Source: Candidatus Hermodarchaeota archaeon (GTDB lineage: Archaea > Asgardarchaeota > Hermodarchaeia > Hermodarchaeales > Hermodarchaeaceae). Taken from it: a stretch of 64,000 bases of DNA. Location: positions 67,886 through 131,885 of the forward strand of contig JAEOTB010000037.1 of NCBI GenBank assembly GCA_016840065.1. Reading direction: 5' to 3'. Within the stretch, counting starts at the first letter, position 1; each line of letters starts with the position of its first letter. The notes beneath the pieces are model-generated. The model had not been told where the DNA came from. It saw nothing but the letters and a program-made list of their open reading frames with translations, and ran no database searches. Shown here piece by piece: positions 1-64,000 of this stretch. Both the position numbers and the translations under genes were made by a program.

Positions 1-609
1 CAGGAGGACGGAAAAGCAGTCGCCATTCCTCCCACTCTAGTGATTACTGCCGTAGGAATTATTCCAGATATCAGGAATGCCGTGACCATGGATGTCAAGG
101 AAGCAGGGAATCCACTTTACATTGTGGGTGAAACTTTTGATGAATTAGGTGGATCCCATTACTACGCAGTTCGTGGGTTTGTAGGTAATAACGTCCCTAC
201 TGTGAGGTTCAAGACTGCCAAGACGAACATGGACTCGTTGATTCTAGCGATAGATGCTGGGCTAGTTAAAGCATGTCATGATTGTTCTGAAGGTGGTATA
301 GGTATAGTAGCAGCGGAGATGGCGTTTGCAGGCGATTTAGGGATTCACCTAGAGCTGGGATCTGTTCCTTCAAAAATGACCCAGAATGATAAGATTCTCT
401 TTTCTGAATCCAACAGTAGATTCATTGTTGAGATTGCTGAAAGCCGCGCTACTGAATTTGAGGAACTGATGCATGGTGCAGTTTGCGTGAAAATCGGTAA
501 AGTCATAGATGCACAAAAGCTGGTAATAGATGGAGTTGATGGTGAGGTTATTGTTGAGGAGCCGCTCAACGCATTGAAAGAGGACTGGCAATCGACCTTT
601 AGGTGGTGA
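1..609 (+). CDS. purL: Phosphoribosylformylglycinamidine synthase subunit PurL, C-terminal part (5'-truncated)
   Basis: Frame open from base 1 (AIPPTLVITAVG). Motifs ACHDCSEGG and LFSESNSRF. Precedes purQ. Confidence 0.93.
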   Translation, partial: QEDGKAVAIPPTLVITAVGIIPDIRNAVTMDVKEAGNPLYIVGETFDELGGSHYYAVRGFVGNNVPTVRFKTAKTNMDSLILAIDAGLVKACHDCSEGGIGIVAAEMAFAGDLGIHLELGSVPSKMTQNDKILFSESNSRFIVEIAESRATEFEELMHGAVCVKIGKVIDAQKLVIDGVDGEVIVEEPLNALKEDWQSTFRW

Positions 610-610
610 A

Positions 611-1402
611 TTGGTGTTGACAGTAAAAACCATTGTTCTTCGAGTTGATGGAACCAACTGCGATGTTGAACTAGTGGAAGCGTTTCGTCAGGCTGGTGCA
701 CAAACAGAGCGAATTCATATCAACGAGTTAATTCGGGAGAAGTACTCTCTTGAGGAATATCACATTCTAGCTATTCCTGGAGGATTTTCTTATGGAGATT
801 ATGTGGCTGCAGGAAAGCTTCTTGCTAACGATTTGAAGTATCGTCTCCGCAAAGATGTGGAGCAGTTCATTGACCAATCTAAACCAATATTAGGAATTTG
901 TAACGGCTTTCAAGCACTAGTAAAGGCGGGGTTCTTACCTGCACTTGACGGACGACGTGAGCAGCAAGCAACCCTTGCGACCAATGATAAGGCCCTTTTC
1001 ATTGATCGTTGGATTTACCTCAAACACGAAAACCAGGGAACATGTATTTTCACTAAATCCTTGGATAACCAGTTATACGTGCCAGTTAATCATGGTGAAG
1101 GAAAATTCGTGATGAAGGAATCTGATATTCAGCGCTTAGAAGAAAGCGACCAGATAGTGTTTAGGTATGTGAATCCTAAAGGTGAACTTGCAGGATATCC
1201 ATGGAACCCAAATGGATCAGTCTCAAATATCGCAGGTATTTGTGATGAACACGGTACTATCCTCGGTTTGATGCCACATCCAGAGAAGTATATCCACAGA
1301 TATCAACATCCATTCTGGACCCGTCTGTCTGAATTAGAATTTAGTGGATGGCTTCCTCTCTTCAAGAACGCGGTTGATTATGCTAGGAGGCGTTTTCTTT
1401 GA
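611..1402 (+). CDS. purQ: FGAM synthase glutaminase subunit PurQ
   Basis: GTNCD, PGGFSYGD, LGICNGFQ, NPNGS, LMPHPE motifs. Confidence 0.96.
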   Translation: MVLTVKTIVLRVDGTNCDVELVEAFRQAGAQTERIHINELIREKYSLEEYHILAIPGGFSYGDYVAAGKLLANDLKYRLRKDVEQFIDQSKPILGICNGFQALVKAGFLPALDGRREQQATLATNDKALFIDRWIYLKHENQGTCIFTKSLDNQLYVPVNHGEGKFVMKESDIQRLEESDQIVFRYVNPKGELAGYPWNPNGSVSNIAGICDEHGTILGLMPHPEKYIHRYQHPFWTRLSELEFSGWLPLFKNAVDYARRRFL

Positions 1403-2301
1403 AAATTTTAGGACAATCTGCGAGCCTTGTTAGCAAGGGGAAGAATAAGGACATCTACTCTTTGGATAATGGGCGGTTAGGCTTTGTCTTCACAAGTCGT
1501 GTTTCCGCTTTTGACGGGGTTGTCGGCACAACTACCCCAAAACGAGGGGAACTACTCTGTGAGTGCTCAGCAATGATATTCTCCCTATTTGAGAAGTTAG
1601 ATATACCAACCCATCTGCTTCAATGGGGCTCCAATCAGATGATTGTGAAAAAACTTGTGCGCCTTCCTTTTGAGTTTATAGTGAGGAACGTTTTAATGGG
1701 TAGCGCATTCAAACGTTATTCTCGTGGGGAACTTGAATTACCTGAGGGAATGACTGGAATAGAATATGATGAGTTTCCCAAACCCTTCTTTGAGATAACG
1801 ACCAAACTAGAAAAGCAAGACCGGCTCGTCAGTGGAGAGGAGATTCCAATTATTGCAAGGAAACACTTACCGGGTTATCAAAGAGAAGTAATAGAGACAG
1901 TGATGAATAAAACCAAGGAAACAACAGAGAGAATTGGGTTCTTGTTGAACCGCGTATTTGCTGCAGCAGGCTTTGTCTTCATAGATGGGAAACTAGAGTA
2001 CGGGCTTGACGAGGATGGAAAACTATATGTCATCGACTCGTTTGGCCCAGATGAATTTCGCGCCTGTACTCCTAGCTCACTGGCTAGAACCTTGTTGAAT
2101 ATTCAAGACTCACCAGATTTCTACGACAAAGAATTCCTTCGCCGACAGCTCAGAGAAGCTCCAAAAGATGGAAGAGAGGAAGTTGTAGAACAGATTGCAG
2201 TAGAGCTTGAACTACGTTATGAGAGAATTACCTTAGCTCTTAGAGAAGTTATTAAGATGATTATCCAAACTCCCAAAGCACTCGAAAAACTCCAGCGGTG
2301 A
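1399..2301 (+). CDS. purC: SAICAR synthetase
   Basis: KGKNKDIY, RVSAFD, EFIVRN, DGKLEYG, PDEFR, YDKEFLR motifs. Confidence 0.9.
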   Translation: MKILGQSASLVSKGKNKDIYSLDNGRLGFVFTSRVSAFDGVVGTTTPKRGELLCECSAMIFSLFEKLDIPTHLLQWGSNQMIVKKLVRLPFEFIVRNVLMGSAFKRYSRGELELPEGMTGIEYDEFPKPFFEITTKLEKQDRLVSGEEIPIIARKHLPGYQREVIETVMNKTKETTERIGFLLNRVFAAAGFVFIDGKLEYGLDEDGKLYVIDSFGPDEFRACTPSSLARTLLNIQDSPDFYDKEFLRRQLREAPKDGREEVVEQIAVELELRYERITLALREVIKMIIQTPKALEKLQR

Positions 2302-2305
2302 TGTT

Positions 2306-3409
2306 ATGCCGATAAAGCGAGATGAAGTTCAAGAAATTGTGAGAAAATATCAGAAAGTTACAATTGGAGTATTGGGTTCGCATTCAGCAGAAGAAGTTGG
2401 GATGGCTGCTAAATCCGCTGGATTAGAGACGGTTGTAATTTGTCAAAAGGGGCGAGAAGCCCTTTACGCAGAATATAGTAAGCACCTGTTTGATCACATT
2501 ATCGTTTTAGACCAGTTCAAAGATATCCTTGATGTTCAAGAAAAACTCCGTGAGCTAAACACTATCTTTCTCCCCAACCGATCTTTCTCAGTGTATATAG
2601 GCTATGACAACATCGAAGACAAGTTCCTAGTCCCTATGTATGGAAATCGATTCATGCTACGTATCGAAGAACGAACCGTACAAAAGAACCAATACTGGCT
2701 ACTGGAAAAGGCTGGTATTAGAACACCTCAAGAATTCACAAGCCCTGATGAAATCGACCGCCTTGTTGTTGTAAAACTCCAGCGTAAGGAGGAAAGTGTT
2801 GAAAGGGCTTTCTTCTACCCTAGTTCGCCCGAGGAATATCACACTCAAGCAAAGGAACTTGTTGACAGTGGCTTTATCCGTGAAGAGGATCTCACTACAG
2901 CGAGAATTGAGGAATTCATAGTTGGTCCTAGGTTTCACGCTAACTTCATTGCCTACACTGTGCTACCAGGTTTCGATTTTGTCGGCTTTGAAGATAGAGT
3001 TCAATCAAACATCAGTGGCATTCTGGCCCTTCCTGCTAAGGAGCAATTGAAAATTGATGTGCCAGTAATAATTGAACCCATTGGACATTTCGGTCTGACA
3101 ATGAGAGAATCAAAGAAGCCATTAATCTATGAAGCAGGTAGGCGGTTCATCGAAGCATCAAGAAAATACTTCTCTCCCGGGATAATTGGACCCTTCTCTT
3201 TACAAGGCGCCGTACCTCAACCACCAGATTTTGTGGTTTTCGATGTGAGTCCACGAATACCAGGTTCTCCTTGCGTAGGACCCTCTTCGCCAGAGATGCA
3301 CAGATTATCTCTTAAATATAATATGGAGATACACTCACCGCTTGAACTCTGCATGATGGAAATCAATCAAGCACTGAAACTATCAAGGCTTACCGAGGTG
3401 GTCACGTGA
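2306..3409 (+). CDS. PurP-like ATP-grasp protein (DUF1246/DUF1297 paralogue)
   Basis: LGSHSA, PNRSF, GPFSLQGA, FDVSPRIPG. Tandem with purP. Confidence 0.85.
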   Translation: MPIKRDEVQEIVRKYQKVTIGVLGSHSAEEVGMAAKSAGLETVVICQKGREALYAEYSKHLFDHIIVLDQFKDILDVQEKLRELNTIFLPNRSFSVYIGYDNIEDKFLVPMYGNRFMLRIEERTVQKNQYWLLEKAGIRTPQEFTSPDEIDRLVVVKLQRKEESVERAFFYPSSPEEYHTQAKELVDSGFIREEDLTTARIEEFIVGPRFHANFIAYTVLPGFDFVGFEDRVQSNISGILALPAKEQLKIDVPVIIEPIGHFGLTMRESKKPLIYEAGRRFIEASRKYFSPGIIGPFSLQGAVPQPPDFVVFDVSPRIPGSPCVGPSSPEMHRLSLKYNMEIHSPLELCMMEINQALKLSRLTEVVT

Positions 3410-4485
3410 GTGAAGACCTGATTCAGAGCTATTCTACCAAGGATTTATCGATAGCTACAATATGCAGTCATACGGCTCTCCAAATTTTCCACGGAGCACG
3501 TCAAGAGGGGTTCAAGACCATTGGTATTTGTAGACCAGAACGAAAAGAACTCTATGAAGCATTCCCTTATGGCTCACCAGATGAATTCTTGCTAGTAGAT
3601 GATTTCTCCGAAATTTTGCAGTCAGAAATCCAGGACCGATTAATTGATGCTGGCGCGATAATGGTTCCTCACGGGTCTTTTGTCGAATATGTAGGACCTT
3701 CAAGAATCCTAGAGGACCTCCGTGTACCTACCTTTGGGAATAAAATGAGTTTGAATTGGGAGGGCAACCGTCATCAAGAGCTGAAGTGGCTTTCTGATGC
3801 CAAGCTACGCTTACCGAACAAATTTGAGCCCCACGAAATCGATAGACTTTGCATCGTTAAATTTCACGGCGCAAAAGGAGGGCGTGGATTCCTTCTAGTT
3901 TCTTCTGAGGAGGAATACCACCAACTTCTAGAGAAATCATTGAAGGAGGGGAAAATCAGCAGATTAGATGCAGACACAGCAGTGATACAAGAGTATGCGA
4001 TTGGGGTTCGGTGCTATGTGCATTATTTCTATTCATCAATATTAAATCGATTAGAGCTATTGAGTATGGACCAAAGGCTTGAGTCGAATATAGATGAATT
4101 ACATCGGATGGGCTCAACAAGGCAGGAATTAGCGAAGTTGGGTGTTGACCCGTCCTATGTTGTTATGGGCAATATACCTATGGTGCTTCGTGAAAGCTTG
4201 TTGCCAGAAGTGTTGGCTCTAGGAGAAAGAACAATAGAAAGTTCTCAGAAGCTCTTCTCTCCCGGTTTGACTGGCCCCTTCTGTTTAGAGATGATTTGCA
4301 CTCCAGAGTTGGAGTTCATAGTCTTTGAAATCTCAGCTCGAATAGTAGCTGGAACTAATCTATTTCCCTTAGGTTCTCCATACTCCTGCTACTTGTGGGG
4401 AGAAGCTATGTCTACAGGAAGACGAATTGCCTGGGAGATGAAAGAAGCTCAGCGTACAGAGAGATTAGGAGAAATCATTAGTTGA
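3406..4485 (+). CDS. purP: Formate-dependent FAICAR synthetase PurP
   Basis: SHTALQI, PHGSFVEY, GAKGGRG, LRESLL, FEISARIVAGTN motifs. Confidence 0.92.
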   Translation: MSEDLIQSYSTKDLSIATICSHTALQIFHGARQEGFKTIGICRPERKELYEAFPYGSPDEFLLVDDFSEILQSEIQDRLIDAGAIMVPHGSFVEYVGPSRILEDLRVPTFGNKMSLNWEGNRHQELKWLSDAKLRLPNKFEPHEIDRLCIVKFHGAKGGRGFLLVSSEEEYHQLLEKSLKEGKISRLDADTAVIQEYAIGVRCYVHYFYSSILNRLELLSMDQRLESNIDELHRMGSTRQELAKLGVDPSYVVMGNIPMVLRESLLPEVLALGERTIESSQKLFSPGLTGPFCLEMICTPELEFIVFEISARIVAGTNLFPLGSPYSCYLWGEAMSTGRRIAWEMKEAQRTERLGEIIS

Positions 4486-4495
4486 GGTTCCTGTA

Positions 4496-5941
4496 ATGAA
4501 AGTAAAAGAAGCGTGTGGCGTTGTTGGCATCAGTGCAGTTCCTCCGACCCGAGTTGCACCTCAAATGTATGTCGGTTTATTAGCCCTGCAGCATAGGGGT
4601 CAAGAGAGCAGCGGATTATGTACTGTTTCTGAAGAAGGGCTTGAGAGTCGGAGAAGAAAGGGACTTGTAAGCAAGTTCTCAGGTACAGAAATAGACCGTC
4701 GTAAGGGGTGGGCGGGGATTGGACATGTCAGGTATAGTACCACTGGTGCGGTTCGCCTTCGTGAAGCACAACCCTTCCTATTCTCTGCGGGAAACACACG
4801 GTTAGCTCTAGCATTCAATGGAACCATTGCAAATTATCGAGTGCTACGGAAAGAACTCAGACGGGAACGTTACAAATTCCTTACCTGTACTGACACAGAA
4901 ACAATTGCTCAGCTTTTCGCCGCAAAGCTAAGAAAGACAGGACATGACTACATCTCCTCCTTTGAGTCCTTAATGGAAGAGCTGATTGGCGGGTATTCGC
5001 TCGCAATATTAAATGAGAAAGGCGACCTTTTTGCAGTTCGTGATCCTTTTGGGTTTAAGCCGCTCTGTCTAGGCAGACTAAGCCAAGAGAGTTTTAGTGT
5101 TTCCTCAGAGAGCGTCGCGTTCGACACAATGAGTGGTCAACTTGTACGTGACGTGAAACCTGGTGAAGTTGTCAAGGTCAACCATGACAGCGTAGAAGGA
5201 GTTCAAATCCAGAAGGAGGAACGGCATGCTCACTGCATGTTCGAATATGTTTACTTCAGCCGCCCTGACTCAGTTATTGATGGACGCTCTGTTTATCAAG
5301 TTCGCCAAAGACTTGGAAGAAAATTAGCAAAGATCCACCCAGCAAAGGCGGACTTGATTATACCAGTACCTGACTCAGGGAGGGGGGCAGCCACTGGATT
5401 CTCTATTGAGAGCGGACTCCCAATCAGGGAAGGTTTGATGAAGAACCGATATATCGGTCGCACCTTTATTATGCCAACACAGGGATTCCGGGAATTTTCT
5501 GTAAAGCTAAAACTAAATCCTGTACGATCGGTTGTAGAAGGAAAGAACATAGTACTCGTTGATGACTCGATTGTTCGTGGCACAACAATCAAACATATTG
5601 TTCGGCTGCTAAGGAGTGTTGGTGCTAAGAGCATCCACTTACGAATCAGCTGTCCACCGATAATCATGCCATGTTACATGGGCATTGATTTCCCAACTAG
5701 GCGGGAACTCATTGCAGCAGACTATTCTGTTGAAGAAATATGTCAGTACATCGGTGCTGATTCACTCGGTTACATGAGCGTTGATGGACTAGCAGAAGCG
5801 ATTGAAATACCTAGAAATCAGCTTTGCCTTGCCTGCCTAACCGGTGATTATATCCTCCGAGAACGCCTAAAGGGACAATCTGTCGAGGCTCTAGAAACCG
5901 CCTTCTCAAGACGACTCCCATCACCTAGGCAAGAACCCTAG
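4496..5941 (+). CDS. purF: Amidophosphoribosyltransferase
   Basis: EACGVVG propeptide/Cys, LQHRGQE, GHVRYST, VDDSIVRGTT, Fe-S cysteines. Confidence 0.97.
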   Translation: MKVKEACGVVGISAVPPTRVAPQMYVGLLALQHRGQESSGLCTVSEEGLESRRRKGLVSKFSGTEIDRRKGWAGIGHVRYSTTGAVRLREAQPFLFSAGNTRLALAFNGTIANYRVLRKELRRERYKFLTCTDTETIAQLFAAKLRKTGHDYISSFESLMEELIGGYSLAILNEKGDLFAVRDPFGFKPLCLGRLSQESFSVSSESVAFDTMSGQLVRDVKPGEVVKVNHDSVEGVQIQKEERHAHCMFEYVYFSRPDSVIDGRSVYQVRQRLGRKLAKIHPAKADLIIPVPDSGRGAATGFSIESGLPIREGLMKNRYIGRTFIMPTQGFREFSVKLKLNPVRSVVEGKNIVLVDDSIVRGTTIKHIVRLLRSVGAKSIHLRISCPPIIMPCYMGIDFPTRRELIAADYSVEEICQYIGADSLGYMSVDGLAEAIEIPRNQLCLACLTGDYILRERLKGQSVEALETAFSRRLPSPRQEP

Positions 5942-6006
5942 TCTCAACTGATACTACAATTTTTCCGTTGTGAGAAGTAGCGCCTTTCCAATAGGAATTC
6001 GGATGA

Positions 6007-6315
6007 CTATTTTATTGAAATTTCTATGAAGACTTCTTCAGGAACACGGATTCGCATTATCTGACGCATGGTTCTTTCATCCGCTTCCAAGTCGATAAGG
6101 CGTTTGTGAATGCGCAGCTGCCAGCGATCCCAGGTTGGAGTTCCCTCCCCACAAGGTGATTTTCGGGTCTGCACCTTCATGATTTTAGTTGGTAAGGGAA
6201 TAGGACCAGACATGTGAACCCCAGTACGGCTGACAATGGCCTTCACTTGCTTACAAACGTCATTTAGCTTGCTAATATCCACACTTGACAGCCGAATACG
6301 CGCCTTTTGTACCAT
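6007..6315 (-). CDS. rps10: 30S ribosomal protein uS10
   Basis: [27 protein letters not shown]. Start taken at ATG 6315. Confidence 0.97.
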
Positions 6316-6482
6316 CTTTATCAACACTTAGCTAACATTTCGCGTGATGACTTGCCATCGATAAAAAGGCTTCCATATAACTCTTTTTACCAAACACAAA
6401 AACGAAGTATTAGCAACAGCTAACACTGACATAAATCCGAAAAAAAGAGGAAGAAGAGACAAGTGCCCTAGAGCACTGTCCA

Positions 6483-7838
6483 CTACTTCTTTACTGTTAT
6501 CTTCTGTACTACTCCAACAGCCACTGTGCGACCACTATCACGAATCGCAAACCGACCCAGCTGCTTCATATCGGCAAACCGCTCTAACACAATTGGCTGC
6601 ACTGGACTGAACTTGACGATAGCTGATTCACCTTGTTTGATGAAGTCTGGCTTCTCCTCCACCGTCTCGCCAGTACGAGGATCAATCTTGCTGATAAGCT
6701 CAGTGAAAGTCGTTGCCATCTGGAGTGTGTGAGCGTGCATAACTGGTGTGTACCCAGCGGCTATGGCTCGTGGGTGATGGATTACGATTATTTGTCCAAC
6801 GAAATCTGTGATAACCTTGGGTGGGTCGCTGACATGACCCATGACATCACCACGTTGAACCTCGCCTTTTCCAATGCCACGAACATTGAAACCGATGTTG
6901 TCGCCCGGCTCAGCCTTCTGCATTTTCTCATGGTGCATCTCGATTGACTTGACTTCGCCCGTATGCCCAGAGGGCATGAAGATTACTTTATCGCCAACTT
7001 TCAAAACACCAGTTTCAACTCTACCAACGGGAACAGAGCCTACGCCAGTAATGGTGTAGCAGTCCTGGATTGGTACTCGCAATGGTGCTTTGAGTGGTTT
7101 CTCTGGCTGTACGAACTTGTCAAGAGCCTGGAGCAAGGTGGGACCTTTATACCAGGGCATGTTCTCACTAGCCTTATCCAGCCCATCTCCTGTCCAACCG
7201 CTGGTTGGGATGAAATCGACTTTGCTTGGATCGAATTGAGCACCCTGGAGCACTGAAGTGACTTCTGCCTTGATTTCCTCGTAGCGTTCTTGGCTCCAAG
7301 GAGGCGTAGAGTCGTCCATCTTGTTCACAGCAACAGCGACCTGCTCGATACCAAGGGTTCGGGCAAGGAATGCGTGCTCACGGGTCTGCCCGCCCGCACT
7401 GATTCCAGCTTCAAACTCACCCTTACGTGATGAAACGACAAGAATCGCCGCATCAGCCTGGCTGGCACCCGTAATCATGTGCAAGAATTAAGGAGCGTAC
7501 CCCTCAATTATTCTTGATGAAGTCCGCGTGCCCAGGAGCGTCAATCAGCGTGAAGTAGTGTTTTTGTGTCTCGAATTTTCGAAAAGCTAGATCGATTGTT
7601 AGCCCACGTTCTCGCTCTTCCTTCAAGCGATCCATTACTTACCCCTTCATATCGTGTGATATGAAGTGTAGGCGAACTTGAACGAGGCGTCTTTCGTTTC
7701 TGATGCTAGCTTTTCTAATTTGAGCATTTCTTGTTTCGTTAGCGCACCCGTGACATATACGAGGTGGCCCATTAGCGTTGATTTACCATGATCAACGTGA
7801 CCAATGATGATCAAGTTGATGTGTGGTTTAGTAGCCAT
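6483..7838 (-). CDS. tuf: Translation elongation factor EF-1alpha, interrupted by two BHB introns; join(7838..7668, 7638..7511, 7479..6483), 431 aa
   Basis: GHVDHGKST in exon 1. Exon 2 reads [42 protein letters not shown]. Exon 3 reads [10 protein letters not shown]...NKMD. Exon lengths 171+128+997=1296 nt form one intact frame. Confidence 0.95.
7480..7510 (-). other. BHB intron 2 in tuf mRNA (31 nt)
   Basis: UCAU-CAAG-AA|U-AAUUGAGGGG(UACG)CUCCUUAAUU-CUUG-CA|C-AUGA, a full hBHBh' motif. Removal gives DFIKN MITG. Confidence 0.92.
7639..7667 (-). other. BHB intron 1 in tuf mRNA (29 nt)
   Basis: GCCU-AC|A-CUUCAUAUC(ACAC)GAUAUGAAG-GGGU-AA|G. Removal gives FKFAY|VMDRLKEE. Confidence 0.9.
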
Positions 7839-7957
7839 TTCTTAATCTGCCTCTATTATTTTTTTCAACTATTTTTGGCTTGAACTTTTATCATACTTTA
7901 TTGTTGTATGATGTCTGCTTGACATCGGTTCAAGCTTTGGTCAAGTCGCTGTGGTTG

Positions 7958-7974
7958 CTATAAAACTCTTTTGG
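7958..7974 (-). promoter_or_regulatory. BRE/TATA promoter for tuf
   Basis: Minus strand reads CAAAAGAG-TTTTATAG about 120 nt upstream of the start. Similar AAGAG-TT(T/A)TATA motifs lie upstream of rps12 (about 22882-22895) and rps10 (about 6374-6388). Confidence 0.6.
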
Positions 7975-7977
7975 CAA
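7964..7977 (+). repeat. Left copy of 14-bp direct repeat AACTCTTTTGGCAA
   Basis: Exact match to 21683-21696. Confidence 0.7.
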
Positions 7978-8003
7978 AGTGTTTACTTATGTTTGTAGAG
8001 AAG

Positions 8004-11000
8004 TCAAAGTGGTAGGAGGGCTTGGAAGGGGGATAACATAGGTGCTACTGTGGCTACTAGCACGCCAAGTATTTGTCCAAGAAGATTACGGACGATTTGA
8101 CCCACTACTTGATTGAGAAGAACCTTAACCACTCCAGCAAGAGTGAGATTACAAACCATCTTCCCCACAGGGAGTAGAACGCTATACCAGAGCCAAACCA
8201 CACTATCACGAACAATTGGTGATAACACACTAAGTATCCATGTAGCTATGAGATGAGCAAAATCTGCTAGCGTAAAGAAAGGAAAGCCCAACGCTTGCAG
8301 ACTTGCCCCGAAGCCGGTGATAACTAAGCTTAGTAACCCCGTCGCCGATAAACTCGTAGCAGTAATACCCAAACTAAACACTGACCCGCTGATGTATTGG
8401 AGAACTATAGCGAAAATACTGAATACAACGCCAATAAGCCAACCATATTGTGTAAGTGTAGCGAGGAAGGTGTTGATAGTGAATGTTAAGAATATGAAAA
8501 GCGCTGTACCGATTGCGCTGAGAATCAATGGGAGCAAGCTGCTGAATAAACTAGTAAGACCACTCCCAGTTGAAGCCGAAGAAGTGGAGGCTAAACCCCC
8601 ACCAAGAGCCCGACTAGTTAAACTAACAACGGCAAAATTCTGTATCAAAACGAGAAGCGGCGCTAATGAAGTGTATCGAGCATCCATTGTATTAATGCCA
8701 AGACTTGTGAGGATACTCTGAATGGCAGTAGTGATAGTGATTGCTACTAGAAGGGCCTTCCAGCGGCTGGGATTAAGTAACTGCCGAACACGCTGTTTGA
8801 TTGTGAAAAACAGGTTCTTTGCATAATCCTTCAGCCTGTCTGTTAGCTGGTCGCGAGCGCGACCTGTAAGCATCTGTATGTAACTAGTTTCAAGAATAAT
8901 TTGGGAAGGAAACTTTTGGCGCACAAACCGATCGAAAACATAGAATCTGCTGTAATATCCCCCTTTGTAGGTGTTTCCCCCACGAGAGCCGTATTGCCAG
9001 CTATTCCCTAATGTTCTATCTAGATTCTCGAAGATTGCGGGCCATCCACCAGGGTTTCCCCATCGACCTGTTTGATCTTTACCATTGTAGATGAAGGAAA
9101 GTTTTCCCCATTCCTTGTATGTAGACCATATTTTCTCATCAATGGATAGACTTCTCACGGTTTTTCCTCTATCAATTTCCTGATCAGATTGTAGAGGAAC
9201 AGGGCAGATACGACCCACCCCAAGTACTGCACAGAAATAGATGAGGGTGTTCAAATCATCCCGAGTTACATCATCTAATCCATAACGCCATGTTCGATCA
9301 CGAGCAGAATTCTTTCTTGCCGTCCAAAACGACCACGTTAATCTATAGAGTTTATTCTCTCCAAATCCACGAGTTGTACGACGGAGCCCGTAATACTGAT
9401 TCAATAGTCCTACATGTCGGTATTTGACATGAGTGGGCTCCAGTTGCATCGTCACCCCAACTGGTCCAGCAGGCGTGTTAACCAATTGAGTACCAGTTAA
9501 AGCCAGAGTTGTCAGGCCCATTAGCGGGTCAATATGCCCTTCACGACACTCGAATTCTACGAGCCGAAGCCCACCTAACTGTGGTTCGTCTGGTTTGGGT
9601 GGCATTTCATCATTCTGTTGAGGTTTCAGAATGAACAAGTTCCATTTAGTTTTCATTACCACATCAAGACGTTGTTTCATCGAAAGTAGTACGCCTTGAA
9701 TGAATGGATTTAGTTCTTGAAGTGTCGGAGGGGCTGCGATGAATAATTGATTCTGATATTTCCTCTTTACCTCTTTGACGGCTTCGGTCTGGAAAAGAGG
9801 ACCTTCGTCACAAAGAATACCTCTAGGAACCCCAGCAATGCAGCTGTAAAATTCAGCAAAGAGTAGGTATTGTCCTCTAATAGTTTTAGTCGAGAAGCCC
9901 TCAATATCTCCTGGATAATGTGTGTGTATCTGGGCATTGTTTGGATTTAGTAAATCCCAAAGACACCAGAAACTCTTTCTCTTTGCTGAAACTCCAGTAA
10001 ATCCAGTTCGAGTGGGAATAAGAAATGTGGGTAGTTCAATCCACCTATTACTCCATGTAGGCGCTTGGCTTGGTTTGTATCGAGCAGTAATCGTGGGATT
10101 AAGTGGAAGAATGAGAATAGCACCTTGCTGATTCTTGATATGGTTGATAAGGCTAGTATCTTGCTGGGCTAGTTCTGCAGTATCAATGTTTGAACGGTCT
10201 GGTTTGAGTATGAGAGCATTCTTGATATGGGCGACAACTGCATCTGAGTGGACTGGAAGACCATGATTCCTTCGGGCTTCTTGGAAATCAGCGTTGTCAC
10301 TTATTCGATATATCACTTGGAAAGTGGAGTAGGTTTTCCCTTTGTGATGTGTGTAGGTAATGAAGTTGTCCCGGACAATTCCAAGGTTTTCTTCTTCAAA
10401 ATAAACACGTTTTGTACCTTGCCCTGGAGGCGCTAACGCCATACGCTCTTCGTAAACCGCTGATGCTTGCTGCCAGTAAAGCCCCTTCGCATACCTTCCA
10501 TCTCCTATGCCCGCCCAATGCCGAAAGATAAGAACTTCTGTTGTTAACTTAAGTGAGCCAATCACAGGAATAGGTGTGCTATTCAGAATCTCCTTTTCCA
10601 ACCCCCTAACCTGCGAGTCAATCATCACACCCTCCTCAACAAGTGTAGCCATTGCTGGTAAAATTTCTTGGATTTGGGGAATAAGGATACCAATCTCCTT
10701 AACCGTAGTCCAGTCTAATCCCTTCATCTTGTCCAGTGTTTTCCTGATAGTTCCTTGAATTTGTTCTTTCATTATGCCTATACGGCCACACTTCAACGCT
10801 TGATCCAAGATATTGACATACGGGAAAGTCTCTAGTGTTGTTGGGTAAATGGCTTCAGCACCATAGTCGGGAGTTGTGAAAGTACCTGAAGCTCCAGGTG
10901 GGGGAGGTGAGGTCTCATCCTCACCAAAAAGGAAAGCTTGCAGAAAAAACCCAATTACTGGCAACTCTAACAGCTTGCTTATCAGAAATTCAAGAGGTAC

Positions 11001-14000
11001 GAATATGATGTTAGTTAGTGCATTTCGAACCGCTGTAATGATGCCGAATATTGCCTGTAATAGCACCATTCCTAATGTCATAAGTATCGTCTTCCCAATT
11101 TCTATTAAAACGCTCAAACACTGTGTAATGAAATCCCACGCAGGTCCTAGAATTGCCTTGGGGTCGAAAAAGCTCAATTGCCCGTCTGTCACCTTCTTGA
11201 TAGCATACTGGGTAGCTAACTCGCCTACAACCTCTGGTAGACTCAAGGGTTTCCCTGAATGCCTGTTCAGAGCCTCCGCTACCCCCTTAATCACATACAT
11301 AGGCTCTTCAATATAACCAGCCTCAAAAAGCAGAATAGCCTGCACACTTCTGTCATATACGACTTGCCAGCCGAATCTGTCTTCTAACCCTGCATTCAGT
11401 TTCAACAGTCGCAGTAACCCGGTCAGCTTGTAAGATGCTTCTTCCAGATTTCGTATCTTAGCATAGTGAATTAGTTCATCAAAGAGACGCTGAGCCTCCA
11501 GCCCCACCTGATTCCACGTCTCTGAACCCGCATCCTTGTACATCGACTCCGCAGTAGATAAGAGGGAATCGCGAGCTTCTTGGATGCGTTCCTGCAAAGC
11601 AACCTCGTCCCTCAGCCTCGCAAGCTTTGCCAAGGTTTCCGCTACTTTTACCTCCACTTGTTTCTGATGGATTACGGCCAGTATCGTGTTCTCTAGGTAC
11701 TTGTCTAGAGACTCATAGCCTAAATCCCATCCCCGCACCACCACCTCTCCATAAAAGAGGAAGGTGGGCACAAACCAGCCCATACTCAAAGACCCCTCAA
11801 AGACCTGAGTGGGAGCAAGATAGGGCTTGACACGGGACCAGTCCGCCTCCCCTACCTGATACTCTGGTGTGGTTGCAAAGGGACTCGCCTCGACTGATAG
11901 CAGCTGCGTTGACTGGAGGGCAGACTGCAAGAACTCGTCTTCCACCAGTGGATTTGAGTCAAAACACCATCGCTGGAGGTCACCCTCACCCAAATAGTAC
12001 AGATCATCGCCTAACTGTTGTTGAAGGGCTTGAAGCCGTAACATCTCTGCCAGCGATAGACGAGCCGCATCTACGGTGTGTTTTGTCGGGTCAACAGCGG
12101 TACGATAGCCCACTAAGAGGAAGCTACCTAATACTGTAGTGAGGGGTTCTACTTGGAAGGTTGATAGGTTCAAGGCTTGGAAGAATTGTAGGAGGTCTTG
12201 GGCATAGGCATCCAAGTTGGTTTGAGCGTGGTGGTGTAATTGCTCATGGAAGGTCAGAAAAGAAATATCTCCAGGGAGGCTAGCTCCAAGCCCTGCGAAC
12301 ATAAAAAGCAGAAGTTTGGGATCAACAAACGCAAGACCAGCTAGGCAGATAACAATCCAGGGTCCATTCATTAGGATGTAACTACCAATCAGTTGCTTAT
12401 CGTCAAGAGAAGCAAAGACATTGAGAATTGTGGTCTTGGCCTCGGCTTCTCCTGCCTGTAGGAGTGAAGTTCCCACAAACTCAGCCCGTAGGGTCACCAC
12501 ACCCACAAGACTTTGGGACACCAGCCAATCTAGTGTAGCCTCTCCTTCGGCGTTGGTGTAGGCTTCGCCAAGAAGTGATGTGCCGTTTATCCCCTCAAGG
12601 AAGAAGCGGATAAGCTGATGTGCCACTGGCTGTCCAGTGCTAGTGGTTACGATTGCAGTTATTTGGGTTGTCTGTTGAGTTGTAAGATCCGCTGGAACCG
12701 ACAATGTAAGTTGGGTTGTCGCCACCACACAGAACTCTATTATCTCACTGCTTGCACCAGCCGGACTCTTTGCGATGACAGTCGCCGTGTAGCTGTGCAT
12801 CCCCTGTAAGGGACCGATGATACCCGATGTCATCCACACACTACCATAACAGGAGAGAGCAAAGCTTTCTGGTACACTGTTGCCATCGGTGTCAAGCTGG
12901 ACGGTGAGTGTGAGGAGGTCGTCAGGGTATGTGGCGTTCAGAGTGACCTGTACACTCAAGGTGTCTGTATCACAAATTGTCGCATTACCATAGAGGGTAG
13001 ATAGCTTTGCAGTCAAGATGGTGGGCGGATGGTTGCAGAGGGTGACACTCTGCTCTGCTTGGCAAGTTCGTAATGCCAAGTCATATCCAATGAGGGTGAG
13101 GATGTGGTCACCATCTGGTAACGTGCTAGTATCGAGGGTAAGGGTGTGGCTACCTGATGAGTGGAGGCGGAATAGCACTACCTCGCCATCTAATAGTAAG
13201 ATTGCTTCTCTCATGTTCGCATCGGCGAGAAAGAGGGTGATTTCTACAATGCCTGTGAGGATGGTTCCTGCGGTGGGGGTGTCAATGCGAACCACTGGGT
13301 TCTCCAAGTCCACAGTGAAGGCTTCGGTGTATTCTGCGACATTACCCGCAATGTCAGTGGCTTTGATGAGAACTGTGTGTGGAGCCGCTGTAACTGCTAT
13401 TGTAAAGGTGGTCTCGTTGGTGTTCTCTGCAACACCAGAGAATATGCCATCGATGAAGAGTTCGATTGTCTCGCAATGCCTGTCTGTTACAAAGACCACC
13501 ACGTCAAGCGTGGTGTTTTCGGTGAACCCTGCCTCCGTTACTGGCAGAAAGACCTCCAAGATGGGTGCTGTGCTATCTATGAGAAAAGTGACACTCCGAG
13601 CAAGAGCATTTCCTGCGCGGTCCATTGCCTGAACCAGTATTGTGTGGGAACCATCAGTGAGATTGGTTAAGGTATATTGGCGGTAACTACCATCGAGTTC
13701 AACAGCTAGGGTTCCATCGAGGTAAACAGTAAAGGTTGCAATCCCTGCGGTGGTGTCGCTGGCACTCCACTGAATACGCGGATTTACACTAGAAGTGTGA
13801 GAGTCTTCCAAGGGGGCTGTGATGGCTAGAGTCGGGGAAGTTGCGTCTGTGGTAAAGATGTTTGAGGTGCTTTGGTGATTGCCAGCCAAATCAATGGCTT
13901 CAACGGTCAAAGTGTGTATGCTCTCGGTCAAGTTGGAAAGCAGGAACATCGTGTCTACGGTGTTCGCCAATAAAACGCCGTCAAGGTAGACCTGATAATA

Positions 14001-16394
14001 GGCAATTCCCGTATTGTCAGTTCCCTCCCAAATAGCTGACAAACCAGTAGCGCTATAGTACTCACCCTCCAATGGTGATGCTATTACGACATCGGGTAAT
14101 GTGTTATCTACAACCACAATAAGGCTGTGAGTGGCTATCCAACCTACACCATCGGAGGCTATAGCAGCCAGGGTGTGGTTACCATCACACCACTCTTGAG
14201 TATCCCAAGGAAACAGAAAGGGAGGACAGGTCGTTGTGTTGTAGAGGAGAACACCATCAACGGACAGGACAACCCACAACACACCAGAGGGATTGATACC
14301 AAAATCATCTGCTGATACCTCCACGACAACGGTTTGGCTGAGAATTGTTCCCTCAGAGAGAAAATCCACCGTTACAATGGGTGGTGTGGCGTCAACATGA
14401 AGCGTTCGTAACAAGCTAGCCCAGTTCCCCACCCTATCTACTGCTGTGGTATTCACGGTGTATGTTCCTTCTATTGTGGGTACTGTCCATTCTTGGGTTT
14501 GTGAGCCTGTATCAGTTGTTGAGATCCTGTGATGGTAGTTATTGGGACCTGTGATGGTCAGGTTGGAAGCCGCCAACCCTGCTGGGGGATTGCCCTCATC
14601 GGTCTGCTGCCACACAAGACTACACAGTTTTCCCGCAGCAACATGAGCAGCATTGGCTGGGGCAGAGAAGGAAAGGAGGGGTGTCGTGCAATCAATCAGA
14701 TAGATACCGTGAATTGTTGTTGCACCCACTTCACCAGTTTGGGGGTTTACCGCAAATGCCATCACATCGTACCAGCCCTCCAATACACCAGCAACAACCT
14801 CTGTCAAGTAGCCATCACCACTCCCATTTACAGGAAGATAGAGATTACCACTTGGTTGTTCATAGACTTGGGTGCCATCACAGATAATTCGATATTTTGC
14901 AAAGGTGGGACCTGCTGCATAGGAGACAGTCACATTGAACTGATCGCCCACAGCCGCATAGGTTTGAGTCGAATCTGCTGTGACACTCCACCCCCCATGT
15001 GTTGCCAACCTGTTAACCGAGTTTGCGGAAAAAGTCCAAACACCTTCTGCAGGATTATTCACGAATATACTATACGACGCTTCACTGAGCGAAACAGAGC
15101 CTGATGGGTTGTTGGGGCTAGATTGGTAATTACTCCAGCCACAGGGGAGGCTGAGCGAGAAGCTCCCCGGTTGCCACTGGGCACCCGTAACTTGACTACT
15201 AAAGGAAATGCCCCAATCAGCAAATGAAGCACCACTGATAACGGAAAAGGTGGTGTCGGCGGTACGCTCCCAGCTAGCCTCCATTGATTCGTGGTGATTG
15301 AACACCGTCACAGGCCAATCCGAGGCACCGCTGTCTGAGCGAGTGAAATAATATGAAGTACCAGTACCACTGGCGCAAGTATCTAAAACACTCACATGAC
15401 CCTTTCCCCAGTCCACTCCATTTGACACCGCATACTGCTTGGTGGGATCCGCTTCACTTCTAAGAGCTAGGTCCAGGTCACTGGATCGAAGCTTGTGGAG
15501 AGCCCACAGGTTAGCATAGTCAAACCGCACCGCACTCCAATGACTACTGAACAGGGTTGAAGCAGTGGTCACCCAGACATTTAGACGAAGCTCAATGGTT
15601 GCCGCATGATCCGGTAGGGCGCTGTCAAAATGCAGGTTAACCTCATCGGTTACCCAGGTGTCCAGCGGCGAAGCCAAATCCATATCATAGGGGGTGGCTG
15701 CTAGTACGCTATCGACGTAGATTTGGGCGCATATTCGCACCCAGTTTTTGTAGCGAAAGCCAAGGGTTAGTTGGGTGCGGTGGAGGGGGAAGAGTCCGCG
15801 TGTGTCGCTGAACCAGCCCGGCGGCACCAAGAAGCTTTGGCTGAAGTAGCCCTGACAGGTACCCTGGTAGATAATCCAGCCGATGAGGAGGGGTGATTCG
15901 ATTTCTCCGTAGGATATTCCTTCTTCACTGGCAAAGGAGATTTGGGCGATTCCATCGGTGTGGTTGGTCCAAGGAGTGCCGTGGTCGAAGTGGTAGTCGC
16001 TGAGCCATTCGCTGCGCTGCCCCCATAAATCGCCCACATAGGAGGTGAAGAAATAGTCGAAGTAGGTTCCCTCCGTGGGCGGATCCACTTGGGGACCTAT
16101 CACTTCCAGCGACGAGGCTTCGGTCATGTAGCGGTTTGTGGTGGGTGTTGTACAACCTGCTGTAATAGTGCCAGAAAGGGGTGCAGAAGACCCTGAGAAA
16201 ATATCCACTCCACTTGTTGGAGGTATCAGTTGTTGTGGGTTTGGATTGGCGATTGGTAGAGTTTGCTGATGGTGAGAAGCTGACTCCCTTAGAGGAGGAG
16301 AGTCTGTAGTGAGGTGGGGGGATTGGGGGAAGGCGCTGATGCTGCCTAGAAAGAGAAGGAGGAGCACGCAGGCGATGGAACCATTCACCTTCAT
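8004..16394 (-). CDS. Giant (2796 aa) exported/membrane protein with tandem bacterial Ig-like (Big) repeats and a multi-TM C-terminus
   Basis: N-terminal signal peptide. Repeats of the form D-x-T-x-P...G-x-HT...A-x-D-x-A-G-N. Internal hydrophobic helices and a long hydrophobic C-terminus. Confidence 0.8.
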   Translation of the reverse strand: MKVNGSIACVLLLLFLGSISAFPQSPHLTTDSPPLRESASHHQQTLPIANPNPQQLIPPTSGVDIFSGSSAPLSGTITAGCTTPTTNRYMTEASSLEVIGPQVDPPTEGTYFDYFFTSYVGDLWGQRSEWLSDYHFDHGTPWTNHTDGIAQISFASEEGISYGEIESPLLIGWIIYQGTCQGYFSQSFLVPPGWFSDTRGLFPLHRTQLTLGFRYKNWVRICAQIYVDSVLAATPYDMDLASPLDTWVTDEVNLHFDSALPDHAATIELRLNVWVTTASTLFSSHWSAVRFDYANLWALHKLRSSDLDLALRSEADPTKQYAVSNGVDWGKGHVSVLDTCASGTGTSYYFTRSDSGASDWPVTVFNHHESMEASWERTADTTFSVISGASFADWGISFSSQVTGAQWQPGSFSLSLPCGWSNYQSSPNNPSGSVSLSEASYSIFVNNPAEGVWTFSANSVNRLATHGGWSVTADSTQTYAAVGDQFNVTVSYAAGPTFAKYRIICDGTQVYEQPSGNLYLPVNGSGDGYLTEVVAGVLEGWYDVMAFAVNPQTGEVGATTIHGIYLIDCTTPLLSFSAPANAAHVAAGKLCSLVWQQTDEGNPPAGLAASNLTITGPNNYHHRISTTDTGSQTQEWTVPTIEGTYTVNTTAVDRVGNWASLLRTLHVDATPPIVTVDFLSEGTILSQTVVVEVSADDFGINPSGVLWVVLSVDGVLLYNTTTCPPFLFPWDTQEWCDGNHTLAAIASDGVGWIATHSLIVVVDNTLPDVVIASPLEGEYYSATGLSAIWEGTDNTGIAYYQVYLDGVLLANTVDTMFLLSNLTESIHTLTVEAIDLAGNHQSTSNIFTTDATSPTLAITAPLEDSHTSSVNPRIQWSASDTTAGIATFTVYLDGTLAVELDGSYRQYTLTNLTDGSHTILVQAMDRAGNALARSVTFLIDSTAPILEVFLPVTEAGFTENTTLDVVVFVTDRHCETIELFIDGIFSGVAENTNETTFTIAVTAAPHTVLIKATDIAGNVAEYTEAFTVDLENPVVRIDTPTAGTILTGIVEITLFLADANMREAILLLDGEVVLFRLHSSGSHTLTLDTSTLPDGDHILTLIGYDLALRTCQAEQSVTLCNHPPTILTAKLSTLYGNATICDTDTLSVQVTLNATYPDDLLTLTVQLDTDGNSVPESFALSCYGSVWMTSGIIGPLQGMHSYTATVIAKSPAGASSEIIEFCVVATTQLTLSVPADLTTQQTTQITAIVTTSTGQPVAHQLIRFFLEGINGTSLLGEAYTNAEGEATLDWLVSQSLVGVVTLRAEFVGTSLLQAGEAEAKTTILNVFASLDDKQLIGSYILMNGPWIVICLAGLAFVDPKLLLFMFAGLGASLPGDISFLTFHEQLHHHAQTNLDAYAQDLLQFFQALNLSTFQVEPLTTVLGSFLLVGYRTAVDPTKHTVDAARLSLAEMLRLQALQQQLGDDLYYLGEGDLQRWCFDSNPLVEDEFLQSALQSTQLLSVEASPFATTPEYQVGEADWSRVKPYLAPTQVFEGSLSMGWFVPTFLFYGEVVVRGWDLGYESLDKYLENTILAVIHQKQVEVKVAETLAKLARLRDEVALQERIQEARDSLLSTAESMYKDAGSETWNQVGLEAQRLFDELIHYAKIRNLEEASYKLTGLLRLLKLNAGLEDRFGWQVVYDRSVQAILLFEAGYIEEPMYVIKGVAEALNRHSGKPLSLPEVVGELATQYAIKKVTDGQLSFFDPKAILGPAWDFITQCLSVLIEIGKTILMTLGMVLLQAIFGIITAVRNALTNIIFVPLEFLISKLLELPVIGFFLQAFLFGEDETSPPPPGASGTFTTPDYGAEAIYPTTLETFPYVNILDQALKCGRIGIMKEQIQGTIRKTLDKMKGLDWTTVKEIGILIPQIQEILPAMATLVEEGVMIDSQVRGLEKEILNSTPIPVIGSLKLTTEVLIFRHWAGIGDGRYAKGLYWQQASAVYEERMALAPPGQGTKRVYFEEENLGIVRDNFITYTHHKGKTYSTFQVIYRISDNADFQEARRNHGLPVHSDAVVAHIKNALILKPDRSNIDTAELAQQDTSLINHIKNQQGAILILPLNPTITARYKPSQAPTWSNRWIELPTFLIPTRTGFTGVSAKRKSFWCLWDLLNPNNAQIHTHYPGDIEGFSTKTIRGQYLLFAEFYSCIAGVPRGILCDEGPLFQTEAVKEVKRKYQNQLFIAAPPTLQELNPFIQGVLLSMKQRLDVVMKTKWNLFILKPQQNDEMPPKPDEPQLGGLRLVEFECREGHIDPLMGLTTLALTGTQLVNTPAGPVGVTMQLEPTHVKYRHVGLLNQYYGLRRTTRGFGENKLYRLTWSFWTARKNSARDRTWRYGLDDVTRDDLNTLIYFCAVLGVGRICPVPLQSDQEIDRGKTVRSLSIDEKIWSTYKEWGKLSFIYNGKDQTGRWGNPGGWPAIFENLDRTLGNSWQYGSRGGNTYKGGYYSRFYVFDRFVRQKFPSQIILETSYIQMLTGRARDQLTDRLKDYAKNLFFTIKQRVRQLLNPSRWKALLVAITITTAIQSILTSLGINTMDARYTSLAPLLVLIQNFAVVSLTSRALGGGLASTSSASTGSGLTSLFSSLLPLILSAIGTALFIFLTFTINTFLATLTQYGWLIGVVFSIFAIVLQYISGSVFSLGITATSLSATGLLSLVITGFGASLQALGFPFFTLADFAHLIATWILSVLSPIVRDSVVWLWYSVLLPVGKMVCNLTLAGVVKVLLNQVVGQIVRNLLGQILGVLVATVAPMLSPFQALLPL

Positions 16395-16646
16395 TTTAGG
16401 TACCCAGTTTGCGAGCGGATTTTAGTTCCTTTTTATGCGTTACGACCAATTCGGTCTTTACAATTCTCCCTTTTTTCCCTTCAAAAACTAAACAAGTATC
16501 GTAAATACCCCCAATGATGTGAAGGGTGAGAAGCTAGCTGGAAGGTAGATTTTTAACAATCGTTTTGAATTGACCTGATGGAAGTAGGTAACTCATACTC
16601 CGCCTTAATTTACCACTACCATCGTAGTGCAATGAGGGAAAGTATC

Positions 16647-18614
16647 ATGAAAATCACGAAACTGAAAATTACAGATTTCAAGGCACTCCGCCATTTCGAG
16701 ATGGAGGACATCCCTGACATTGTGGTGCTTGGTGGACCCAATGGTGTTGGCAAGTCAGCTGTTCTCGAAGCTATCAGCTACCTGAAGACTAACCTTGGCC
16801 CTTATCACGGAGGTTTTAGTCGGGATAAATTGAAACAGGTAGTCACGACAAATGCTGAATATGCTGAAATTAATGCAACCTTCCGACTACATCGAGACGA
16901 AGTAGAGTATATTCAAAAAATTCAGCCAATTCCTCTTCCGCTAAGCGGTGATCACGAACTGAGTGGTGCCGTGAGAATCTTTCCAGACGGGAAACCCCAA
17001 GTTATTAAACGTGACGACCCACTACCCAATCTTCTCGGATTATACGACAGGCATCGCTATCCGCAAATTGGTATCGTCGAGCATCTTGATCCCCACAGAC
17101 AGTTGCCACCGAAGGCAATTTCATCTCTGTCCCTCAAAGGATTCGATGACCCAGAGGAGAAACAACGTAGAATTATAAAGACAGACACCAAGTTTGCCTT
17201 AACGAAGAACTACCTAGTTCAACTTGCTACTGCTGATGCATTTTCAGTATTAAGTGCAGTCCAGCAAGGAGAACAAGTGAGTAGTAAAGGGATTCCTGAT
17301 TCACTCTTGCCTATTAAAGAGATTTTTGATAACTTGTTAGCACCTAAGAGATTATTGCGTGTCGATTTGGTAGCAGGCCAACCTGCACAGGTTATTGTTG
17401 AAACGCCTAATGGTGAAGTGGACATCGATGCCCTTAGCTCGGGGGAAAAGGAGATTCTCGCAGTATTTACCGAGTTTCACAAGCTCAAACTACAGAACTC
17501 AATTGTCTTGTTCGATGAACCTGATCTCCACCTTAATCAGGAAATCGAACGACGATTAATCGAGCAATTTAGGAAGAGCGGAAACGGAACGAACCAGTTT
17601 TGGATTGCTACTCACTCCTTAGCAATTATGGATTCGGTTGAACACGACGAACTATTTCGTTTAGAGAACTACCGTGGAGAAAATCAAGTTGTTCATGTTT
17701 TTGAAACAGCAGAGAAGAGACGGCTCTTCAGACATGTTGCGGGAAGAACAGGGCTTGTGACCCTTGGACGCCGCATCATCTTCGTTGAAGGTGATACCGA
17801 CCTTGGTCTGCTGAGAACACTTTATCCCAATCTACAAGGAAAAGTCACCTTTGTACCCAGTGGAGGGGTGAATCCTGTTATGGGTATCCAAAGGCAAATC
17901 GTCGACCTATTATCGATTGCAAGCCCCTTTACGCATTTCTTTGCCATCCGTGACCGGGATTTTGCCCGTGCGGAAGAGATTCAGAAATGGCAGAAAGATG
18001 CAAAAGAAAAACTGTTCATCTGGTCGAAATATCATCTTGAAAACTTTCTCTTGGATTCATCAGCTATCTTTGGAGTTCTCCAAACACTACTTAGTGAGAG
18101 GAATCCCTTTTCATCACCAAAAGATGTGGAAGCTAAACTACGGGAAATTGCAGAAAGTGAACAGGAGCGGGTTGTGGTCAAATGGATGCAGTACGAGTTG
18201 CGAAGAAAAGTATGCAGTACAGTATGCAAATCCTCCTTCAATGAGAAGGTCCAAGGAACGCGAAGGACATCAGCCCGCCGTGGTGTAGTACGGAAGCTTA
18301 ATCCATCAGATCTTGAAAAGAGTGCAGAGTCTAGACTTGCCAGTATTCTGTCCGAGGTTGAGGAGGTAAAAAGTAGTTTGGGGAAATTAATTGAGGATAT
18401 CCGTTCTAGCGTTGAAGCAGCCTTGGCAGGAAATGAGTGGCGGGATGTGTTCCCTGGTCGAGAGATTCTGAAGCAGTTCGTTCAAAAATACGGTCAAGGT
18501 ATAGCATACAAACACTTCAAGAATTTAGTGGCAAATGAAATTCAGCGAAAGGGTATCCCTGAAGAAATTCAAGAGTATCTGAATCATATTATCCAATATG
18601 AAGAGGAAGCCTAG
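16647..18614 (+). CDS. OLD-family ABC-ATPase + TOPRIM (DUF4435-like) nuclease, putative defence protein
   Basis: MKITKLKITDFK start, Walker A GPNGVGKS, signature LSSGEKE, Walker B FDEPDLHL, H-loop ATHS, TOPRIM FVEGDTD and RDRD. Confidence 0.85.
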   Translation: MKITKLKITDFKALRHFEMEDIPDIVVLGGPNGVGKSAVLEAISYLKTNLGPYHGGFSRDKLKQVVTTNAEYAEINATFRLHRDEVEYIQKIQPIPLPLSGDHELSGAVRIFPDGKPQVIKRDDPLPNLLGLYDRHRYPQIGIVEHLDPHRQLPPKAISSLSLKGFDDPEEKQRRIIKTDTKFALTKNYLVQLATADAFSVLSAVQQGEQVSSKGIPDSLLPIKEIFDNLLAPKRLLRVDLVAGQPAQVIVETPNGEVDIDALSSGEKEILAVFTEFHKLKLQNSIVLFDEPDLHLNQEIERRLIEQFRKSGNGTNQFWIATHSLAIMDSVEHDELFRLENYRGENQVVHVFETAEKRRLFRHVAGRTGLVTLGRRIIFVEGDTDLGLLRTLYPNLQGKVTFVPSGGVNPVMGIQRQIVDLLSIASPFTHFFAIRDRDFARAEEIQKWQKDAKEKLFIWSKYHLENFLLDSSAIFGVLQTLLSERNPFSSPKDVEAKLREIAESEQERVVVKWMQYELRRKVCSTVCKSSFNEKVQGTRRTSARRGVVRKLNPSDLEKSAESRLASILSEVEEVKSSLGKLIEDIRSSVEAALAGNEWRDVFPGREILKQFVQKYGQGIAYKHFKNLVANEIQRKGIPEEIQEYLNHIIQYEEEA

Positions 18615-18680
18615 TCGGTATGCAAGTTATTTGGAGAAAAATGGACATATTGTTCAACAATACTAGGAGGGTACAGGTTC

Positions 18681-21551
18681 GTGTCATATGTTGAATCATT
18701 GCAGGATGTGTTGAAGCGAAAGAATAAGACATTGTGGAAGCGTTTGGAGGGTATCCGAGAGAAGGCGGAAGCGGTCCTCCAGTATGTTCATGGACAATTC
18801 CCATATTATACACCACACGGCATCCACCACAGTTTGGCTGTTGAAGAGATCCTTAATTGGTTGGTACTCGACGAAGTCAAGGACAAGATGGCAGCGGAAG
18901 AGCTTTTTTTTCTTATTGTAGCAGCTTGGCTACATGATTGGGGTATGGTTAAGGCCCAGGATGAGCCGCTCACACCTGAAGAGGTACGAAATCAGCATCA
19001 TCTACGAACTGAGATGTTTCTCGAACAACTACACACAAAAGTTGGATTAGAACTACGTGAAGCTGAGATTGTGGGGCGTATCTGCCGTGGTCATCGACTT
19101 CGGGAGAAATTAGATACTCCGCTCTATGGGGATTTGGATTTTGGGAGTAACATCTTAATTCGTCGCCGTTTTTTAGCTTCATTACTGCGATTAGCTGATG
19201 CCTGTGATGTAACACACAGCCGTCTACCAGAGATAATCTATTTCAATATCAGCCCTCAGGGACTTACAGAAGACCATTTCAAGAGGCATCTAACTATCTA
19301 TGGTGTGGGTCGAGTTCCAGATGCGCCGCACAAACTTCGTATTAGTGGAGTTGCTCGTGAACCTCGAGGGGCAGCAACTATAGAAGAGATACGCGTTCAT
19401 ATTCAAACAGAACTTGATAGTGTCAAAGGGTTCCTCGGTCAGCACGGTATTGTGCTCGATGTGGTGGCTGCACAGGTAGATGCCCGAGGGTTCATCAATG
19501 AACCAATACGTTTCGCCCTAGCTTCGGAACGTATTCTTGATTTACTCATTGGTCGAACATTATATGAGAGGGAAGATGTAGCAATACGGGAACTCTTACA
19601 GAATGCTATTGACGCCTGCTACGCTCGTGTAGCTAGTGACCCTAAATTTAGTGTTGAAAATGCACGTATCGAAATCGCAGTAAATCAGTCTCGCGTTGTA
19701 ATAGAAGATAATGGAATTGGGATGACTTTCGATTGGGCAACTAAATATCTCGCACAGATAGGGATAAGTTTCTATGCTTCTGAAGCATTTGAACAACTTG
19801 TTCAAGACAAATACGATCCTATCAGCAAATTCGGTCTAGGAATTCTTTCATGTTTTCTCCTTGGTAATGAATTAACGATAGAAACTAAAAGAGAAGGGTC
19901 AGAGCCTTGCAGGTTTATCATCCGTAACCTCCAAGAAGGTTGGCTGTATCAACGTGGAACACGAACAACCCCTGGTACACAAATCACACTAGAGCTTAAA
20001 CCCTCAATCAATGTTGATCTTGATATATCAATTCTCCATTATGCTCGCTGTGTAGATATCCCTATTTTTCTTAATGGAGAAGCTTTGACACATAACTGGG
20101 GGATGCAGTCCCTCGAATTTATTGAATATTTATCCAAAGAGGAATCCCAAGAAGAGTCTAGAACATATACATTTCAAACGCCATCATTCGACTGCACTTT
20201 AGTCGAGATTGATGCAACAATAGATGGAAAACCTGCAATCCTTATAGCGAATCGAGGTATTTTTGTCGAGCTTTGGAACGGAACTGCCAACAACATGCAA
20301 GTGCTCTTGGGTGGGGTCATTGGTTGGATTAACATAAAGAAGAGCGATATTGTTGAACTATCTGTTTCTCGCGACCGTATCATTTCTATGATACCCATCA
20401 TTGTTGAACTCGTAAAACTAGCAGCAAAAGACTGGGTTTCTCGGTGGAAAAGAAAATTACCTCCTCGTGGTTTAGAAGAAATTAGTTACTTTCTAGAAAA
20501 CGAGTTGGAAGAATCAGCCTTATCGCTCTTTTTCTGGGAAGAACTTCAGCTTGTGGTACGCCCTGAACAGCTTATGTGTCCCGAATTCAGTAAGTGGATG
20601 GACTATGTAGAACCTCGCATCGATTGCACTACCAGTCCACTTGCTCTATTAGGAGAAAAGGCGTTTAGGAAAGCTGTTGGGAATGAACCATACACGGTTG
20701 TGCTAGTCCCTGAATTTGCTCCTTTGTCAAGGTCGAGAGCCGATTTGAAATCATTTCGTAGAACTGTTTGGGATGAATCTTATCTGATTAGAAGGATAAC
20801 AGGGCCTGATATTCAGATTACAGATTTGTCAAAAAAGGAGTTGTTAACTGGTGTAATTCAAATCCTTGGAATGCTCCCAGAACAGAAGCGCAAACAAATG
20901 GGACATATTTCCCTACAATTATCTGGAGATATCCCGAAGCCTCCGAGTGAAATTAGTATTGCGGAAATTGTTTCGAGCGTTCTCGATGAATGTGTAGCAG
21001 GCAAAGCCCTACCAGACTGTATGGCTCCTTCATGGGTTTTATTCGGCGATTACCCCGAAATATTTCATGTAATAGCACCAAGTGAGATAATAATTCAGAC
21101 ACGCCCATTGGTGATTCAGATTGGTGACCATACAATCTGTGAAGTTGGTAATGCTAGGATAAAATGTGACCGTGCATACTTGGACTACGATGGAAGGAAG
21201 ATTTCAGAAATTACCGCCCCCTACAGGGCAAAACAGATTGCTGGAGATTGGTTGGCTTGCGAATTACTTCCCTCAACAAGCTTCTTAAGAAAGGAACGAC
21301 TTGACCGGTGGAAGGCTTTCAAACGCTATGTCACAGAGAAATCCTCCAGTGAACCTAAAGTTGTACCCCCGATATTTCTCCTAGACCAGGGGAGGAAAAT
21401 CTTCTCACAACTTTGGGAAAAAAGAGATGAATTAGCTGCTCACGCTCATAATGGAGCGCTTGCGAGACTTTGGTTAGCAGGCTTCATCCTCCACGAGTTC
21501 GGTTCTCAAGTACCCATCGAAAGAGAAATTCTGAGTTTCTTCTTAGATTGA
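18681..21551 (+). CDS. HD-domain (HD-CE type) + HSP90-like GHKL ATPase fusion, putative conflict/defence protein
   Basis: HD motifs YTPHGIHHS, WLHDWGM, ICRGH, LRLADACD. GHKL motifs RELLQNAIDA, DNGIGM, SKFGLG, GTQI. Confidence 0.85.
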   Translation: MSYVESLQDVLKRKNKTLWKRLEGIREKAEAVLQYVHGQFPYYTPHGIHHSLAVEEILNWLVLDEVKDKMAAEELFFLIVAAWLHDWGMVKAQDEPLTPEEVRNQHHLRTEMFLEQLHTKVGLELREAEIVGRICRGHRLREKLDTPLYGDLDFGSNILIRRRFLASLLRLADACDVTHSRLPEIIYFNISPQGLTEDHFKRHLTIYGVGRVPDAPHKLRISGVAREPRGAATIEEIRVHIQTELDSVKGFLGQHGIVLDVVAAQVDARGFINEPIRFALASERILDLLIGRTLYEREDVAIRELLQNAIDACYARVASDPKFSVENARIEIAVNQSRVVIEDNGIGMTFDWATKYLAQIGISFYASEAFEQLVQDKYDPISKFGLGILSCFLLGNELTIETKREGSEPCRFIIRNLQEGWLYQRGTRTTPGTQITLELKPSINVDLDISILHYARCVDIPIFLNGEALTHNWGMQSLEFIEYLSKEESQEESRTYTFQTPSFDCTLVEIDATIDGKPAILIANRGIFVELWNGTANNMQVLLGGVIGWINIKKSDIVELSVSRDRIISMIPIIVELVKLAAKDWVSRWKRKLPPRGLEEISYFLENELEESALSLFFWEELQLVVRPEQLMCPEFSKWMDYVEPRIDCTTSPLALLGEKAFRKAVGNEPYTVVLVPEFAPLSRSRADLKSFRRTVWDESYLIRRITGPDIQITDLSKKELLTGVIQILGMLPEQKRKQMGHISLQLSGDIPKPPSEISIAEIVSSVLDECVAGKALPDCMAPSWVLFGDYPEIFHVIAPSEIIIQTRPLVIQIGDHTICEVGNARIKCDRAYLDYDGRKISEITAPYRAKQIAGDWLACELLPSTSFLRKERLDRWKAFKRYVTEKSSSEPKVVPPIFLLDQGRKIFSQLWEKRDELAAHAHNGALARLWLAGFILHEFGSQVPIEREILSFFLD

Positions 21552-21682
21552 GTTCTTTTGAAGCTATACTGCCTGTTTGTCACTAGATATTCTACAGATA
21601 CCAATCATTGGATTTTTTGATGATCAAAAGAATTCTGTTTCCTTATTTTTGGCTTGGAGATGATTAGTTATCAAGCGACGAG

Positions 21683-21696
21683 AACTCTTTTGGCAA
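21683..21696 (+). repeat. Right copy of 14-bp direct repeat AACTCTTTTGGCAA
   Basis: Exact match to 7964-7977. Confidence 0.7.
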
Positions 21697-21725
21697 TAAG
21701 CCTAGCTTTGAGAAGGGGAGGTGTT

Positions 21726-22373
21726 TTAGCGCGCTGAGAGAGCCATGCGTTCCTTTTCTTCGCGGCGTCGCATTGCGCTGCTTCTGGAGTCGCCTGTTGA
21801 GGCAGCAATTAACTCGTCGGCAACAATTTCCTCTACTGGGGTTAAGGTTCCGAAGCATTTGCTCCAGACCGCTTCGGCTAGGAAACGAAGCGCCAAGTCT
21901 ATTCGGCGGAGCGGTGCTACATCACAGGCAGTATGATAGCTGATTCCGCCATAACTGATGCGTGTTGTCTCCTCTCTTGGTGCTGCATTTTCTATTGCTT
22001 GAACAAGGATTTGGATTGGATTTTTACCTGTACGTAGATGGATGATTTCGAAGGCGCTTTGGACGATGAGTATAGCGTGGCTTTTCTTACCCGCGATTAG
22101 TCCTGCGTTGCGGCTTCCTGCGCTGCGGCGACGTGCCCAACCAGGAGTCATGAGCCGGTTTATGAAGCGTTCAACGATTGGGACATGTTGTTTGCCAAAT
22201 CGACGACGTTCATGTCGACCATGAGTGTGAGGAACAATGACTGGGCGCAAGCAGATGTATTTAGCAAGGGCAGGATCACTTTTTTCTATGCTACTTGTAC
22301 CCCATCTATCAAATAGCTTTATTTCTGCGGAGGTGGACTCTTCGGATGGTTCGGACGTGGGATCTGTGGACAT
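21726..22373 (-). CDS. rps7: 30S ribosomal protein uS7
   Basis: IKLFDRW, PHTHGRH, NPIQILVQAIENAAPREE, ERMALSAR. Confidence 0.97.
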   Translation of the reverse strand: MSTDPTSEPSEESTSAEIKLFDRWGTSSIEKSDPALAKYICLRPVIVPHTHGRHERRRFGKQHVPIVERFINRLMTPGWARRRSAGSRNAGLIAGKKSHAILIVQSAFEIIHLRTGKNPIQILVQAIENAAPREETTRISYGGISYHTACDVAPLRRIDLALRFLAEAVWSKCFGTLTPVEEIVADELIAASTGDSRSSAMRRREEKERMALSAR

Positions 22374-22390
22374 GTGATTTCAGCACCTCG

Positions 22391-22834
22391 TTAACGTTGG
22401 GGTTTTTCGACCTTGCCAATAATCATTGCTTCTAAGGAAGCACCATTGCACTTTATTACTTTCCAACGAACTCCAGGAAGGTCACCAGAAGCCCGGCCTC
22501 GGGCGCCGCCGATGCCTTCGATGATTACTTCGTCGTGTTCGTCAACATAATTGAGTGCGCCGTCGCCTGGTAGGAAGGCTGTGATTTGGCGACCGTTACG
22601 GACGAGTTGGACACGAACACATTTACGGATGGCTGAGTTGGGTTGTTTGGATTCAATTCCAACCTTTTCGAGAACAATGGCGCGGGCTTGTGGGCATCCC
22701 TCGAGAGGGTCAGCGCTGACATCTAGGCGTAGCATTCGTCGCTTGTAGTAGCGTTCTTTCCAGCGAAACTTCTTCCGTTTCTTTCGAAGTTTACGACCAG
22801 CAAATTCACCTTTGGGGGCTTTTGAGCCTGGCAT
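22391..22834 (-). CDS. rps12: 30S ribosomal protein uS12
   Basis: [25 protein letters not shown]. Confidence 0.98.
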
Positions 22835-22922
22835 ATTCTCTTTACCTCAATTGTTTTGGGCGCTGGCGATTTCGTAGAAGGCTATAAAACTCTTGCTATA
22901 TTATCTTGAATTCAGACGCCCT

Positions 22923-23369
22923 CTATGCGATGGCGATTGTGTCAACACCGTGATGTCGTTTTGCTAAGATGCGAGCGCGCCCTATATTTCGTCCATTGCG
23001 ACCGATTACGCGACCACGCTGTTCAGCACTCACAGTTATGACTGCGACCCTTCTGCCACTGGGCTGTTCCTGAACCTTCACCGCTTTAACTTGCGCAGGT
23101 GCAAGTGCGTTTCGTATGAGTTCCTCTGGAGTTCCAGCTGCCTCCACAACATCAACATCCCGCTTCATTATTGTACGGACTCGTTTTATTGTGGCACCAC
23201 GACGACCTATTGCGAGACCAAGGTGACCAGGAGATACCACAAATATAATGCGATCACCCTCTTGGTCGATAACACAGTCTCTAACTTCGGCTCCGGTTAT
23301 GTCGCCAAAGAGGGCTATCAGCTTCATTTCTTCCATATTAAATTTGATTGATGTTGAGGAAGATGTCAC
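22923..23369 (-). CDS. nusA: Archaeal NusA (KH domains)
   Basis: GLAIGRRG and VIGRNGRNI KH motifs. Conserved position in the operon. Confidence 0.95.
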   Translation of the reverse strand: MTSSSTSIKFNMEEMKLIALFGDITGAEVRDCVIDQEGDRIIFVVSPGHLGLAIGRRGATIKRVRTIMKRDVDVVEAAGTPEELIRNALAPAQVKAVKVQEQPSGRRVAVITVSAEQRGRVIGRNGRNIGRARILAKRHHGVDTIAIA

Positions 23370-23371
23370 TA

Positions 23372-23674
23372 CTAGTCCGCTCCAGTTAGGATGCTGATAT
23401 CTGCATCACCAGGCTCAAGTACTGTAAGAGTGGTTACCATGTGGGGGCGTCCGCAGAGCTGCCCAAGATCCCAACTATTGCTTCTATAGTGATGGATAGG
23501 TACTTGGTTAATACTCGCTAGACTACTTATTCTCTCCACAACTTCAGATTGTGTATTACCCGCGAGGATTATCACCCGTGGAGAACCCACACGAAGTAGG
23601 TGCAAAGCTCTGCGTGTACCAAGAACTGTTCTTCCTGATTTTACTGATAATCGAATAGCTGTTTCTGCGTCCAT
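23372..23674 (-). CDS. rpl30e: 50S ribosomal protein eL30
   Basis: SGRTVLG, DLGQLCGRPH, EPGDADI. Conserved position in the operon. Confidence 0.94.
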   Translation of the reverse strand: MDAETAIRLSVKSGRTVLGTRRALHLLRVGSPRVIILAGNTQSEVVERISSLASINQVPIHHYRSNSWDLGQLCGRPHMVTTLTVLEPGDADISILTGAD

Positions 23675-23701
23675 AAGATTTCACATCTCACCATACTGTT
23701 T

Positions 23702-24901
<1,200 letters not shown>

Positions 24902-27550
24902 CTACCTCTTTTGGCTTAGGACGCGTTCGATAATAGCGGCGAGGTTTACGGCTTTCCCATGGTCGCTTCGAGCAGGGTCCACACCATCCTCTCCATACCT
25001 AAACTGGATGATAGTACCTTCCGAGTTTCGGACTGTTTCGTCATATTCGACCTTGATGTTCTGGAGTGCATTGATAAGGCGTCGCTGCATATAACCGCTA
25101 GTACTTGTTCTAACAGCTGTATCTACCAGTCCTTCCCGACCACCCATCGCATGAAAGAAAAATTCTACTGGGTCGAGTCCTCTACGGTAGCTTGATTCAA
25201 CGAAGCCACGGGCTTGGGGGCTTAGGTCGCCTGATTTGAAGTGTGGTAGTGTTCGTCCACGGTAGCCTCGAGAGATTCTTTTTCCACGTACTGCTTGCTG
25301 ACCTACGCAAGCTGCCATTTGGGCAAGGTTGAGCGCGTTTCCTTTGGCACCTGTTGATGTCATTATTACTGCGTGCTTGTCTAGTCCTAGTTCCTGACCT
25401 GCCACTGCTCCTGCCCCATCCCGCGCCTTGGACAAGAGTTCCATCATTAGATTCTCAAAGGTCTCCTCTAGTGATAAACCAGGTGTTCTTTGTAGTTCAT
25501 TTGCTCTAAAGGCTTGAATAAGTTTTAGCCCGTTTTCTTCTGCTTCTTTCAGGATGTCTTCAATTCGTCGGACAGCAGCAGATTCGAGAGTGACGTCGTC
25601 GATCCCCATGCTGAAACCGCTGTTAGTGATCAAGGTTACTAATAAGGGACACATCGAATCAAGAAACCGGCGAGCCTCACTGTTGCTATAGTCTTTGACA
25701 ATTCGGTGCAGTACGCTATTAGGTTGAGCTGCACCAAAGGCTTTCTTGTCGATAACACCTGTAAGCAGCTGGCCATTCCTAATTAATACGAAACTGTCGT
25801 AGAGACACTCTTCCTCCTGGCAAACGTCGCATTTACGGCAAACACTTGCCTTCAGAGAGAGATTCAGTTCCTTGGGGAGCAACATACTGAAAATCTGCTT
25901 TCCAGTCCACATTGGCTCTGGCTTTGTAACAGAGGGCTTTGGTAGGTCTTCTCGGTATCCTGCTGAAGCAAGTAACTGACAGGTCTGCGCCTTAGTGAAG
26001 AGAGTCCCCTTCCTTGTTAATAAGTAGGCAGATGAGATGTAGTCCTGAATCCCACCGATGATTGGTCCTCCATACCGAGGGCTAAGAATCTGCTCTTGAA
26101 CAAGCATCAAGATACGTGATTCAGCACGAGCCTCCTCACCCTGAGGAACATGAAGGTTCATCTCATCTCCATCAAAATCAGCGTTATAGGGGGGGCAAAC
26201 GCAAAGACTTAGCCTGAATGTTCGGTAAGGCATCACCTTTACTTCATGAGCCATGATTGACATTCTGTGTAGTGATGGTTGTCGATTAAATAGAACAATG
26301 TCCCCAGTGCGAAGATGGCGTTCAATGATGTGTCCAGCATCAAGCCCATCTGCATTTGTTTTTCGGTCTTTAACAAATCGGAGGTCAATTCGTTTGCCAT
26401 CTGGGCGTATGATGTAGTTGCACCCAGGATGTTCTTTTGGCCCTCGTAACACTAGTTGGCGCATATCCTCAATATTCCATTCAGTAACACGTTCAGGTAC
26501 AGTCAGTATTTTTGATATCTCGAGCGGAACGCCAACTTCATTGATAGAAAGGTTGGGATCGGGGGATATGACTGTACGGGCTGAGAAGTCTACCCTCTTA
26601 CCAGAGAGGTTGCTTCGGAACCGCCCCTCTTTACCTTTTAGGCGTTGAGCAAGTGTACGGAGTGCTCGACCAGACCTATGACGAGCGGGAGGAATCCCCG
26701 AGACCTCGTTATTGAAGTAAGTAGTAATGTGATACTGGAGGAGTTCCCATAGGTCTTCGACGATTAGTTGCGGTGCACCTGCTTCAATGTTTTCCCGGAG
26801 CCTCTGGTTAATGCGTATTACGTCGACTAGTTTATGTGTTAGGTCATCCTCGGATTTGACTCCTGATTCAAGTGTAATGGAGGGTCGAACTGCCACAGGG
26901 GGTACAGGTAGTACAACGAGAATCATCCACTCGGGACGTGATACACGAGTGTCTATTCCCATCAGGTAGCTATCTCCTTCTGGAATCCGCTCTAGCCGGT
27001 CGCGAATATCTGTTGGTGTTAGCCGCACACTGCCCTCCATTTTTTCTTCGTAGAAGGTCGTTGGTTTCTCATACTTGACCTTATATTGTTCTGCTTCGCA
27101 GTGTGGACATGCTTTTGGTTTAGCTGCATCTTTAAGTACCGCATCAGCCAAATCTTGGTCTAATTGACCCGTTTTTTCGAAGATTTCATCCATTTTTTGC
27201 TTATAGACAGGAAACAGCTCTAGCTTGAGCTTCAATCTAGCGCAACGTCTGCAGACCGATTTGAGGAATTTCTTGATTAACTTAGCAAAGCTTACATGCA
27301 TGACTGGACGTGATAATTCGATGTGACCGAAGTGTCCTGGACAGTCTCCTACACGATTTCCACATGTGCTACAACGTTGCCCAGGCTCAATTGTTCCGAG
27401 CTTACGATCCATAAGACCAGAGGAAATTGGGAGCCCGTCCTCGTCGTATGTATCGGCTGTCACGATTTGTGTGACACTCATCTTGCGGATAATTTCTGGT
27501 GCAAGGAGTCCAAACCAAATGCTTCCTATTTTTTTCAATCGGTATGATAT
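24902..27550 (-). CDS. rpoA1: RNA polymerase subunit A' (Rpo1N); start is either ATA 27550 or TTG 27538
   Basis: CPGHFGHIEL, catalytic NADFDGD, FNRQPSLH. Confidence 0.98.
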   Translation of the reverse strand: MSYRLKKIGSIWFGLLAPEIIRKMSVTQIVTADTYDEDGLPISSGLMDRKLGTIEPGQRCSTCGNRVGDCPGHFGHIELSRPVMHVSFAKLIKKFLKSVCRRCARLKLKLELFPVYKQKMDEIFEKTGQLDQDLADAVLKDAAKPKACPHCEAEQYKVKYEKPTTFYEEKMEGSVRLTPTDIRDRLERIPEGDSYLMGIDTRVSRPEWMILVVLPVPPVAVRPSITLESGVKSEDDLTHKLVDVIRINQRLRENIEAGAPQLIVEDLWELLQYHITTYFNNEVSGIPPARHRSGRALRTLAQRLKGKEGRFRSNLSGKRVDFSARTVISPDPNLSINEVGVPLEISKILTVPERVTEWNIEDMRQLVLRGPKEHPGCNYIIRPDGKRIDLRFVKDRKTNADGLDAGHIIERHLRTGDIVLFNRQPSLHRMSIMAHEVKVMPYRTFRLSLCVCPPYNADFDGDEMNLHVPQGEEARAESRILMLVQEQILSPRYGGPIIGGIQDYISSAYLLTRKGTLFTKAQTCQLLASAGYREDLPKPSVTKPEPMWTGKQIFSMLLPKELNLSLKASVCRKCDVCQEEECLYDSFVLIRNGQLLTGVIDKKAFGAAQPNSVLHRIVKDYSNSEARRFLDSMCPLLVTLITNSGFSMGIDDVTLESAAVRRIEDILKEAEENGLKLIQAFRANELQRTPGLSLEETFENLMMELLSKARDGAGAVAGQELGLDKHAVIMTSTGAKGNALNLAQMAACVGQQAVRGKRISRGYRGRTLPHFKSGDLSPQARGFVESSYRRGLDPVEFFFHAMGGREGLVDTAVRTSTSGYMQRRLINALQNIKVEYDETVRNSEGTIIQFRYGEDGVDPARSDHGKAVNLAAIIERVLSQKR

Positions 27551-27564
27551 TTTCTATTCCTCCT

Positions 27565-30500
27565 TCAAGTCCTATCAGCGAGTTTTAGCCTGGGCCATAT
27601 CCCTAGGGAAATCAGTTCTTGCAGTACAAGTTTGAAGGCGTATGATATATTTACCTTACTTATTGCTGTGGTCCTAGGTGAGCAGACTGGACAACGGTGG
27701 CGGTCGCGGTTTCGATCATATTCTGCGAGCATTCCACACCCTTCACATACTGATGCAGTGTACTTGTCAGATTCCTCTAGGAGACGTTCTCGGAGGAGAA
27801 GTGCAGCTCCGTGCCCAATAAGGCAGTCGCGCTCCATTTCGCCGAATCTGAGTCCTCCTTCCCTAGCTCGGCCCTCTGTTGGTTGTCGTGTAAGAATCTG
27901 TACGGGACCTCGTGCTCTAGCATGCATCTTATCAGCAACTAGGTGATGAAGTTTTTGATAGTAGATGACACCAATGAACAAGTCTACTTCATATTTTTGC
28001 CCTGTAATTCCATTGTACATAGTCTCTCGTCCGCTGTATTTGAAGCCTAGCTCGCGCATCTCTTTGAATAATTCTTGAACCTTAATCCCTGAAAACGGAG
28101 TGCCATCTATCTTTTCACCCTTAAGGCAACCGATTTTCCCTCCAATAGATTCGAGGATTTGACCTAGCGTCATACGACTCGGGAAAGCATGAGCGTTAAC
28201 AACAAGATCAGGAACCACTCCAGATTCAGTGAAAGGCATGTCCTCCTGGGGTGCTAGGAGCCCGATGACACCCTTTTGACCGTGACGGCTAGCAAATTTA
28301 TCTCCTAACTCTGGTATCCTCTCGTCTCGAACTTTTACCTTCACCAGACGATTGCCATCGATGTTCTCAGTGAAAACAACCTTGTCAATAGTTCCTCTTT
28401 CGCCGTGTCGAAGGCTGACTGATGTTTCTCGCCTCTTAGGTCCAGGTACTTCTAGTTCTGTGTACTCCTCAAGGAATCTAGGTGGGCTTGTCCGACCTAT
28501 GACTATCTCGCCCCCCTTGATTTGGAATTCTGGCTCAATAATACCATCCTCACTCAGTAGACGATAGGATTCAGCGGCTCGATATCCACGAACCTCCTTA
28601 CTCGGAATCTCAAATTTATCCTCTTGCCCACCGGGATATTTACGCTCCTCGGCATCATAGCATCTAAAGAATGTTGATCGGCAAATACCCCTTTCAACGG
28701 AGGCTTTGTTCATAACTAAAGCATCTTCAATGTTATAACCCTCAAAGCTATGGATTGCTACAACGAGGTTTTGCCCTGCAGGGCGCCGGTCAAAGCCTAT
28801 TACCTCCATAGGTCGAGTGGTTACAATTGGACTCTGAACATAGTGAAGCAGATGGCTGCGCGTGTCAACCCGAAGCATAAAATTGGCGGAGTAAAGACCC
28901 AAAGCCTGTTTAGCCATACCTGCTTCGTAGGTATTTCTTGGGGACTGATTATGCTCAGCAAAAGGAACTAGACTCGCACAGATTCCTAACACGGCTTCAG
29001 GCACAAGTTCAAGGTGGGTATGATCTTCAGTGACGTCTTCTGGATTCATAGCAATTAGTGAATTCTCCTCTTCTTCAGCGTCTAGATACTCAAGGATGCC
29101 TGCTCTTACAAGATCATCCCAACTTAATTCTCGGTTACGAATTCTTTCCACATATTGCTTCTCCAGTAATGAAACGCCATCTTTCACTACGATGAGTGGT
29201 CGTCTTACACGACCTGCATCACAATTTACTTGAACCTCTTGTGTATCAGCGTAATAAGCGACATTCACTTCATCACTTAGTTCACCCCTTCGCCGCCGAT
29301 CGCGAAGCCGGGTGACTAGGAGTTCAGGGTTAGCATGAACCCCTATGAATCGACCATTCAAATAGACGTAGATACCTTTGCGGTCCTCCAAAGATGTGCC
29401 TTCTAGAGGTGATAGCTTCAGGGAGAGCAAAGCTTCCTCCACATCAGCTACATCTGAGCCCACAGAGATATACGCCATAAGTGCCAAGTTTTTCACTAGC
29501 CCACAATTTGGCCCCTCAGGAGTTTCTGCCGGACAAATTTTCCCCCAATGCGTCGGATGCAGGTCACGTGCTTCGAAATGTGGTTGGCTGCGGCTTAAAG
29601 GCGAAACAACGCGTCGTAGATGGCTTATTGATGACATGTAGTTAACTCTGTCGAGAAGTTGGCTGACTCCGGCTTTGCCACCAACCCAGTTTCCTGTTGC
29701 TAGGGCGTGACGTAATCTCTCTGTGATTACATCAGCTCGTACTGCAGTTTTGATTACGGGTTTGCGGCCCCTTGTCGCTGTACGTTCAAGCTGGTATTTG
29801 ATATCTCGGCAGAGATTGAGGAATGCAACACGGAAGAGGCTGGTGAGCAAATCTCCTGCTAGTTTAAGCCGCTTGTTTGCATAGTGGTCTTTATCGTCCT
29901 CTGCTCGCTTGTCCAAGGATAACTCGATGAGGCGTTGAGCCATTTGCCCCAAGTAGTGAGCCTTAGCTATCCCTGAACTTGATTCAGTACCGATATGTGG
30001 AAGTAGATATCTATTCAGAACCTGACCCGCTCGTCTTAGACGATAGTCCTTAGTTTGCCCAACCGCCACACGTTTTCCAATGTAGTCCAGTGCACTTTCA
30101 CGTGTCGCCTCTGAATCACTCGGGATGACTAGAGATTCAGCGGCGTGAAAACTGGGAATCATCTCTTGCTGAATCGCCGGCTCATCACTTACTGCACCAG
30201 CTATCTCTCGATCAGTCACCAGACCAAGAGCACGCATTAAAACAACAAGAGGTATCTTTCCTGGGACCGAGGGAAATGATACTCGGAAGGTGTGATCAGT
30301 GCGCCGCTCCATGGTTACGGGAGCTCGGAATCCTCTAGCAGTTGAGAAGACTTTTGTCATGTGTGTGCAGGAGCTACTGCTTGTCGCTTCCTCGATTAGG
30401 ATACGATTTGGCGCCAAATCTTCTTGGGTGACTAGCACCCGCTCAGATCCGTTAATCACGAAGTAGCCACCCGGGTCGTTCGGATCCTCACCAGCCTGAA

Positions 30501-30927
30501 TCAATTCTTCAGGTGACATATGCGAGAGACAACAAAAGGAAGACTTGAGCATAATAGGTAGACGGCCAATATAGACCTTTGTTGTGTCCTTAGGATATTC
30601 CATCCCAGTTTTCTCATCTTTATCGATTGGGGTCATTTCAAGGTAAACTGGGGCTGAGTAAGTCAGGTTTCGAATACGTGCCTCCGAAGGCGTAATCTGT
30701 CGAATAGAGCCATCAGCCTCCCTAACAGAAGGATCCCTAATCTCAATCTTACCAATCTTGACATAGAAATTCGGGATATCAGGTTCGATCTTCCCGACAT
30801 CACTAACGATTTGCTGAATACGCCGCTCTATGAGGTCGTTAAACGAATCGAGGTGCTGCCGGACGAGGCCCTTCGAAGCGAAGAAGGACTTCATTACTAC
30901 CCATCTATCTTCTGAAGTGAGCGACAT
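27565..30927 (-). CDS. rpoB: RNA polymerase subunit B (fused Rpo2)
   Basis: GDKFASRHGQKG, GGLRFGEMERD, C-terminal Zn finger. Single 1120-aa ORF. Confidence 0.98.
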   Translation of the reverse strand: MSLTSEDRWVVMKSFFASKGLVRQHLDSFNDLIERRIQQIVSDVGKIEPDIPNFYVKIGKIEIRDPSVREADGSIRQITPSEARIRNLTYSAPVYLEMTPIDKDEKTGMEYPKDTTKVYIGRLPIMLKSSFCCLSHMSPEELIQAGEDPNDPGGYFVINGSERVLVTQEDLAPNRILIEEATSSSSCTHMTKVFSTARGFRAPVTMERRTDHTFRVSFPSVPGKIPLVVLMRALGLVTDREIAGAVSDEPAIQQEMIPSFHAAESLVIPSDSEATRESALDYIGKRVAVGQTKDYRLRRAGQVLNRYLLPHIGTESSSGIAKAHYLGQMAQRLIELSLDKRAEDDKDHYANKRLKLAGDLLTSLFRVAFLNLCRDIKYQLERTATRGRKPVIKTAVRADVITERLRHALATGNWVGGKAGVSQLLDRVNYMSSISHLRRVVSPLSRSQPHFEARDLHPTHWGKICPAETPEGPNCGLVKNLALMAYISVGSDVADVEEALLSLKLSPLEGTSLEDRKGIYVYLNGRFIGVHANPELLVTRLRDRRRRGELSDEVNVAYYADTQEVQVNCDAGRVRRPLIVVKDGVSLLEKQYVERIRNRELSWDDLVRAGILEYLDAEEEENSLIAMNPEDVTEDHTHLELVPEAVLGICASLVPFAEHNQSPRNTYEAGMAKQALGLYSANFMLRVDTRSHLLHYVQSPIVTTRPMEVIGFDRRPAGQNLVVAIHSFEGYNIEDALVMNKASVERGICRSTFFRCYDAEERKYPGGQEDKFEIPSKEVRGYRAAESYRLLSEDGIIEPEFQIKGGEIVIGRTSPPRFLEEYTELEVPGPKRRETSVSLRHGERGTIDKVVFTENIDGNRLVKVKVRDERIPELGDKFASRHGQKGVIGLLAPQEDMPFTESGVVPDLVVNAHAFPSRMTLGQILESIGGKIGCLKGEKIDGTPFSGIKVQELFKEMRELGFKYSGRETMYNGITGQKYEVDLFIGVIYYQKLHHLVADKMHARARGPVQILTRQPTEGRAREGGLRFGEMERDCLIGHGAALLLRERLLEESDKYTASVCEGCGMLAEYDRNRDRHRCPVCSPRTTAISKVNISYAFKLVLQELISLGIWPRLKLADRT

Positions 30928-31239
30928 AACATTCCTCCAATGACGGAAACCCAGTCTAATTTGACCAATACTCTGCTAGACGGTGAAAAGTATCCCTTGA
31001 ACAAGGCATCGACAGCCCGCACGAGATGAAATGCCCTTGATGTTCTTGATTCGATGAACCTGTGTCTCACGTATATCTCCAGATTATAAACATGCGGCGC
31101 CAACCAGCCATCGCTCAAGTGAACCCAAGCCAACCGCCTGCGGAGTTAATTTGCCAATGTACAAAGCCCTTTTAAAGATTTTGAATCCCCGCGCCAAATG
31201 ACAACAAAATAATGCGCATACACAGAGAATAAGAAGAAG

Positions 31240-31347
31240 TGGCGCCCGCACCGGGATTCGAACCCGGGTCCTAGGAGTGACAGTCCCAGATGATAGACCT
31301 GATTCTGCATTCTGGCAGTTATTGCCAAAATCCTACACTATACGGGC
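31240..31347 (-). tRNA. tRNA-Asp(GUC) with 30-nt D-loop intron (31303-31332, position 15/16)
   Basis: GCCCGUA/UGCGGGC acceptor, CU-GUC-AC loop, UUCGAAU T-loop, encoded CCA. Intron hairpin AUUUUGGCA/UGCCAGAAU. Confidence 0.93.
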
Positions 31348-31439
31348 TGCAATAGTTTGCTTTGGGTGTTTGGATAAAAAGCTTTCTCTGCTTAGTGTGC
31401 TACGCACTTGGATTAGTGGTGCTGGTCTAAGAAAAGTGG

Positions 31440-31599
31440 TGGTCCCGCCTCCCGGATTTGAACCAGGTTATGGGTCCTTGAAATGCTCCAAGGACAAACC
31501 ATCTGGTTACTGCCTTGACTGACACCACGTCATAACCCGGGGGGCTCAGGGTGCGAGTAATCTACAGCCAGACGCTCTACCGGACTAAGCTAAGGCGGG
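31440..31599 (-). tRNA. tRNA-Tyr(GUA) with two introns: 54 nt at 37/38 (31508-31561) and 29 nt at 48/49 (31468-31496)
   Basis: CCCGCCU/AGGCGGG acceptor. BHB helices CUGU:GCAG and AUGG:CCAU. Spliced length 77 nt. Confidence 0.92.
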
Positions 31600-31667
31600 T
31601 CCTTTTGGTTTGTTGCCTTCGTTGGTACATTCCTTTTAAGATTTTTCTAAGTGTTCGTTGGCGATTG

Positions 31668-32144
31668 TTACTTTGTTCCTGTGATTGTTTTAACGATCTG
31701 GTCGGCTGCTTCTTGTATTGGGGGTGTGATTGGTTTGGCGAATTCTACGTTGAGAGGTTGGATTCCGAGGATGAGGATGATTGTTTCGATTTGGTTGAGG
31801 AGGTACTCGATGAAGAAGGTTAGGGGGAGTTGGTGGGTGGAAAATGCGACGCCACCTATGCTGTCCTTGTCTATCAGGCGGATGGTTCCTGGAGGTTCGT
31901 TCATTAGGGCAGCGTCTACGATTAGGGTGAGGGATGGTTTCATTTCGCAGAGTTGACTGATGAAGTTCTCTGGTACGGTGCTGGCGTTGATTAGTTCCAC
32001 GTTTTCAGGAACTCTGTTTTGGAGCTGTTTTATTATGTGAGGACCAACACCGTCATCGGCTTTCAAGTCGTTTCCAACGCCTAGTATGACGGTGCGTGAT
32101 GATTTCCTAAGCTCTCCTGTTAAGCGTTGTCTCCAAGACTCCAT
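31668..32144 (-). CDS. hycI: Hydrogenase maturation protease (HycI family)
   Basis: ILGVGNDLKADDGVG, VPENF, VDAA, STHQLPL. Confidence 0.88.
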   Translation of the reverse strand: MESWRQRLTGELRKSSRTVILGVGNDLKADDGVGPHIIKQLQNRVPENVELINASTVPENFISQLCEMKPSLTLIVDAALMNEPPGTIRLIDKDSIGGVAFSTHQLPLTFFIEYLLNQIETIILILGIQPLNVEFAKPITPPIQEAADQIVKTITGTK

Positions 32145-32223
32145 TTTGTGAGAAGAATTTATAATAAGTGATAAAGGTTGCTATTCCTAGTAGCATCAAC
32201 TGATCTGTTGAAGGGGTATACCA

Positions 32224-32829
32224 TTGGTAGATGAGCATCCACTGGAAGAAGTTTCTCTAGATGAAGATAAGGAAGAACCGCGCCCTCAGCTCCCAGAGGA
32301 ACCTATAACAGCGAAGCTGTCCAGAGGACGTGTCGTAGTTAAGGGGGAGATGGCCCGTGTTCTATACGACGCTGGGCACTTTGGCACTTTGAAAAGTGAA
32401 TTAGAACTCGTCTTAGAGGCTGAGGAAGCCCTCTTACTTATACGACGAAAGCGAATTCAGGTCTTTGACAGAAAAGGAACTGAACTAGATTTCTCGGTGT
32501 TGCTTCAGATATTATCAGAACGCCACCCTAGATTATGGACGCAGTATCTTGTATACAGTGACCTTAGGAGCAGAGGTTATGTTGTCCGAACAGGCTATGG
32601 AAAAGGACTCTGGTTTCGCGTTTATCCACGGGGCGCCAAACTAAACGAGGCAACAGCGAAATATTTTGTGTGCGCCATATCAGAGGGTTCACCACTTAAA
32701 GTAGCAGAACTTGAGAAGCTTAGCAGTCTAGCGTTAAGGAACCGGAAAAAGCTGATGCTAGCTGTCTTGGATAGACAAGGTGAAACAACCTACTATCTAG
32801 TTTCACACGCCGACATCACGGCAGACTAG
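32224..32829 (+). CDS. endA: tRNA-intron (BHB) splicing endonuclease subunit, probably the structural subunit
   Basis: EEALLL, YLVYSDLRSRGYVVRTG, FRVY, RKKLMLAVLD. No catalytic His after FRVY. Confidence 0.85.
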   Translation: MVDEHPLEEVSLDEDKEEPRPQLPEEPITAKLSRGRVVVKGEMARVLYDAGHFGTLKSELELVLEAEEALLLIRRKRIQVFDRKGTELDFSVLLQILSERHPRLWTQYLVYSDLRSRGYVVRTGYGKGLWFRVYPRGAKLNEATAKYFVCAISEGSPLKVAELEKLSSLALRNRKKLMLAVLDRQGETTYYLVSHADITAD

Positions 32830-32843
32830 ATAAAGGGAATAGG

Positions 32844-32970
32844 TGGCGGGCCCGCCGGGAAATTCAGCATACACGATTTGTATAGCGCGTTCGAACCCGG
32901 GATTACTGGCTTAGGAGGCCAGCGCCTTCTTCGGGGTATCAGTGAACCAATCCGACTTGGCCACGGGCCC
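32844..32970 (-). tRNA. tRNA-Arg(CCU) with 21-nt D-loop intron (32929-32949) and 29-nt T-loop intron (32861-32889, 59/60)
   Basis: GGGCCCG acceptor, CU-CCU-AA loop. BHB helices UCGG:CCGA and UUCG:UGAA. Spliced length 77 nt. Confidence 0.92.
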
Positions 32971-33017
32971 TCGGAATCACCCTGTGCTAGAGGAAACACC
33001 TATTTCCATATTTCGCT

Positions 33018-33704
33018 TCATTTCACTAAACGTTTGATATCCGAGTCAGTGCCCACATAAACAGCGTTAGTTTGGTGGGGAAATAGGCCAGTTTCTAGAA
33101 CCCCAGGTATTGATATCAATTGGCAATCTAGTTGGGCAGCATCAATGATTTCTGAAAATGTCACATCGACGATGAAATTTCCATTATCGGTGATTACAGG
33201 ACCAGCTTTGCGATGGGCTTGCCTCACCTTTGGCGTACCCCCAAGTTCTCTAATTCTCTTCAAGGAAAGTGACAAAGCAGGAGGTATCACCTCAACAGGC
33301 ACAGGCATTTTCACACCCAGCTTCGAAACAAGTTTTCCTTGATCTACGATAACGATGAACTCCTCGGCGGTTTCAGCAAGAATCTTTTCCCGCAAAAGCG
33401 CGGCACCACCCCCCTTGATTAACGCGAGTTGACTATCAACCTCATCTGCCCCGTCAATTGCAAGTGGAATCGTCGATATACTGGTTAGGCATTCTACTCT
33501 AAATCCAGCAGCTCGGAGCCGATGACCAGTAGCAAAGGAGCTAGGAACGGTTACAATCGAGATCTTGTCCGCAGCCACCTTTTCTATCAACAGGTCTATG
33601 AAAATATCAACCGTCGAACCAGTGCCAACGCCAAGGGTCATTCCATCAGTAACGTGGACCAGCGCTGCTTCAGCAGCCCTTCGCTTCTCATCTATTGCAG
33701 CCAT
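33018..33704 (-). CDS. rpiA: Ribose-5-phosphate isomerase A
   Basis: GVGTGST, DGADEVD, IKGGGAALLREK, TDNGN. Confidence 0.97.
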   Translation of the reverse strand: MAAIDEKRRAAEAALVHVTDGMTLGVGTGSTVDIFIDLLIEKVAADKISIVTVPSSFATGHRLRAAGFRVECLTSISTIPLAIDGADEVDSQLALIKGGGAALLREKILAETAEEFIVIVDQGKLVSKLGVKMPVPVEVIPPALSLSLKRIRELGGTPKVRQAHRKAGPVITDNGNFIVDVTFSEIIDAAQLDCQLISIPGVLETGLFPHQTNAVYVGTDSDIKRLVK

Positions 33705-33776
33705 TGATTCAACCTTCCATCCCTCCAGTCTCCTAGAACTTAATATAACTTACCAAGGAGCCGAGAAGAAAATAGA

Positions 33777-33853
33777 TGGAGCCTCGGGCGGGATTCGAAC
33801 CCGCGACCCTCGCCTTACCAAGGCGATGCGCTACCGAGCTATGCCACCGAGGC
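33777..33853 (-). tRNA. tRNA-Thr(GGU), no intron
   Basis: Complete cloverleaf, UU-GGU-AA loop, encoded CCA. Confidence 0.96.
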
Positions 33854-33868
33854 TCATATGAAGAGAAG

Positions 33869-34014
33869 TGCCGAGGGCGGGCTTTTCGCCGAACATTGCT
33901 GTTCAGTTTCGAACCCGCGATCTCCAGATGGCTCCGGCGCCAGGTTCAATTATAATTGACCCTGGGGCAACGCCCTATGAGTCTGGCGCTCGAACCAGGC
34001 TAAGCTACCTCGGC
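33869..34014 (-). tRNA. tRNA-Met(CAU), elongator type, with 46-nt intron at 37/38 (33930-33975) and 25-nt T-loop intron (33883-33907)
   Basis: GCCGAGG/CCUCGGC acceptor, CCAGA/UCUGG anticodon stem. T-loop BHB UUCG:CGAA with a GCAA-capped hairpin. Confidence 0.9.
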
Positions 34015-34159
34015 GTTTCCCTATCCCTGATTCGTTCCTTTTAATTCTTATTCTCAGGACCGCTACCCCCATTCAGTGCTCGAAGCAGTTTTAAAGAGAA
34101 GGCTGTCTCATCATTGAATGCGGGGGCCCTTCAAGGGTCAGCGACCGCATGACAAGGCG

Positions 34160-34260
34160 GCGGGGGTTTCCAAGAGACCCTATAGCCAAGCCTGGTCAAA
34201 GGCGCAGGACTTAAGATCCTGTCTCGCAGGAGTTCCCGGGTTCGAAGCCCGGCCCCCGCA
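34160..34260 (+). tRNA. tRNA-Leu(UAA) with 16-nt intron at position 8/9 (34168-34183)
   Basis: GCGGGGG/CCCCCGC acceptor, long variable arm, CU-UAA-GA loop. BHB GGGG:CCCU with bulges GU|U and AU|A. Confidence 0.88.
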
Positions 34261-34329
34261 CCTTTCTTTTAGATAACCTCACTTCCAGTTAGAAAATGAA
34301 AAGCCGTTTTCATAAGGAAAAAAGGAGAG

Positions 34330-34435
34330 TGGAGCCTCGGGCGAGGATTGAACTCACGACCAGCAGCTTACAAGGTTCAACGTTACCGGTTTGGTTTCCG
34401 GAAACTCTGTCGCTCTACCACTGAGCTACCGAGGC
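34330..34435 (-). tRNA. tRNA-Thr(UGU) with 31-nt intron in the anticodon stem (34376-34406, 30/31)
   Basis: GCCUCGG acceptor, CU-UGU-AA loop. BHB CGAC:GUUG with bulges AG|A and AA|C. Confidence 0.9.
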
Positions 34436-34547
34436 ACTCCTGCAGGTGAAGGATTACTACTATATGACTTTTATTGCGGTTGTTGAGGCGGCGGGGCTTG
34501 ACAGGTAACCTTTTTCAATACCTCAGTTATTCATTCTTGTACTCAGC

Positions 34548-34653
34548 GGGCTGGTGGTCTAGATTCCCAGAAGGATAGCCTTCTGGACTAGATTGGTATG
34601 ATTCGCGGTTTGGGTCCGTGAGATCCCGGGTTCAAATCCCGGCCGGCCCACCA
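34548..34653 (+). tRNA. tRNA-Pro(UGG) with 29-nt D-loop intron (34565-34593)
   Basis: GGGCUGG/CCGGCCC acceptor, UU-UGG-GU loop. BHB CUAG:CUAG and hairpin CCAGAAGG/CCUUCUGG. Confidence 0.92.
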
Positions 34654-34730
34654 CTCTTTTCTTTGCTGTCATTAATTCAGGTTTCTGGTATTACGAAACA
34701 AATATATATTCAGAGTTGTTGTGATTGTTC

Positions 34731-34850
34731 GGACGCGGTCATAGAAACTGGGTCACTCCCGGTCCCGTTCTGATCCCGGAAGATAAGCCGGTTTCGTCTG
34801 TCCGAGTACTGATGTCCGAGAGGCTTCGGAAAAGGTCCGAACTGCGTCCA
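34731..34850 (+). rRNA. rrf: 5S rRNA
   Basis: GGACGCGG/CUGCGUCC terminal helix, GGUCAUAG, GAAGAUAAGCC, AGUAC loop E, 120 nt. TATA-like ATATATAT upstream. Confidence 0.9.
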
Positions 34851-34933
34851 TTTCTTCTGCCTTTTAGCAAAGGTTTTTATTCGCTATTGGAACCGTTCGG
34901 GAAATAGATACAGATTACTGGTGAGCTATACAA

Positions 34934-36034
34934 ATGCAAGTTGGTACCGAGTGGTCGTGGATATTTCAGTTAATATTCATGGTCTTGTTTTTACTGATTT
35001 ACCTTTACGGAACACGACTTCAGACATACATGATGCAGCGGCAAGTTGAAGCTGCTACAGTGCAGCTAGAGTCACTTTCAAAGCAGGGCAAACAGATTGC
35101 CTTTCGAGTGTTTAAAGAAATTGGAGTAGCGGAAGACGCTATCAATGCAGCCGTTGAAGAGTTCATGGAGTTCTTCATAATTGAGCCTGTGAACGTTGAT
35201 CCAGCTGGCGTTCTGGGGAGATTGGAGCATCTTTTAGATGTACGCACACACAGATACGAGAAACACATAGCGCGGGTTGCTCCAAAAGCTGAACCTGCGC
35301 TAGCAGCTAACGCGGAGAGTGTACTCAGTGCAGCGATGGCTGTTTACTATGTTTTCCGTGTTGTACGTCACTACTTGATTCTCGGAAAGAAGACGAAGAG
35401 CCTTTACCTAATCATGCAGGTCCAGATGCAACTCCCACAAATCATGCAGATGGCTAAAGCCTACTTTGACGCCATTAAAGCATTTGCTGATGGTAAGCCC
35501 ATAGGAGACGGTATGGGTCCTTTAGCTGTTGCACACCTAGCTCGAGAATTAAAGGCAAATAAATCTGAGGAGCTTGCACGGCACACAGTGTCCATTTCCG
35601 CCAAGTTTGAAGGACGAACTTTACACATTGTTCGCGCAAAGGGACATGGCTCACATGTAGGCAAGCCTGGCGAAGCAATTAGGAAGTTAGTTGACCGCCA
35701 CAAAAGCAAAGTCGCTAGGATTATCACAGTTGATGCCGGCTTGAAGCTTGAGGGTGAAGATAGTGGACATGTCATTGAAGGAGTCGGTGCGGCAATTGGT
35801 GACCCTGGACCAGAGAAATGGAAAATGGAAGAGTCAGGTGTCAGATACGACATCCCGATTGATGCTATCGTTATCAAAGAGTCTCTCGAAGATGCCCTCA
35901 GCCCGATGAAAAAAGCGCTTGTTGATGCTGTCCCAAAGGTTATTGAACGGATAAAAAGTGCTATTCGCCTTCGTACAAAGAAGGGTGACACCATCATTGT
36001 AGCGGGCATTGGCAACACAATGGGTATTGCGTGA
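34934..36034 (+). CDS. DUF1512-family conserved archaeal protein with N-terminal TM
   Basis: IEPVNVDPAG, PIGDGMGP, ITVDAGLKLEGE, GIGNTMGI. Confidence 0.8.
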   Translation: MQVGTEWSWIFQLIFMVLFLLIYLYGTRLQTYMMQRQVEAATVQLESLSKQGKQIAFRVFKEIGVAEDAINAAVEEFMEFFIIEPVNVDPAGVLGRLEHLLDVRTHRYEKHIARVAPKAEPALAANAESVLSAAMAVYYVFRVVRHYLILGKKTKSLYLIMQVQMQLPQIMQMAKAYFDAIKAFADGKPIGDGMGPLAVAHLARELKANKSEELARHTVSISAKFEGRTLHIVRAKGHGSHVGKPGEAIRKLVDRHKSKVARIITVDAGLKLEGEDSGHVIEGVGAAIGDPGPEKWKMEESGVRYDIPIDAIVIKESLEDALSPMKKALVDAVPKVIERIKSAIRLRTKKGDTIIVAGIGNTMGIA

Positions 36035-36094
36035 AGTAAATTCCTTCATTCGAAGGGTTCTCAACATAGGAATTCAGAAATATCCAAAGGAGTC

Positions 36095-36601
36095 ATGGGA
36101 GGTCATTCATTGCCTGAACACCGTTACGATTGGGTGGCGATAGGCGGCACCTTTGACAGGCTTCACAAAGGACACAAGGTTCTATTAAGCAGAGCCTTCG
36201 AGCTTGGCAACAACGTTCTCGTTGGCTTGACAACTCAATCAATGATAACCCACAAACCAGACTGGGAATTAATAGCCCCTTACGAAGAAAGAGCAGCTAA
36301 ACTAAGACATTGGATGGAATCTGAGGGCTATAAAGGGCGCTTCACTATCGAACCCTTATGCGACCCTTATGGGCCAGCAATAACAGAGGAGAAACTACAA
36401 CTCATTGTTGTAAGCGAAGAAACCTACACCAGGGCCGTTGAAATCAACGAAATTCGGCAACAACGTGGGCTCCCAATCCTAGACATAGCAGTGCTTACAA
36501 TGGTTTTAGCAGAGGACAAAACCTCTATTTCTTCAACACGAATCCGAGCAGGGATAATTGATCAAGATGGTCAGCTCGAATACCGCGACCGCTCCACTTG
36601 A
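36095..36601 (+). CDS. coaD: Phosphopantetheine adenylyltransferase (archaeal type)
   Basis: GGTFDRLHKGH, DPYGP, VVSEET, ISSTRIR. Confidence 0.92.
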   Translation: MGGHSLPEHRYDWVAIGGTFDRLHKGHKVLLSRAFELGNNVLVGLTTQSMITHKPDWELIAPYEERAAKLRHWMESEGYKGRFTIEPLCDPYGPAITEEKLQLIVVSEETYTRAVEINEIRQQRGLPILDIAVLTMVLAEDKTSISSTRIRAGIIDQDGQLEYRDRST

Positions 36602-36644
36602 CAGTGGAAGGCTTTAAGTGTAGGCAATAGATTTCTTTCATTTA

Positions 36645-36962
36645 GCGATGAAAGGATACTGCCACCTACGAGGTCATGTCTGAAGGTATGGACCCTGATG
36701 AAGACTTGAGCATAATGGTGGCGACACTGGAGCTAGTTGAGGGTTATGCGGCATGTGACAGGCTCCTACACGATCTACGGCGTGGCGCCAAGAGGTGATT
36801 GTTGGGGCAACCCAGAATGTCCACAACTCAACGCCGGGTCGAGTCTAGTTCGCATATCTCGGCACATCAAGAGAGGACCTGCCGGAGGGTTGAAGGCGTT
36901 TCGCCCACCGAGGACGGTGGGGAGTTAGTGTTCTCGAGGAACAGAGCAAGGCCGACCCACCA
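36645..36962 (+). ncRNA. Unassigned structured non-coding RNA candidate (~320 nt)
   Basis: GC-rich intergenic region after TATA-like CTTTAAG (36612-36618). Several closed helical domains; ends GACCC-ACCA. Confidence 0.5.
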
Positions 36963-36977
36963 ATTATTTCAAAACTT

Positions 36978-37859
36978 ATGACATCTAGCAGAGTGAGTTA
37001 CGTGAATAGTCATCAAAGCCGACCACGTAGAAGTTTTTTCAAGTTTCTTCAACAACGCTTAGGTGACAAGATCCCGGATACCCTGCTGCCACGACGCCTT
37101 CGTCTCTACGGTCATGTAGCTGTTCTCTGGTTAGACCCTAAGATTCTATCTCAAAGTGAAGTTGTGGGAAAAACAGTTCTGGAATACGATTCTCGAATAC
37201 ATTCAGTTTTAAGACGCACCAATCCAATTTCAGGCCCCTTTCGTCAGCCAGCTTTGGAGGTAATTGCTGGTTCGCATGAGACAGAGACTGTCTTTTCAGA
37301 GAATAGGTGCACTTTTCATATCGATCCAATGAAAGTCATGTTCTCCCTTGGAAATAAAGCGGAACGAGAACGCATGAGCAAACTAGGAACAAATGAAGTT
37401 GTTGTAGACATGTTCGCGGGTATTGGGCAATTCACAATCCCAATGGCAGTTCATGCCTCTCCTCAAGTTATTCACGCAATTGAATGGAACCCAGATGCCT
37501 TTCATTACCTCCAACGAAATATCCGTTCTAATCGAGTTAATGATATTGTGACCTCTCACCAAGGAGACGCAGCTATCATCGCGCCTGATGTAGCTCAAAA
37601 CCAATCAGATCGTGTATTAATGGGATTAGTGCAAGGTACAGTACAATATATCAATCAGGGAATAGTGTGCCTTCGACCAGGCGGGGTTCTACACTATCAT
37701 GAAATCTGCCCTCGCCCCGATGCATGCGCCATTGCAGCAAAACAAGTCGAACGCGCTGCTCAGCAATTGGACAGAAAAGTACGAATTTTAAATGCTCGGG
37801 TAATCAAGTCCTATAACTCACAGAGCGATCATGTAGTTTTGGATATACAAGTTGATTAG
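36978..37859 (+). CDS. Trm5/Taw2 (Met10+-like) SAM-dependent tRNA modification enzyme
   Basis: KVMFSLGNKAERERM, VVDMFAGIGQF, IEWNP, DRVLMG, LHYHE. Confidence 0.85.
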   Translation: MTSSRVSYVNSHQSRPRRSFFKFLQQRLGDKIPDTLLPRRLRLYGHVAVLWLDPKILSQSEVVGKTVLEYDSRIHSVLRRTNPISGPFRQPALEVIAGSHETETVFSENRCTFHIDPMKVMFSLGNKAERERMSKLGTNEVVVDMFAGIGQFTIPMAVHASPQVIHAIEWNPDAFHYLQRNIRSNRVNDIVTSHQGDAAIIAPDVAQNQSDRVLMGLVQGTVQYINQGIVCLRPGGVLHYHEICPRPDACAIAAKQVERAAQQLDRKVRILNARVIKSYNSQSDHVVLDIQVD

Positions 37860-37872
37860 TAGGTGGGTCGGT

Positions 37873-38970
37873 TTATCGGGTAGTAGTGTAACTATCGACC
37901 TCCCTTAGAAGTTCGTTGGCTTCTGTGTTTTGAATGAAGTATTCACGGACGGGCGTCAATAGTTCTGCAATAGCCTTTGCTGCTGCTTGTTTTAAATCTA
38001 AGGGATGGATTTCGCCTGATGCAAAAAGTGTGTTCAGTTCATCAACAGTTCCAATGCTTAGAGGACCACCATGTTTTTCAGAACGCTCGACAGTGAAAAC
38101 ACAATCTTTCTGAGAGAAGAGGAGGTGACGTACATAGCCCAAAACTGGGTTGTCAGTAACCTCCCTAGCAGGACAGTAGGCGTTACGTAATTTCTTCATT
38201 ATTTCTTTAGGTGCATCATGAATGAGAATTGAATCATCGGGTTTAGATTTTGACATCTTCGTGGCAACTGCTAAATCCTGAGCCGATGTGCTAGAGGATG
38301 CCTCCATTCTAGATGACCCGCTCAGCCCTGAGAGTAGGGGAGTGTGAACACCAATTGGTTTCCAGTCGAGCTTAAGTTTCTCGGCAACTTCTCTTGCCAA
38401 GACATGAGCTCGTCGCTGATCCATGCCGCCTAAGCATACTTCGAATTGCTGATTAATAATATCAGATACTTGAAGACAGGGATATATGAGCTTCGAGAAG
38501 TCTAGTTCTGCATCTTCTCCGCTTCGACCCATGATTGTCATTGAACGCCGAACTCGAGCCAGAGTAAGGCTTTTCGCGACTCGGAGTGTATCTTCCCAAT
38601 ATTCAAGTTTTTTCATTAGATTCTCAGCTGTTACAACGCGAACTTTTCGGAGATTCACGCCTAATGCTGAAAAACAGTGTCGGAGATACACAGCACACCG
38701 TCTAATTTGATCAATATTACCACCGAATTTGTCGTTTATCTTGGCATGCCATGTCGCGAGTAACACATGCATCTTCACACCCAAATCTGAGAGCGTTCGC
38801 AACTTTTGAACCCAGACTGCATGACCCAAGTGCATCAATCCGGTAGGTTCAACCCCTACGTAGCCACGAGGTTTCTCTTTTCTAGCAAGTACAACTTTCA
38901 AGTCATCCAGAGTTACAACTTCTTCAGTTTGAAAAACGGCTTTCGCTACAGTTGGAGGCAATTCTTCCAT
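37873..38970 (-). CDS. tyrS: Tyrosyl-tRNA synthetase
   Basis: YVGVEPTGLMHLGH, YPCLQVSD, GGMDQR, KMSKS. Start taken at ATG 38970. Confidence 0.95.
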   Translation of the reverse strand: MEELPPTVAKAVFQTEEVVTLDDLKVVLARKEKPRGYVGVEPTGLMHLGHAVWVQKLRTLSDLGVKMHVLLATWHAKINDKFGGNIDQIRRCAVYLRHCFSALGVNLRKVRVVTAENLMKKLEYWEDTLRVAKSLTLARVRRSMTIMGRSGEDAELDFSKLIYPCLQVSDIINQQFEVCLGGMDQRRAHVLAREVAEKLKLDWKPIGVHTPLLSGLSGSSRMEASSSTSAQDLAVATKMSKSKPDDSILIHDAPKEIMKKLRNAYCPAREVTDNPVLGYVRHLLFSQKDCVFTVERSEKHGGPLSIGTVDELNTLFASGEIHPLDLKQAAAKAIAELLTPVREYFIQNTEANELLREVDSYTTTR

Positions 38971-39092
38971 TTTTCTATACTCTCCACTTCGAGGCAACAA
39001 TAGGGCTGATATAAAGGTTATTGTTTCCTTTTCATGGTAATTCTTTAGAGAAAAAGAAGTCATAATATAATTCAAATCGGTGTCAACAGAAG

Positions 39093-39512
39093 ATGCCAAC
39101 CACACGCAATGCATCGTCAGTAATGCAAAAATTACTAGAAGAGGGTTTTAGGAATGGTGTTGCGTTACTGGTGGAATTATCGAAGAATGGAGTAGTGGTT
39201 ATTGTGGAGGGTCAAAAGGATGTGATATCCTTAAGGCATTTGGGACTAACAGGACCAATTATTCCTCTTGCAGGGCATAGTGTGCTCACACTAGCGGAAA
39301 TGCTTGCAGGGAATGCTCAAGTTTTGATACTTTTCGACTTTGATACTCGGGGCGAGCAACTTACTAGATTATTAATTTCGCAATTACACGGAACAGGGAC
39401 GAGAGTACATCATGATTTTCGTAGGAAACTAAAGAAAGCGTTCAGTTGGCAATCCAGAGTAATCGAAGGATTAAGACCCCTAAATAGGGATACAAACACC
39501 ACAAAGTTTTAA
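39093..39512 (+). CDS. Small stand-alone TOPRIM-domain protein
   Basis: IVEGQKD, LFDFDTRGE. Confidence 0.85.
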   Translation: MPTTRNASSVMQKLLEEGFRNGVALLVELSKNGVVVIVEGQKDVISLRHLGLTGPIIPLAGHSVLTLAEMLAGNAQVLILFDFDTRGEQLTRLLISQLHGTGTRVHHDFRRKLKKAFSWQSRVIEGLRPLNRDTNTTKF

Positions 39513-39666
39513 TCACCCTCCACTCCAGTCTCATCTTGTATCATGCTTACATACCGTCAAGCCCAGTCTTGACGTCTTAACTTGGTATATCATTCACAGA
39601 TATGATTGTGGTGAAGGAATAACACACCACTCATAACACATAACCAATCAAAATCATCCCTAGGTG

Positions 39667-40969
39667 ATGAACTTGGGTTCAAGTACGCCTAGTAGTGCTA
39701 CTACAAAGTATGAAATCCGATGTAAAATAGAAATTAGCGGAGTTGTTGAGACTCCAGATGTCGTTGGAGCGCTCTTTGGTCAAACAGAGGGCCTACACTT
39801 CATGATACGCGTTTCATGAAGGGGTAATCGGTGAAGATTTAGATCTGAGAGAACTGCAGCAGTCTGGACGAATAGGTCGAATAAAGGTTGAACTACACTC
39901 AGAGGGAGGAAAATCCCGCGGAATAATAGTAATCCCTTGCAGCCTTGACCGTACTGAAACAGCCATTCTTGCAGCGGCATTGGAGACAGTTGACAGAGTT
40001 GGACCGTGTTCAGCGAAAATCACTCTGGAGAAGGTTGAAGATGTCCGTGACTCTAAACGCAAACAGATTATTGATCGAGCTGTGGCTTTACTGCGTGTAT
40101 GGGAGGGTGAAACCTCTCCAGGGGCACAGGAGATAACCGATAAAGTTACACGTGAAACGAAGACAGCAGAAATCACTCGATTTAATGGGCTTCCTGCGGG
40201 TCCTTCTGTTCAAGAATCAGATACAATAATCGTCGTAGAAGGGAGGGCTGATGTCCTCGCATTGCTCCGAGCAGGAATAAAGAACGTTGTTGCAGTTGAG
40301 GGTACCAGTATTCCTCCTTCCATCATAAAACTAGCAAAAACAAAAACGATTATTGCCTTCCTTGACGGCGATAGGGGTGGCGACTTGATTCTTAAAGAAT
40401 TGTCTCAGGTTACAGATATCAAGTTTGTAGCGCGAGCGCCAGCGGGACGTGAGGTTGAAGAACTTACAACAAAGGAGATAACCAAAGCTCTTAGAAATAA
40501 AGTGCCTGCATCCCAGGTTGTTGGACGGATAAAACGAGGGGTAAGCGAGTCGGCAACAACAAGAGCCTCTTCAACTCCAAAACGCAGAACTCGCCGAACA
40601 ACACAGAAAACAACTGCACCGCGGCGAACTGCAACCCGTTCTAAGACCACGACCAGAAGTGTTACACGACCAAAAAGTGGAAGCATCCCTAAACCGATTC
40701 GAGAATTAGCTGAGAAAATACAAGAGACAATGACTGCAATGATACTCGATAAGGATAAGAAGGTCTTGAAAGAAGTTCATGTCGCAGAACTGGCTTCAAT
40801 GCTGCAAGAAATAGAAAAAGCGAAAACAATCATTCTCGATGGTGTAATCACTCAGCGACTGGTAGACATCGCTGGTGAACGTGGAGTGACCCTAATCATA
40901 GGCGCGAGAACCGGTAAAATTGTAAAGAGACCCGTGAAAATCAAGATACACACATTCAACGATTTATGA
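39667..40969 (+). CDS. dnaG: Archaeal DnaG (primase / exosome-associated), interrupted by one BHB intron; join(39667..39796, 39828..40969), 423 aa
   Basis: Exon 1 reads TTKYEI...[19 protein letters not shown]. Exon 2 reads [19 protein letters not shown]...VVEGRAD...DGDRGG. Exon lengths 130+1142=1272 nt are in frame. Start could be TTG 39673. Confidence 0.94.
39797..39827 (+). other. BHB intron in dnaG mRNA (31 nt)
   Basis: GCCU-AC|A-CUUCAUGA(UACGCGUU)UCAUGAAG-GGGU-AA|U. Removal restores GQTEGLLG. Confidence 0.9.
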
Positions 40970-41060
40970 AGAAAATCCCAATAGCCAATGAGGAGCAAGG
41001 CTTAAATAGCGAGCTACCTCATTTTCGCCTTCAGCCGCATCACATCAAGGAGCCTCCAGT

Positions 41061-41345
41061 ATGTCGAAAAGGAGTATGGAATTTACAAGGACTCTACAAC
41101 TTATTGGACTCTTTTTTGGCTTTAGTGCTGGGGCTGTGGTTTTCCTCAACCTAGTGCTTGATTGGTCTTGGGACCTTGTAGCCGGCATTTTCTTCACCTC
41201 CACGTTATTGCTTTGTGGATTATCTTTTGGTGTCGCGGGTCTTATGACAGAAAACCCTGAAAGAACTCGTAAACTCTTTGGCGAATGGCTTGCTGGTAGC
41301 GTAGCAGTATTGATTTTCGTCATTACCATTTACGCAATAATTTAG
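41061..41345 (+). CDS. Small hypothetical membrane protein (about 3 TM helices)
   Basis: 94 aa with three hydrophobic segments. GGAG SD upstream. Confidence 0.65.
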   Translation: MSKRSMEFTRTLQLIGLFFGFSAGAVVFLNLVLDWSWDLVAGIFFTSTLLLCGLSFGVAGLMTENPERTRKLFGEWLAGSVAVLIFVITIYAII

Positions 41346-41532
41346 GGGTAAAATAATAGCTTAATCCACTGAAATAATTCAAGGAATCAGCAATATATAT
41401 TTGGCAATTATTGGTTGGCCTTATTCTCCAGTAATTTCACGCCCATAATAGCCCGCTGCTCTCATTTCCTCTTTCAAGAAATAAATTTATATTCGTCACG
41501 GATTTTACTGAGTGTTTAACTGAGGGGCTCCT

Positions 41533-42192
41533 ATGTCTGCGGTAGATAAGCTAGAGGATATCAAACCAACTCGTATGGAGCTAATCGCCCTAAAAGAACG
41601 ACGTGAGTTAGCAGCACGTGGCTATGAATTGCTCCGAGAGAAACGTGATGCTCTTGTACGCGAGTTCTTTGCAATTCTTTCTGAAGCGAAAAAGCTGAGA
41701 GAAGAAGTTGAAACAACCCTGGACGAAGCGTTCTCATCATTAATGGAGGCAAAACTTGTGGAAGGGGAGATGAAGTTGGAGGGGCTTGCACTAGGTGCAC
41801 AGAGCTTCCTCGACTTCGAAGTCACAACACGGAATTTAATGGGTGTTTCGGTTCCAATATTTCGAGTAACTCAGCAAGAAGATCAGCCTCGTATTCATTA
41901 TAGTTTGGCTGGTACTTCAGCTGTAGTTGATGCTGCAGCTCAAAAAATCAGAGAGACTCTGGACAAGATTGTAAGACTTGCAGAAGTCGAAGCCTCGGTA
42001 AAACGCCTAGCAGCAGAAATCGAGAAAACTAAAAGACGCGTTAACGCGCTTAACTTCGTTGTTCTCCCGCGAATAAACAACACAATCAGGTATATCGAGC
42101 TTGCACTGGAGGAAGCTGAAAGAGAGGACCTGTTTAGACTTAAGCGTGTTAAGGCCCTTCTAGAAAGCAAAACCACATCTGAATCTGAGTAG
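41533..42192 (+). CDS. atpD: A/V-type ATP synthase subunit D
   Basis: KPTRMEL, LLREKRDAL, EIEKTKRRVNAL, EREDLFRLK. Confidence 0.95.
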   Translation: MSAVDKLEDIKPTRMELIALKERRELAARGYELLREKRDALVREFFAILSEAKKLREEVETTLDEAFSSLMEAKLVEGEMKLEGLALGAQSFLDFEVTTRNLMGVSVPIFRVTQQEDQPRIHYSLAGTSAVVDAAAQKIRETLDKIVRLAEVEASVKRLAAEIEKTKRRVNALNFVVLPRINNTIRYIELALEEAEREDLFRLKRVKALLESKTTSESE

Positions 42193-42234
42193 ACTCTTTT
42201 CGAGGACTTCTCCTAAAGCGACATCTTCTAGGTT

Positions 42235-42624
42235 TCAGCCACCAGTTAGTACGATAATTGCTTTTGCCAAGTTACCTTCAGCTTGTTGGAGCGCTTCGCG
42301 AGCTTGTTCTTCTGTGACTGCTGCTTGGCTAGCCACAAGTTGAACATCTTCCTCTGTAAATGTAGCCTTCGATTCAGTGGGTACTTCACTGTCCACATCA
42401 GTTGAAGCGGTTGGGGCCCTTTCCACATGTTGACCTATAATCTGGTAAATCGTCTCACCTTGGGCCTGCATCATTACTATTTGAGGTTCGGAGATGACTA
42501 GCTCTTTATTGGGAAAGCGGATTATCACTTCGGTGGCGCCGTCCATTTGCTCATAATCAACACCGGCTTTCCTCATTTGCCGCTCCATTGAACGGCGTTT
42601 AACGCGCCTTTTGACTTTGACCAT
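42235..42624 (-). CDS. nac: Nascent polypeptide-associated complex protein
   Basis: NAC domain followed by UBA-like EEDVQLVASQA...GNLAKAI. Confidence 0.92.
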   Translation of the reverse strand: MVKVKRRVKRRSMERQMRKAGVDYEQMDGATEVIIRFPNKELVISEPQIVMMQAQGETIYQIIGQHVERAPTASTDVDSEVPTESKATFTEEDVQLVASQAAVTEEQAREALQQAEGNLAKAIIVLTGG

Positions 42625-42730
42625 TTTTTGTCACTCGGATTCGATTGTTATTTTATATTCGGATGGCGTTTGCGAGACAAGTGTACTGTTAATTTGAGTA
42701 GAGGAATCAGCTTTTTTATTTTATGTTCTG

Positions 42731-43234
42731 CTAACTGAGACCAGCTGATTTTCTGGTATGACGTATTCGAACAGCTGTTCCACGTGTCAACTCTAGCATT
42801 TCTTGGGGGCAGAGATAAGTTTTACCAACTGCAAGGAGTCTGTCTTCTTGATCTACGATAAGCGCTTCATCACGCGCCCTCAATTGAGAGTCGACCTGAA
42901 TTACATGTTTAGCGAAGACACTGCGCCCTTTCCTAATAAAGGGAGAAATCTCATTTGGGACCATTACTCGGTAACGTGGTGATTGTGATGCCTTATGGAG
43001 ACGCTCCCCACCCGGAAATGTCAGGACGATACGACCATCTCTTGCTCGGAGGATTGCAAGAAGGTTTCCTTCAAATGAAATATATCGAATGCGTCCTGTC
43101 CCTCTAGAATATTTAATTTTACATCCATCAGGGAACAAAGATTCTCCAATATCCTCTCCGAATTGGTAATTTGCCACGCCTCTCACTTTAAAGAGAGGAT
43201 TAACCGTAGATGTCAGCGTTGTCTCCTTTCCCAA
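42731..43234 (-). CDS. PUA-domain protein (archaeosine TGT C-terminal-like)
   Basis: [32 protein letters not shown]. Confidence 0.85.
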
Positions 43235-44408
43235 TAGTTTCGCCCAACACCTTAGCTATTGATTTCACAAAGTCGAGGTTTGTAACAGTATCACGCAACT
43301 CACGAATTGTGAACATACCTGCTTCAGTGCAGATAGCCTTCAAGTCAGCACCTGAGGCGCCGGGGCTTTTTATTGCCAATTGAGAGAGGTCAACATCTGA
43401 GGCGATGTGCATCTTCCGTGTATGAATTTTGAGTATCTGTTCCCGTGCAGCCCTGTCTGGCAGAGGAAACTCAATAATGCGATCGAAACGACCAGGACGA
43501 GTCAATGCTGGGTCAAGTATGTCAGGGCGATTTGTCGCGGCAATAATTCGCACATCACCACGTGGGTCAAAACCGTCTAACATACTTAGCAGCTGCATTA
43601 AAGTTCGTTGAACCTCGCGATCACCACTAGTGGCGATGTCTAACCGGCGGCTGGCAACCGCGTCCAACTCGTCTATGAAGATGATGCTTGGTGCTCGTTT
43701 TCTTGCCATGAAAAAGATTTCCCGCACAAGTCGAGCGCCCTCACCAATGAATTTTTGGATCAATTCCGACCCGATAACACGGATGAATGTTGCCTTTGTT
43801 TCGTTAGCTACTGCCCGCGCCAAAAGTGTTTTTCCTGTTCCAGGTGAGCCACATAGAAGCACACCTTTGGGGGGTTCAATACCTACTTTCTCGAAGAGTT
43901 CGGGATGCAGTAAAGGAAGCTCTACAGTCTCGCGTATTTCGGCAATTTGGGTCTCCAAGCCGCCAATATCAGCATAGGTAGCAGTTGGTGCCTCCTCAAC
44001 AGTCATAGCTCGAACGAAGGGGTCGATTGAAGTTGGGAGTACATCGACAACAGCAAGTGTACGTTGATTCAACGCGACTCTTGATCCTGCTTCTAGCTCA
44101 CCACCTACGACTGATTCAGGGAAGTGGACTACGAATTGTGGACCTGTACTGCTCTTTACAATGACACGTCCGTCATCAAGAGTATCAATTACAGTTGCAG
44201 CAACGAGTGGAGGCTGCCGTAACTTATTTAATTCGGCCTGTAACACGCGCACCTCGTTCCCGAGCCTTATACGTTCAGCGGCAAGGTGCTCCTTTTCTAG
44301 TTCGAGGTCCCGCACTCTCTGCTCTAGTAAAATAGATCTTTCGGCAAGGCTCATATAGTCTTCTGCTGAGACTGTCTTCCTTCGAGCCGATTCAGTGGAA
44401 TCAGGCAT
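43200..44408 (-). CDS. pan: Proteasome-activating nucleotidase
   Basis: Coiled coil and OB domain, [22 protein letters not shown]-terminal HbYX (IYG). Confidence 0.96.
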
Positions 44409-44560
44409 TGCAAGACCCTCCTAATCACGGAACGCTAAAAGTTTTTGTGTTATGGCGGTAATACCTATTCAGTATCCAGGAGCTATTCCTTAAATTCTCA
44501 ATAAAGGCAAATAATAAGGAGAAAAACAACGGGCCAAGATGCCAATCGGAGACAGAGAGT

Positions 44561-45079
44561 TTGAATTGTGAAGTTTGTGGACGGGAAACTCCTTCGACTC
44601 AGGAAGTATTACTTGAAGGTGCCAAACTTCTAGTTTGTAGCAGATGCGCCTCCTTGGGTCAACCAGTTAGAAAACCAAAATCTTCGGGCTCTACTTCACC
44701 CCCTTCAGTGACAAGACCTCCCACTCGAAGAAGCAGACCTCCTCCATCTCCCCATAGATATACACGACCAAGACATCCCAAACGTGAACTGGTTCCAGTG
44801 GAAAATTTCTCTCAACTGATTAGAGCCGCACGTGTAGAACGCGGAATGTCTCAGCAGGATGTTGCCCAGCGTATAAATGAGCGGTCTTCAGTAATTGGCA
44901 AGCTTGAAAGCGGAAATCTTTCCTTCTGCACTATCAAGCTAGCACGCAAGCTAGAGCGGCTTTTCAAACTAACTCTTCTCGAGGTAGCCGAACCTCTTGA
45001 TTTATCTAAAGGCTCTGAATCTTCCAGCACAACACTAGGAGACGTTGTCGAAATCAGACGAAAGAAACCGAAGTCCTGA
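44561..45079 (+). CDS. Archaeal MBF1 (Zn ribbon + HTH)
   Basis: CEVCG, VCSRC, HTH region, TLGDVV. Confidence 0.92.
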   Translation: MNCEVCGRETPSTQEVLLEGAKLLVCSRCASLGQPVRKPKSSGSTSPPSVTRPPTRRSRPPPSPHRYTRPRHPKRELVPVENFSQLIRAARVERGMSQQDVAQRINERSSVIGKLESGNLSFCTIKLARKLERLFKLTLLEVAEPLDLSKGSESSSTTLGDVVEIRRKKPKS

Positions 45080-45133
45080 CAATAGAGTTAGAACCTATAC
45101 CTTTCTGACAGACTGAGATCGGGTGGACTTGAA

Positions 45134-45709
45134 ATGAAAGTTCCAAAATGGCGCATCTTCGTTCTCAGAATTGGTCATAGACCTGAAAGGGATAAACGTC
45201 TCACCACACATTTAGGACTGACCGCACGAGCCTTAGGCGCGCAAGGTTTTTGGATTACAGGACTTCGTGACCCGAATGTTATCAAGTCAATTCAACACGT
45301 TAGTTGTCAGTGGGGACATAGAGCATTTATTGTTCAGAACCAAGAGTCGTGGCGGAAATGTATCCAGAAATGGAAGAACCAAGATGGTGAAGTCGTTCAT
45401 CTAACGATGTATGGGCTTCACATTGACGATGTGATACCGCGAATAAGAGCTTCACCCTGCGACAAACTTGTAGTAGTAGGGGGACCAAAGGTGCCCGGTG
45501 AGCTGTTCAACCACGCGGATTATAATGTTGCAATTGGGCATCAACCGCACAGTGAAGTAGCAGCGCTAGCAATTTTTCTCGACCGTCTTTACCAAGGTAG
45601 TTCTCTTCATTTTGTCTCAGACGATGCTGAACTATCTGTTGAGCCAACTGCTCATGGGAAGCGTTTACAGGACCGCACTACTCAAAAAGAAGACAAGACT
45701 GTGCAATAA
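45134..45709 (+). CDS. trm56: tRNA (cytidine56-2'-O)-methyltransferase
   Basis: LRIGHRPERDKR, HLTMYG, QPHSEVAAL. Confidence 0.95.
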   Translation: MKVPKWRIFVLRIGHRPERDKRLTTHLGLTARALGAQGFWITGLRDPNVIKSIQHVSCQWGHRAFIVQNQESWRKCIQKWKNQDGEVVHLTMYGLHIDDVIPRIRASPCDKLVVVGGPKVPGELFNHADYNVAIGHQPHSEVAALAIFLDRLYQGSSLHFVSDDAELSVEPTAHGKRLQDRTTQKEDKTVQ

Positions 45710-45750
45710 AAAACCCTTTATTCAATGAAGGCTAAAATAACATAGTAAAC

Positions 45751-46263
45751 ATGTCATCGACACGTGAGGAACTAATCAAAACTGTCGTGCAAGAATTTGC
45801 AGGCGAAGAAGCGTTAGAGGTACTGGGACACCTGAAGGAAGACGTGGAGACGACAGACGAGGTAATTGCCACAGAAACTGGCATGCGCTTAAACGCTGTT
45901 AGAAAGATTCTCTATAAATTATATGACCTACATCTAGCATCTTATAGAAGAACACGTGATAAATCAACAGGATGGTTTAAGTATTTCTGGCTACTCGAAC
46001 CTAGTAGGATTCATGGCATTCTTTTGGAAAGGAAGCTGAAGGTTCTGGAAAGGCTTGAGCAGCGCCTGATTTACGAAGGCCAAAACACCTTCTATTATTG
46101 TAAGAACAATGGTTGTCCTCGTCATACCTTTGAGGAAGCCATGGCGCAAACCTTTAAATGCCCAATCTGTGCCGGACACCTCGACCACGACGACAACTCA
46201 GAGATTATCAGAATCCTCAAGAAACAAATCGAGCTCCTAAAGGCTGATATCGAATCGGGTTAA
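45751..46263 (+). CDS. tfe: Transcription factor E (TFE alpha)
   Basis: TDEVIA, VRKILYKL, GWFKYFW, Zn ribbon FKCPIC. Confidence 0.94.
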   Translation: MSSTREELIKTVVQEFAGEEALEVLGHLKEDVETTDEVIATETGMRLNAVRKILYKLYDLHLASYRRTRDKSTGWFKYFWLLEPSRIHGILLERKLKVLERLEQRLIYEGQNTFYYCKNNGCPRHTFEEAMAQTFKCPICAGHLDHDDNSEIIRILKKQIELLKADIESG

Positions 46264-46298
46264 ACCAACTTAGCAGCAAGGAGCCGAAATCACAAGTT

Positions 46299-46406
46299 GG
46301 GCCGATGGTCTAGCTATCCAATTGGGAAACTCCCTTTGGACTAGAAGGTTATGACACCGCGCTTACACCGCGGTGGTCGGGAGTTCGAATCTCCCTCGGC
46401 CCACCA
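46299..46406 (+). tRNA. tRNA-Val(UAC) with 31-nt D-loop intron (46316-46346, 17/18)
   Basis: GGGCCGA/UCGGCCC acceptor, CU-UAC-AC loop. BHB CUAG:CUAG with bulges CU|A and AA|G. Confidence 0.93.
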
Positions 46407-46543
46407 TCACTTCATTAGTCAGGAAGAGTGTATTACCTCTCTTTTGATTCAATCTAGGTTGATGACTGTTTATTTTGTTTTTTGCAAGAGCCAGCGGAAT
46501 AAACTTTTAAAAGCGAGCAGCCGATACCAGCAAATCAGCTTTT

Positions 46544-46629
46544 GCCGGGGTTTCCTAGCCTGGTAAGGAGCAGGCCTGCTAAGTCTGTGACCATTGGTCT
46601 CGAGGGTTCGAATCCCTCCCCCGGCGCCA
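46544..46629 (+). tRNA. tRNA-Ser(GCU), no intron
   Basis: GCCGGGG/CCCCGGC acceptor, CU-GCU-AA loop, long variable arm, CCA. Confidence 0.95.
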
Positions 46630-46744
46630 CATACCTTCTCTTACCCTCCTACTTGTCCTTCCCTCTACTCTTCTCTTTCACTTACTGCATATGAAAATCA
46701 ATCCCAGAAATGGTTAAATATGGTGGAATAATGTGAGGCATTTG

Positions 46745-47090
46745 GACAGTGAGCCTAGGCGGGGGGCTAGAAGCCCCGCAGCACGACTACGGGCTGGCCA
46801 AGGTTCCCCTCTACCGCAAATACTCTATAGCGGGCTGAATGCCGGCGTGAGGCTTCCTAACCCGGTGTACGACTCGCAGTTCGTTGGCAGTGAAGATCCG
46901 CCTCGGAGGATCGCAGGTGGTGGTAGGCTTTTCGTAGGAAGGGCTGAATCACCTCTAGCGTGTGAACCCAGCGAGGCCCTGGCGGGAGCAGCGTAAGCGC
47001 GCACTGTTGGTGCTTCCGAGATTCCCGGGTCGGAGACCTGTCTGTGGGTACGGCGGCGGTGAAGGTTGTCAATTGTCGGGGTTCACTGTC
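46745..47090 (+). ncRNA. ffs: SRP (7S) RNA containing a 31-nt BHB intron in the Alu domain
   Basis: Terminal helix GACAGUGAGCC/GGUUCACUGUC, Alu start CUAGGCGGGGGG, helix 8 AGG-CCC(UGGC)GGG-AGCAG. Length 346 nt, or 315 nt after intron removal. Confidence 0.9.
46771..46801 (+). other. BHB intron in SRP RNA (31 nt)
   Basis: GGCU-AG|A-AGCCC..(CACGA)..GGGCU-GGCC-AA|G. Removal restores the helix-3 loop UAGGG, complementary to helix-4 loop CUCUA. Confidence 0.8.
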
Positions 47091-47128
47091 TACCTTTTTT
47101 TATTCTGCTAGCCTTTTTCGATTAGAAC

Positions 47129-48352
47129 CTAGTTGAAGAAGAGGAACAGTAGGTCAGGCCGCAAGAAGGTGAAGGCGATGTTTAGGATGAGTAGTGAAAG
47201 TGCGAAGATGCGTATACTGTTCAGTAGTATTCTTCCACTTCGGCGTTCTAGCGAGACGGTGGCATCTATTAGTTCCTTGAAGAGCCTATCACCATCCAGT
47301 GGTGGGATTGGTAGAAGATTCATGATTCCGAGGCTTAAGCTGATAACATAGAACCAGAGGAGGCTTCGCTGAAACTCGATACCAAAGGAGGGCCCCAACA
47401 AATTCAGTGGAGGAACTAATGGAACATATGTGGTCAGGTAGATTCCAATATAGGCGCGTGAGGCGTTTTGTGGGTGTTCTCCTACGGTTAAATTAACTGA
47501 TTCACCATTTACCGTGAATATAATCAAGTCGCCGGGATTTGTGTTGTCCAAGAAGGCACCGAGATCATCTGCTGTGGCAATTGATGTTTCGTTCATCCCA
47601 GTGATTACTGTCCATGGAGAAAGTACCCCATCTGCGGAACTCCCCAAAGTAACATCTGTGATGAGGACGCCTTGAGGAACCCGAACAACGAGAACTAACA
47701 TGAGAATAGTTGCGATGAGAGCTAAACTAAGATTAGCCGCTGATCCAGCCGCGAAGAATCGTACTCTTTCGCGTCGCGTGGTCTTCACCTTGACATATTC
47801 TTCGTCAGGTTCAACGAAAGCCCCGAATAGAAAGAAGAGAGCGAAAAGCCCTGAACTCCTAACTGGGATATCATCTGCACGAGCAGCAACCCCATGCCCC
47901 ATCTCATGTACTATGATAGATACGATTAGTGGAATTAGAAGTGTTAGAAAGAAGAAGAAGGACATTGTGATACCTGGAACTAAGGGGACAATTGGTCCTG
48001 GCGGACCAGGTGACACAACCTGAGGTAGAAGCCCGAAATCCACAAAGAACGATATCAGATTGAGTATTAGAAAGTAGAAGCCAATTATCGAGAAGGCAAA
48101 ACATACTGCTACGAAGCCTGACCAGATATATCGCCAGGCTCGAGGATGCCATCGACCGATTCTGTTGAGTAGGTTGTTGAATCGCTGAGTCCGAGCCATC
48201 ATCATAAATAGGCCAACTTCGATTCCCCGCTTTTCCAAGTTATAACGGGCATCAAGAATGAAGAGAATCAGCCACGCCAAGAGTAAAATTAACCAAGGGA
48301 GAAGCAGAGGAAGCGCTTCAAGAAAAAGAAGCAGGAATTCAAGTTGTAACAT
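47129..48352 (-). CDS. Site-2 protease (M50 family) with PDZ-like domain
   Basis: HEMGH, GAFVEPD, AGSAAN, NLLPIPPLDG. Multiple TM segments. Confidence 0.93.
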   Translation of the reverse strand: MLQLEFLLLFLEALPLLLPWLILLLAWLILFILDARYNLEKRGIEVGLFMMMARTQRFNNLLNRIGRWHPRAWRYIWSGFVAVCFAFSIIGFYFLILNLISFFVDFGLLPQVVSPGPPGPIVPLVPGITMSFFFFLTLLIPLIVSIIVHEMGHGVAARADDIPVRSSGLFALFFLFGAFVEPDEEYVKVKTTRRERVRFFAAGSAANLSLALIATILMLVLVVRVPQGVLITDVTLGSSADGVLSPWTVITGMNETSIATADDLGAFLDNTNPGDLIIFTVNGESVNLTVGEHPQNASRAYIGIYLTTYVPLVPPLNLLGPSFGIEFQRSLLWFYVISLSLGIMNLLPIPPLDGDRLFKELIDATVSLERRSGRILLNSIRIFALSLLILNIAFTFLRPDLLFLFFN

Positions 48353-48437
48353 CTACAGCGCCACCACGTAGTTTCACAACGAGTTGATATTTTGATATAT
48401 ATGTCCTGCCCTTTTAGGAAAAGTGTAAAATAAGAGC

Positions 48438-48785
48438 GTGAAATGCTTGAGGATGGAGCCTTTGACATTGGCAAAGAAACACATTCTCATCCTTGTTGCG
48501 GTAGGAAATCATACAGAGGCGAAGATTATTGCGCGCCAATTAGTAGAGCAACGCTTAGCCGCTTGTGTAGGTATACTGAAACAGCAGTCAATATATCGTT
48601 GGGAAGGTAAAGTAACTGACGATGATGAGTATCTATTGAGCGTCAAAACAACACGCGAGCGATTTAATGCGGTTAGGGACGCTGTATTAGCGCTACATAG
48701 TTATGATGTGCCTGAAATTATCAGCGTAAGCATTGCAGAGGGTAGTGCAGCCTATCTTGATTGGATATCTGAAAGTGTCAGCTAG
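48438..48785 (+). CDS. cutA: Divalent-cation tolerance protein CutA (start may be TTG 48468)
   Basis: LVEQRLAAC, SIYRWEG, HSYDVPEII. Confidence 0.93.
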   Translation: MKCLRMEPLTLAKKHILILVAVGNHTEAKIIARQLVEQRLAACVGILKQQSIYRWEGKVTDDDEYLLSVKTTRERFNAVRDAVLALHSYDVPEIISVSIAEGSAAYLDWISESVS

Positions 48786-48808
48786 ATGTAGCAGGAACTG
48801 AGATTTCA

Positions 48809-49522
48809 ATGCCGCGAGAAAAAACAACTCGGCGAGATACTGGGAGCGCAGTGAAGTTTTACACTGAAGCTCAATGGAGACAGCTCTCAACTCTACGAGC
48901 GCGCGCTGTTGAAATCATGGCAGTGCTTGATGAGCGGGGATTGAGTTCAATCGTCCATGGTAGCGTCTGTCGAGGAGATGTTTCTGCTCACAGTGACGTC
49001 GATGTCTACATATCTCAAGTGGTTTCCTCATTTATTGTAGAGCTAGCTCTTGAGCGAGGTGGCTTTTCTATATTAAATCGTGAATTGGTACATGCAACCC
49101 CCTTTCACGCGATAAAAGCGCATATCTACCTTGAAGGTGATTCAGTAGTCACTCTTCCACTTACGAGCCCTGCTCCAATCGAACTTGAGTTTTACAGGTT
49201 TGGTGGAAGCCTGATACAAGAAGAAGTCTTGAAAAATAAGCGAGTGGCTGGTGTTGACAAGCGTCTCATTCTTATCGAGCCAACGAAGGAAGGACACATA
49301 GAGACACCCATAATTGGTAACGAAATTATAACTGCTAGGAAAATTGGTGTGGGTCTGAAAATTGTCAAGGAGCGGTTGAAGGTACTAATGCGTCGGGATG
49401 AAGTCGGACGTACAGGAGTTTATCTGAAGCGTCAGCTTGCGCCAGGTGACACATTTGAAGCCCTCTTGAAAAGTATAAGTGACCGAGATCCTGTTGTTCG
49501 TCGTCGAGTGCAAAAAGGGTGA
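48809..49522 (+). CDS. Pol-beta-type nucleotidyltransferase, conserved archaeal family
   Basis: HGSVCRGDV..SDVD, LEFYRFGG, RVAGVDKRL, GRTGVY. Confidence 0.85.
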   Translation: MPREKTTRRDTGSAVKFYTEAQWRQLSTLRARAVEIMAVLDERGLSSIVHGSVCRGDVSAHSDVDVYISQVVSSFIVELALERGGFSILNRELVHATPFHAIKAHIYLEGDSVVTLPLTSPAPIELEFYRFGGSLIQEEVLKNKRVAGVDKRLILIEPTKEGHIETPIIGNEIITARKIGVGLKIVKERLKVLMRRDEVGRTGVYLKRQLAPGDTFEALLKSISDRDPVVRRRVQKG

Positions 49523-49523
49523 A

Positions 49524-50615
49524 ATGTTGGTGGGTCGAGAGGTACGCGTTTCACGGGGTGGCTCACTATATCTGGGCCGTTTACCGAAAGGTTGTCGTCA
49601 GTGTATTCGCGGCAGCAAACTGGTTCTTCTCATAACTGGTCTCTGCGGAAAAGGATGCTTCTATTGTCCACTATCAACTGAACGGCGCAATAAGGATATC
49701 ATCTTTGCTAATGAGGTTGAAGTCAAAGATAAAACGCAGGCAATTAAGGAAGCAATGATGATTGATGCAGAGGGAATGGGCATAACTGGGGGCGAACCTT
49801 TGTTGAATTTACGGCGAACCTTAGATTACATCCAAGCTTTCAAACACAAGTTCGGCAACCAGTTCCACATTCATCTTTACACAGCTGTTGAACCTATTTC
49901 GACTGATGTTGTTAGTAAATTGGTTATGGCAGGTCTAGACGAGTTGCGTCTACACCGATTTACTGCAGGTACTGATTTACACCAGATAAAACAGGTAATG
50001 AAGAAAAAAGGAAAACTCGGTTTTGAAATTCCAGCTATTCCAGGCAAACTAGAGGAGATGAAGAGTTTATTACTCAAGTTAGATTCTCTGAACTTGGATT
50101 TCATAAACATAAATGAGCTAGAGTTTGCTCCATTAAACACAGATGAACTAAGAAGGCGGGACTTTAGGTTAAAACACGACTCAGTTGCAGCGGTGAAGGA
50201 TAGCGAGGAAACAGCAATTGCCCTATTAGAGTGGGCGGAGGAGAATATATCACTAAACGTTCACTTCTGTCCTCTCACACTCAAGGACGGCGTTCAGCTA
50301 CGAAACCGATTTCATAGAAGAGCCAGACATATCGCAAAGCCATTTGAGGATATTTCTGACGAAGGATTACTCGTAAAAGGCATTATTTTTCCTCCACCTA
50401 CAATGCCTCTAGAAGCAGCAATCGTAATTCTACATACTGAATTCAAAATACACAAAAGCCAACTTTGGTTAAATCCTGAGCGCGGTCAAATCGAGACGGC
50501 GGTTTCATTGATTCAGCGTTTAGCTAAAAAACTCAAACAAAGAGGGTTTCGAGTCGGCATAGCCGAGGAGCATCCGACTGACAATCGACTCCAAGTGACT
50601 TACACGCCTCTTTAG
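49524..50615 (+). CDS. Radical SAM protein, conserved archaeal family
   Basis: LPKGCRQC, CGKGCFYC (CxxxCxxC), TGGEP, LDELRLH. Confidence 0.88.
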   Translation: MLVGREVRVSRGGSLYLGRLPKGCRQCIRGSKLVLLITGLCGKGCFYCPLSTERRNKDIIFANEVEVKDKTQAIKEAMMIDAEGMGITGGEPLLNLRRTLDYIQAFKHKFGNQFHIHLYTAVEPISTDVVSKLVMAGLDELRLHRFTAGTDLHQIKQVMKKKGKLGFEIPAIPGKLEEMKSLLLKLDSLNLDFININELEFAPLNTDELRRRDFRLKHDSVAAVKDSEETAIALLEWAEENISLNVHFCPLTLKDGVQLRNRFHRRARHIAKPFEDISDEGLLVKGIIFPPPTMPLEAAIVILHTEFKIHKSQLWLNPERGQIETAVSLIQRLAKKLKQRGFRVGIAEEHPTDNRLQVTYTPL

Positions 50616-51700
50616 CCATCAGGAAGTGGAAAGCGTAGAATCCCTGCTAGCCCACCGAGCCCAGCCAACTGTTTTCCCGCTTGGTGTTCAGAACTGAAAA
50701 TCTCTATTGAACCAGCCTGTTTTTCCACCTGACGCATCAGATTCTCTAGAATTTTACGCTTCTCCGGGGGTGCCTCTCGAAGTGTTTTGTCTAAAACGAG
50801 TAAAGTTTCTACAGCTCCAAATTGGATTGCCCGATTTATTTCATCCCAACCGTAAGCTGCTTTGCCTGTTCCTTTACCTAGATGCTGTAATAACTTGTCC
50901 ATCAGTCTAATCTCCCTAGATAAGCGGATTTCACTAGCGACGCGTTCAATAATACCACGTTGTAAAGCTTCATAGACGCCAGCTGATGTTCCAGTACTTA
51001 CGTGGTCAAGAAGAAGCCGACCCTTTACCGCTGGAACTTTTTGTTGGAGGAACTCGCCAAGCTTATCTTTTGTGAAGCCGGGACCCACAACAACGATTCG
51101 AATTACGTCTGGAATTTTATTTAGTAACTCTCCTAACTGAAGAGCAACAGCCCCGAATAACTGGCCTATATTCTCTGGGGAATTCTGATATTTACCATAT
51201 TTTCCCATCGAGTTCCCATGCAACGAAAGATGAATATCGACACCAGTATCATCAACTATTCCAATAGTAGCACATCCCTCTTCAACGGCGATTACAATTA
51301 CTCGTTGTCCTTTCTGTTTGGCAGCCTCCTTCAATCTATTCAAAAGCGAGCGAGGCCAATGGGTTTTAACAATTTCAATTTTTAAACCAGGTTCCACATT
51401 TATCGTATGATATGTTCCAAGAGATACAAAATCCTCTGGACCCGCAAGAATTCGTCCTTTGACTCTTAGCCTATTCGAATACTTGTGCAGTGAAACCTCT
51501 TCCACATCTAGGCGAATGAACATCCCTCTCCGTTCACCTCTATCTGGGCGAGAGCCCTCAGTACGGCGAACACGACGAACTGTACGTGCTGCTATTTGAT
51601 CCCCAGGTAGGATGACATTGTATAGGTGCCACAAATCATCCATAGACTCGGGTACTACGACAACGATTCCTTTCTTTAATTTCCTTGCGACAATCTTCAT
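50612..51700 (-). CDS. pelA: Pelota (aDom34) ribosome rescue factor
   Basis: PESMDDLWHL, RLRVKG, GTYHT, GPGFTK, LGGLAGILRF. Confidence 0.95.
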   Translation of the reverse strand: MKIVARKLKKGIVVVVPESMDDLWHLYNVILPGDQIAARTVRRVRRTEGSRPDRGERRGMFIRLDVEEVSLHKYSNRLRVKGRILAGPEDFVSLGTYHTINVEPGLKIEIVKTHWPRSLLNRLKEAAKQKGQRVIVIAVEEGCATIGIVDDTGVDIHLSLHGNSMGKYGKYQNSPENIGQLFGAVALQLGELLNKIPDVIRIVVVGPGFTKDKLGEFLQQKVPAVKGRLLLDHVSTGTSAGVYEALQRGIIERVASEIRLSREIRLMDKLLQHLGKGTGKAAYGWDEINRAIQFGAVETLLVLDKTLREAPPEKRKILENLMRQVEKQAGSIEIFSSEHQAGKQLAGLGGLAGILRFPLPDG

Positions 51701-51805
51701 GTTCAGCCGCCCCAGCAACTTTCTTAACCAATCTAACTATTTATAATTCGCAGTATGCCAACCCCTAAAGGCTCTACCCAATAGTGGTAATGAAGGAGAC
51801 AAAAA

Positions 51806-52864
51806 TTGGGTTCTGTTCATTCACCTTGGTGTGCATTTGCGTTGTCGGGTACGCACCTAACATTGCCTGTAGCTGAACTTCGGGCTTCTTTAGAGGCAGA
51901 GGGGTATTCCTATGAACTAGGGGAACAGCAAGGACGGGTTATCCTAGTTGAAGTAGATCCTCAGGGCGCCTTAATTGCTACACGTCGCTCAGGTTTTGTT
52001 AATTACTCAATGCAACTAATCTTTGAATGTCCTATGAAGAAATCAGAGATTCTCCGCGCCATGAATAAGGTTGACTTCCATCTCTGGTTAAACAACAGTA
52101 CCCGTTTTGGTGTGAGAGTAACCCGTATCCATCGTGAACAAAAACAGCTAGATATAGAGGAACTTCAAGGGAAAATAGGTTCCAAGATATGTCGTGCGAT
52201 GAAAGGAAAGGTGCGAGTTGATCTCGAGGTTCCAGAAGTATTATTCCTTGGGTTGATTACGACGGCAAGATTCTATTTTGGTATCTTTATAGCGGCTCGG
52301 AATCGTAGAGAATTCAATAAACGTCGTAGCCCTCTTCGACCTTTCTTCAATCCAGATACGATCCATCCCAAGATTGCACGCGCAATGGTCAATCTAAGTC
52401 GTAGCGGATCTGGTGATATGTTTCTTGATCCTTTTTGTGGATCAGGAGGGCTCCTTCTTGAAGCAACATCAATTGGATCTTTTCCTATTGGAATTGACAA
52501 CGACCATAGAATCCTTTGGGGATGCAGGCGTAACCTTGACTACTTTGAAACACCCTTTTCTGGGATTTGCGCTGATGCAAGGAACATTCCTTTTCGTTCT
52601 CAATCAATTGATGCGATAGCTACTGACCCCCCTTATGGAAGAAGTAGTTCAACTAGAAAATCGGATATTGCAACACTACTTAAAGCGAGTCTAACTGAAC
52701 TAACAGATGTGTTAACCACGAGTAGGTATATCTGCTTTGCAATACCCCTTGAACATTACAATGAGAGTATCATTGACTCGAAAGAATACTCTATCGTGGA
52801 GGAACATAGCGTTTATGTTCATCGCAGTTTAACTCGACACATTGTGGTTTTGAAACGAAAATAA
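51806..52864 (+). CDS. THUMP + methyltransferase, tRNA m2G10 (Trm11/TrmG10) family
   Basis: RPFF, ARAMVNL, DPFCGSGG, TDPPYGRSS. Confidence 0.88.
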   Translation: MGSVHSPWCAFALSGTHLTLPVAELRASLEAEGYSYELGEQQGRVILVEVDPQGALIATRRSGFVNYSMQLIFECPMKKSEILRAMNKVDFHLWLNNSTRFGVRVTRIHREQKQLDIEELQGKIGSKICRAMKGKVRVDLEVPEVLFLGLITTARFYFGIFIAARNRREFNKRRSPLRPFFNPDTIHPKIARAMVNLSRSGSGDMFLDPFCGSGGLLLEATSIGSFPIGIDNDHRILWGCRRNLDYFETPFSGICADARNIPFRSQSIDAIATDPPYGRSSSTRKSDIATLLKASLTELTDVLTTSRYICFAIPLEHYNESIIDSKEYSIVEEHSVYVHRSLTRHIVVLKRK

Positions 52865-53802
52865 TGTGTGGCTCTGATATGAAAGTCGTGTTTCTAGGGG
52901 TTGGTTGTGGTATGCCATCCCTCAGGAGGGCTCTGCCTGCTGTTGCAGTTTGTCTAAATAAGGAAATACTACTGTTTGACGCTGGTGAAGGAGTGCAATA
53001 CCAGCTTCAATGTGCCCACCTTAGTTTTCAGCGAATCACAGAAATCTATATTTCACACCTTCATGGAGATCACTGCCTTGGTCTTCCAGGATTAATCTCT
53101 TCGATGGCATTGTTACATCGAAAGAGACCACTTTCAGTTTTTGGTCCTCCCGGGCTCAAGTCCTTTGTTGAGAGCGCATTGGAGTCCACTCACGTTGATT
53201 ACCAGTTTGATTTGACAATTCGTGATGGATGTACTAAAGGAAAACTTTCTGAACAACCGCGATATGTTGTGGAAGGCCTCCCAGCGATTCACAGCGTTCC
53301 AGCTCTTTCATTTGTATTACGAATGGCGAGGGTGCAAGGAAAGTTCAATCCAGAAAAAGCAGAGCAACTTGGAGTACCGAAAGGACCCCTTTGGAAGCAG
53401 CTACAGCAAGGATACGCAGTTCAAGTTAAAAGAACCCGAACTGTTCACCCAAGGGAAGTCCTAGGACCCAGTCGTGAGGGGTTGTCTTTCGCGTATTCCG
53501 GGGATACAGCTCCTAATCCTGAATTTGCTTCTGCAGTAAAAGATGTATCAATACTGGTCCACGAAGCAACCTATACTAGCGAGTATGAGGAGAAAGCAAG
53601 TGAATATCTCCACTCAACTGCAGCCCAGGCCGCTGAAATAGCCACCCTTGCTAAAGCGAGGCGACTTGCTCTAATTCATATCAGTCCGCGATATGAGAAC
53701 AACCTGCAACATGAACAAGAGGCTAGGAGCATCTTCCAGCAGAGTTTTGCACCAAACGATCTTGACGTTATCGAGCTACGCAGTGTTTCGGTTGAAGAGT
53801 GA
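52864..53802 (+). CDS. rnz: Ribonuclease Z
   Basis: FDAGEG, HLHGDH, flexible arm GVPKGP, YSGDT, HEAT, HST, HISPRY. Confidence 0.96.
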   Translation: MCGSDMKVVFLGVGCGMPSLRRALPAVAVCLNKEILLFDAGEGVQYQLQCAHLSFQRITEIYISHLHGDHCLGLPGLISSMALLHRKRPLSVFGPPGLKSFVESALESTHVDYQFDLTIRDGCTKGKLSEQPRYVVEGLPAIHSVPALSFVLRMARVQGKFNPEKAEQLGVPKGPLWKQLQQGYAVQVKRTRTVHPREVLGPSREGLSFAYSGDTAPNPEFASAVKDVSILVHEATYTSEYEEKASEYLHSTAAQAAEIATLAKARRLALIHISPRYENNLQHEQEARSIFQQSFAPNDLDVIELRSVSVEE

Positions 53803-53830
53803 AATGCTAAAGGTCTCGAACTAGCTAAAA

Positions 53831-54268
53831 TTACTCCAACTGAAGATTCTCTCTGGGTTGAGGTTTTCCTTTTTGCGTGGGTGGGGCAATGAAGTCGATT
53901 ACATCAAGAATGTTTTTCGCTCGAATTTCAACCCGTATTGGACCTGTGGCTGATATATCATCGAGATTGCACAGATGAAGACGCCCCATATATGCTGCTT
54001 GGCGATGAATGCCAAAAACCAAAGCATCTTCTTCTACCTGCTTCAGAAAAATACGACGTACAGCTTCTAAGATACGCGCTTCACGGAATTTCTTAGCAAT
54101 TGTGGAAATGGCTTCAGGACCAGTAGCGAATCCTGGTAGAATAGTGGCGCCTAACGAGTCTTGAGCGATTTTTGTTTCCGCAACAGGGCAGATGTTTAGA
54201 AGTGCCTCCCGAACTTTCTCAAGGTCCTCTGTAACCTTCACATCTGCCAATAGAGTGAGTGCTATCAT
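53831..54268 (-). CDS. DUF54-family predicted RNA-binding protein
   Basis: TEDLEKVREALLN, ILEAVR, HRQAAYMG, GPIRV, FIAP. Confidence 0.8.
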   Translation of the reverse strand: MIALTLLADVKVTEDLEKVREALLNICPVAETKIAQDSLGATILPGFATGPEAISTIAKKFREARILEAVRRIFLKQVEEDALVFGIHRQAAYMGRLHLCNLDDISATGPIRVEIRAKNILDVIDFIAPPTQKGKPQPRENLQLE

Positions 54269-54275
54269 AGTATTG

Positions 54276-54860
54276 TCAGCCTGTACCAAATTCTTCCTGA
54301 AAGAGTAAGAGAACTTGCTGTCGTAGCTCAGAAGCGTCTCCTTCATTAACTAGCATCATATCTGCACAGGCAATGACTCTACCAATACCAATACCTAGTT
54401 CTCTGAGGTCTCGTTCATGAAAATCTTCCCAATCCAATGAATCATCTGAACGTTTTCTCTGAGCTAACCGCTGGAACCTTGTTTGCGGTGAGGCATGCAC
54501 TGCAATGACCTTAACTGATTTGAATACTTCACGAAACCGGTTGATTTCTGCTTCGCTGCGTGCACCTTCAATTACTACAAATGAGCTGTCCATTCTTCTG
54601 AATTTTTCTATGCAAGCATTAGCTATAGCGTCGTCTCCATATTTGCGTCGAAGTCCAATCATTATCCCTCCCAGAGTAACGGGTGAATGTGCCACACCCC
54701 TACGTGTTGCTTCTTCTCTAACAACATCACCCATGATAATAACGGGAATTCCTAACTCTCTTGCGCTTTCTGTACCCATGGATTTCCCAGACCCTGGCAT
54801 TCCGACAAACACGTATGCTTTAGCATCAAATCTCTGTTCGAATTGGCAGCGATCGTACAA
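54276..54860 (-). CDS. Archaeal NMP/dephospho-CoA kinase-like P-loop kinase
   Basis: GMPGSGKS, MGDVVRE, IEGARS, RDLRELGIG. Confidence 0.85.
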   Translation of the reverse strand: MYDRCQFEQRFDAKAYVFVGMPGSGKSMGTESARELGIPVIIMGDVVREEATRRGVAHSPVTLGGIMIGLRRKYGDDAIANACIEKFRRMDSSFVVIEGARSEAEINRFREVFKSVKVIAVHASPQTRFQRLAQRKRSDDSLDWEDFHERDLRELGIGIGRVIACADMMLVNEGDASELRQQVLLLFQEEFGTG

Positions 54861-54923
54861 ATCTAATCTCTCCTTGAACTGAATCTCTATGTTGAATTCC
54901 CTGCTAAAAAAATCGTCGACTAG

Positions 54924-56042
54924 CTAGATGTAGTATCGCCTATCCTTTGGTGAATCTGTAGTAGTGATTTTTGTAAAGGCTGAATCATCGATTTCTGGTA
55001 AATCATGTGAAAGGGCATAATGCAAAGCGCCTTTTAGCACACGCTCCCTCAAATCTCTACCAGAAAAGCCCTCTGTCCACTTGGCAATTGCCTTAAGGTC
55101 TGCAGTCAAGGGAAGCGGCAAAGTCGCAGCATATTTTTCTAGTATTTTGAGCCTTTCCTCGTAAGTTGGGTTCGGGAACTCGATTTCCTCCTCGAATCTG
55201 CTACGGAGTGCCGTATCTAGCATCTCGCGCGTGTTTGTCGCTGCTATGACAACGATTCGATCCTTTTCCTCTATCAGGTCTAACTGTGAAATCAGCGAGT
55301 TAACCACTTCGGTAACATCGCCGCGTACTGATTGAAAACTGCGGTCCAATCCGATAGAGTCAATTTCATCAATGAAGACAATGCAGGGCCTCTTGCTAGT
55401 AGCGTCTTCGAATAGTTTGTGTACTTTATCTGCACCTGCCCCCACGTGCTGTCCGATAAGCGCGGTTGCCTTTACGTAATAGAATTCGACTTGTGTCTCC
55501 CAAGCCAGCGCCTTTGCCATCATTGTTTTACCTGTTCCCGGTGACCCATAGAATAGAACCTTACGAGGTGCCCATTCAGCGAAGATTCGAGGGTCTTCCA
55601 TATATTTCTTTATTATCAAACACTTTATCTTGGCGCTATCATGACCAATAACATCATCGAAAAGGATCTTTCGCCCGCGGGACGGCTTGAACTCCTTTGC
55701 CTGTATTAGACGGACCGTTGTATCGGAAACAATATGCGCTTCTGGTGGAGTGACTTCAACAACTTCAAAGGCAAAGTCAGGAAGTAATAATTGATCGAAA
55801 AGGTAGTCATGGCACTTCACTTTGATGCCCTGCCATTGATCAACACAGTAGGCTGTGAATAGTTTTTCATCCCGAATCCGTAGGGCAGGAGTTCCCAGGG
55901 AGGCATTAACCTCGAGTGGGTAGCCTGCTGGACGAAGAACAACCTCCCTTGCTGGGATAATTGGCCTAGCCAGAGAGTCGCCTATAGGCCGAGTGATTTC
56001 AGCAACCTGCTTTCGTGTACGCGTTGATTTCCGATCCTTCAA
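54924..56042 (-). CDS. AAA+ ATPase, conserved archaeal family
   Basis: [43 protein letters not shown]. Confidence 0.9.
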   Translation of the reverse strand: MKDRKSTRTRKQVAEITRPIGDSLARPIIPAREVVLRPAGYPLEVNASLGTPALRIRDEKLFTAYCVDQWQGIKVKCHDYLFDQLLLPDFAFEVVEVTPPEAHIVSDTTVRLIQAKEFKPSRGRKILFDDVIGHDSAKIKCLIIKKYMEDPRIFAEWAPRKVLFYGSPGTGKTMMAKALAWETQVEFYYVKATALIGQHVGAGADKVHKLFEDATSKRPCIVFIDEIDSIGLDRSFQSVRGDVTEVVNSLISQLDLIEEKDRIVVIAATNTREMLDTALRSRFEEEIEFPNPTYEERLKILEKYAATLPLPLTADLKAIAKWTEGFSGRDLRERVLKGALHYALSHDLPEIDDSAFTKITTTDSPKDRRYYI

Positions 56043-56153
56043 ATATAGGAATCCTCCAAAAACGAGCTAACTGGAGGATAAATAGGGAATTGATATAAAC
56101 CTATCTCTCTCCTCATTGATGTAGCATCACCAATTCAATACGGGCGAACTCGT

Positions 56154-56723
56154 ATGACTGCGATTCGGAGCTTCATCGCACTAGAAGTCATTAACACAGA
56201 TGTTCTTGACCAAATCAAGAAAATACAAGAAGAACTTGGAAGAACCAGAGCTAGACTCAAACTTGTTGAACCCCAGAACCTCCACTTCACCCTCCACTTT
56301 CTTGGCGATGTAGAAAGCGCGCGGATTCCAGATTTACAGACATTACTCCAAGAAATCGAATTCCCTGCTTTCGACTTAGAACTAGGTGGCTTACGCTGTT
56401 TCCGTCCAAAGAGACTCCGAGTTGTGTGGGTAGGAGTCACTAAAGGAGCAGATAATTGCATCCAGCTCCAAAAACTACTTGGGCAGCGGCTCAGGGAGCA
56501 AAGATTCCCTGTCGAGGTGCGCAGATATTCACCTCACCTAACAGTAGCAAGGGCGCGCAGAGGTACAAATCAGAATCAACTACTTGAAGTTCTTGAGATT
56601 CTCGATAAGTACGCTACCTACGAATTTGGTGATATCCATATCACAGAAGTGAAGATTAAGAAGAGCACACTCACTCCACGAGGACCCATCTACGAGGATT
56701 TAGAAGTTAAGAGACTACAATAA
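56154..56723 (+). CDS. thpR: RNA 2',3'-cyclic phosphodiesterase / 2'-5' RNA ligase (2H family)
   Basis: RSFIA, HFTL and HLTV 2H motifs, STLTPRGPIY. Confidence 0.93.
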   Translation: MTAIRSFIALEVINTDVLDQIKKIQEELGRTRARLKLVEPQNLHFTLHFLGDVESARIPDLQTLLQEIEFPAFDLELGGLRCFRPKRLRVVWVGVTKGADNCIQLQKLLGQRLREQRFPVEVRRYSPHLTVARARRGTNQNQLLEVLEILDKYATYEFGDIHITEVKIKKSTLTPRGPIYEDLEVKRLQ

Positions 56724-56807
56724 TTAGCTACAGATTGGGTACTGTCTGAATGTGGCGCTAGTCATCTTCTATCTAATAGCTTTCTGTCACTAGATGTAAT
56801 AATAGAA

Positions 56808-58022
56808 TCAAAGCCCCTCAAACCCTGCAGAACCAATAATCCTCATTGCGGCTTCAGGACAGGCTTCAACACATATCCAGCACCGTACACAGTGATCCAT
56901 ATTTATAACGGGTTTTCCTTCTCGCATTGTGATGTTCTTGAGTTTACAGGCTTTCACACATAACCCGCAGCCGCTACACGCGTCAGTTACCTCGATGAAA
57001 CCTTCACCAGCATTGTCCTCCAATTCTTTCTTTGCGGTTTTCTGGGTGACTATTTCAGAACCGAACCAACGTCGAACCAGCCCGTGTGTGAGGCGGTTGA
57101 ATACTCGGGAGGTCCACAGACCTTGTAACTTACCTAGAAGCCCTCCTCGCCTAGACCCTCTGAGCCTCCTGAATGTATCAGCAGCATCACCGACAATTTC
57201 AATGTCATCTAGTTCACCTAGTCCCCTTTCATAAGCAATCTTTAGAATACTTAGTTTCTCAGGTTTGAACCCCATTAGCTGGGCGATTGTACTATCAACT
57301 GCCAAGGGATCACGACCAGCAAGAATAATGTTCAATTCAACGGGATTCCCTGCTGTTGGACCTTGATAAGGGCCAGCAGGTCTAACCGCGTCTGCAGCCA
57401 CTGTTCCGTCTACAATGCAATATCTCACCTGCGGAAGGAGATGTTCGAATAAATCAACAACGGGTTCGTGTAACCCAAGTACGTGCATCCGCGTACGTTG
57501 ATCCTGTCGCGTTAAACCCTTCAGATTCTTAATCGCGCCTGTGTGTCCTGTCATGAAATGAGTCTTAATAACTGGTACATCAATAATCCCATCAACCTCC
57601 AAAGCAAGCTTTGATATTGTAACCTTTGTCAGCTTGCTAGCTCCTGGGAGCTTGACCCTGACCATTTCAGTTTTTGCTAAATCTACAAAGGTCCCATCAG
57701 CCTGTTTAACGGCTTCTCGAATCCCAAGCGCTCGATAGGTTTCTTCAGGGTCCCAACCGCAAATCGGTAAATCTGCTACAAGGACATCAGCTTGTTTACA
57801 TTGTTCTCGCACTAAGCGTACAACTGCAGCTACTACATCAACATTAGTGACTAGTCCTGACCCTGATGGTTTTCCACAGCTCATATTTGGTTTGATAAGT
57901 ATTCGTTCGCCAGAATCAAGTTCAAGACCACCTGCCAGCTCCACTGCTTTACGGACAGATGCATCGATATCTTCAGAGATATTAACAATGGAAACGCGCG
58001 ATGGCATAATTGTTGTCTCCAA
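56808..58022 (-). CDS. DUF362 protein with C-terminal 2x[4Fe-4S] ferredoxin domain
   Basis: LIKPN, PVIKTH, GAIKNLKG, CSGCGLC and CVRCWICVEACP. Confidence 0.88.
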   Translation of the reverse strand: METTIMPSRVSIVNISEDIDASVRKAVELAGGLELDSGERILIKPNMSCGKPSGSGLVTNVDVVAAVVRLVREQCKQADVLVADLPICGWDPEETYRALGIREAVKQADGTFVDLAKTEMVRVKLPGASKLTKVTISKLALEVDGIIDVPVIKTHFMTGHTGAIKNLKGLTRQDQRTRMHVLGLHEPVVDLFEHLLPQVRYCIVDGTVAADAVRPAGPYQGPTAGNPVELNIILAGRDPLAVDSTIAQLMGFKPEKLSILKIAYERGLGELDDIEIVGDAADTFRRLRGSRRGGLLGKLQGLWTSRVFNRLTHGLVRRWFGSEIVTQKTAKKELEDNAGEGFIEVTDACSGCGLCVKACKLKNITMREGKPVINMDHCVRCWICVEACPEAAMRIIGSAGFEGL

Positions 58023-58166
58023 TATTCGCTGAAGGACGAATTTGTATTCCTACTCCTTACACCGTTCTTAAAACTCCTTTTCTTCGTTGTGTGCGATAAA
58101 CTCCAATTGGGGTAAGCATCTGTTGGGAAAGGCATTAAAGTAAATGATTATTCTAACAGAAACCGC

Positions 58167-58243
58167 GGGACCGTGGTCTAGCTTGGTAGGATACTTGCTT
58201 GGGGTGCAAGTGATCCCGGATTCAAGTTCCGGCGGTCCCACCA
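58167..58243 (+). tRNA. tRNA-Pro(GGG), no intron
   Basis: GGGACCG/CGGUCCC acceptor, UU-GGG-GU loop, CCA. Confidence 0.93.
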
Positions 58244-58275
58244 CACCCCTCTTATAATCTTTTTTTGTGAGGGTT

Positions 58276-59337
58276 CTAAGGGATTTGCCACCAAGGTTGA
58301 AGTGCATCTCTTGTTACAGAAAGTAGCTTGTCGACATATTTTGGTATTCGAGGGTCTTCTTCTGGTGGCTTTTCTTGGATTACCTCGCCCTTGCCGCTCA
58401 TTGGGATTAGTGTGTTGTAAACCGATTCGGATAATGCTTTCAAATCATATCCTCCTTCGAGGAGCATGATGACATTTCCATTACATATTTGATATGAGGT
58501 TTCCATGATTAACTGGGAAATCTCGAGATATGCAGTTGTACTCAAGTTGAGTCCTGTTAGATAGTCACGAAAATGAGCATCGTATCCTGCTGAGACGAGA
58601 ATTGCAGTGGGTTGAAACTGCTTCACGAGGGGAGGGAATAGGGTGTTTAATGCCCTTAAGAAGGAAGTGTCAGCGGTACCAGGAGGAAGTGGGCAGTTGA
58701 TATTATAACCTCTGCCTTGTCCTTCACCTAGTTCCTGAGTAAACCCTGAATAGCCAGGGTATAGCGTACGGCCGTCTTGGTGAAGCCCAAGATAGAGCGT
58801 CTTCGGGTCATCATAAAGGATTTCCTGAGTGCCATTGCCGTGGTGCGCGTCGATGTCTAGGATAAGAACGCGGCTATCAGGCATTGTTGTTGTTATATGC
58901 CGTGCTACAACAGCGACGTTACTGAAAAGACAAAACCCACGGGCTTGAGTAGCACTAGCGTGATGCCCAGGGGGACGAACAAGAGCAAAAGCATTGGAGA
59001 TTTCACCGTTGACGATGTCTTCCCAAGCCTTGATTCCTGCACCTACTGCAAGGAGCGCAGCGTTGAAGGACCCCTTAGAGGCACGTGTATCAGCGTCAAA
59101 GCGGCTTTCCCTATCCGATGCGGTTCGTATAAACTCGATATAGTCTTTAGGATGGATACGCTCCAACTCCTGAACGGTAGCTACACGCGGTTCTACAAGT
59201 CGAAAGTGCCCCCCATCAAAGATATCTAAGCCTTGTAAGAAGTTCATAACAGCTGATAGCCTTTCAGGAGACTCGGGGTGTCCCCGACCCATATCATGTT
59301 TCAGGAACGCTTTGCTATAGAAGAAACCAGTAGTCAC
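58276..59337 (-). CDS. Histone deacetylase-family (Zn-dependent) amidohydrolase
   Basis: HPESPERL, RPPGHHA, DIDAHHGNGT, SAGYDAH, LEGGY. Confidence 0.95.
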   Translation of the reverse strand: MTTGFFYSKAFLKHDMGRGHPESPERLSAVMNFLQGLDIFDGGHFRLVEPRVATVQELERIHPKDYIEFIRTASDRESRFDADTRASKGSFNAALLAVGAGIKAWEDIVNGEISNAFALVRPPGHHASATQARGFCLFSNVAVVARHITTTMPDSRVLILDIDAHHGNGTQEILYDDPKTLYLGLHQDGRTLYPGYSGFTQELGEGQGRGYNINCPLPPGTADTSFLRALNTLFPPLVKQFQPTAILVSAGYDAHFRDYLTGLNLSTTAYLEISQLIMETSYQICNGNVIMLLEGGYDLKALSESVYNTLIPMSGKGEVIQEKPPEEDPRIPKYVDKLLSVTRDALQPWWQIP

Positions 59338-59370
59338 AGTGCTCGCCTTGCTTTATTTACACGCGTTATT

Positions 59371-62300
59371 CTAGGAAAGACGTGTTTGCCTTGTTGTTGA
59401 GCTGGAGGATTGCTTTAATGCTTGCTCATCTGCTGGTGCAATCTTACCCCCGCACTGAATCTTAATGGAACGAGCTATTTCGGGACCTATTGTGGGCACA
59501 GCAGCAAGTTGGGAGAGAGGCGAGTCTCTTATTCTTTCTTTGTTCACATAGCCATTGCGGTAGAGAAGACGACCACGAACACGCCCAATCCCTTTCAACT
59601 GAACCAGCGCAGCTAATTCCCTTTTCACCCCGTATTTCACTCGAAGTTCTAGTTGTTCTAAATCCGCCAGGAGTGATTTGTACTTGAAGACTTGAGCTAG
59701 CTCTCGACAAGCATAGAGAAGCCATACTTGAGTGTCAACAAGTCGTCTTAGGTCACCAGAACCTATGTTGAATTGACTTGTGAGTTGATCTTCAGATAGC
59801 TCTTCAATCCAGCCTTTAGAAAGAAGTGCCGTCTTAACTTCTGCGAGGAAAAATTCGTATTCAGACCGATTATATCGAGGGTTAGGTAAAGGCACCAAGA
59901 ACTCCTCGATATGTTCTCCTACGTAATCGTGGATACGCTCTTCTTCACCTTTGCGGAGATACATGCTAAACTGATCAGGTGTATGGCAAATCAGATGCAA
60001 ATAGGAAAAGTGAGTTACTTCAGTTGCAGCTCGTGAGGCAGTTATCAAACCATCTCGAATTATTACAGCAGACTTTGGATCGATGTAAAGTTGAGAGACC
60101 CTTCGCCCAAAGGGCGTCGCAATCAACTGGTTGCCCCTGCGACTTAGAAGTTCTTCATCCTGTAGAAACCTAACGATTAGATCAACCATATATGCGACTT
60201 CTTCAGGGTCCCTTTGGTGACCGAAGAAGGTTTTCCGAATGAAATCCATGATACCTTCCTTACTTGAGGCATACTCCAAAGCAATAGTTGAGAGAATATG
60301 ACTGCGCAGAGCAGATTCGCTAGCGAGCTTTGAAACAATATTTTCCGCATCCCCAAGCACATAATTATCCATAAGGAACGCTATTTCATCTTGTCTTCTA
60401 GCGATGAGAATAGAAGTTCCCGTTTTATCGTATTTAGGGCGCCCAGCCCGACCCGCCATCTGTTTATACTCTAAAATCGGAATTGGTTGATAACCTTCCG
60501 TTCTATCGAACCGACGATACTCATTGATAATAACCACCCTTGCAGGCATGTTAATCCCGGCCGAATTGTGAACAATGAACCCATTAGCTACAAACATATG
60601 ATTATTTTCAGGCGAATTTGGGAGAATTACATCGTACACAGTGGGACACGGGGACACCCACTTTAAATCACGAATATCATCCCAGAAGATATCACCATCA
60701 ACATCTTTTGAACGCCAAGTTCCTCTCAATACACGTTTAAATTTTGCTTGACATATAGGACATTTTTCTAAGACGAAGAATTTCTCAAAGTTCTTTCCAT
60801 CTACAAGAAAATTAGTGAAAATCCATCTGCCAATGGGATTAAGGCTCCAAAGCCATTCGGTGCCGCTTCTACGCCCAACTCTTCTTCTTGTGATCAATTC
60901 ATAATGATGATTTAATCGAATCTCATTCTTCCTAGGAGCTTCCCCTAGAACCCTAGTAATTTCTCTAGACCCTAGCTCACCTCTCTCACCCAAGAGGTGA
61001 ACTACAGACTGTTTTACTTCACCCCAATCTTTTTGGTGTTTAGTACGTCCTGAAAATATCGAGCGGTATATTCGATAATTGCACTTGGGGCAAGAAACAT
61101 ACAAGACATTCGAAGTTATCTTAGATATCAATAATGCGAGATCGTGTTGTTTTCCAGCTAGCTTGAAGCCTAGATGTCTCGCAAAGTTAAGTAGACTCTG
61201 GTTTTGGGCGATTGTTAATTCGAAAAATGGTTTCTTTCGGCATTTTCTTCCGTAGATTGTTTGTATTTTCGCTTTCCTCTTTCTAATCCTACTTACAATT
61301 CTGAACCTCAAGAGTAACCGTTGAACTTGCCTGACAAGTTTCTCAGAGACGCTGCCAAACCCGATTTCCTTTTTCTTCTCTACATACCCATCTGTATCAA
61401 AAAGCCCACGCAAGAGTTGAATAGTGCACTCTACATCCATTTCCAAAAGCGCATCAGAAATGTGTTTTTTTTCTCCCTTCTCCACCCCACATCGAACGAG
61501 AAACTCTCTGAACCACTTGTTCTTCCCTAGAATCAACTCGGGAGTACCATACGAGTTTATTGAGCGTCTGCTACTCACACCTAACTGTAAACAGACCTTC
61601 TCAACAGATTCAAAGACATCTTCCTGTGTATTGACAATTGATGGCGAGCCTTTATACCGAATCGCTTCGCCTTCTGTTTCTGCACCAGAATGACCGTCAC
61701 CAATCATCAAACCTATGAAATAGGAAATCTCTGGCGTGATTATTTCCTGAGCAACCTCGGTTTTATTTTCCAAGACGAACTCTCCAACACGCAAAGAGCG
61801 GCTGTTAGTGATAGAAAGTTTTCCAGCAGTTGCTATCCTATCTGTTTTCATAATTCCTAATGCAGGAAGAATTAATGACTTTCCACCACGTTTTACCAGC
61901 ATTCTATGATTGGGAGTGACTCGAATCGAATATCCTGAAACAGATGTAATCTCAATAAGTGGTGAATAATTATCCCGTCTATGCACATCTATCGGGTTCA
62001 TCTGAAACAATTTATTATGAGACAAGGCAAAGAGTGGTTTCGATGAGTTGTACTCACTTACTGCGGTTTCAAAGCCACCATGCCAAATCTCGGTTTCTGG
62101 TGAAAGACATAGCGTTGGAGTGCAGCAAACTGCCTTGATGAGCGTCTGACGGAACGCGTCCTCTATGAGTTTTCTTTCTGCATGACGAAGACCTGCATGA
62201 TGGAAAGCGACACCTGTACTAACAAGTTTGGCCAGTCTATCAGTCACTTGGGTGACTTCACCTGATTGGAGAATTCGCTTGGCGATATCATCTAGTTCGT

Positions 62301-63138
62301 TCCGCTCGCTTCTTGATAAAAGGCGTGAGGTTATTGAGCTTAGGCGCTTAGCGGTGTTCATTGCAGACCGCCTCGTATTAAGGAAAATTAGAGGCTGCCC
62401 TTGGTCACGGAGTACCTGACGCGTGATGTCCCCAATTGGAAATGTTGAGGCTGGCGTATATCTTTCTTCATCGCCATCAGCGAATCTCACCTTACCCTCA
62501 TGGTAAACTCCTTCTCGTAGTGTCACTGGACGCCACTCACTTGTAATCGCCTTCCCTCCAAGCCAGTTGGCAAGTTCTTCCGCGTTACCCACCGTTGCGC
62601 TGAGTGCAAGAATTTGAGCCTTAGGTGCAACTTGCTTCAATCTGACGAGAACAACCTCCAAAGTTGGTCCACGGCCCAGATCGTTAATTAGATGGACCTC
62701 GTCAGCGATCACAATTCCAATTTGTGATAACCAGTTAGTTTGGTGGCGAAGTAAAGAGTCCGCCCGTTCATTTGTACAAACAAGAAGATCGTATGCGCCT
62801 AGTTTTTCATCAGCAGAATCGTAATCTCCCGTGGTTATTCCAACCTTAATTCCCAGTTCCTCAAACAGGAGGAAATCGTCGTATTTCTCAGAGGCTAAAG
62901 CACGAAGGGGAGTCAAATAGATTGCCTTGAGACCTTGTTCCAGTATAGTTTTGAGCATGCAGAGTTCCGCAATGAGTGTTTTTCCCGACGCAGTAGGTAT
63001 CGCTAAAACCATATGTGTTCCTTCTAGAACTCCTGCTTGGACCGCCTTTCGTTGTGGAGGGAAGAGTGTCTTTATGCCTCTTTTCTCGATGAACGCTTTC
63101 GCCTTATCTGGTAGAGGCAGCTCGCTTACGTATTCTAT
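59371..63138 (-). CDS. hel308: Hel308/Hjm (Ski2-like) helicase containing an intein; frame extends upstream of the ORF call to a probable ATA start at 63138
   Basis: Q-motif LFPPQ, PTASGKT, DEVH, LSAT, AFHHAGL, QMAGRAGRP, C-terminal HhH. Confidence 0.94.
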   Translation of the reverse strand: MEYVSELPLPDKAKAFIEKRGIKTLFPPQRKAVQAGVLEGTHMVLAIPTASGKTLIAELCMLKTILEQGLKAIYLTPLRALASEKYDDFLLFEELGIKVGITTGDYDSADEKLGAYDLLVCTNERADSLLRHQTNWLSQIGIVIADEVHLINDLGRGPTLEVVLVRLKQVAPKAQILALSATVGNAEELANWLGGKAITSEWRPVTLREGVYHEGKVRFADGDEERYTPASTFPIGDITRQVLRDQGQPLIFLNTRRSAMNTAKRLSSITSRLLSRSERNELDDIAKRILQSGEVTQVTDRLAKLVSTGVAFHHAGLRHAERKLIEDAFRQTLIKAVCCTPTLCLSPETEIWHGGFETAVSEYNSSKPLFALSHNKLFQMNPIDVHRRDNYSPLIEITSVSGYSIRVTPNHRMLVKRGGKSLILPALGIMKTDRIATAGKLSITNSRSLRVGEFVLENKTEVAQEIITPEISYFIGLMIGDGHSGAETEGEAIRYKGSPSIVNTQEDVFESVEKVCLQLGVSSRRSINSYGTPELILGKNKWFREFLVRCGVEKGEKKHISDALLEMDVECTIQLLRGLFDTDGYVEKKKEIGFGSVSEKLVRQVQRLLLRFRIVSRIRKRKAKIQTIYGRKCRKKPFFELTIAQNQSLLNFARHLGFKLAGKQHDLALLISKITSNVLYVSCPKCNYRIYRSIFSGRTKHQKDWGEVKQSVVHLLGERGELGSREITRVLGEAPRKNEIRLNHHYELITRRRVGRRSGTEWLWSLNPIGRWIFTNFLVDGKNFEKFFVLEKCPICQAKFKRVLRGTWRSKDVDGDIFWDDIRDLKWVSPCPTVYDVILPNSPENNHMFVANGFIVHNSAGINMPARVVIINEYRRFDRTEGYQPIPILEYKQMAGRAGRPKYDKTGTSILIARRQDEIAFLMDNYVLGDAENIVSKLASESALRSHILSTIALEYASSKEGIMDFIRKTFFGHQRDPEEVAYMVDLIVRFLQDEELLSRRGNQLIATPFGRRVSQLYIDPKSAVIIRDGLITASRAATEVTHFSYLHLICHTPDQFSMYLRKGEEERIHDYVGEHIEEFLVPLPNPRYNRSEYEFFLAEVKTALLSKGWIEELSEDQLTSQFNIGSGDLRRLVDTQVWLLYACRELAQVFKYKSLLADLEQLELRVKYGVKRELAALVQLKGIGRVRGRLLYRNGYVNKERIRDSPLSQLAAVPTIGPEIARSIKIQCGGKIAPADEQALKQSSSSTTRQTRLS
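60565..62109 (-). mobile_element. Intein (515 aa) with LAGLIDADG homing endonuclease in Hel308 motif V
   Basis: TPTL|CLSPET...VTPNHRM...GLMIGDG...RGLFDTDG...VYDV...FVANGFIVHN|SAGINMPA. Confidence 0.95.
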
Positions 63139-63157
63139 GGCTAGTTCTCACCTACTA

Positions 63158-64000
63158 CTAGCTGCTCTTGACATACTTGAGCATTCCAGGCCTCGGCTCG
63201 AAGATGAGACCCTCCTTGTCTCGAAGCTGGATTACTGCACGCTGAAGAAATTCGCGAGAAATCCCCTCAAGTTCGGCTCGCTGCTCTAACTTCTCCAAGG
63301 GCACCGCGCCACCAATCTCCTCCTGTAACTCACGAATCATCTTAAGAATAGACTGGATTTTATCGCTTTGAGATTTAGGTCGACCAACCACAATAGAATC
63401 AATGTCGAACTGACCAGTTTCAGGGTCTACGCCCACTTGTCTAAGTGAGATGTGAACCAGTCTAATAGCCGACTGTGCATCATCAGCTAACACCTTTTCA
63501 CGCAGCGCCATCTTAGCATGAGCCTCAGCCAAACGAATGAGAGACTCCAATTGCCGGGCAGTGATTGGGACGGGAGCATTCTCCCGCTCACCCATCTTAC
63601 GCATCTGAAGATAGAAGTCCTTCAGAACCTTCAGAGCATCCTCAGTAAGAAGCGGCTTGACCTCTCGCCGAGCGTGAGCGATATACTTACGAAGAATATC
63701 CATTGAAATTGGAGGCTCCTTCGGAATATCGCGACGCCTGTGAAGCTCGATAATATGCGACGCCATCCGCTCATCCCGCTCAGACTCCGGTTGATCCGTC
63801 AACGTAAAAATAAGATCAAACCGCGACAACAATGGAACAGGTAAATTCACATTCTCATTAAACGGTCGCTCAACAACATAACGACCCAACACAGGATTTG
63901 CTGCAGCCAAAATCGCAGTACGCGCATTCAACGTTGCAACAATACCAGCCTTGGCTATACTAACAGAGTGTTGTTCCATGACTTCGTGTATTGCTGTCCG
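63158..64000 (-). CDS. mcm: MCM replicative helicase, C-terminal part (5'-truncated)
   Basis: IHEVMEQ, SIAKAGI, AAANP, LLSRFDLIF, ITARQLESLIRL. Confidence 0.96.
   Translation of the reverse strand, partial: RTAIHEVMEQHSVSIAKAGIVATLNARTAILAAANPVLGRYVVERPFNENVNLPVPLLSRFDLIFTLTDQPESERDERMASHIIELHRRRDIPKEPPISMDILRKYIAHARREVKPLLTEDALKVLKDFYLQMRKMGERENAPVPITARQLESLIRLAEAHAKMALREKVLADDAQSAIRLVHISLRQVGVDPETGQFDIDSIVVGRPKSQSDKIQSILKMIRELQEEIGGAVPLEKLEQRAELEGISREFLQRAVIQLRDKEGLIFEPRPGMLKYVKSS

Follow-up and report, generated by a model that had tools for sequence, protein, structure and literature searches.

In the literature that we searched, archaeal mRNA introns of the bulge-helix-bulge (BHB) type were confirmed only in the pre-mRNA of crenarchaeal cbf5 (Watanabe 2002; Yoshinari 2006; Yokobori 2009, PMC2738675) and in one Haloferax 5′ untranslated region, that of the Haloferax volcanii HVO_1309 mRNA, where the BHB intron was shown in vivo and in vitro (PMC7714728). 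The permuted SRP RNA of Thermoproteus is processed at BHB sites and circularised (PMC4731332). tRNA genes of Thermoproteales and Asgard archaea carry introns with BHB boundaries in the D loop, the T loop, the anticodon stem and at position 8/9, with two or more in a gene and with repeated and recent gains (Sugahara 2008; Fujishima 2010; PMC11291895; bioRxiv 10.64898/2026.10.13.758758). These papers concern tRNA genes only; the texts of PMC11291895 and of bioRxiv 10.64898/2026.10.13.758758, searched by term, mention no introns in mRNAs or SRP RNA. The focal lineages of the latter, a 2026 Asgard tRNA preprint, are other Asgard classes, the string "Hermod" is absent from its text, and it leaves open how the introns arrived. 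In Aeropyrum pernix, the splicing endonuclease is an (alpha-beta)2 enzyme (PDB 3p1z; PMC3241643).

We analysed a stretch of 64,000 nucleotides from a Candidatus Hermodarchaeota archaeon (the window) and found 13 discrete inserts: two in tuf, one in dnaG, one in the SRP RNA gene and nine in seven tRNA genes. On the strength of their junctions and motifs, these inserts are very probably archaeal BHB introns, which would be cut out by EndA, the endonuclease of tRNA splicing, with the exons joined by the ligase RtcB. Like the cbf5 intron, those in tuf and dnaG are short BHB elements within a coding frame, in a host predicted to have a hetero-oligomeric EndA of broad specificity, and have been gained or lost between related lineages. 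Unlike it, they are read here from DNA, lie in an Asgard archaeon, occur several to a genome, and have tuf and dnaG (with moxR and acs elsewhere in the genome) as hosts; cbf5 itself is uninterrupted in this genome, with TruB_N positions 1-149 in one 349-residue stop-free frame. As in HVO_1309, an mRNA would be the substrate of the tRNA splicing endonuclease, but the demonstrated Haloferax intron is in an untranslated leader, while the predicted introns described here are inside coding frames. The tRNA inserts share the sites, the multiplicity and the boundaries of the tRNA introns described previously, as well as signs of recent gain, since genera differ in their Asp and Tyr inserts; the mRNA and SRP RNA introns have no counterpart in those papers. 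Maturation of the SRP RNA would depend on the tRNA splicing machinery as in Thermoproteus, although the gene here is colinear, with a simple 31-nt intron in the helix-3 loop, rather than split into permuted halves.

The layout used for comparison consists of a 4-nt strand, a 3-nt bulge, a hairpin, the complementary 4 nt and another 3-nt bulge, with the cut after the second bulge base. Eight inserts fit it cleanly (tuf 1, tuf 2, dnaG, SRP, Tyr 29 nt, Met 25 nt, Thr and Val), and the central helix is complete, with 4 of 4 pairs, in these eight and in Leu. Pro, Leu, Asp and the two anticodon-loop inserts (Tyr, 54 nt; Met, 46 nt) fit it only in relaxed form. Minimum-energy folds reproduced the motif in five of the six inserts tested. 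A previous reading made from the sequence only had counted 15 inserts in tuf, dnaG, SRP RNA and tRNAs. All four classes are present where it placed them, and its counts for tuf, dnaG and SRP RNA hold; the tRNA genes contain 9 inserts instead of 11, a figure that probably requires nested units to be counted within the two long anticodon-loop inserts. Its single layout for all inserts applies cleanly to eight and loosely to five, and its figure of ten inserts of 29-31 nt was too high, since we found eight or nine. Its statement that cutting at the motif restores frame or fold was borne out: the tuf and dnaG frames are rejoined, and the spliced tRNAs are recognised at full length. Group I and group II self-splicing introns were considered and rejected, since the inserts are 16-54 nt long and a ribozyme core takes hundreds of nucleotides; no Rfam intron family matched within the window.

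tuf encodes the translation factor aEF-1alpha, and its reading frame is broken twice.

7668..7838, minus strand: tuf exon 1, 57 codons, Pfam GTP_EFTU positions 1-38
7639..7667, minus strand: tuf intron 1, 29 nt, relaxed BHB, apparent copy of the dnaG intron
7511..7638, minus strand: tuf exon 2, 42 codons plus 2 nt, GTP_EFTU positions 44-84
7480..7510, minus strand: tuf intron 2, 31 nt, full hBHBh′ motif
6483..7479, minus strand: tuf exon 3, GTP_EFTU positions 86-187 plus domains 2 and 3, NCBIfam EF-1alpha positions 102-424

The three frames thus partition one Pfam GTP_EFTU domain. Read into the first insert, exon 1 meets a stop after 6 codons; the first base of exon 3, which includes the stop codon of the gene, finishes a split Asn codon. 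Intron 1 has two G-U pairs in its central helix and a 9-bp hairpin, without an outer exon helix, and intron 2 has a 10-bp hairpin and a 4-bp outer exon helix. tuf is uninterrupted in 11 family genomes, including all 10 relatives in which it is assembled, and their DNA equals the predicted ligated junction at both sites, with a 1-nt sliding ambiguity at intron 2. At 1,296 nt, the spliced coding sequence is as long as those of G001 and G003. Its dN/dS of 0.03-0.05 equals the value between two intron-less relatives, which indicates that the spliced form is under strong purifying selection. When proteins were searched for a full-length match to spliced tuf, the best was 95% identical and intron-less, and the protein cluster of tuf contains just a 331-residue exon-3 piece from this genome. 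A 332-residue tuf call on a JGI contig, considered as a further intron case, proved to be a deletion of roughly 25 nt.

The reading frame of dnaG is broken once.

39667..39796, plus strand: dnaG exon 1, 43 codons plus 1 nt, frame open from ATG
39797..39827, plus strand: dnaG intron, 31 nt, relaxed BHB
39828..40969, plus strand: dnaG exon 2, NCBIfam "DNA primase DnaG" positions 32-419 of 419 (450 bits), with the Toprim domain

The dnaG intron combines its complete central helix with an 8-bp hairpin and has no outer exon helix. It occupies the identical site in all 13 family genomes examined, which belong to two genera. In the alignment of these introns, 96% of cells are paired, two pairs show compensatory changes (U-A/U-G/C-G and A-U/G-C exchanges in the stem) and the loop is variable; the covariation score exceeded that of 499 of 500 shuffles. 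Exon differences between relatives near the junction fall at third codon positions. These patterns suggest that it is the structure of the dnaG intron, and not its sequence, that is conserved.

Nine separate inserts of 16-54 nt interrupt seven tRNA genes, which were checked by running ARAGORN on spliced and unspliced genes and by Rfam alignments.

31440..31599, minus strand: tRNA-Tyr(GUA), two inserts, both in the Rfam alignment, spliced 77 nt
31508-31561, minus strand: Tyr insert of 54 nt, anticodon loop, relaxed layout
31468-31496, minus strand: Tyr insert of 29 nt, between variable loop and T stem, full hBHBh′ motif
31240..31347, minus strand: tRNA-Asp(GUC), D-loop insert at 31304-31331 (28 nt) or 31303-31332 (30 nt)
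33869..34014, minus strand: tRNA-Met(CAU), two inserts, spliced 75 nt
33930-33975, minus strand: Met insert of 46 nt, anticodon loop
33883-33907, minus strand: Met insert of 25 nt, T loop, full hBHBh′ motif
34160..34262, plus strand: tRNA-Leu(UAA), 16-nt insert at 34168-34183 between positions 8 and 9, spliced 87 nt
34333..34435, minus strand: tRNA-Thr(UGU), 31-nt insert at 34376-34406 in the anticodon stem, spliced 72 nt
34548..34653, plus strand: tRNA-Pro(UGG), 29-nt D-loop insert at 34565-34593, spliced 77 nt
46299..46406, plus strand: tRNA-Val(UAC), 31-nt D-loop insert at 46316-46346, spliced 77 nt

All seven spliced tRNAs (72-87 nt) were accepted by ARAGORN over their full length and fold normally, and six of the seven unspliced genes went unrecognised. 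The 29-nt Tyr insert (9-bp stem, 6-bp outer helix) is shared only by G001, of the same genus, among the relatives aligned, and nine genomes of the other genus have exactly the predicted junction. For Asp, a 4/4 central helix with an 8-bp stem or a 3/4 helix with a 9-bp stem can be drawn; both registers yield tRNA-Asp in ARAGORN, and the 30-nt register matches the tRNA length of relatives. This insert is absent from G001 and from most relatives. Both Met inserts are kept in 13 family genomes, and five genomes of the second genus have a third. The Leu hairpin is just 2 bp; at the same site the second genus carries a longer insert (23 nt in the one sequence parsed) with a 5-bp stem. In Thr, 40 letters stand where the Rfam model has 9, and the insert is kept in four genomes of the same genus with a compensatory stem change. 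The Pro insert has a perfect 8-bp hairpin and a palindromic 4-nt central helix, with the first hairpin pair mismatched, and the Val insert has a 5-bp stem and a 5-bp outer helix. The Val and Pro inserts are found at the same D-loop site and have similar 3′ ends.

The remaining insert lies in the Alu domain of the SRP RNA.

46747..47088, plus strand: SRP RNA gene, 342 nt with the insert, Rfam Archaea_SRP at full length (103.9 bits)
46771..46801, plus strand: SRP RNA insert, 31 nt, BHB, helix-3 loop of the Alu domain

The helix-3 loop here has 32 letters against 2 in the Rfam model, and the insert forms a 5-bp stem above its central helix. Eleven SRP RNAs were found in the family (G000 included), all 338-342 nt long, with the insert in each of the seven that were read. 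In seven other Asgard lineages the SRP RNA is 307-321 nt long, and the insert is absent from the five read; an eighth has a 356-nt SRP RNA with a different insert elsewhere. The helix-3 sequence of G016, G018 and G019 equals the predicted junction. For this insert alone we considered that the 31 nt form a lineage-specific extension of the helix-3 loop, retained in the mature RNA. Such an extension would fit the presence of the insert in every family SRP RNA read, the different SRP RNA insert of G018, a local fold no stabler than shuffles (z = 0.39) and the lack of compensatory changes in the insert helices, in which only G-C/G-U exchanges were seen. It is nonetheless unlikely. The 4-bp helix and both 3-nt bulges are in register, 31 nt is the modal intron size, the insert ends fall where other lineages run contiguous, and variation is concentrated in the hairpin tip, with the motif strands kept or altered by G-C to G-U exchange (in either direction) only. 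In SRP Alu domains the loop of helix 3 takes part in a tertiary contact, which an additional hairpin would upset. An excised BHB intron is thus the reading that we favor for SRP RNA as well.

Presence of the motif alone weighs little, because the bare motif is frequent: in strict form it occurs 3,143 times in the genome. It is only about 1.3-1.5 times as common there as in local shuffles, and this enrichment was therefore not used as evidence. At a given position and length, however, the chance of the strict motif is about 3 in 100,000. For tuf 1, tuf 2, SRP and the 29-nt Tyr insert, the ends are defined independently by relatives, and chance does not explain why these ends coincide with the predicted cuts.

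The genome also encodes enzymes that could perform the reaction. One EndA subunit lies in the window, inside the tRNA cluster.

32224..32829, plus strand: EndA second (beta-like, structural) subunit, Pfam tRNA_int_endo_N and tRNA_int_endo

This subunit (201 residues) has a residue other than His at the catalytic His position when aligned to Methanocaldococcus jannaschii EndA, and in two-domain EndA models its match is to the N-terminal half. Its 185-residue paralogue on contig C85 corresponds to the catalytic C-terminal half and has the Tyr-His-Lys triad. The best alignment of the latter is with the catalytic subunit of A. pernix and extends to the Crenarchaea-specific loop and a Lys matching K44. 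RtcB is likewise encoded in the genome (566 bits). As in A. pernix, a catalytic subunit with that loop and a K44-type Lys would be paired with a non-catalytic partner; unlike in A. pernix, the second subunit resembles M. jannaschii EndA most, more than it does the crenarchaeal beta subunit. The two subunits may assemble as a heterotetramer. The gene content points to an EndA of the two-subunit, broad-specificity type.

We propose that the primary tuf, dnaG, SRP RNA and seven tRNA transcripts fold locally into a 4-bp helix with a 3-nt bulge at either end, one on each strand. In this central helix, the exon bases that immediately precede the insert would pair with the final bases of the insert itself, below the intron hairpin. 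A heteromeric EndA, made of the alpha subunit from C85 and the His-less beta-like subunit from the window, would cut after the second base of each bulge, and RtcB would ligate the exons and probably circularise the intron. Until the exons are joined, neither tuf nor dnaG could be read in a single frame, and neither the tRNAs nor the SRP Alu domain could fold. Given the exact junctions, these transcripts, the mRNAs included, very probably have to be spliced.

One alternative is that the inserts are never removed, which would make tuf and dnaG pseudogenes, or genes expressed in fragments, and the motif a coincidence. The NCBI annotation of the contig does call only the 331-residue exon-3 piece of tuf, which is the kind of misannotation that the sequence-only reading had anticipated; the bare motif is common by chance, and the genome is a draft metagenome-assembled genome, 84% complete. 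This alternative is nevertheless very improbable. All exons are open, spliced tuf has the low dN/dS of its intron-less relatives, dnaG, its exons under selection, has stayed interrupted across 13 genomes from two genera, and wherever relatives allow a test, insert ends and BHB cut sites coincide. The intact spare copies that would have undercut the splicing proposal were looked for, and the assembly holds no second tuf, dnaG or SRP RNA gene, although at 84% completeness spare copies could exist.

Equally improbable is the idea that ribosomes get past the inserts in the two mRNAs through programmed frameshifting or translational bypassing. Each mRNA insert is a stable hairpin with a stop soon past the exon end, an arrangement similar to the one that signals bypassing in phage T4 gene 60. 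The dnaG intron, however, is 28, 29 or 31 nt long depending on the species, so the frame offset is not conserved, and matching take-off and landing codons were not seen at any of the three junctions (tuf 1, tuf 2 and dnaG). The same motif at the same size also interrupts untranslated tRNAs and SRP RNA, and the insert ends are endonuclease cut positions to the base.

That the inserts are assembly or binning artefacts is hardly credible even for a metagenome bin of 131 contigs, since Logan contigs of three runs contain the tuf inserts without gaps, relatives assembled independently also have the inserts of dnaG, SRP and several tRNAs, and artefacts would not yield BHB motifs with exact junctions. 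The Logan DNA contigs, which bear on an assembly concern raised with the sequence-only reading, contain tuf intron 1 in runs X1, X2 and X4 and tuf intron 2 in X1 and X2, and among these independent contigs from three runs none skips the tuf introns. One Logan variant, at 7641, changes a central-helix G-U of tuf intron 1 to G-C.

Further mRNA introns were read elsewhere in the genome, in moxR and in two acs paralogues. A genome-wide census by motif and ORF merging gave passes at the true junction no more often than when the 3′ cut was shifted by 1-2 nt (148 versus 124-136, 37 versus 33-41 and 68 versus 64-68); the sole weak excess was for stems of at least 8 bp (26 versus 12-18 shifted). Since true and shifted cuts scored alike, the method is unfit for counting mRNA introns, and only individually read introns are given: at least six in this 84%-complete genome, a figure that is not a full census. 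kbl on C104 has a real 34-nt gap, but its BHB register is off the homology-defined 5′ end by 2 nt, and it was left unclassified. Pfam showed no split gene among five pairs of same-strand ORFs, overlapping or adjacent, in the window. The proposal that this lineage routinely applies tRNA-type splicing to mRNAs and SRP RNA is supported: junctions, selection and enzymes speak for it, "routinely" amounts to at least six mRNA introns, and the SRP RNA might, less probably, retain its insert.

If these transcripts are spliced, an abundant essential translation factor, a primase-like DnaG and SRP RNA would all require tRNA-type splicing in a lineage related to the ancestor of eukaryotes. Such a requirement would also prevent the simple coupling of tuf and dnaG translation to transcription. 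Automatic annotation under-calls essential genes in such genomes, as the record of tuf as a 331-residue fragment illustrates.

The two mRNA introns of similar form bear on how such elements arise. tuf intron 1 and the dnaG intron have the same ends and are preceded by the same six exon bases, and tuf intron 1 appears to be a recent copy of the family-wide dnaG intron. Both tuf introns are specific to this species. Searches for intron sequence families with blastn-short and patterns recovered only the tuf-1/dnaG pair and found no donor for tuf intron 2. Introns probably turn over fast in this lineage. We regard it as possible, at a little under even chances, that BHB micro-introns are mobile here and spread between mRNAs as well as among tRNAs, tuf intron 1 having arisen within the species as a copy of the dnaG intron; this would be a living Asgard case of intron proliferation in protein genes with the protein-only splicing machinery shared with eukaryotes. 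The six-base exon stretch pre-existed in tuf at the insertion site. The copy would have landed directly after six bases identical to the dnaG 5′ exon end, the very portion of the splicing motif that the exon supplies, and this would point to microhomology or an RNA intermediate as the guide for insertion. Together with the empty target site in sister genomes, the tuf copy of the dnaG intron would represent a concrete, datable intron gain.

The tuf gene (aEF-1alpha) runs through three different frames, interrupted by 29 and 31 nt, and dnaG is broken after 43 codons by 31 nt. The three tuf pieces match positions 1-38, 44-84 and 86-187 of a single domain (Pfam GTP_EFTU), and the second dnaG piece aligns to the NCBIfam DnaG model (419 positions) from 32 to 419. 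The inserts in these genes and in the SRP RNA, as read from bulge-helix-bulge (BHB) motifs, are as follows.

7639-7667, minus strand: tuf intron 1, 29 nt
7480-7510, minus strand: tuf intron 2, 31 nt
39797-39827, plus strand: dnaG intron, 31 nt
46771-46801: SRP RNA insert, 31 nt

All three mRNA inserts start three bases on from a 4-nt exon strand and contain an 8-10 bp hairpin, the complement of that strand and then two bases. An additional 4-bp outer exon helix gives tuf intron 2 the full hBHBh' motif; the other two mRNA introns have no such helix (relaxed form). Minimum-energy folds give the same shapes as the motif readings. The sequence-only reading had placed BHB introns in tuf (two), dnaG (one) and SRP RNA (one); all were found, and the predicted cuts yield the sequence of uninterrupted relatives for tuf and of other Asgard lineages for SRP RNA.

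G000, the genome holding the window, is a draft of 2.59 Mb in 131 contigs and is 84% complete; the window is part of its contig C10. The family comprises two genera, g1 (G000 to G003) and g2 (G004 onwards), and the closest tuf loci among public genomes are those of Hermodarchaeota MAGs, at 89-90% protein identity, which makes G000 an Asgard archaeon. Both tuf sites were readable in G000 and in 10 relatives from its family, 11 genomes in all; two more loci stop short of the sites. tuf is interrupted only in G000 (1/11); the other 10 genomes have open frames of 436-473 residues, and their DNA at both sites corresponds to the G000 exons joined at the predicted cuts. Against the relatives, the placement of intron 1 is unique and that of intron 2 can slide one base. 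The intron ends, fixed independently of any motif, coincide with canonical cut positions. Since the 10 relatives are uninterrupted, as is a full-length, 95%-identical tuf protein from a different sample, comparison indicates that both introns are recent gains at the species level. The claim that cutting restores the frame held for tuf: the spliced coding sequence is 1296 nt, equal to that of G001 and G003. Spliced G000 tuf gave dN/dS values of 0.046 and 0.032 against G001 and G003, respectively, compared with 0.042 between those two, and the G000 gene is undecayed.

The tuf interruptions are also present in contigs assembled from sequencing runs (Logan contigs), all four runs being from one study that is possibly the source of the G000 genome. 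Runs X1 and X2 gave contigs over 7233-7919 and 7233-7968, gapless and with one letter different, and no intron-skipping contig was found among those covering the tuf intron sites. A low-depth contig from run X4 spans intron 1, where a letter change at 7641 converts a central-helix G-U pair to G-C. Another split tuf, on a JGI metagenome contig from a more distant relative (L143:1043-2318), was rejected as an intron candidate; it has a deletion of ~25 nt after the VMDRL motif and is probably an assembly error or pseudogene. Adjoining tuf in the window is one open reading frame 2796 codons long (8004-16394, minus strand).

The dnaG intron, by comparison among relatives, is old. Its site is identical in all 13 family genomes examined, and in 16 of 18 relatives a pattern search found it once each. 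In g2 the intron is 28 nt long, in g1 29 or 31 nt; with no fixed frame offset kept, this variation argues against translation through the insert or a fixed ribosomal shift. In the intron alignment, 96.4% of cells are paired, against ~50% in slid registers. One stem pair switches among A-U, G-C and G-U and another among U-A, U-G and C-G, and the covariation score was matched by 1 of 500 shuffles. Where the flanking exons differ, they do so at third codon positions.

The first seven bases of tuf intron 1 and its last twelve are the same as in the dnaG intron, as are the six exon bases upstream of the cut, and the pattern search found two copies of this element in G000 only. The tuf intron 1 stem is that of the g2-type dnaG intron (e.g., in G025), unlike the present dnaG intron of G000. 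We conclude from these likenesses that tuf intron 1 probably originated as a copy of the dnaG intron, either that of its own lineage or that of a relative. The empty site in G001 and G003, same-genus genomes with intron-less tuf, already has the same six bases, precisely what the exon contributes to the motif (the 4-nt helix strand and two bulge bases). They may reflect either the insertion mechanism or merely the survival of spliceable insertions.

In the SRP RNA, the Rfam alignment has 32 letters against 2 in the model at the helix 3 loop. Family SRP RNAs are 338-342 nt long (11/11 found, G000 included), and the insert is carried by all seven read, varying mostly at the hairpin tip and by G-C/G-U exchange in the central helix. 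SRP RNAs in seven other Asgard lineages are 307-321 nt long and lack the insert in all five read; in three of these lineages (G016, G018 and G019) the site has the predicted junction sequence. An eighth has a 356-nt SRP RNA with a different insert at another place. An extension retained in the mature RNA would fit the absence of compensatory change from the insert helices in the sequences compared and a local fold that is not unusually stable; we consider it unlikely, and the comparisons favor an intron.

G000 encodes RtcB and two EndA paralogues. The 185-residue protein on contig C85 aligns over its length to the Aeropyrum pernix EndA catalytic subunit (E = 6e-45), retains the Tyr-His-Lys triad and includes the loop segment, with Lys at the K44 place; in A. 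pernix, that loop and K44 give cleavage of noncanonical and relaxed motifs (PMC3241643). The 201-residue paralogue has both EndA domains and lacks His at the catalytic position. The NCBIfam two-domain EndA models are matched in their N-terminal half by the 201-residue protein and in their C-terminal half by the C85 protein. The enzyme appears to be a two-subunit EndA, a type noted for its broad specificity (PMC5829648). The noncatalytic subunit gene (32224-32829, plus strand) lies within the intron-rich tRNA cluster, flanked by tRNA clusters.

The mRNA and tRNA inserts can be regarded with high confidence, and the SRP RNA insert with somewhat lower confidence, as real BHB introns. The mechanism is of a known kind. 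mRNA BHB introns have been reported in cbf5 (PMC2738675) and the Haloferax HVO_1309 leader, in a paper that knew only one other example (PMC7714728); for SRP RNA, the one case of processing at BHB sites in the literature searched is the permuted gene of Thermoproteus (PMC4731332). Plentiful tRNA introns in Asgard archaea are already published (PMC11291895; bioRxiv 10.64898/2026.10.13.758758); a text term search of these two papers found no mention of mRNA or SRP RNA introns. New relative to the searched literature are the host genes, the number per genome and a documented intron copy.

Elsewhere in G000, moxR has a 26-nt BHB insert (C10:39546-39571, plus strand), and two acs paralogues have 31-nt inserts at the same site (C105:254-284 and C113:13561-13591, both minus strand) whose stems differ through compensatory exchange. 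cbf5, the classic archaeal mRNA intron host, is uninterrupted (C98:11056-11397, minus strand). A kbl/bioF-type gene (C104, ~14834-14867, minus strand) has a 34-nt frame-breaking insert just 5' of its Ser-Lys-Ala motif, where the BHB register misses the homology-defined 5' end by 2 nt. A stand-alone 167-residue protein in the window (42731-43234, minus strand) has no domains of archaeosine tRNA-guanine transglycosylase other than C2 and PUA; its gene adjoins that of the proteasome-activating ATPase.

Inserts are present in seven of the ten tRNA genes in the window, as nine discrete units rather than the eleven first claimed; that count probably split a 54-nt and a 46-nt anticodon-loop insert. 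Removal restored the fold, ARAGORN then returning full-length Tyr, Asp, Met, Leu, Thr, Pro and Val tRNAs of 72-87 nt; unspliced, six of the seven were unrecognized and Asp was mis-anchored. Alignments show tRNA introns turning over between relatives. The 29-nt tRNA-Tyr intron occurs, besides G000, only in same-genus G001 among the relatives aligned, and nine g2 genomes have the exact junction. The tRNA-Asp D-loop intron is found in G000 only, g2 having another in the anticodon loop; tRNA-Met has a third intron in five g2 genomes; and the tRNA-Leu intron, 16 nt in G000, has a longer g2 counterpart (23 nt in one parsed sequence). The tRNA-Thr intron shows compensatory stem change among relatives, and the tRNA-Pro intron stem varies in sequence among the four same-genus genomes.

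The D-loop introns of tRNA-Pro (34565-34593, plus strand) and tRNA-Val (46316-46346, plus strand) share their tRNA position and palindromic 4-nt central helix and resemble each other at the 3' end; this could be another related pair. The 54-nt anticodon-loop intron of tRNA-Tyr (31508-31561, minus strand), kept in 11 genomes, has a conserved internal loop, flanked by two helices and containing CUGA and AUGA motifs, that resembles a k-turn or a box C'/D' element. The tRNA-Trp intron of some Euryarchaeota carries a guide RNA, and by analogy this intron may do so. Immediately 5' of tRNA-Leu(UAA), a conserved element of ~40 nt (34120-34159, plus strand), present in all family genomes aligned, starts by repeating the 7-nt 5' strand of the acceptor; it may represent a leader, another intron or a small RNA.

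Follow-up and report, generated by a model that had tools for sequence, protein, structure and literature searches.

How could EF-1alpha be made from a tuf gene whose reading frame is broken twice? The question is raised by tuf in the 64,000-nucleotide stretch of Candidatus Hermodarchaeota DNA analysed here (the window), where two short inserts interrupt the gene (Table 1). We argue that the second insert, intron 2, is very probably a BHB (tRNA-type) intron within the coding sequence, which EndA would cut and RtcB would join to give the full factor. This insert introduces an in-frame TGA as well as a frameshift. Removal of both inserts by the bulge rule gives a protein of 431 aa with a single terminal stop: excision of 7667-7639 (29 nt) regains a protein stretch that includes FAYVMD, and excision of 7510-7480 (31 nt) regains DFIKNMITG. 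At intron 1, no cut other than that of the bulge rule regains FAYVMD/YVMD; at intron 2, the protein alone permits four 31-nt cuts (starts 7511-7508), and the BHB rule places the cut at 7510, just one of the four Asn-restoring cuts being compatible with the 4-bp central helix. The initial annotation had reported a 31-nt intron at these coordinates that splits the Asn codon of DFIKNMITG as AA/C just after the G3 motif, and a 128-nt internal exon between the two introns. The coordinates, the split of Asn100, and the exon length proved exact, and Asn100 lies ten residues past the start of DAPG (90-93).

Table 1. Features of the tuf locus, its intron 2 fold and related inserts; slashes mark junctions, and coordinates without a contig prefix are those of the window.
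Feature	Coordinates	Strand	Description
EF-1alpha (tuf) gene	7838 to 6483	minus	upstream of rpS10
tuf exon 1	7668..7838	(-)	171 nt, 57 codons, P-loop GHVDHGKS
tuf intron 1	7639..7667	(-)	29 nt, phase 0 (Tyr57/Val58)
tuf internal exon 2	7511..7638	(-)	128 nt, switch I to DAPG
5' exonic strands of intron 2 fold	7513..7520	(-)	h (UCAU, 7520-7517) and H (CAAG, 7516-7513)
tuf intron 2	7480..7510	(-)	31 nt, phase 2 inside Asn100
Inner hairpin h'	7486..7509	(-)	10 bp with 2 G-U, UACG loop
Intronic 3' strand of central helix H	7482..7485	(-)	CUUG
Exonic 3' strand of outer helix h	7475..7478	(-)	AUGA
tuf exon 3	6483..7479	(-)	997 nt
EndA structural (beta-type) subunit	32224..32829	(+)	201 aa
dnaG intron	39797..39827	(+)	31 nt, inside GQTEGL/LGED
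moxR	C10:39546-39571	(+)	BHB-type insert
acs paralogue	C105:254-284	(-)	BHB-type insert
acs paralogue	C113:13547-13603	(-)	BHB-type insert
Conserved 534-aa gene	C85:7196-7226	(-)	BHB-type insert
G004 155-aa gene	L165:11117-11145	(-)	BHB-type frame-breaking insert
G004 CoA-transferase subunit gene	L207:15791-15825	(+)	BHB-type frame-breaking insert
cbf5 intron, codon 56, genus 2	L260-L271, L277, L278		at NLD/KPPGP

The spliced protein aligns without gaps to EF-1alpha of two congeners (91-92% identity) and of 11 relatives from a second genus of the family, genus 2 (79-81%), and each exon matches its own portion of Pfam GTP_EFTU. Beyond the two inserts, the 1296 nt of tuf hold no further lesion. 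Unspliced, half-spliced, or exon-skipped messages are computed to encode products of 63, 101, 63, or 65 aa. In the public annotation and protein collection (P0005), tuf is represented only by a truncated product of 331 aa, a record which implies that gene callers miss exons 1 and 2. Directly upstream of tuf lies an ORF of 2796 aa (8004-16394, minus strand) whose N-terminus is signal-like, whose domains are repeated and beta-rich, and whose C-terminus is hydrophobic.

At intron 2, the outer helix (UCAU/AUGA) and the central helix (CAAG/CUUG, probability 0.98) each consist of four Watson-Crick pairs, and the bulges (AA/U and CA/C) are of 3 nt each and lie on opposite strands. When the exons were held fixed and the 31 nt shuffled, H = 4 together with a stem of at least 10 arose in 1e-5 of 200,000 shuffles; the z-score of the fold is -3.46 (0/200 shuffles). 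A genome-wide scan for H with 4/4 Watson-Crick pairs, h' of at least 10, and h of at least 4 returned only 4 sites, and of these, intron 2 alone leaves long open frames to either side once removed; a reference-free scan for the BHB motif gave 38,093 sites and was swamped by chance. The initial annotation had described a complete hBHBh' motif. All helices and bulges can form as described, including the 10-bp inner stem capped by UACG (with two of its pairs G-U); however, tandem AAU-AAU at the 5' junction allows bulge 1 to slide by 3 nt, and folding predictions favour this slid, non-BHB register as the optimum (-14.3 vs. -13.3 kcal/mol, a gap of 1.0 kcal/mol). Bulge 2 is present in the optimal fold, and h and H have probabilities of 0.82-0.99 and are stable in every context tried, while the first three pairs of h' have probabilities of 0.08, 0.40, and 0.65. 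The extra-stable cUNCGg loop has a C-G closing pair, unlike the UACG loop of intron 2, which is closed by G-C. Intron 2 is confined to one species and hence shows no covariation.

At 31 nt, beginning with UA and ending with CA and with no Rfam match at its place, the insert shows neither the ribozyme core nor the GU...AG ends by which group I, group II, or spliceosomal introns are recognised. It has the features of a BHB intron: a 4-bp central helix, two 3-nt bulges and h/h' helices that can form, a host restored by a cut after the second bulge base, and a genome encoding both EndA and an RNA ligase. Two EndA paralogues are present. The one in the window is without the catalytic Tyr/His/Lys and the CSL residues and fits a beta subunit; the catalytic (alpha) paralogue, on contig C85, matches A. 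pernix EndA alpha (3p1z) over its length (E 6e-45), retains the catalytic Tyr, His, and Lys, and carries K-P-K at the position of K44-P45-R46 in the A. pernix CSL, a loop linked to broad substrate range (PMC12397907). RtcB is intact and lies on the same contig, upstream of the window (E 2.9e-170).

The tuf pre-mRNA would thus fold into hBHBh' at intron 2; a two-subunit EndA, (alpha-beta)2, would cut past the second base of each bulge; and RtcB would join the exons, rebuilding the Asn codon. With intron 1 also removed, a 431-aa EF-1alpha would arise from three exons, and an EndA of broad specificity may clear such inserts from tRNAs, SRP RNA, and mRNAs alike. The EndA-type reading advanced in the initial annotation thereby gains support from frame restoration, the sole tuf, DNA contigs, the enzymes, and sister introns, splicing itself being predicted from sequence.

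Similar inserts are found elsewhere in this genome and family. Spliced alignment with an aligner blind to RNA structure was applied to filtered ORFs (1428 and 1387 genes), with proteins of relatives (2.17 Mb of G004 and 0.13 Mb of G003) as queries against this genome, and the reverse for G004. Inserts were counted if frame-breaking, shorter than 60 nt, and flanked by identity of at least two-thirds, a cut-off chosen after the output was seen; on this basis there are nine in the two genomes, located here in tuf (two), moxR, acs, and the 534-aa gene, and in G004 in cbf5, the CoA-transferase gene, the 155-aa gene, and one 22-nt event. Eight of the nine have H = 4 and h' of at least 4 no more than 2 nt from the junction called by the aligner; the same BHB geometry arises at random coding sites at a rate of 0.19-0.43%. 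The moxR and acs introns are common to the congener G003, and the second acs paralogue has a related intron. The orthologues of the G004 155-aa and CoA-transferase genes are intact in this genome. The second exon of the G004 155-aa gene has no Pfam match and is roadblock-like by eye only. A comparison of introns common to this genome and G004 gave 9 matches vs. 3-6 in controls, and only dnaG stood out.

The dnaG intron is present in 18/18 family genomes in which dnaG was found, at 28-31 nt and with paired stem changes, and a metagenome scan of dnaG added one further intron-bearing copy (L304). An intron of 40-43 nt in cbf5 is likewise present wherever cbf5 was found in genus 2 (14/14 genomes), and genus 1 lacks it; cbf5 of this genome is uninterrupted. 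In ten aligned copies, its central helix is 100% paired and 4 pairs are changed on both sides (2/500 shuffles), though the covariation score and the percentage paired are not clearly above shuffles (68 and 69 of 500). The site differs from the catalytic Asp codon site of the crenarchaeal cbf5 intron. Two carriers of this mini-intron (G012 and G005; L277, L278) also have an in-frame, intein-like insertion of ~500 residues in cbf5, starting from the Cys after GTYIRKL. Among noncoding genes of the window, BHB-type inserts of 28-31 nt are present in tRNA genes and in the SRP RNA gene (RF01857, 46747-47088; a 31-nt insert at 46771-46801 (+)), and BHB-type inserts of 28-44 nt occur in tRNA-like loci overlooked by ARAGORN without intron mode (31304-31496 (-), 34556-34599 (+), and 46316-46346 (+)). 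The retention of frame-breaking inserts in single-copy dnaG and cbf5 is hard to explain without splicing, which raises the odds for the tuf intron.

Among alternatives, the one that survives best, though we regard it as quite improbable, is that this tuf is a dead copy broken by stray hairpins, and that the 16% of the genome missing from the assembly harbours an intact tuf. A tblastn search of the 2.59-Mb assembly found one tuf, the other matches being 24-25% paralogues; with the MAG at 83.9% completeness and 5% contamination, a second intact tuf could escape this single-copy count. The incompleteness of the MAG, the species-specificity of the inserts, and the two tuf-like matches in some Asgard genomes (G036, G041) all lend this alternative some room. 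Against it stand two inserts that are both excisable exactly by the bulge rule and 1296 nt without other lesion. The gene is also in its usual place adjoining rpS10, no family genome yields a second tuf match, four runs contain no intron-free contig at 95-100% identity (contigs showing presence only), and like inserts are conserved in dnaG and cbf5.

The codon record bears on the same point. Compared with the two congeners, exon 1 has 22-24 synonymous and 2-3 non-synonymous codon differences, against 20-22 and 0, respectively, in exon 2, for 42-44 synonymous vs. 2-3 non-synonymous codon changes over both; these two exons are the best-conserved part of tuf. Lineage-specific amino-acid changes number 16 here, and 16 and 19 in the intron-free congeners. 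This signal of purifying selection could partly predate very recent insertions.

Expression without splicing is a still more doubtful proposition, whether by ribosomal bypass (a T4 gene 60-type hop) or by production of exon 3 alone from the TTG at 7484. The stop codon two codons into the insert, within a stable hairpin, and the 333-aa ORF starting at 7484 are what such a proposition has to offer. A bypassing ribosome would, however, have to land past an in-frame TAA on TTC, TTG, or CAC, none of which matches Lys/Asn; the sole pair is Phe-Phe, which would turn DFIKNMITG into DFLHMITG, and the site does not qualify for bypass. The 333-aa ORF is without the P-loop and DAPG, even though exons 1 and 2 are the best conserved, and neither variant explains the BHB-type inserts in tRNA and SRP RNA genes.

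At a similarly low level of credence, intron 2 may be spliced by another route or register, or be partly retained as a switch tying EF-1alpha output to EndA/RtcB activity. The slid register is, as noted, the predicted optimum, and a regulatory role has been proposed for the cbf5 intron (PMC2738675). Yet all four Asn-restoring cuts remove 31 nt and one fits the 4-bp central helix, and recent, patchy gains in unrelated genes are a better match for neutral accumulation than for a switch. Intron 2 is most likely a tolerated insertion rather than an adaptive regulator.

Both inserts are covered, gap-free and with a single mismatch, by Logan contigs from two marine-sediment DNA runs, X1 and X2; the runs are from the same study, and one may be the source of the MAG. 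A joint in both runs that skips the 31 nt was considered as a spliced form and rejected, given that these are DNA contigs and that 36 differences in 336 letters identify an intron-free relative that co-occurs in X1 and X2. An assembly or library artefact such as a fold-back chimera, suggested by partial reverse complementarity between the 3' arm and the 5' flank and by the shared study of the two runs, is the least credible alternative and practically negligible, as the insert-bearing contigs were assembled separately and gap-free in X1 (depth 16) and X2 (depth 9), the arms are imperfect (G-U pairs, a 3-nt offset), and intron 1 matches a dnaG intron of another species.

If intron 2 is indeed a BHB intron removed by EndA and RtcB, when and how did it arrive? 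Neither tuf intron is present in the 13 family tuf genes that cover the sites, two from congeners and 11 from other family members; GCA_016840135.1 and some Logan contigs stop short of tuf. The insert pattern at the intron 2 site was found in none of 300 other Asgard genomes, the search being for the exact pattern, which not every tuf would match. The absence from relatives indicates recent gains of both introns, and intron 2 is, judging from these genomes, a gain on this species' own branch.

For intron 1, whose motif is relaxed, of the HBh' type, and lacks a contiguous outer helix, a source can be proposed. Two substitutions and one gap separate it from the G004 dnaG intron (0/3000 shuffles), and the six exon bases ahead of the two introns are identical; the pattern common to intron 1 and the dnaG intron occurs twice per genome in this genome only. 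Intron 1 is a near-copy of that of dnaG, whose family is its probable source. Because the whole family has the dnaG intron and only this genome has the copy in tuf, movement from dnaG to tuf is the most likely direction. The tuf intron 1 is nearer to genus-2 dnaG introns (L168) than to the dnaG intron of its own genome.

The initial annotation had considered intron 2 unrelated to intron 1 and independently gained, and the first claim holds: the global alignment score of the two is -10, with 85-88% of shuffles scoring as well. The second is supported, in that intron 1 has an identifiable source, the dnaG intron, to which intron 2 bears no resemblance. No donor for intron 2 was found in this genome with up to 8 mismatches, by short blastn in this genome and about 2.2 Mb of G004, or by end pattern in 19 family genomes. 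The match of intron 1 to the dnaG intron and to its 6-nt upstream exon flank suggests a route whereby an excised intron would be reverse-ligated into a look-alike site and then fixed in DNA; reverse ligation of this kind is likely, on the example of intron 1, as the route of arrival. At the intron 2 site, the exon sequence already supplies half of the BHB motif.

Taken more broadly, these observations probably, though with less assurance than for intron 2 itself, reflect an Asgard family with routine pre-mRNA splicing by the tRNA machinery, ongoing BHB gains, movement from dnaG to tuf, and a three-exon essential mRNA. If true, an essential gene in the lineage nearest to eukaryotes would have a multi-exon archaeal message, spliced with EndA/RtcB chemistry, which eukaryotes have kept for tRNA and, on the ligase side, for XBP1 splicing. 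The arrival of BHB introns would become testable through a very recent gain whose sister species lack the intron, and through an intron whose donor is visible. Truncation of such genes by gene callers affects both Asgard annotation and marker-gene phylogenomics.

The closest known system is the crenarchaeal cbf5 pre-mRNA intron of Desulfurococcales and Sulfolobales (Watanabe 2002; Yoshinari 2006; Yokobori 2009, PMC2738675). Like it, intron 2 is a short BHB-type intron in coding sequence (16-44 nt in cbf5) that splits a conserved codon, would be cut between the second and third bulge residues, and occurs in a host with a two-subunit EndA, as do cbf5 introns, whose hosts have the hetero-tetrameric enzyme (PMC2738675). 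It falls outside the cbf5 intron family, as it lies in tuf and not in the catalytic Asp codon of cbf5. The tuf case further differs in its Asgard host, in having two introns and an internal exon in one mRNA, and in the interruption of several other mRNAs of the same genome; intron 2 has a strict hBHBh' motif and appears to be a recent species-level gain, whereas the cbf5 intron has a relaxed motif and reflects one old gain. The cbf5 case is backed by cDNA and cleavage data, while splicing of the tuf intron is predicted from sequence.

In a 2020 study, the cbf5 intron is given as the sole BHB intron known earlier from archaeal mRNA, and the 5' UTR intron of HVO_1309 in Haloferax volcanii is added as an mRNA substrate of the tRNA splicing endonuclease, these two being the only mRNA substrates listed (PMC7714728). 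The HVO_1309 intron lies in an untranslated leader, leaves the reading frame unbroken, and is served by a homodimeric EndA (PMC7714728); the tuf intron, in contrast, is within coding sequence and in a genome with a two-subunit EndA. Coding-gene BHB introns in Asgard archaea had no report in the literature searched, mostly without subscription papers, and the arrangement inferred here, with two recently gained introns in one essential and universal Asgard gene, appears to be new. Two studies of non-canonical introns of Asgard archaea are confined to tRNA genes, mRNA and cbf5 being unmentioned in the preprint (PMC11291895; bioRxiv 10.64898/2026.10.13.758758). The tuf introns resemble these in motif, in size, in the many recent and independent gains, and in the two-subunit EndA encoded by most of the genomes. 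They differ in being hosted by an mRNA and, for intron 1, in having a donor family that can be seen in another mRNA; the tRNA-intron studies identified no general route by which introns arrive.

Follow-up and report, generated by a model that had tools for sequence, protein, structure and literature searches.

The window (the whole 64,000-nucleotide stretch of DNA that was analysed) lies on contig C10 in the MAG (2.59 Mb, 84% complete) of a Candidatus Hermodarchaeota archaeon and carries dnaG in an interrupted form. In the program-made list of open reading frames (ORFs) the gene is present only from a TTG at 39980 (329 aa), as the initial annotation had pointed out. A 51-codon ORF in another frame (39664-39819) encodes the N-terminal part of DnaG, followed by the tail HFMIRVS and a TGA (39817-39819). 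Between the two parts (39796/39828) lies an insert of 31 nt, and it contains this in-frame TGA. The stop codon belongs to the 3' arm of a hairpin with 8 bp (39798-39805 paired to 39814-39821), in agreement with the earlier description of a conserved N-terminus closed by a TGA within a hairpin. The gene that immediately precedes dnaG, in the same orientation, encodes a stand-alone Toprim protein (39093-39512, 139 aa, PRK04017-type 'hypothetical protein'), and this pairing of a small Toprim protein with dnaG is seen at the loci of several relatives too. The features of the locus and of the related loci are collected in Table 1.

Table 1. Features of the interrupted dnaG gene, the tuf mini-introns and the candidate splicing enzymes (window positions unless a contig is named).
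Feature	Position	Strand	Description
dnaG exon 1	39667-39796	+	43 N-terminal codons and first base of a Leu codon; NF003108 profile positions 1-30 (41.7 bits)
Central helix H(a), exon strand	39791-39794	+	GCCU; pairs with 39822-39825
Bulge 1	39795-39797	+	AC/A; predicted 5' cut 39796/39797; unpaired in local fold, invariant in family
Predicted BHB intron of dnaG	39797-39827	+	31 nt
Intron hairpin h'	39798-39821	+	8 bp, 8-nt loop
Central helix H(b), intron strand	39822-39825	+	GGGU; pairs with GCCU 39791-39794
Bulge 2	39826-39828	+	AA/U; predicted 3' cut 39827/39828
dnaG exon 2	39828-40969	+	Remaining two bases of the Leu codon, then 379 codons and a stop; Toprim; NF003108 profile positions 31-419 (451.5 bits, cut-off 300)
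tuf intron 1	7639-7667	-	29 nt; belongs with the dnaG intron in one sequence family; behind GCCUAC (7668-7673)
tuf intron 2	7480-7510	-	Perfect CAAG/CUUG helix, UACG-capped stem
EndA paralogue, non-catalytic (structural, beta-like) half	32224-32829	+	N-half of NF006795; weak match to beta-subunit models
EndA catalytic partner	L100:1222-1779 (contig C85)		Matches C-terminal catalytic half of NF006795 (dimeric enzyme)
RtcB	G000:C10:52982-54292 (outside the window)		566 bits

When 39797-39827 is taken out, GGCCTAC is joined to TCGGTGAAG. The joined DnaG then counts 423 aa from ATG 39667 or 424 aa from GTG 39664; the start codon of exon 1 is uncertain, with TTG 39673 as a third candidate. The translation thereby confirms the claim that removal of this segment restores the conserved motif and a 423-aa protein. 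The NCBIfam NF003108 matches of the two pieces abut exactly, with zero profile positions missing or duplicated. Together, the pieces give a full-length match to the archaeal DnaG family (NF003108/PRK04031), including the Toprim domain that is detected by Pfam in exon 2 (Toprim_4, 1.2e-14). An alignment of the joined protein to intact Asgard DnaG, a check that had been suggested in the initial annotation, runs without a gap across the junction at 53% identity. In a spliced mRNA the junction would read GGCCUAC/UCGGUGAAG, and the corresponding junction peptide would contain GQTEGLLGEDLDLR and likewise GLLGEDL.

The presence of two ORFs in the list might be explained by a split gene, either with a separate N-terminal peptide (ending at TGA 39819) and a C-terminal DnaG (starting at TTG 39980), or with an N-terminus that is dispensable. 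The stretch between the two, however, is strongly conserved: pN ranges from 0 to 0.07 over the first 50 codons of exon 2, compared to a pS of 0.33-0.84. As the first 51 codons after the insert (39828-39979) contain no ATG, GTG or TTG, their translation must run on from exon 1. Moreover, the two pieces adjoin without gap or overlap on a single profile, and the unspliced tail HFMIRVS is not conserved, because the sequence and length of the insert vary. A split gene is consequently regarded as exceedingly unlikely.

The insert and the last six bases of exon 1 (GCCU and AC) form a motif of the bulge-helix-bulge (BHB) type. The central helix consists of exactly 4 bp and is paired for 100% in 16 distinct sequences of the family, where the changes are all one-sided (GU to GC, CG to UG). 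It is flanked by two 3-nt bulges on opposite strands. According to the BHB rule, as stated for cbf5 (PMC2738675), the cuts are made between the second and third bulge residues. When the cuts are placed behind the second base in either bulge, the reading frame and the conserved Leu are recovered exactly, and these are the same cut sites that had been named in the initial annotation. The intron helix h' comprises 8 bp, one fewer than the 9 bp of the sister genus. Only the exon-exon helix h of the strict hBHBh' motif is reduced, to the single pair G39790-C39829 or to a 2-bp alternative in the local fold. With an outer helix of 1-2 bp, the motif is to be classified as a relaxed BHB and not as a strict hBHBh', a form that also occurs in cbf5 and in the non-canonical introns of Crenarchaeota.

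The local minimum-energy fold of 39786-39833 shows the central helix, bulge 1 and h'. When 91 nt are folded, the global energy minimum contains an exon hairpin in competition with the central helix (-25.3 kcal/mol, versus -18.9 kcal/mol with the BHB enforced). No Rfam family was found to overlap the dnaG intron.

For the splicing of such a motif, the genome contains both a candidate endonuclease and a ligase. Two EndA paralogues and an RtcB are encoded (Table 1), and the paralogue on contig C85 keeps the Tyr/His/Lys-type motifs (by eye). By gene content, the host thus possesses the EndA type for relaxed motifs together with the RtcB ligase. In PMC5829648, the (alpha-beta)2 and epsilon2 types of EndA are described as cutting non-canonical introns. 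It might be argued that the intron is real but is removed by another nuclease and ligase, or by self-cleavage, since the outer helix h is nearly absent and the RNA is therefore no strict EndA substrate. The geometry is nevertheless exactly that of BHB substrates, a two-subunit EndA is the type reported to accept relaxed motifs (PMC5829648), and no ribozyme-like family is found in the 31 nt by Rfam. Removal by such another route is held to be highly improbable.

The tRNA genes of this genome are frequently interrupted as well. When one intron was allowed, ARAGORN found 28 tRNAs, 16 of them interrupted, compared to 15 tRNAs when no intron was allowed. Within the window, two tRNA matches on the minus strand (31443-31599 and 34333-34435) measure 157 and 103 nt against the 71 positions of a tRNA, and this excess length suggests one or more introns. 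A match to the archaeal SRP RNA (46747-47088) covers 342 nt versus a model of 317 positions, and may hold a short insert.

The interruption of dnaG is shared by the whole family (f1). Eighteen relatives were searched, and all 17 with a detected dnaG contain an insert at the identical site (same profile position). Its length is 28 nt for the sister genus and 29 nt for two congeners, versus 31 nt in the present genome; these lengths are never multiples of three and result in both +1 and +2 frame shifts. The MAGs in question derive from several independent projects. In the DNA runs of the source sediment, an independent contig of a sister strain was found with the 29-nt version of the intron; other contigs from the four DNA runs carry an intron-less dnaG and belong to other organisms. 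In one DNA run, no contig of the exact strain spanning 39806-39907 was found. Among the sequencing runs that match 39500-40500, none is of RNA.

The structure is conserved together with the site. In an alignment of 18 sequences, 96.9% of the cells are paired, versus 38.8-54.5% when the partner columns are slid by 1-3 positions. Compensatory double changes occur in three pairs of h', within a covariation sample of 16 related sequences that are not independent. The last 31 codons of exon 1 show a pooled pS of 0.42, a pN of 0.034 and a dN/dS of 0.056 (18 genomes), values that come from non-independent pairs and from synonymous sites near saturation between the genera. Between genera, 13-18 of approximately 23 synonymous sites differ in exon 1, and 6-7 of 70 non-synonymous ones. 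Exon 1 of dnaG is under purifying selection, and the family has retained its split dnaG through long divergence.

These data bear directly on the possibility that dnaG has been inactivated by 31 nt of junk, or that the insertion arose as an assembly artefact. The ORF is indeed interrupted, by a frameshift and a TGA, and the genome is a MAG that is 84% complete. Yet 17 further genomes, obtained in several independent projects, and the sister-strain contig have dnaG interrupted at this very site, and the stem shows compensatory changes. A pseudogene is further contradicted by the dN/dS of 0.06 in exon 1 and by the absence of a second dnaG copy in a search of the whole genome. The probability of a pseudogene or an assembly error is considered close to nil. 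The initial annotation had named an intact dnaG elsewhere, or decay at the locus, as findings that would speak against an intron; the genome-wide search yielded one dnaG, and the low dN/dS is the opposite of decay.

Inserts in dnaG also occur in other Asgard lineages. Three other Asgard families possess unrelated inserts of 31-40 nt located 10 nt upstream of the Hermodarchaeota site, after the Gln codon (FGQ/TEG). At yet another site, 31 nt upstream and within DI/VGA, a single locus (L098, G209:C297) contains a 30-nt BHB intron. In genus g10 (family f9) the dnaG intron is polymorphic: in 53 genomes with a dnaG match, the gene is intact in 36 and interrupted in 16. The introns of this genus (L084-L097) are BHB introns of 37-40 nt following the Gln codon of FGQTEG, and the intact genes read GQTEGLLG with zero extra bases. 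The N-terminus of dnaG looks like an insertion hot spot.

The BHB geometry was also scanned for blindly (all four central pairs, 3-nt bulges, h' of at least 3 bp). A strict candidate that restores FGQTEGLL was found in 32 of the 36 interrupted loci, spread over three sites and four Asgard families. The remaining four have three of the four central pairs or an offset hairpin. A single rule that gives the right junction at three sites, for unrelated introns, favours a BHB mechanism and argues against ribosomal recoding. In the latter case, the RNA would stay unspliced and the ribosome would shift frame in a programmed manner, or would hop across the hairpin in a translational bypass like that of phage T4 gene 60. 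Two reading frames separated by a stable hairpin that contains a stop codon would indeed fit such an event. However, inserts of 28, 29 and 31 nt would demand differently directed shifts in sister species, and the take-off codon (CUA) does not match the landing codon (GUA). Recoding could do without the 4-bp helix and the 3-nt bulges that are conserved here, and the same geometry recurs in unrelated inserts at the two other sites. Recoding is therefore judged very unlikely.

Taken together, it is very likely that 39797-39827 is a BHB intron of the dnaG pre-mRNA that is excised by EndA, after which the exons are joined by RtcB. The claim of a 31-nt intron in dnaG, made initially from the sequence of one genome, is in this way supported by comparative evidence. 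The observations comprise the anatomy of the motif, its conservation and covariation, selection acting on either exon, a dnaG that occurs once in the genome, and genes for the enzymes. For the RNA itself, the following course is proposed. The two-subunit EndA would cut after the second base of each bulge, and RtcB would then ligate the exons to CUA C/UC GGU. This ligation would remake the Leu codon within FGQTEGLLGE, a conserved motif, and with it the DnaG of 423 aa. The dnaG of this Hermodarchaeota archaeon is very probably not broken, but its mRNA would need splicing.

A second protein gene in the window is interrupted in a similar manner. The tuf gene (EF-1alpha, 6483-7838, minus strand) is divided over three ORFs and split by two BHB mini-introns. 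The ends of tuf intron 1 are those of the dnaG intron (ACUUCAU...AUGAAGGGGUAA), and both are preceded by the exon hexamer GCCUAC, although it provides Ala-Tyr codons in tuf and Gly-Leu in dnaG. Compared to the dnaG introns of three genomes of the sister genus, tuf intron 1 is identical in 27 of 29 bases; compared to the dnaG intron of its own genome, in 26 of 31. The gene adjoins a 2796-aa ORF (8004-16394, minus strand) whose N-terminus is signal-like and which includes Ig-like, repetitive stretches.

The tuf introns are present in this genome only, out of 18 family genomes with a tuf match. In 14 relatives tuf is whole on its contig and open for 387-473 codons. Two congeners (G001 and G003) show a precise empty site for tuf intron 1 (...ttcgcctac/GTAATGGA...), and the site of tuf intron 2 is empty in the five relatives examined. 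When the 19 family genomes were searched with a pattern for this intron type, only dnaG was found, plus the one tuf copy in the present genome; the reversed control pattern gave no match in the same 19 genomes. A pattern match at 36615-36625 (GCCTACACTTA) was rejected as a member of the intron family. A third and weaker match of the intron ends (ACUUU...GAAGGGGCUG, 40 nt, helix GCCC/GGGC) lies on another contig of the same genome (G000:C36, ~320-392, minus strand).

A near-identical copy in tuf, restricted to this genome and positioned behind the same GCCUAC, seems to indicate a small family of mobile introns. The empty tuf sites of the sister species suggest that the intron was gained recently by copying (transposition). 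It can be proposed tentatively, with a likelihood a little short of even, that the dnaG intron belongs to a family of mobile mini-introns that are targeted through pairing between the GGGU of the intron and a GCCU(AC) in the exon, and that a dnaG-type RNA was recently copied into the EF-1alpha gene. As to direction and mechanism, the intron may have travelled from dnaG to tuf, perhaps through reverse splicing with subsequent reverse transcription or recombination. If true, EndA/RtcB-dependent introns would be spreading among essential protein genes in the closest archaeal relatives of the eukaryotes, and mRNA splicing would be an obligatory, expanding part of gene expression.

The whole genome was also scanned for further mRNA introns, based on a strict BHB geometry and an ORF-joining test, with a mirror geometry as control. 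The raw output amounts to noise (1236 matches for the real geometry versus 1207 for the mirror). After a codon-usage filter, 14 candidates versus 2 for the mirror are left at an h' of at least 7 bp. Five of the scan candidates were checked with Pfam, and two proved to be ordinary gene junctions: one between a 5-FTHF cyclo-ligase and an AIR carboxylase, the other between an unknown protein and PolC DP2 (which starts at profile position 1). In view of the noise and of these ordinary junctions, no count of further mRNA introns is drawn from the scan.

In the searchable literature, cbf5 of the Crenarchaeota is the only archaeal coding sequence with confirmed splicing by the tRNA enzymes (PMC2738675). 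In a full-text literature search, no paper was found that connects BHB introns to dnaG or to mRNAs of Asgard archaea. The comparative data support dnaG as a probable new gene, in a new phylum, for EndA-type introns in archaeal mRNA. What is at stake is a conserved, single-copy Asgard gene that cannot be fully translated unless 31 bases are removed. Gene callers shorten such genes, as is apparent from dnaG, called from 39980, and from tuf, called in three pieces. Protein-coding introns would have been gained and kept, apparently by gene-to-gene copying, in the archaeal lineage nearest to the eukaryotes. As a pair, dnaG and tuf would offer a clean snapshot of one EndA-type intron copied between two protein genes, and the splice junctions are precise enough for direct testing.

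In eukaryotes, the HAC1/XBP1 mRNA is spliced by Ire1 together with a tRNA ligase or RtcB, as part of a regulated stress response. The splicing proposed for dnaG would resemble this system in its protein endonuclease, its stem-loop sites, its RtcB-type ligase and its short, frame-changing intron. The nuclease Ire1 and the motif it recognizes are different, however, and dnaG shows no sign of regulation.

The BHB introns of archaeal tRNAs correspond to the dnaG intron in motif, size range (about 14-60 nt) and enzymes. The tRNA genes of Asgard archaea are known to be intron-rich (PMC11291895; bioRxiv 10.64898/2026.10.13.758758). For the tRNA introns of Thermoproteales, which have a non-canonical BHB, transposition has been proposed (Fujishima 2010, reviewed in PMC4090602), and the GGGU-GCCU target pairing of tuf and dnaG is in line with that proposal. 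In both systems look-alike introns are encountered at different loci, and the need for a BHB limits the insertion sites. The host of the dnaG intron, on the other hand, is an mRNA.

The closest known parallel is the BHB intron in the pre-mRNA of cbf5 (a pseudouridine synthase) in the Crenarchaeota, in particular the Desulfurococcales and Sulfolobales (Watanabe 2002; Yokobori 2009, PMC2738675), where relaxed BHBs are cut by a hetero-oligomeric EndA (PMC2738675). The introns of cbf5 and dnaG are alike in being short and located inside the coding sequence, within a highly conserved motif. They share a relaxed ('unconventional') BHB with cuts between the second and third residues, a hetero-oligomeric EndA, and a presence or absence that is lineage-specific. 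In contrast, dnaG is a different gene in a different phylum (Asgard, Hermodarchaeota), and the splicing of its intron is predicted from DNA, whereas splicing has been confirmed for cbf5. Unlike cbf5, dnaG has such introns at three neighbouring sites in different lineages, and the present intron recurs as a recent, near-identical copy in tuf, a second protein gene.

Follow-up and report, generated by a model that had tools for sequence, protein, structure and literature searches.

A probable relaxed bulge-helix-bulge intron in the SRP RNA Alu domain of Hermodarchaeia

SRP RNA is universal and essential. Canonical bulge-helix-bulge (BHB) introns of the hBHBh' form have a 4-bp central helix, two 3-nt bulges on opposite strands, and outer and inner helices, and are cut after the second base of each bulge. 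Outside tRNA and rRNA, the cbf5 pre-mRNA of Crenarchaeota reportedly carries a BHB intron that is cut by an (alpha-beta)2 endonuclease; to our knowledge, mRNA introns of this type have been described for essentially one gene. In Thermoproteus tenax and T. uzoniensis the SRP RNA gene is circularly permuted, and its RNA matures via a BHB that is processed by the heterotetrameric tRNA splicing endonuclease, with probable involvement of RtcB (Plagens et al., 2015, eLife, PMC4731332), and the permuted SRP genes were suggested to derive from an ancestor with simple BHB introns (Plagens et al., 2015, PMC4731332). Relaxed tRNA introns of the HBh' and hBH types are cut by (alpha-beta)2 EndA, for which the L1/CSL loop is required, and Asgard archaea have an (alpha-beta)2 EndA with a loop giving broad specificity, i.e. 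cleavage of relaxed motifs (Kaneta et al., 2018, PMC5829648). Non-canonical and multiple tRNA introns were described in Atabeyarchaeia and Freyarchaeia (Valentin-Alvarado et al., 2024, PMC11291895; bioRxiv 10.64898/2026.10.13.758758). Full-text literature searches turned up no published SRP RNA with an internal intron, in agreement with an earlier note on this DNA, which had proposed such an intron and knew of none described.

All coordinates are positions in the window, the whole 64,000-nt stretch that was analyzed (Candidatus Hermodarchaeota archaeon, JAEOTB010000037.1). The SRP RNA gene was matched by Rfam model RF01857 (Archaea_SRP) over model positions 1-317 at 103.9 bits, above the gathering score of 96.5 and over the full model, as expected of an archaeal SRP RNA. 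It was the one RF01857 match in the whole genome (2.59 Mb, 131 contigs, 84% complete). The spacing of the TATA-like box TTAAATAT upstream of the gene would be compatible with an archaeal promoter, and the run of 7 T directly after the gene is likely its terminator. By its Rfam ends the gene is 342 nt long, or 311 nt once 46771-46801 is removed; the 31-nt reduction given in the earlier note was retained, while its lengths of 346 and 315 nt were replaced by these. Features and their coordinates are collected in Table 1.

Table 1. Features of the SRP RNA gene and its proposed intron, with the EndA paralogue of the window and the helix-8 inserts of other loci
Feature	Coordinates	Strand	Basis or remark
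TATA-like box TTAAATAT	46714..46721	+	~27 nt upstream of SRP RNA 5' end; read from sequence
SRP (7S) RNA gene	46747..47088	+	RF01857
Exon 1 (predicted): helix 2, 5' strand of helix 3 and loop bases UAG	46747..46770	+	cmscan alignment; BHB-rule cut after AG of AGA bulge
Central helix H, 5' strand GGCU	46765..46768	+	pairs with 46796-46799; paired in 13/13 distinct sequences
5' bulge AGA, predicted cut after AG	46769..46771	+	invariant in 18 sequences
Proposed 31-nt intron	46771..46801	+	Rfam insertion; BHB finder
Inner stem h' AGCCC/GGGCU, 5 bp, with irregular upper stem and variable apical loop	46772..46795	+	sequences compared between genomes
Central helix H, 3' strand: GGCC here, GGCU in most relatives	46796..46799	+	
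3' bulge AA|G and 1-3 extra bases before outer helix	46800..46805	+	4 nt with slipped pairing, otherwise 6 nt
Exon 2 (predicted): last loop G, 3' strand of helix 3, helix 4, helix 5 and S domain	46802..47088	+	cmscan alignment
CUCUA of helix-4 loop, partner of helix-3 loop	46823..46827	+	read from sequence
Run of 7 T directly after SRP RNA	47095..47101	+	read from sequence
EndA paralogue without catalytic His	32224..32829	+	PF01974, 70 bits
Helix-8 inserts	L183:264-289, L184:264-287, L185:281-298, L186:284-301	RNA strand of each locus	
Helix-8 inserts	L187:265-284, L188:265-284, L192:278-308	RNA strand of each locus	

Several other peculiarities of this SRP RNA were observed. Its helix-8 loop (46980-46983) reads UGGC, which is non-GNRA, versus GGGA in all relatives (16-17 compared); a 2-nt deletion beside helix 4 (46828-46830) was unique among 17 relatives; and its Rfam score was the lowest of its class. 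The UGGC loop and the deletion could be assembly or consensus errors, or real divergence in a normally invariant tetraloop.

The helix-3 loop, normally ~5 nt, held 32 inserted bases versus 2 allowed by the RF01857 model. Its letters run GGGGGG CU AG|A (46761-46771), a hairpin AGCCC...GGGCU (46772-46795), GGCC AA|G (46796-46802) and then GUUCCCC, and the BHB finder reported the insert as ggggGGCT[AG|A]agccc..gggctGGCC[AA|G]. The oversized loop with GGCU-AG|A-hairpin-GGCC-AA|G described in the earlier note was thus present as written. Of the BHB that the note had drawn from it, the 4-bp GGCU/GGCC helix, the 3-nt AGA bulge and the 5-bp inner stem were recovered, whereas the 3' side departs from the canonical hBHBh' form in having 4-6 nt rather than 3, with the outer helix GGGG/CCCC not adjoining a 3-nt bulge. 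The arrangement is that of the relaxed HBh' form, in which one helix-bulge-helix unit is intact and the second cut falls in a looser loop, two bases beyond the central helix, and it is the same as that of the dnaG intron of the window (described below). Removal of 46771-46801 gives GGGGGGCUAG^GGUUCCCC.

BHB-like motifs of this quality numbered 58 in the window (both strands) versus ~43 in shuffles. Because the motif is this frequent, its presence alone is no evidence and its exact placement counts; what goes beyond chance here is that the motif brackets the Rfam insertion exactly and that the product equals the sequence found in homologues. Hits of 29-31 nt were over-represented in the window (9 of the 58 versus ~2 expected). 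Further hits of this length with good flanking helices were located at 16070-16100 (+), 16231-16259 (+) and 25195-25224 (+), and on the minus strand at 7480-7510 (-) and 33290-33320 (-); some of these five are probably inside protein-coding genes.

No excision other than that of 46771-46801 yields CUAGGG(U/C)U, which is how the intron-less Asgard SRP RNAs L006, L026 and L200 natively read; these RNAs likewise have CUCUA in the helix-4 loop. The cuts given by the BHB rule therefore coincide with both boundaries given by the intron-less homologues. Cuts after the second base of each bulge would leave CUAG^GG(U/C)UCCCC, collinear with these three RNAs and with the UAGGG/CUCUA complementarity kept, as expected of a functional mature RNA. 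The comparative evidence thus favors exactly the intron boundaries of the earlier note, as a relaxed rather than a canonical motif.

The loops of helices 3 and 4 covary across Asgard SRP RNAs (UAGCG/CGCUA, UAGGG/CCCUA, UGCCC/GGGCA and UCGGG/CUCGA), and since they change together the mature helix-3 loop is constrained. In the spliced RNA, UAGGG pairs with CUCUA over 5 bp, one of them G-U, as had been claimed. The accompanying statement that the pairing spans the junction only after splicing was overstated, since the UAGA of the unspliced RNA can still pair with UCUA of the helix-4 loop and so make 4 of the 5 loop-loop pairs.

The Hermodarchaeia set consisted of 19 genomes (one family, two genera), and SRP RNA was found in 16. 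The same insert was present in all 16, with SRP RNAs of 338-342 nt. Across 18 aligned copies identity was 97% per column, and the varying positions of the insert region were the apical loop of the hairpin and two stem positions at which the changes are wobble-compatible. Also variable among these copies is the final base of the GGCY strand, which gives G-C or G-U with G46765. Across the 16 SRP genes the apical loop was variable and the core of the motif constant. G46802 was replaced by A in one of the genomes, whose spliced loop would be UAGAG, a perfect match to CUCUA. In a pattern scan of species-representative genomes, the same helix-3 segment was found in MAGs titled Candidatus Hermodarchaeota, Hermodarchaeum yapensis and Promethearchaeota, and DNA of the window was found in marine-sediment metagenomes.

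An unrelated insert of 30-31 nt was found in the same helix-3 loop, 2 nt further on, in Atabeyarchaeia (L034, L039, L047, L194 and L195; two complete genomes plus two MAGs). The motif around it is a canonical hBHBh' with an 8-bp outer helix, a central CUAG/CUAG helix and bulges GG|A and AA|C, and the inner stem differs between the two genera, with 7 bp in one and 4 bp of another sequence in the second. Removal of this insert gives GGGGGGCUAGGG^CUCCCC, the mature sequence predicted for most Hermodarchaeia. Between Hermodarchaeia and Atabeyarchaeia the motif is thus kept while the interior of the insert differs, a comparison that has no power within Hermodarchaeia.

Inserts of 18-31 nt were also found in the helix-8 tetraloop in 7 SRP genes of four other Asgard families (Table 1). 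They are designed as CGGG[AG|A]..CYYG[A(A/U)|G] with unrelated interiors, and their removal gives GGCCCGGGAG^GGAGCA, the native helix-8 apex of most Hermodarchaeia. The 5' bulge AG|A is common to these inserts and to the helix-3 insert of Hermodarchaeia.

Extra short hairpins of another kind were observed between helices 3 and 4 of the Alu domain (e.g., GGAGGG-UUUA-UCCCUCC) in L185, L186, L192, L193, L007, L006, L041, L043 and L048, among records labelled Asgard and Bathyarchaeota. A scan that included L185, L192 and L041 found no BHB motif around them, and they were rejected as BHB introns and are probably stable expansions. A 22-nt Rfam insertion in the helix-4 loop region was seen in the SRP RNAs L189 and L190 of another Asgard family.

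Inserts of the same length were also found in other genes of the window. A 31-nt canonical BHB (CUAG/CUAG, bulges CU|A and AA|G) occupies 46316-46346 (+) in the D-loop of a tRNA; the unspliced region was misread by ARAGORN as an intron-containing tRNA-Ser, and with the intron removed it was read as a clean tRNA-Val(UAC). Relative to the Rfam model, 31 additional bases lie in the anticodon loop of the tRNA at 34333-34435 (-) and 54 in that of the tRNA at 31443-31599 (-), which carries a second insert of 31 bases before the T arm. The dnaG gene is split by a 31-nt insert at 39797-39827 (+). Its exon 1 (39664-39795) corresponds to positions 1-30 of the NCBIfam profile NF003108 and its exon 2 (39830-40966) to positions 32-419, the profile residue missing between them being the split codon. 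The insert adopts an HBh'-type fold, GCCU[AC|A]...GGGU[AA|U], and resembles a BHB-type intron, here within a protein-coding gene that is essential. Because the dnaG exons flank this insert on the profile, splicing in this organism must extend to an HBh'-type motif in a transcript that is not a tRNA.

Two EndA genes (PF01974) were found in the genome. In the paralogue encoded in the window, Thr is aligned to the His of KEHSVY in M. jannaschii EndA (1a79), and this protein is a probable structural beta subunit. The alpha subunit (contig C85; L201:1222-1779) matched the A. pernix catalytic subunit 3p1z_B (E = 6e-45); Tyr, His and Lys are present, with GPGIDH and the catalytic Lys, and K44 is aligned to the Lys of the Crenarchaea-specific loop. 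A catalytic subunit with the Lys of the L1/CSL loop is thus encoded together with a non-catalytic subunit, which suggests an (alpha-beta)2 enzyme as predicted from the protein sequences. RtcB was matched at 566 bits, so that both a splicing endonuclease and the RtcB ligase are encoded in this genome.

RNA data were available for part of the gene. Contigs from four metatranscriptome runs (small word shares; aligned at 85% likeness) span only 46831-47080 and stop short of the junction. One 282-nt RNA contig has 86 unaligned bases upstream of 46885, which reach roughly as far as the predicted 3' splice site. The junction pattern GGCGGGGGGCTN{0,6}YTCCCCT is too short to be specific and matched at least 119 stretches in metagenome contigs; among the matches listed, none was SRP-like by blastn and none had the TAGGCGGGGGGCTAG context.

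The insert could alternatively be a lineage-specific expansion hairpin that is kept in the mature SRP RNA, projecting from the loop of a normal helix 3. By constrained folding the two structures are isoenergetic (-18.5 kcal/mol for the BHB fold versus -18.7 for an intact helix 3 with the added hairpin); an unrelated minimum-energy fold of the segment, without the BHB, is better than both (-21.7 kcal/mol), and the folding-energy z-score of the segment is ~0. No pair of the motif was altered on both sides within Hermodarchaeia (98.6% of cells paired), and the change between G-C and G-U in the central helix affects one strand only (13 distinct sequences). Variable columns made up 10 of 31 in the insert versus 107 of 311 in the exons, so conservation of the insert, which is fixed throughout the class, equals that of the exons, a pattern also expected of a functional expansion helix. 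Energies, covariation within the class and substitution rate consequently do not discriminate between the readings, and neither would a higher cmsearch score for the spliced sequence, because removal of any insertion raises that score. The 4-6-nt 3' bulge, the missing energy advantage and two-sided pair changes, the exon-like conservation, the UAGA/UCUA pairing before splicing and the BHB-less hairpins between helices 3 and 4 of other lineages all speak against an intron and, apart from the bulge and the pair changes, for a retained hairpin. However, a retained hairpin leaves unexplained why the 4 bases that precede the AGA bulge pair with the 4 that follow the hairpin, why cuts by the BHB rule match exactly the loop of intron-less relatives, why a different insert lies in the same loop of Atabeyarchaeia within a canonical BHB, and why length and bulge letters are shared with introns of the same window. 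This explanation was judged unlikely.

A BHB intron in another register, with the central helix CUAG/CUGG (46767-46770 with 46794-46797), would remove 27 nt (46773-46799) and leave a longer loop starting with UAGAA. It was listed by the BHB finder with 6 bp in the outer helix, but it needs 3 extra bases in the 3' bulge, its inner stem has 3 bp versus 5, and its energy is -11.9 versus -18.5 kcal/mol; its product would be 4 nt longer than every intron-less homologue and would be without the GG that pairs with the helix-4 loop in relatives. This register is very improbable. The low Rfam score, the UGGC helix-8 loop and the deletion near helix 4 would fit a decaying or mis-assembled gene copy in which the insert is biologically meaningless; near-identical inserts in 16 of 16 related genomes from independent assemblies, the status of this gene as the sole SRP RNA match in its genome and the presence of the SRP RNA of relatives in RNA libraries make such a copy scarcely credible. 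Segment 46771-46801 is, by contrast, probably a relaxed (HBh'-type) BHB intron in the helix-3 loop (L2) of the SRP RNA Alu domain. This reading is favored because the product is collinear with intron-less homologues on whose boundaries the BHB cuts fall, because in Atabeyarchaeia the same loop holds another insert, enclosed by a canonical BHB, and because the helix-8 inserts of other Asgard families share its design. It is favored further by the 31-nt introns in tRNA-Val and dnaG of the same window, by the two-subunit EndA and RtcB encoded in the genome, and by the presence of the insert in all 16 Hermodarchaeia SRP genes with a variable apical loop and a constant core.

Excision of this intron would most probably be carried out by the tRNA-splicing enzymes. 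In the precursor, GGCU (46765-46768) would pair with GGCC (46796-46799) to form the 4-bp central helix, the 3-nt AGA bulge and the 5-bp inner stem would present the 5' cut site, and the 3' cut would fall two bases beyond the central helix (AA|G), within the 4-6-nt bulge. The two-subunit splicing endonuclease would cut at both sites and RtcB would join the exons to GGGGGGCUAG-GGUUCCCC. Joining would close helix 3 on a UAGG(G) loop, which would then pair with CUCUA of the helix-4 loop. We infer cleavage and ligation of this SRP RNA from an insert, a motif, a collinear product, enzymes and parallel introns that were themselves observed.

SRP RNA would join the hosts of an already known kind of intron, and the case is of interest chiefly as one element of a broader Asgard pattern. 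The SRP insert, the dnaG intron and the helix-8 inserts together suggest that the substrate range of Asgard BHB splicing is much wider than published. We lean towards the view that SRP biogenesis in Hermodarchaeia and several other Asgard classes depends on the tRNA-splicing endonuclease and RtcB, within a general use of short BHB introns in housekeeping RNAs and mRNAs (SRP RNA, dnaG and others). If this is true, protein-only splicing by cutting and rejoining would be an ordinary part of how genes are expressed in the archaea closest to eukaryotes, and no peculiarity of tRNA, which bears on the rise of intron-rich gene expression near the origin of eukaryotes. With an internal SRP intron, the targeting of proteins would be linked to the machinery that splices tRNAs. 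Annotation is affected as well, since gene finders for RNA and for protein give such intron-bearing genes too low a score or cut them short.

Compared with the described systems, the cbf5 intron is analogous to the dnaG intron of the window and differs from the SRP case in its mRNA host and in its phylum. The tRNA introns of Atabeyarchaeia and Freyarchaeia are likewise short BHB introns at non-canonical sites in Asgard archaea, and tRNAs of the window have them too; the two reports on them (PMC11291895; bioRxiv 10.64898/2026.10.13.758758) deal with tRNA genes only and do not contain 'SRP' in their text, and the 2026 preprint is without Hermodarchaeia. The relaxed HBh' and hBH tRNA introns share with the present insert one well-formed bulge-helix unit and a looser second site, and the EndA alpha of this genome has the L1/CSL loop; their substrates are pre-tRNAs, whereas the substrate here would be an SRP RNA. 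In Thermoproteus, as is proposed here for Hermodarchaeia, maturation of SRP RNA depends on a BHB and the splicing endonuclease. The Thermoproteus SRP belongs to Thermoproteales and the present one to Asgard archaea; in the former the gene halves are swapped, the BHB forms between leader and trailer and the mature RNA is circular, whereas the Hermodarchaeia gene is collinear, with a proposed short intron in an Alu loop and a predicted linear product. An intron of this kind would provide the 'simple BHB intron' stage from which, as Plagens et al. (2015) postulated, the permuted SRP genes arose.
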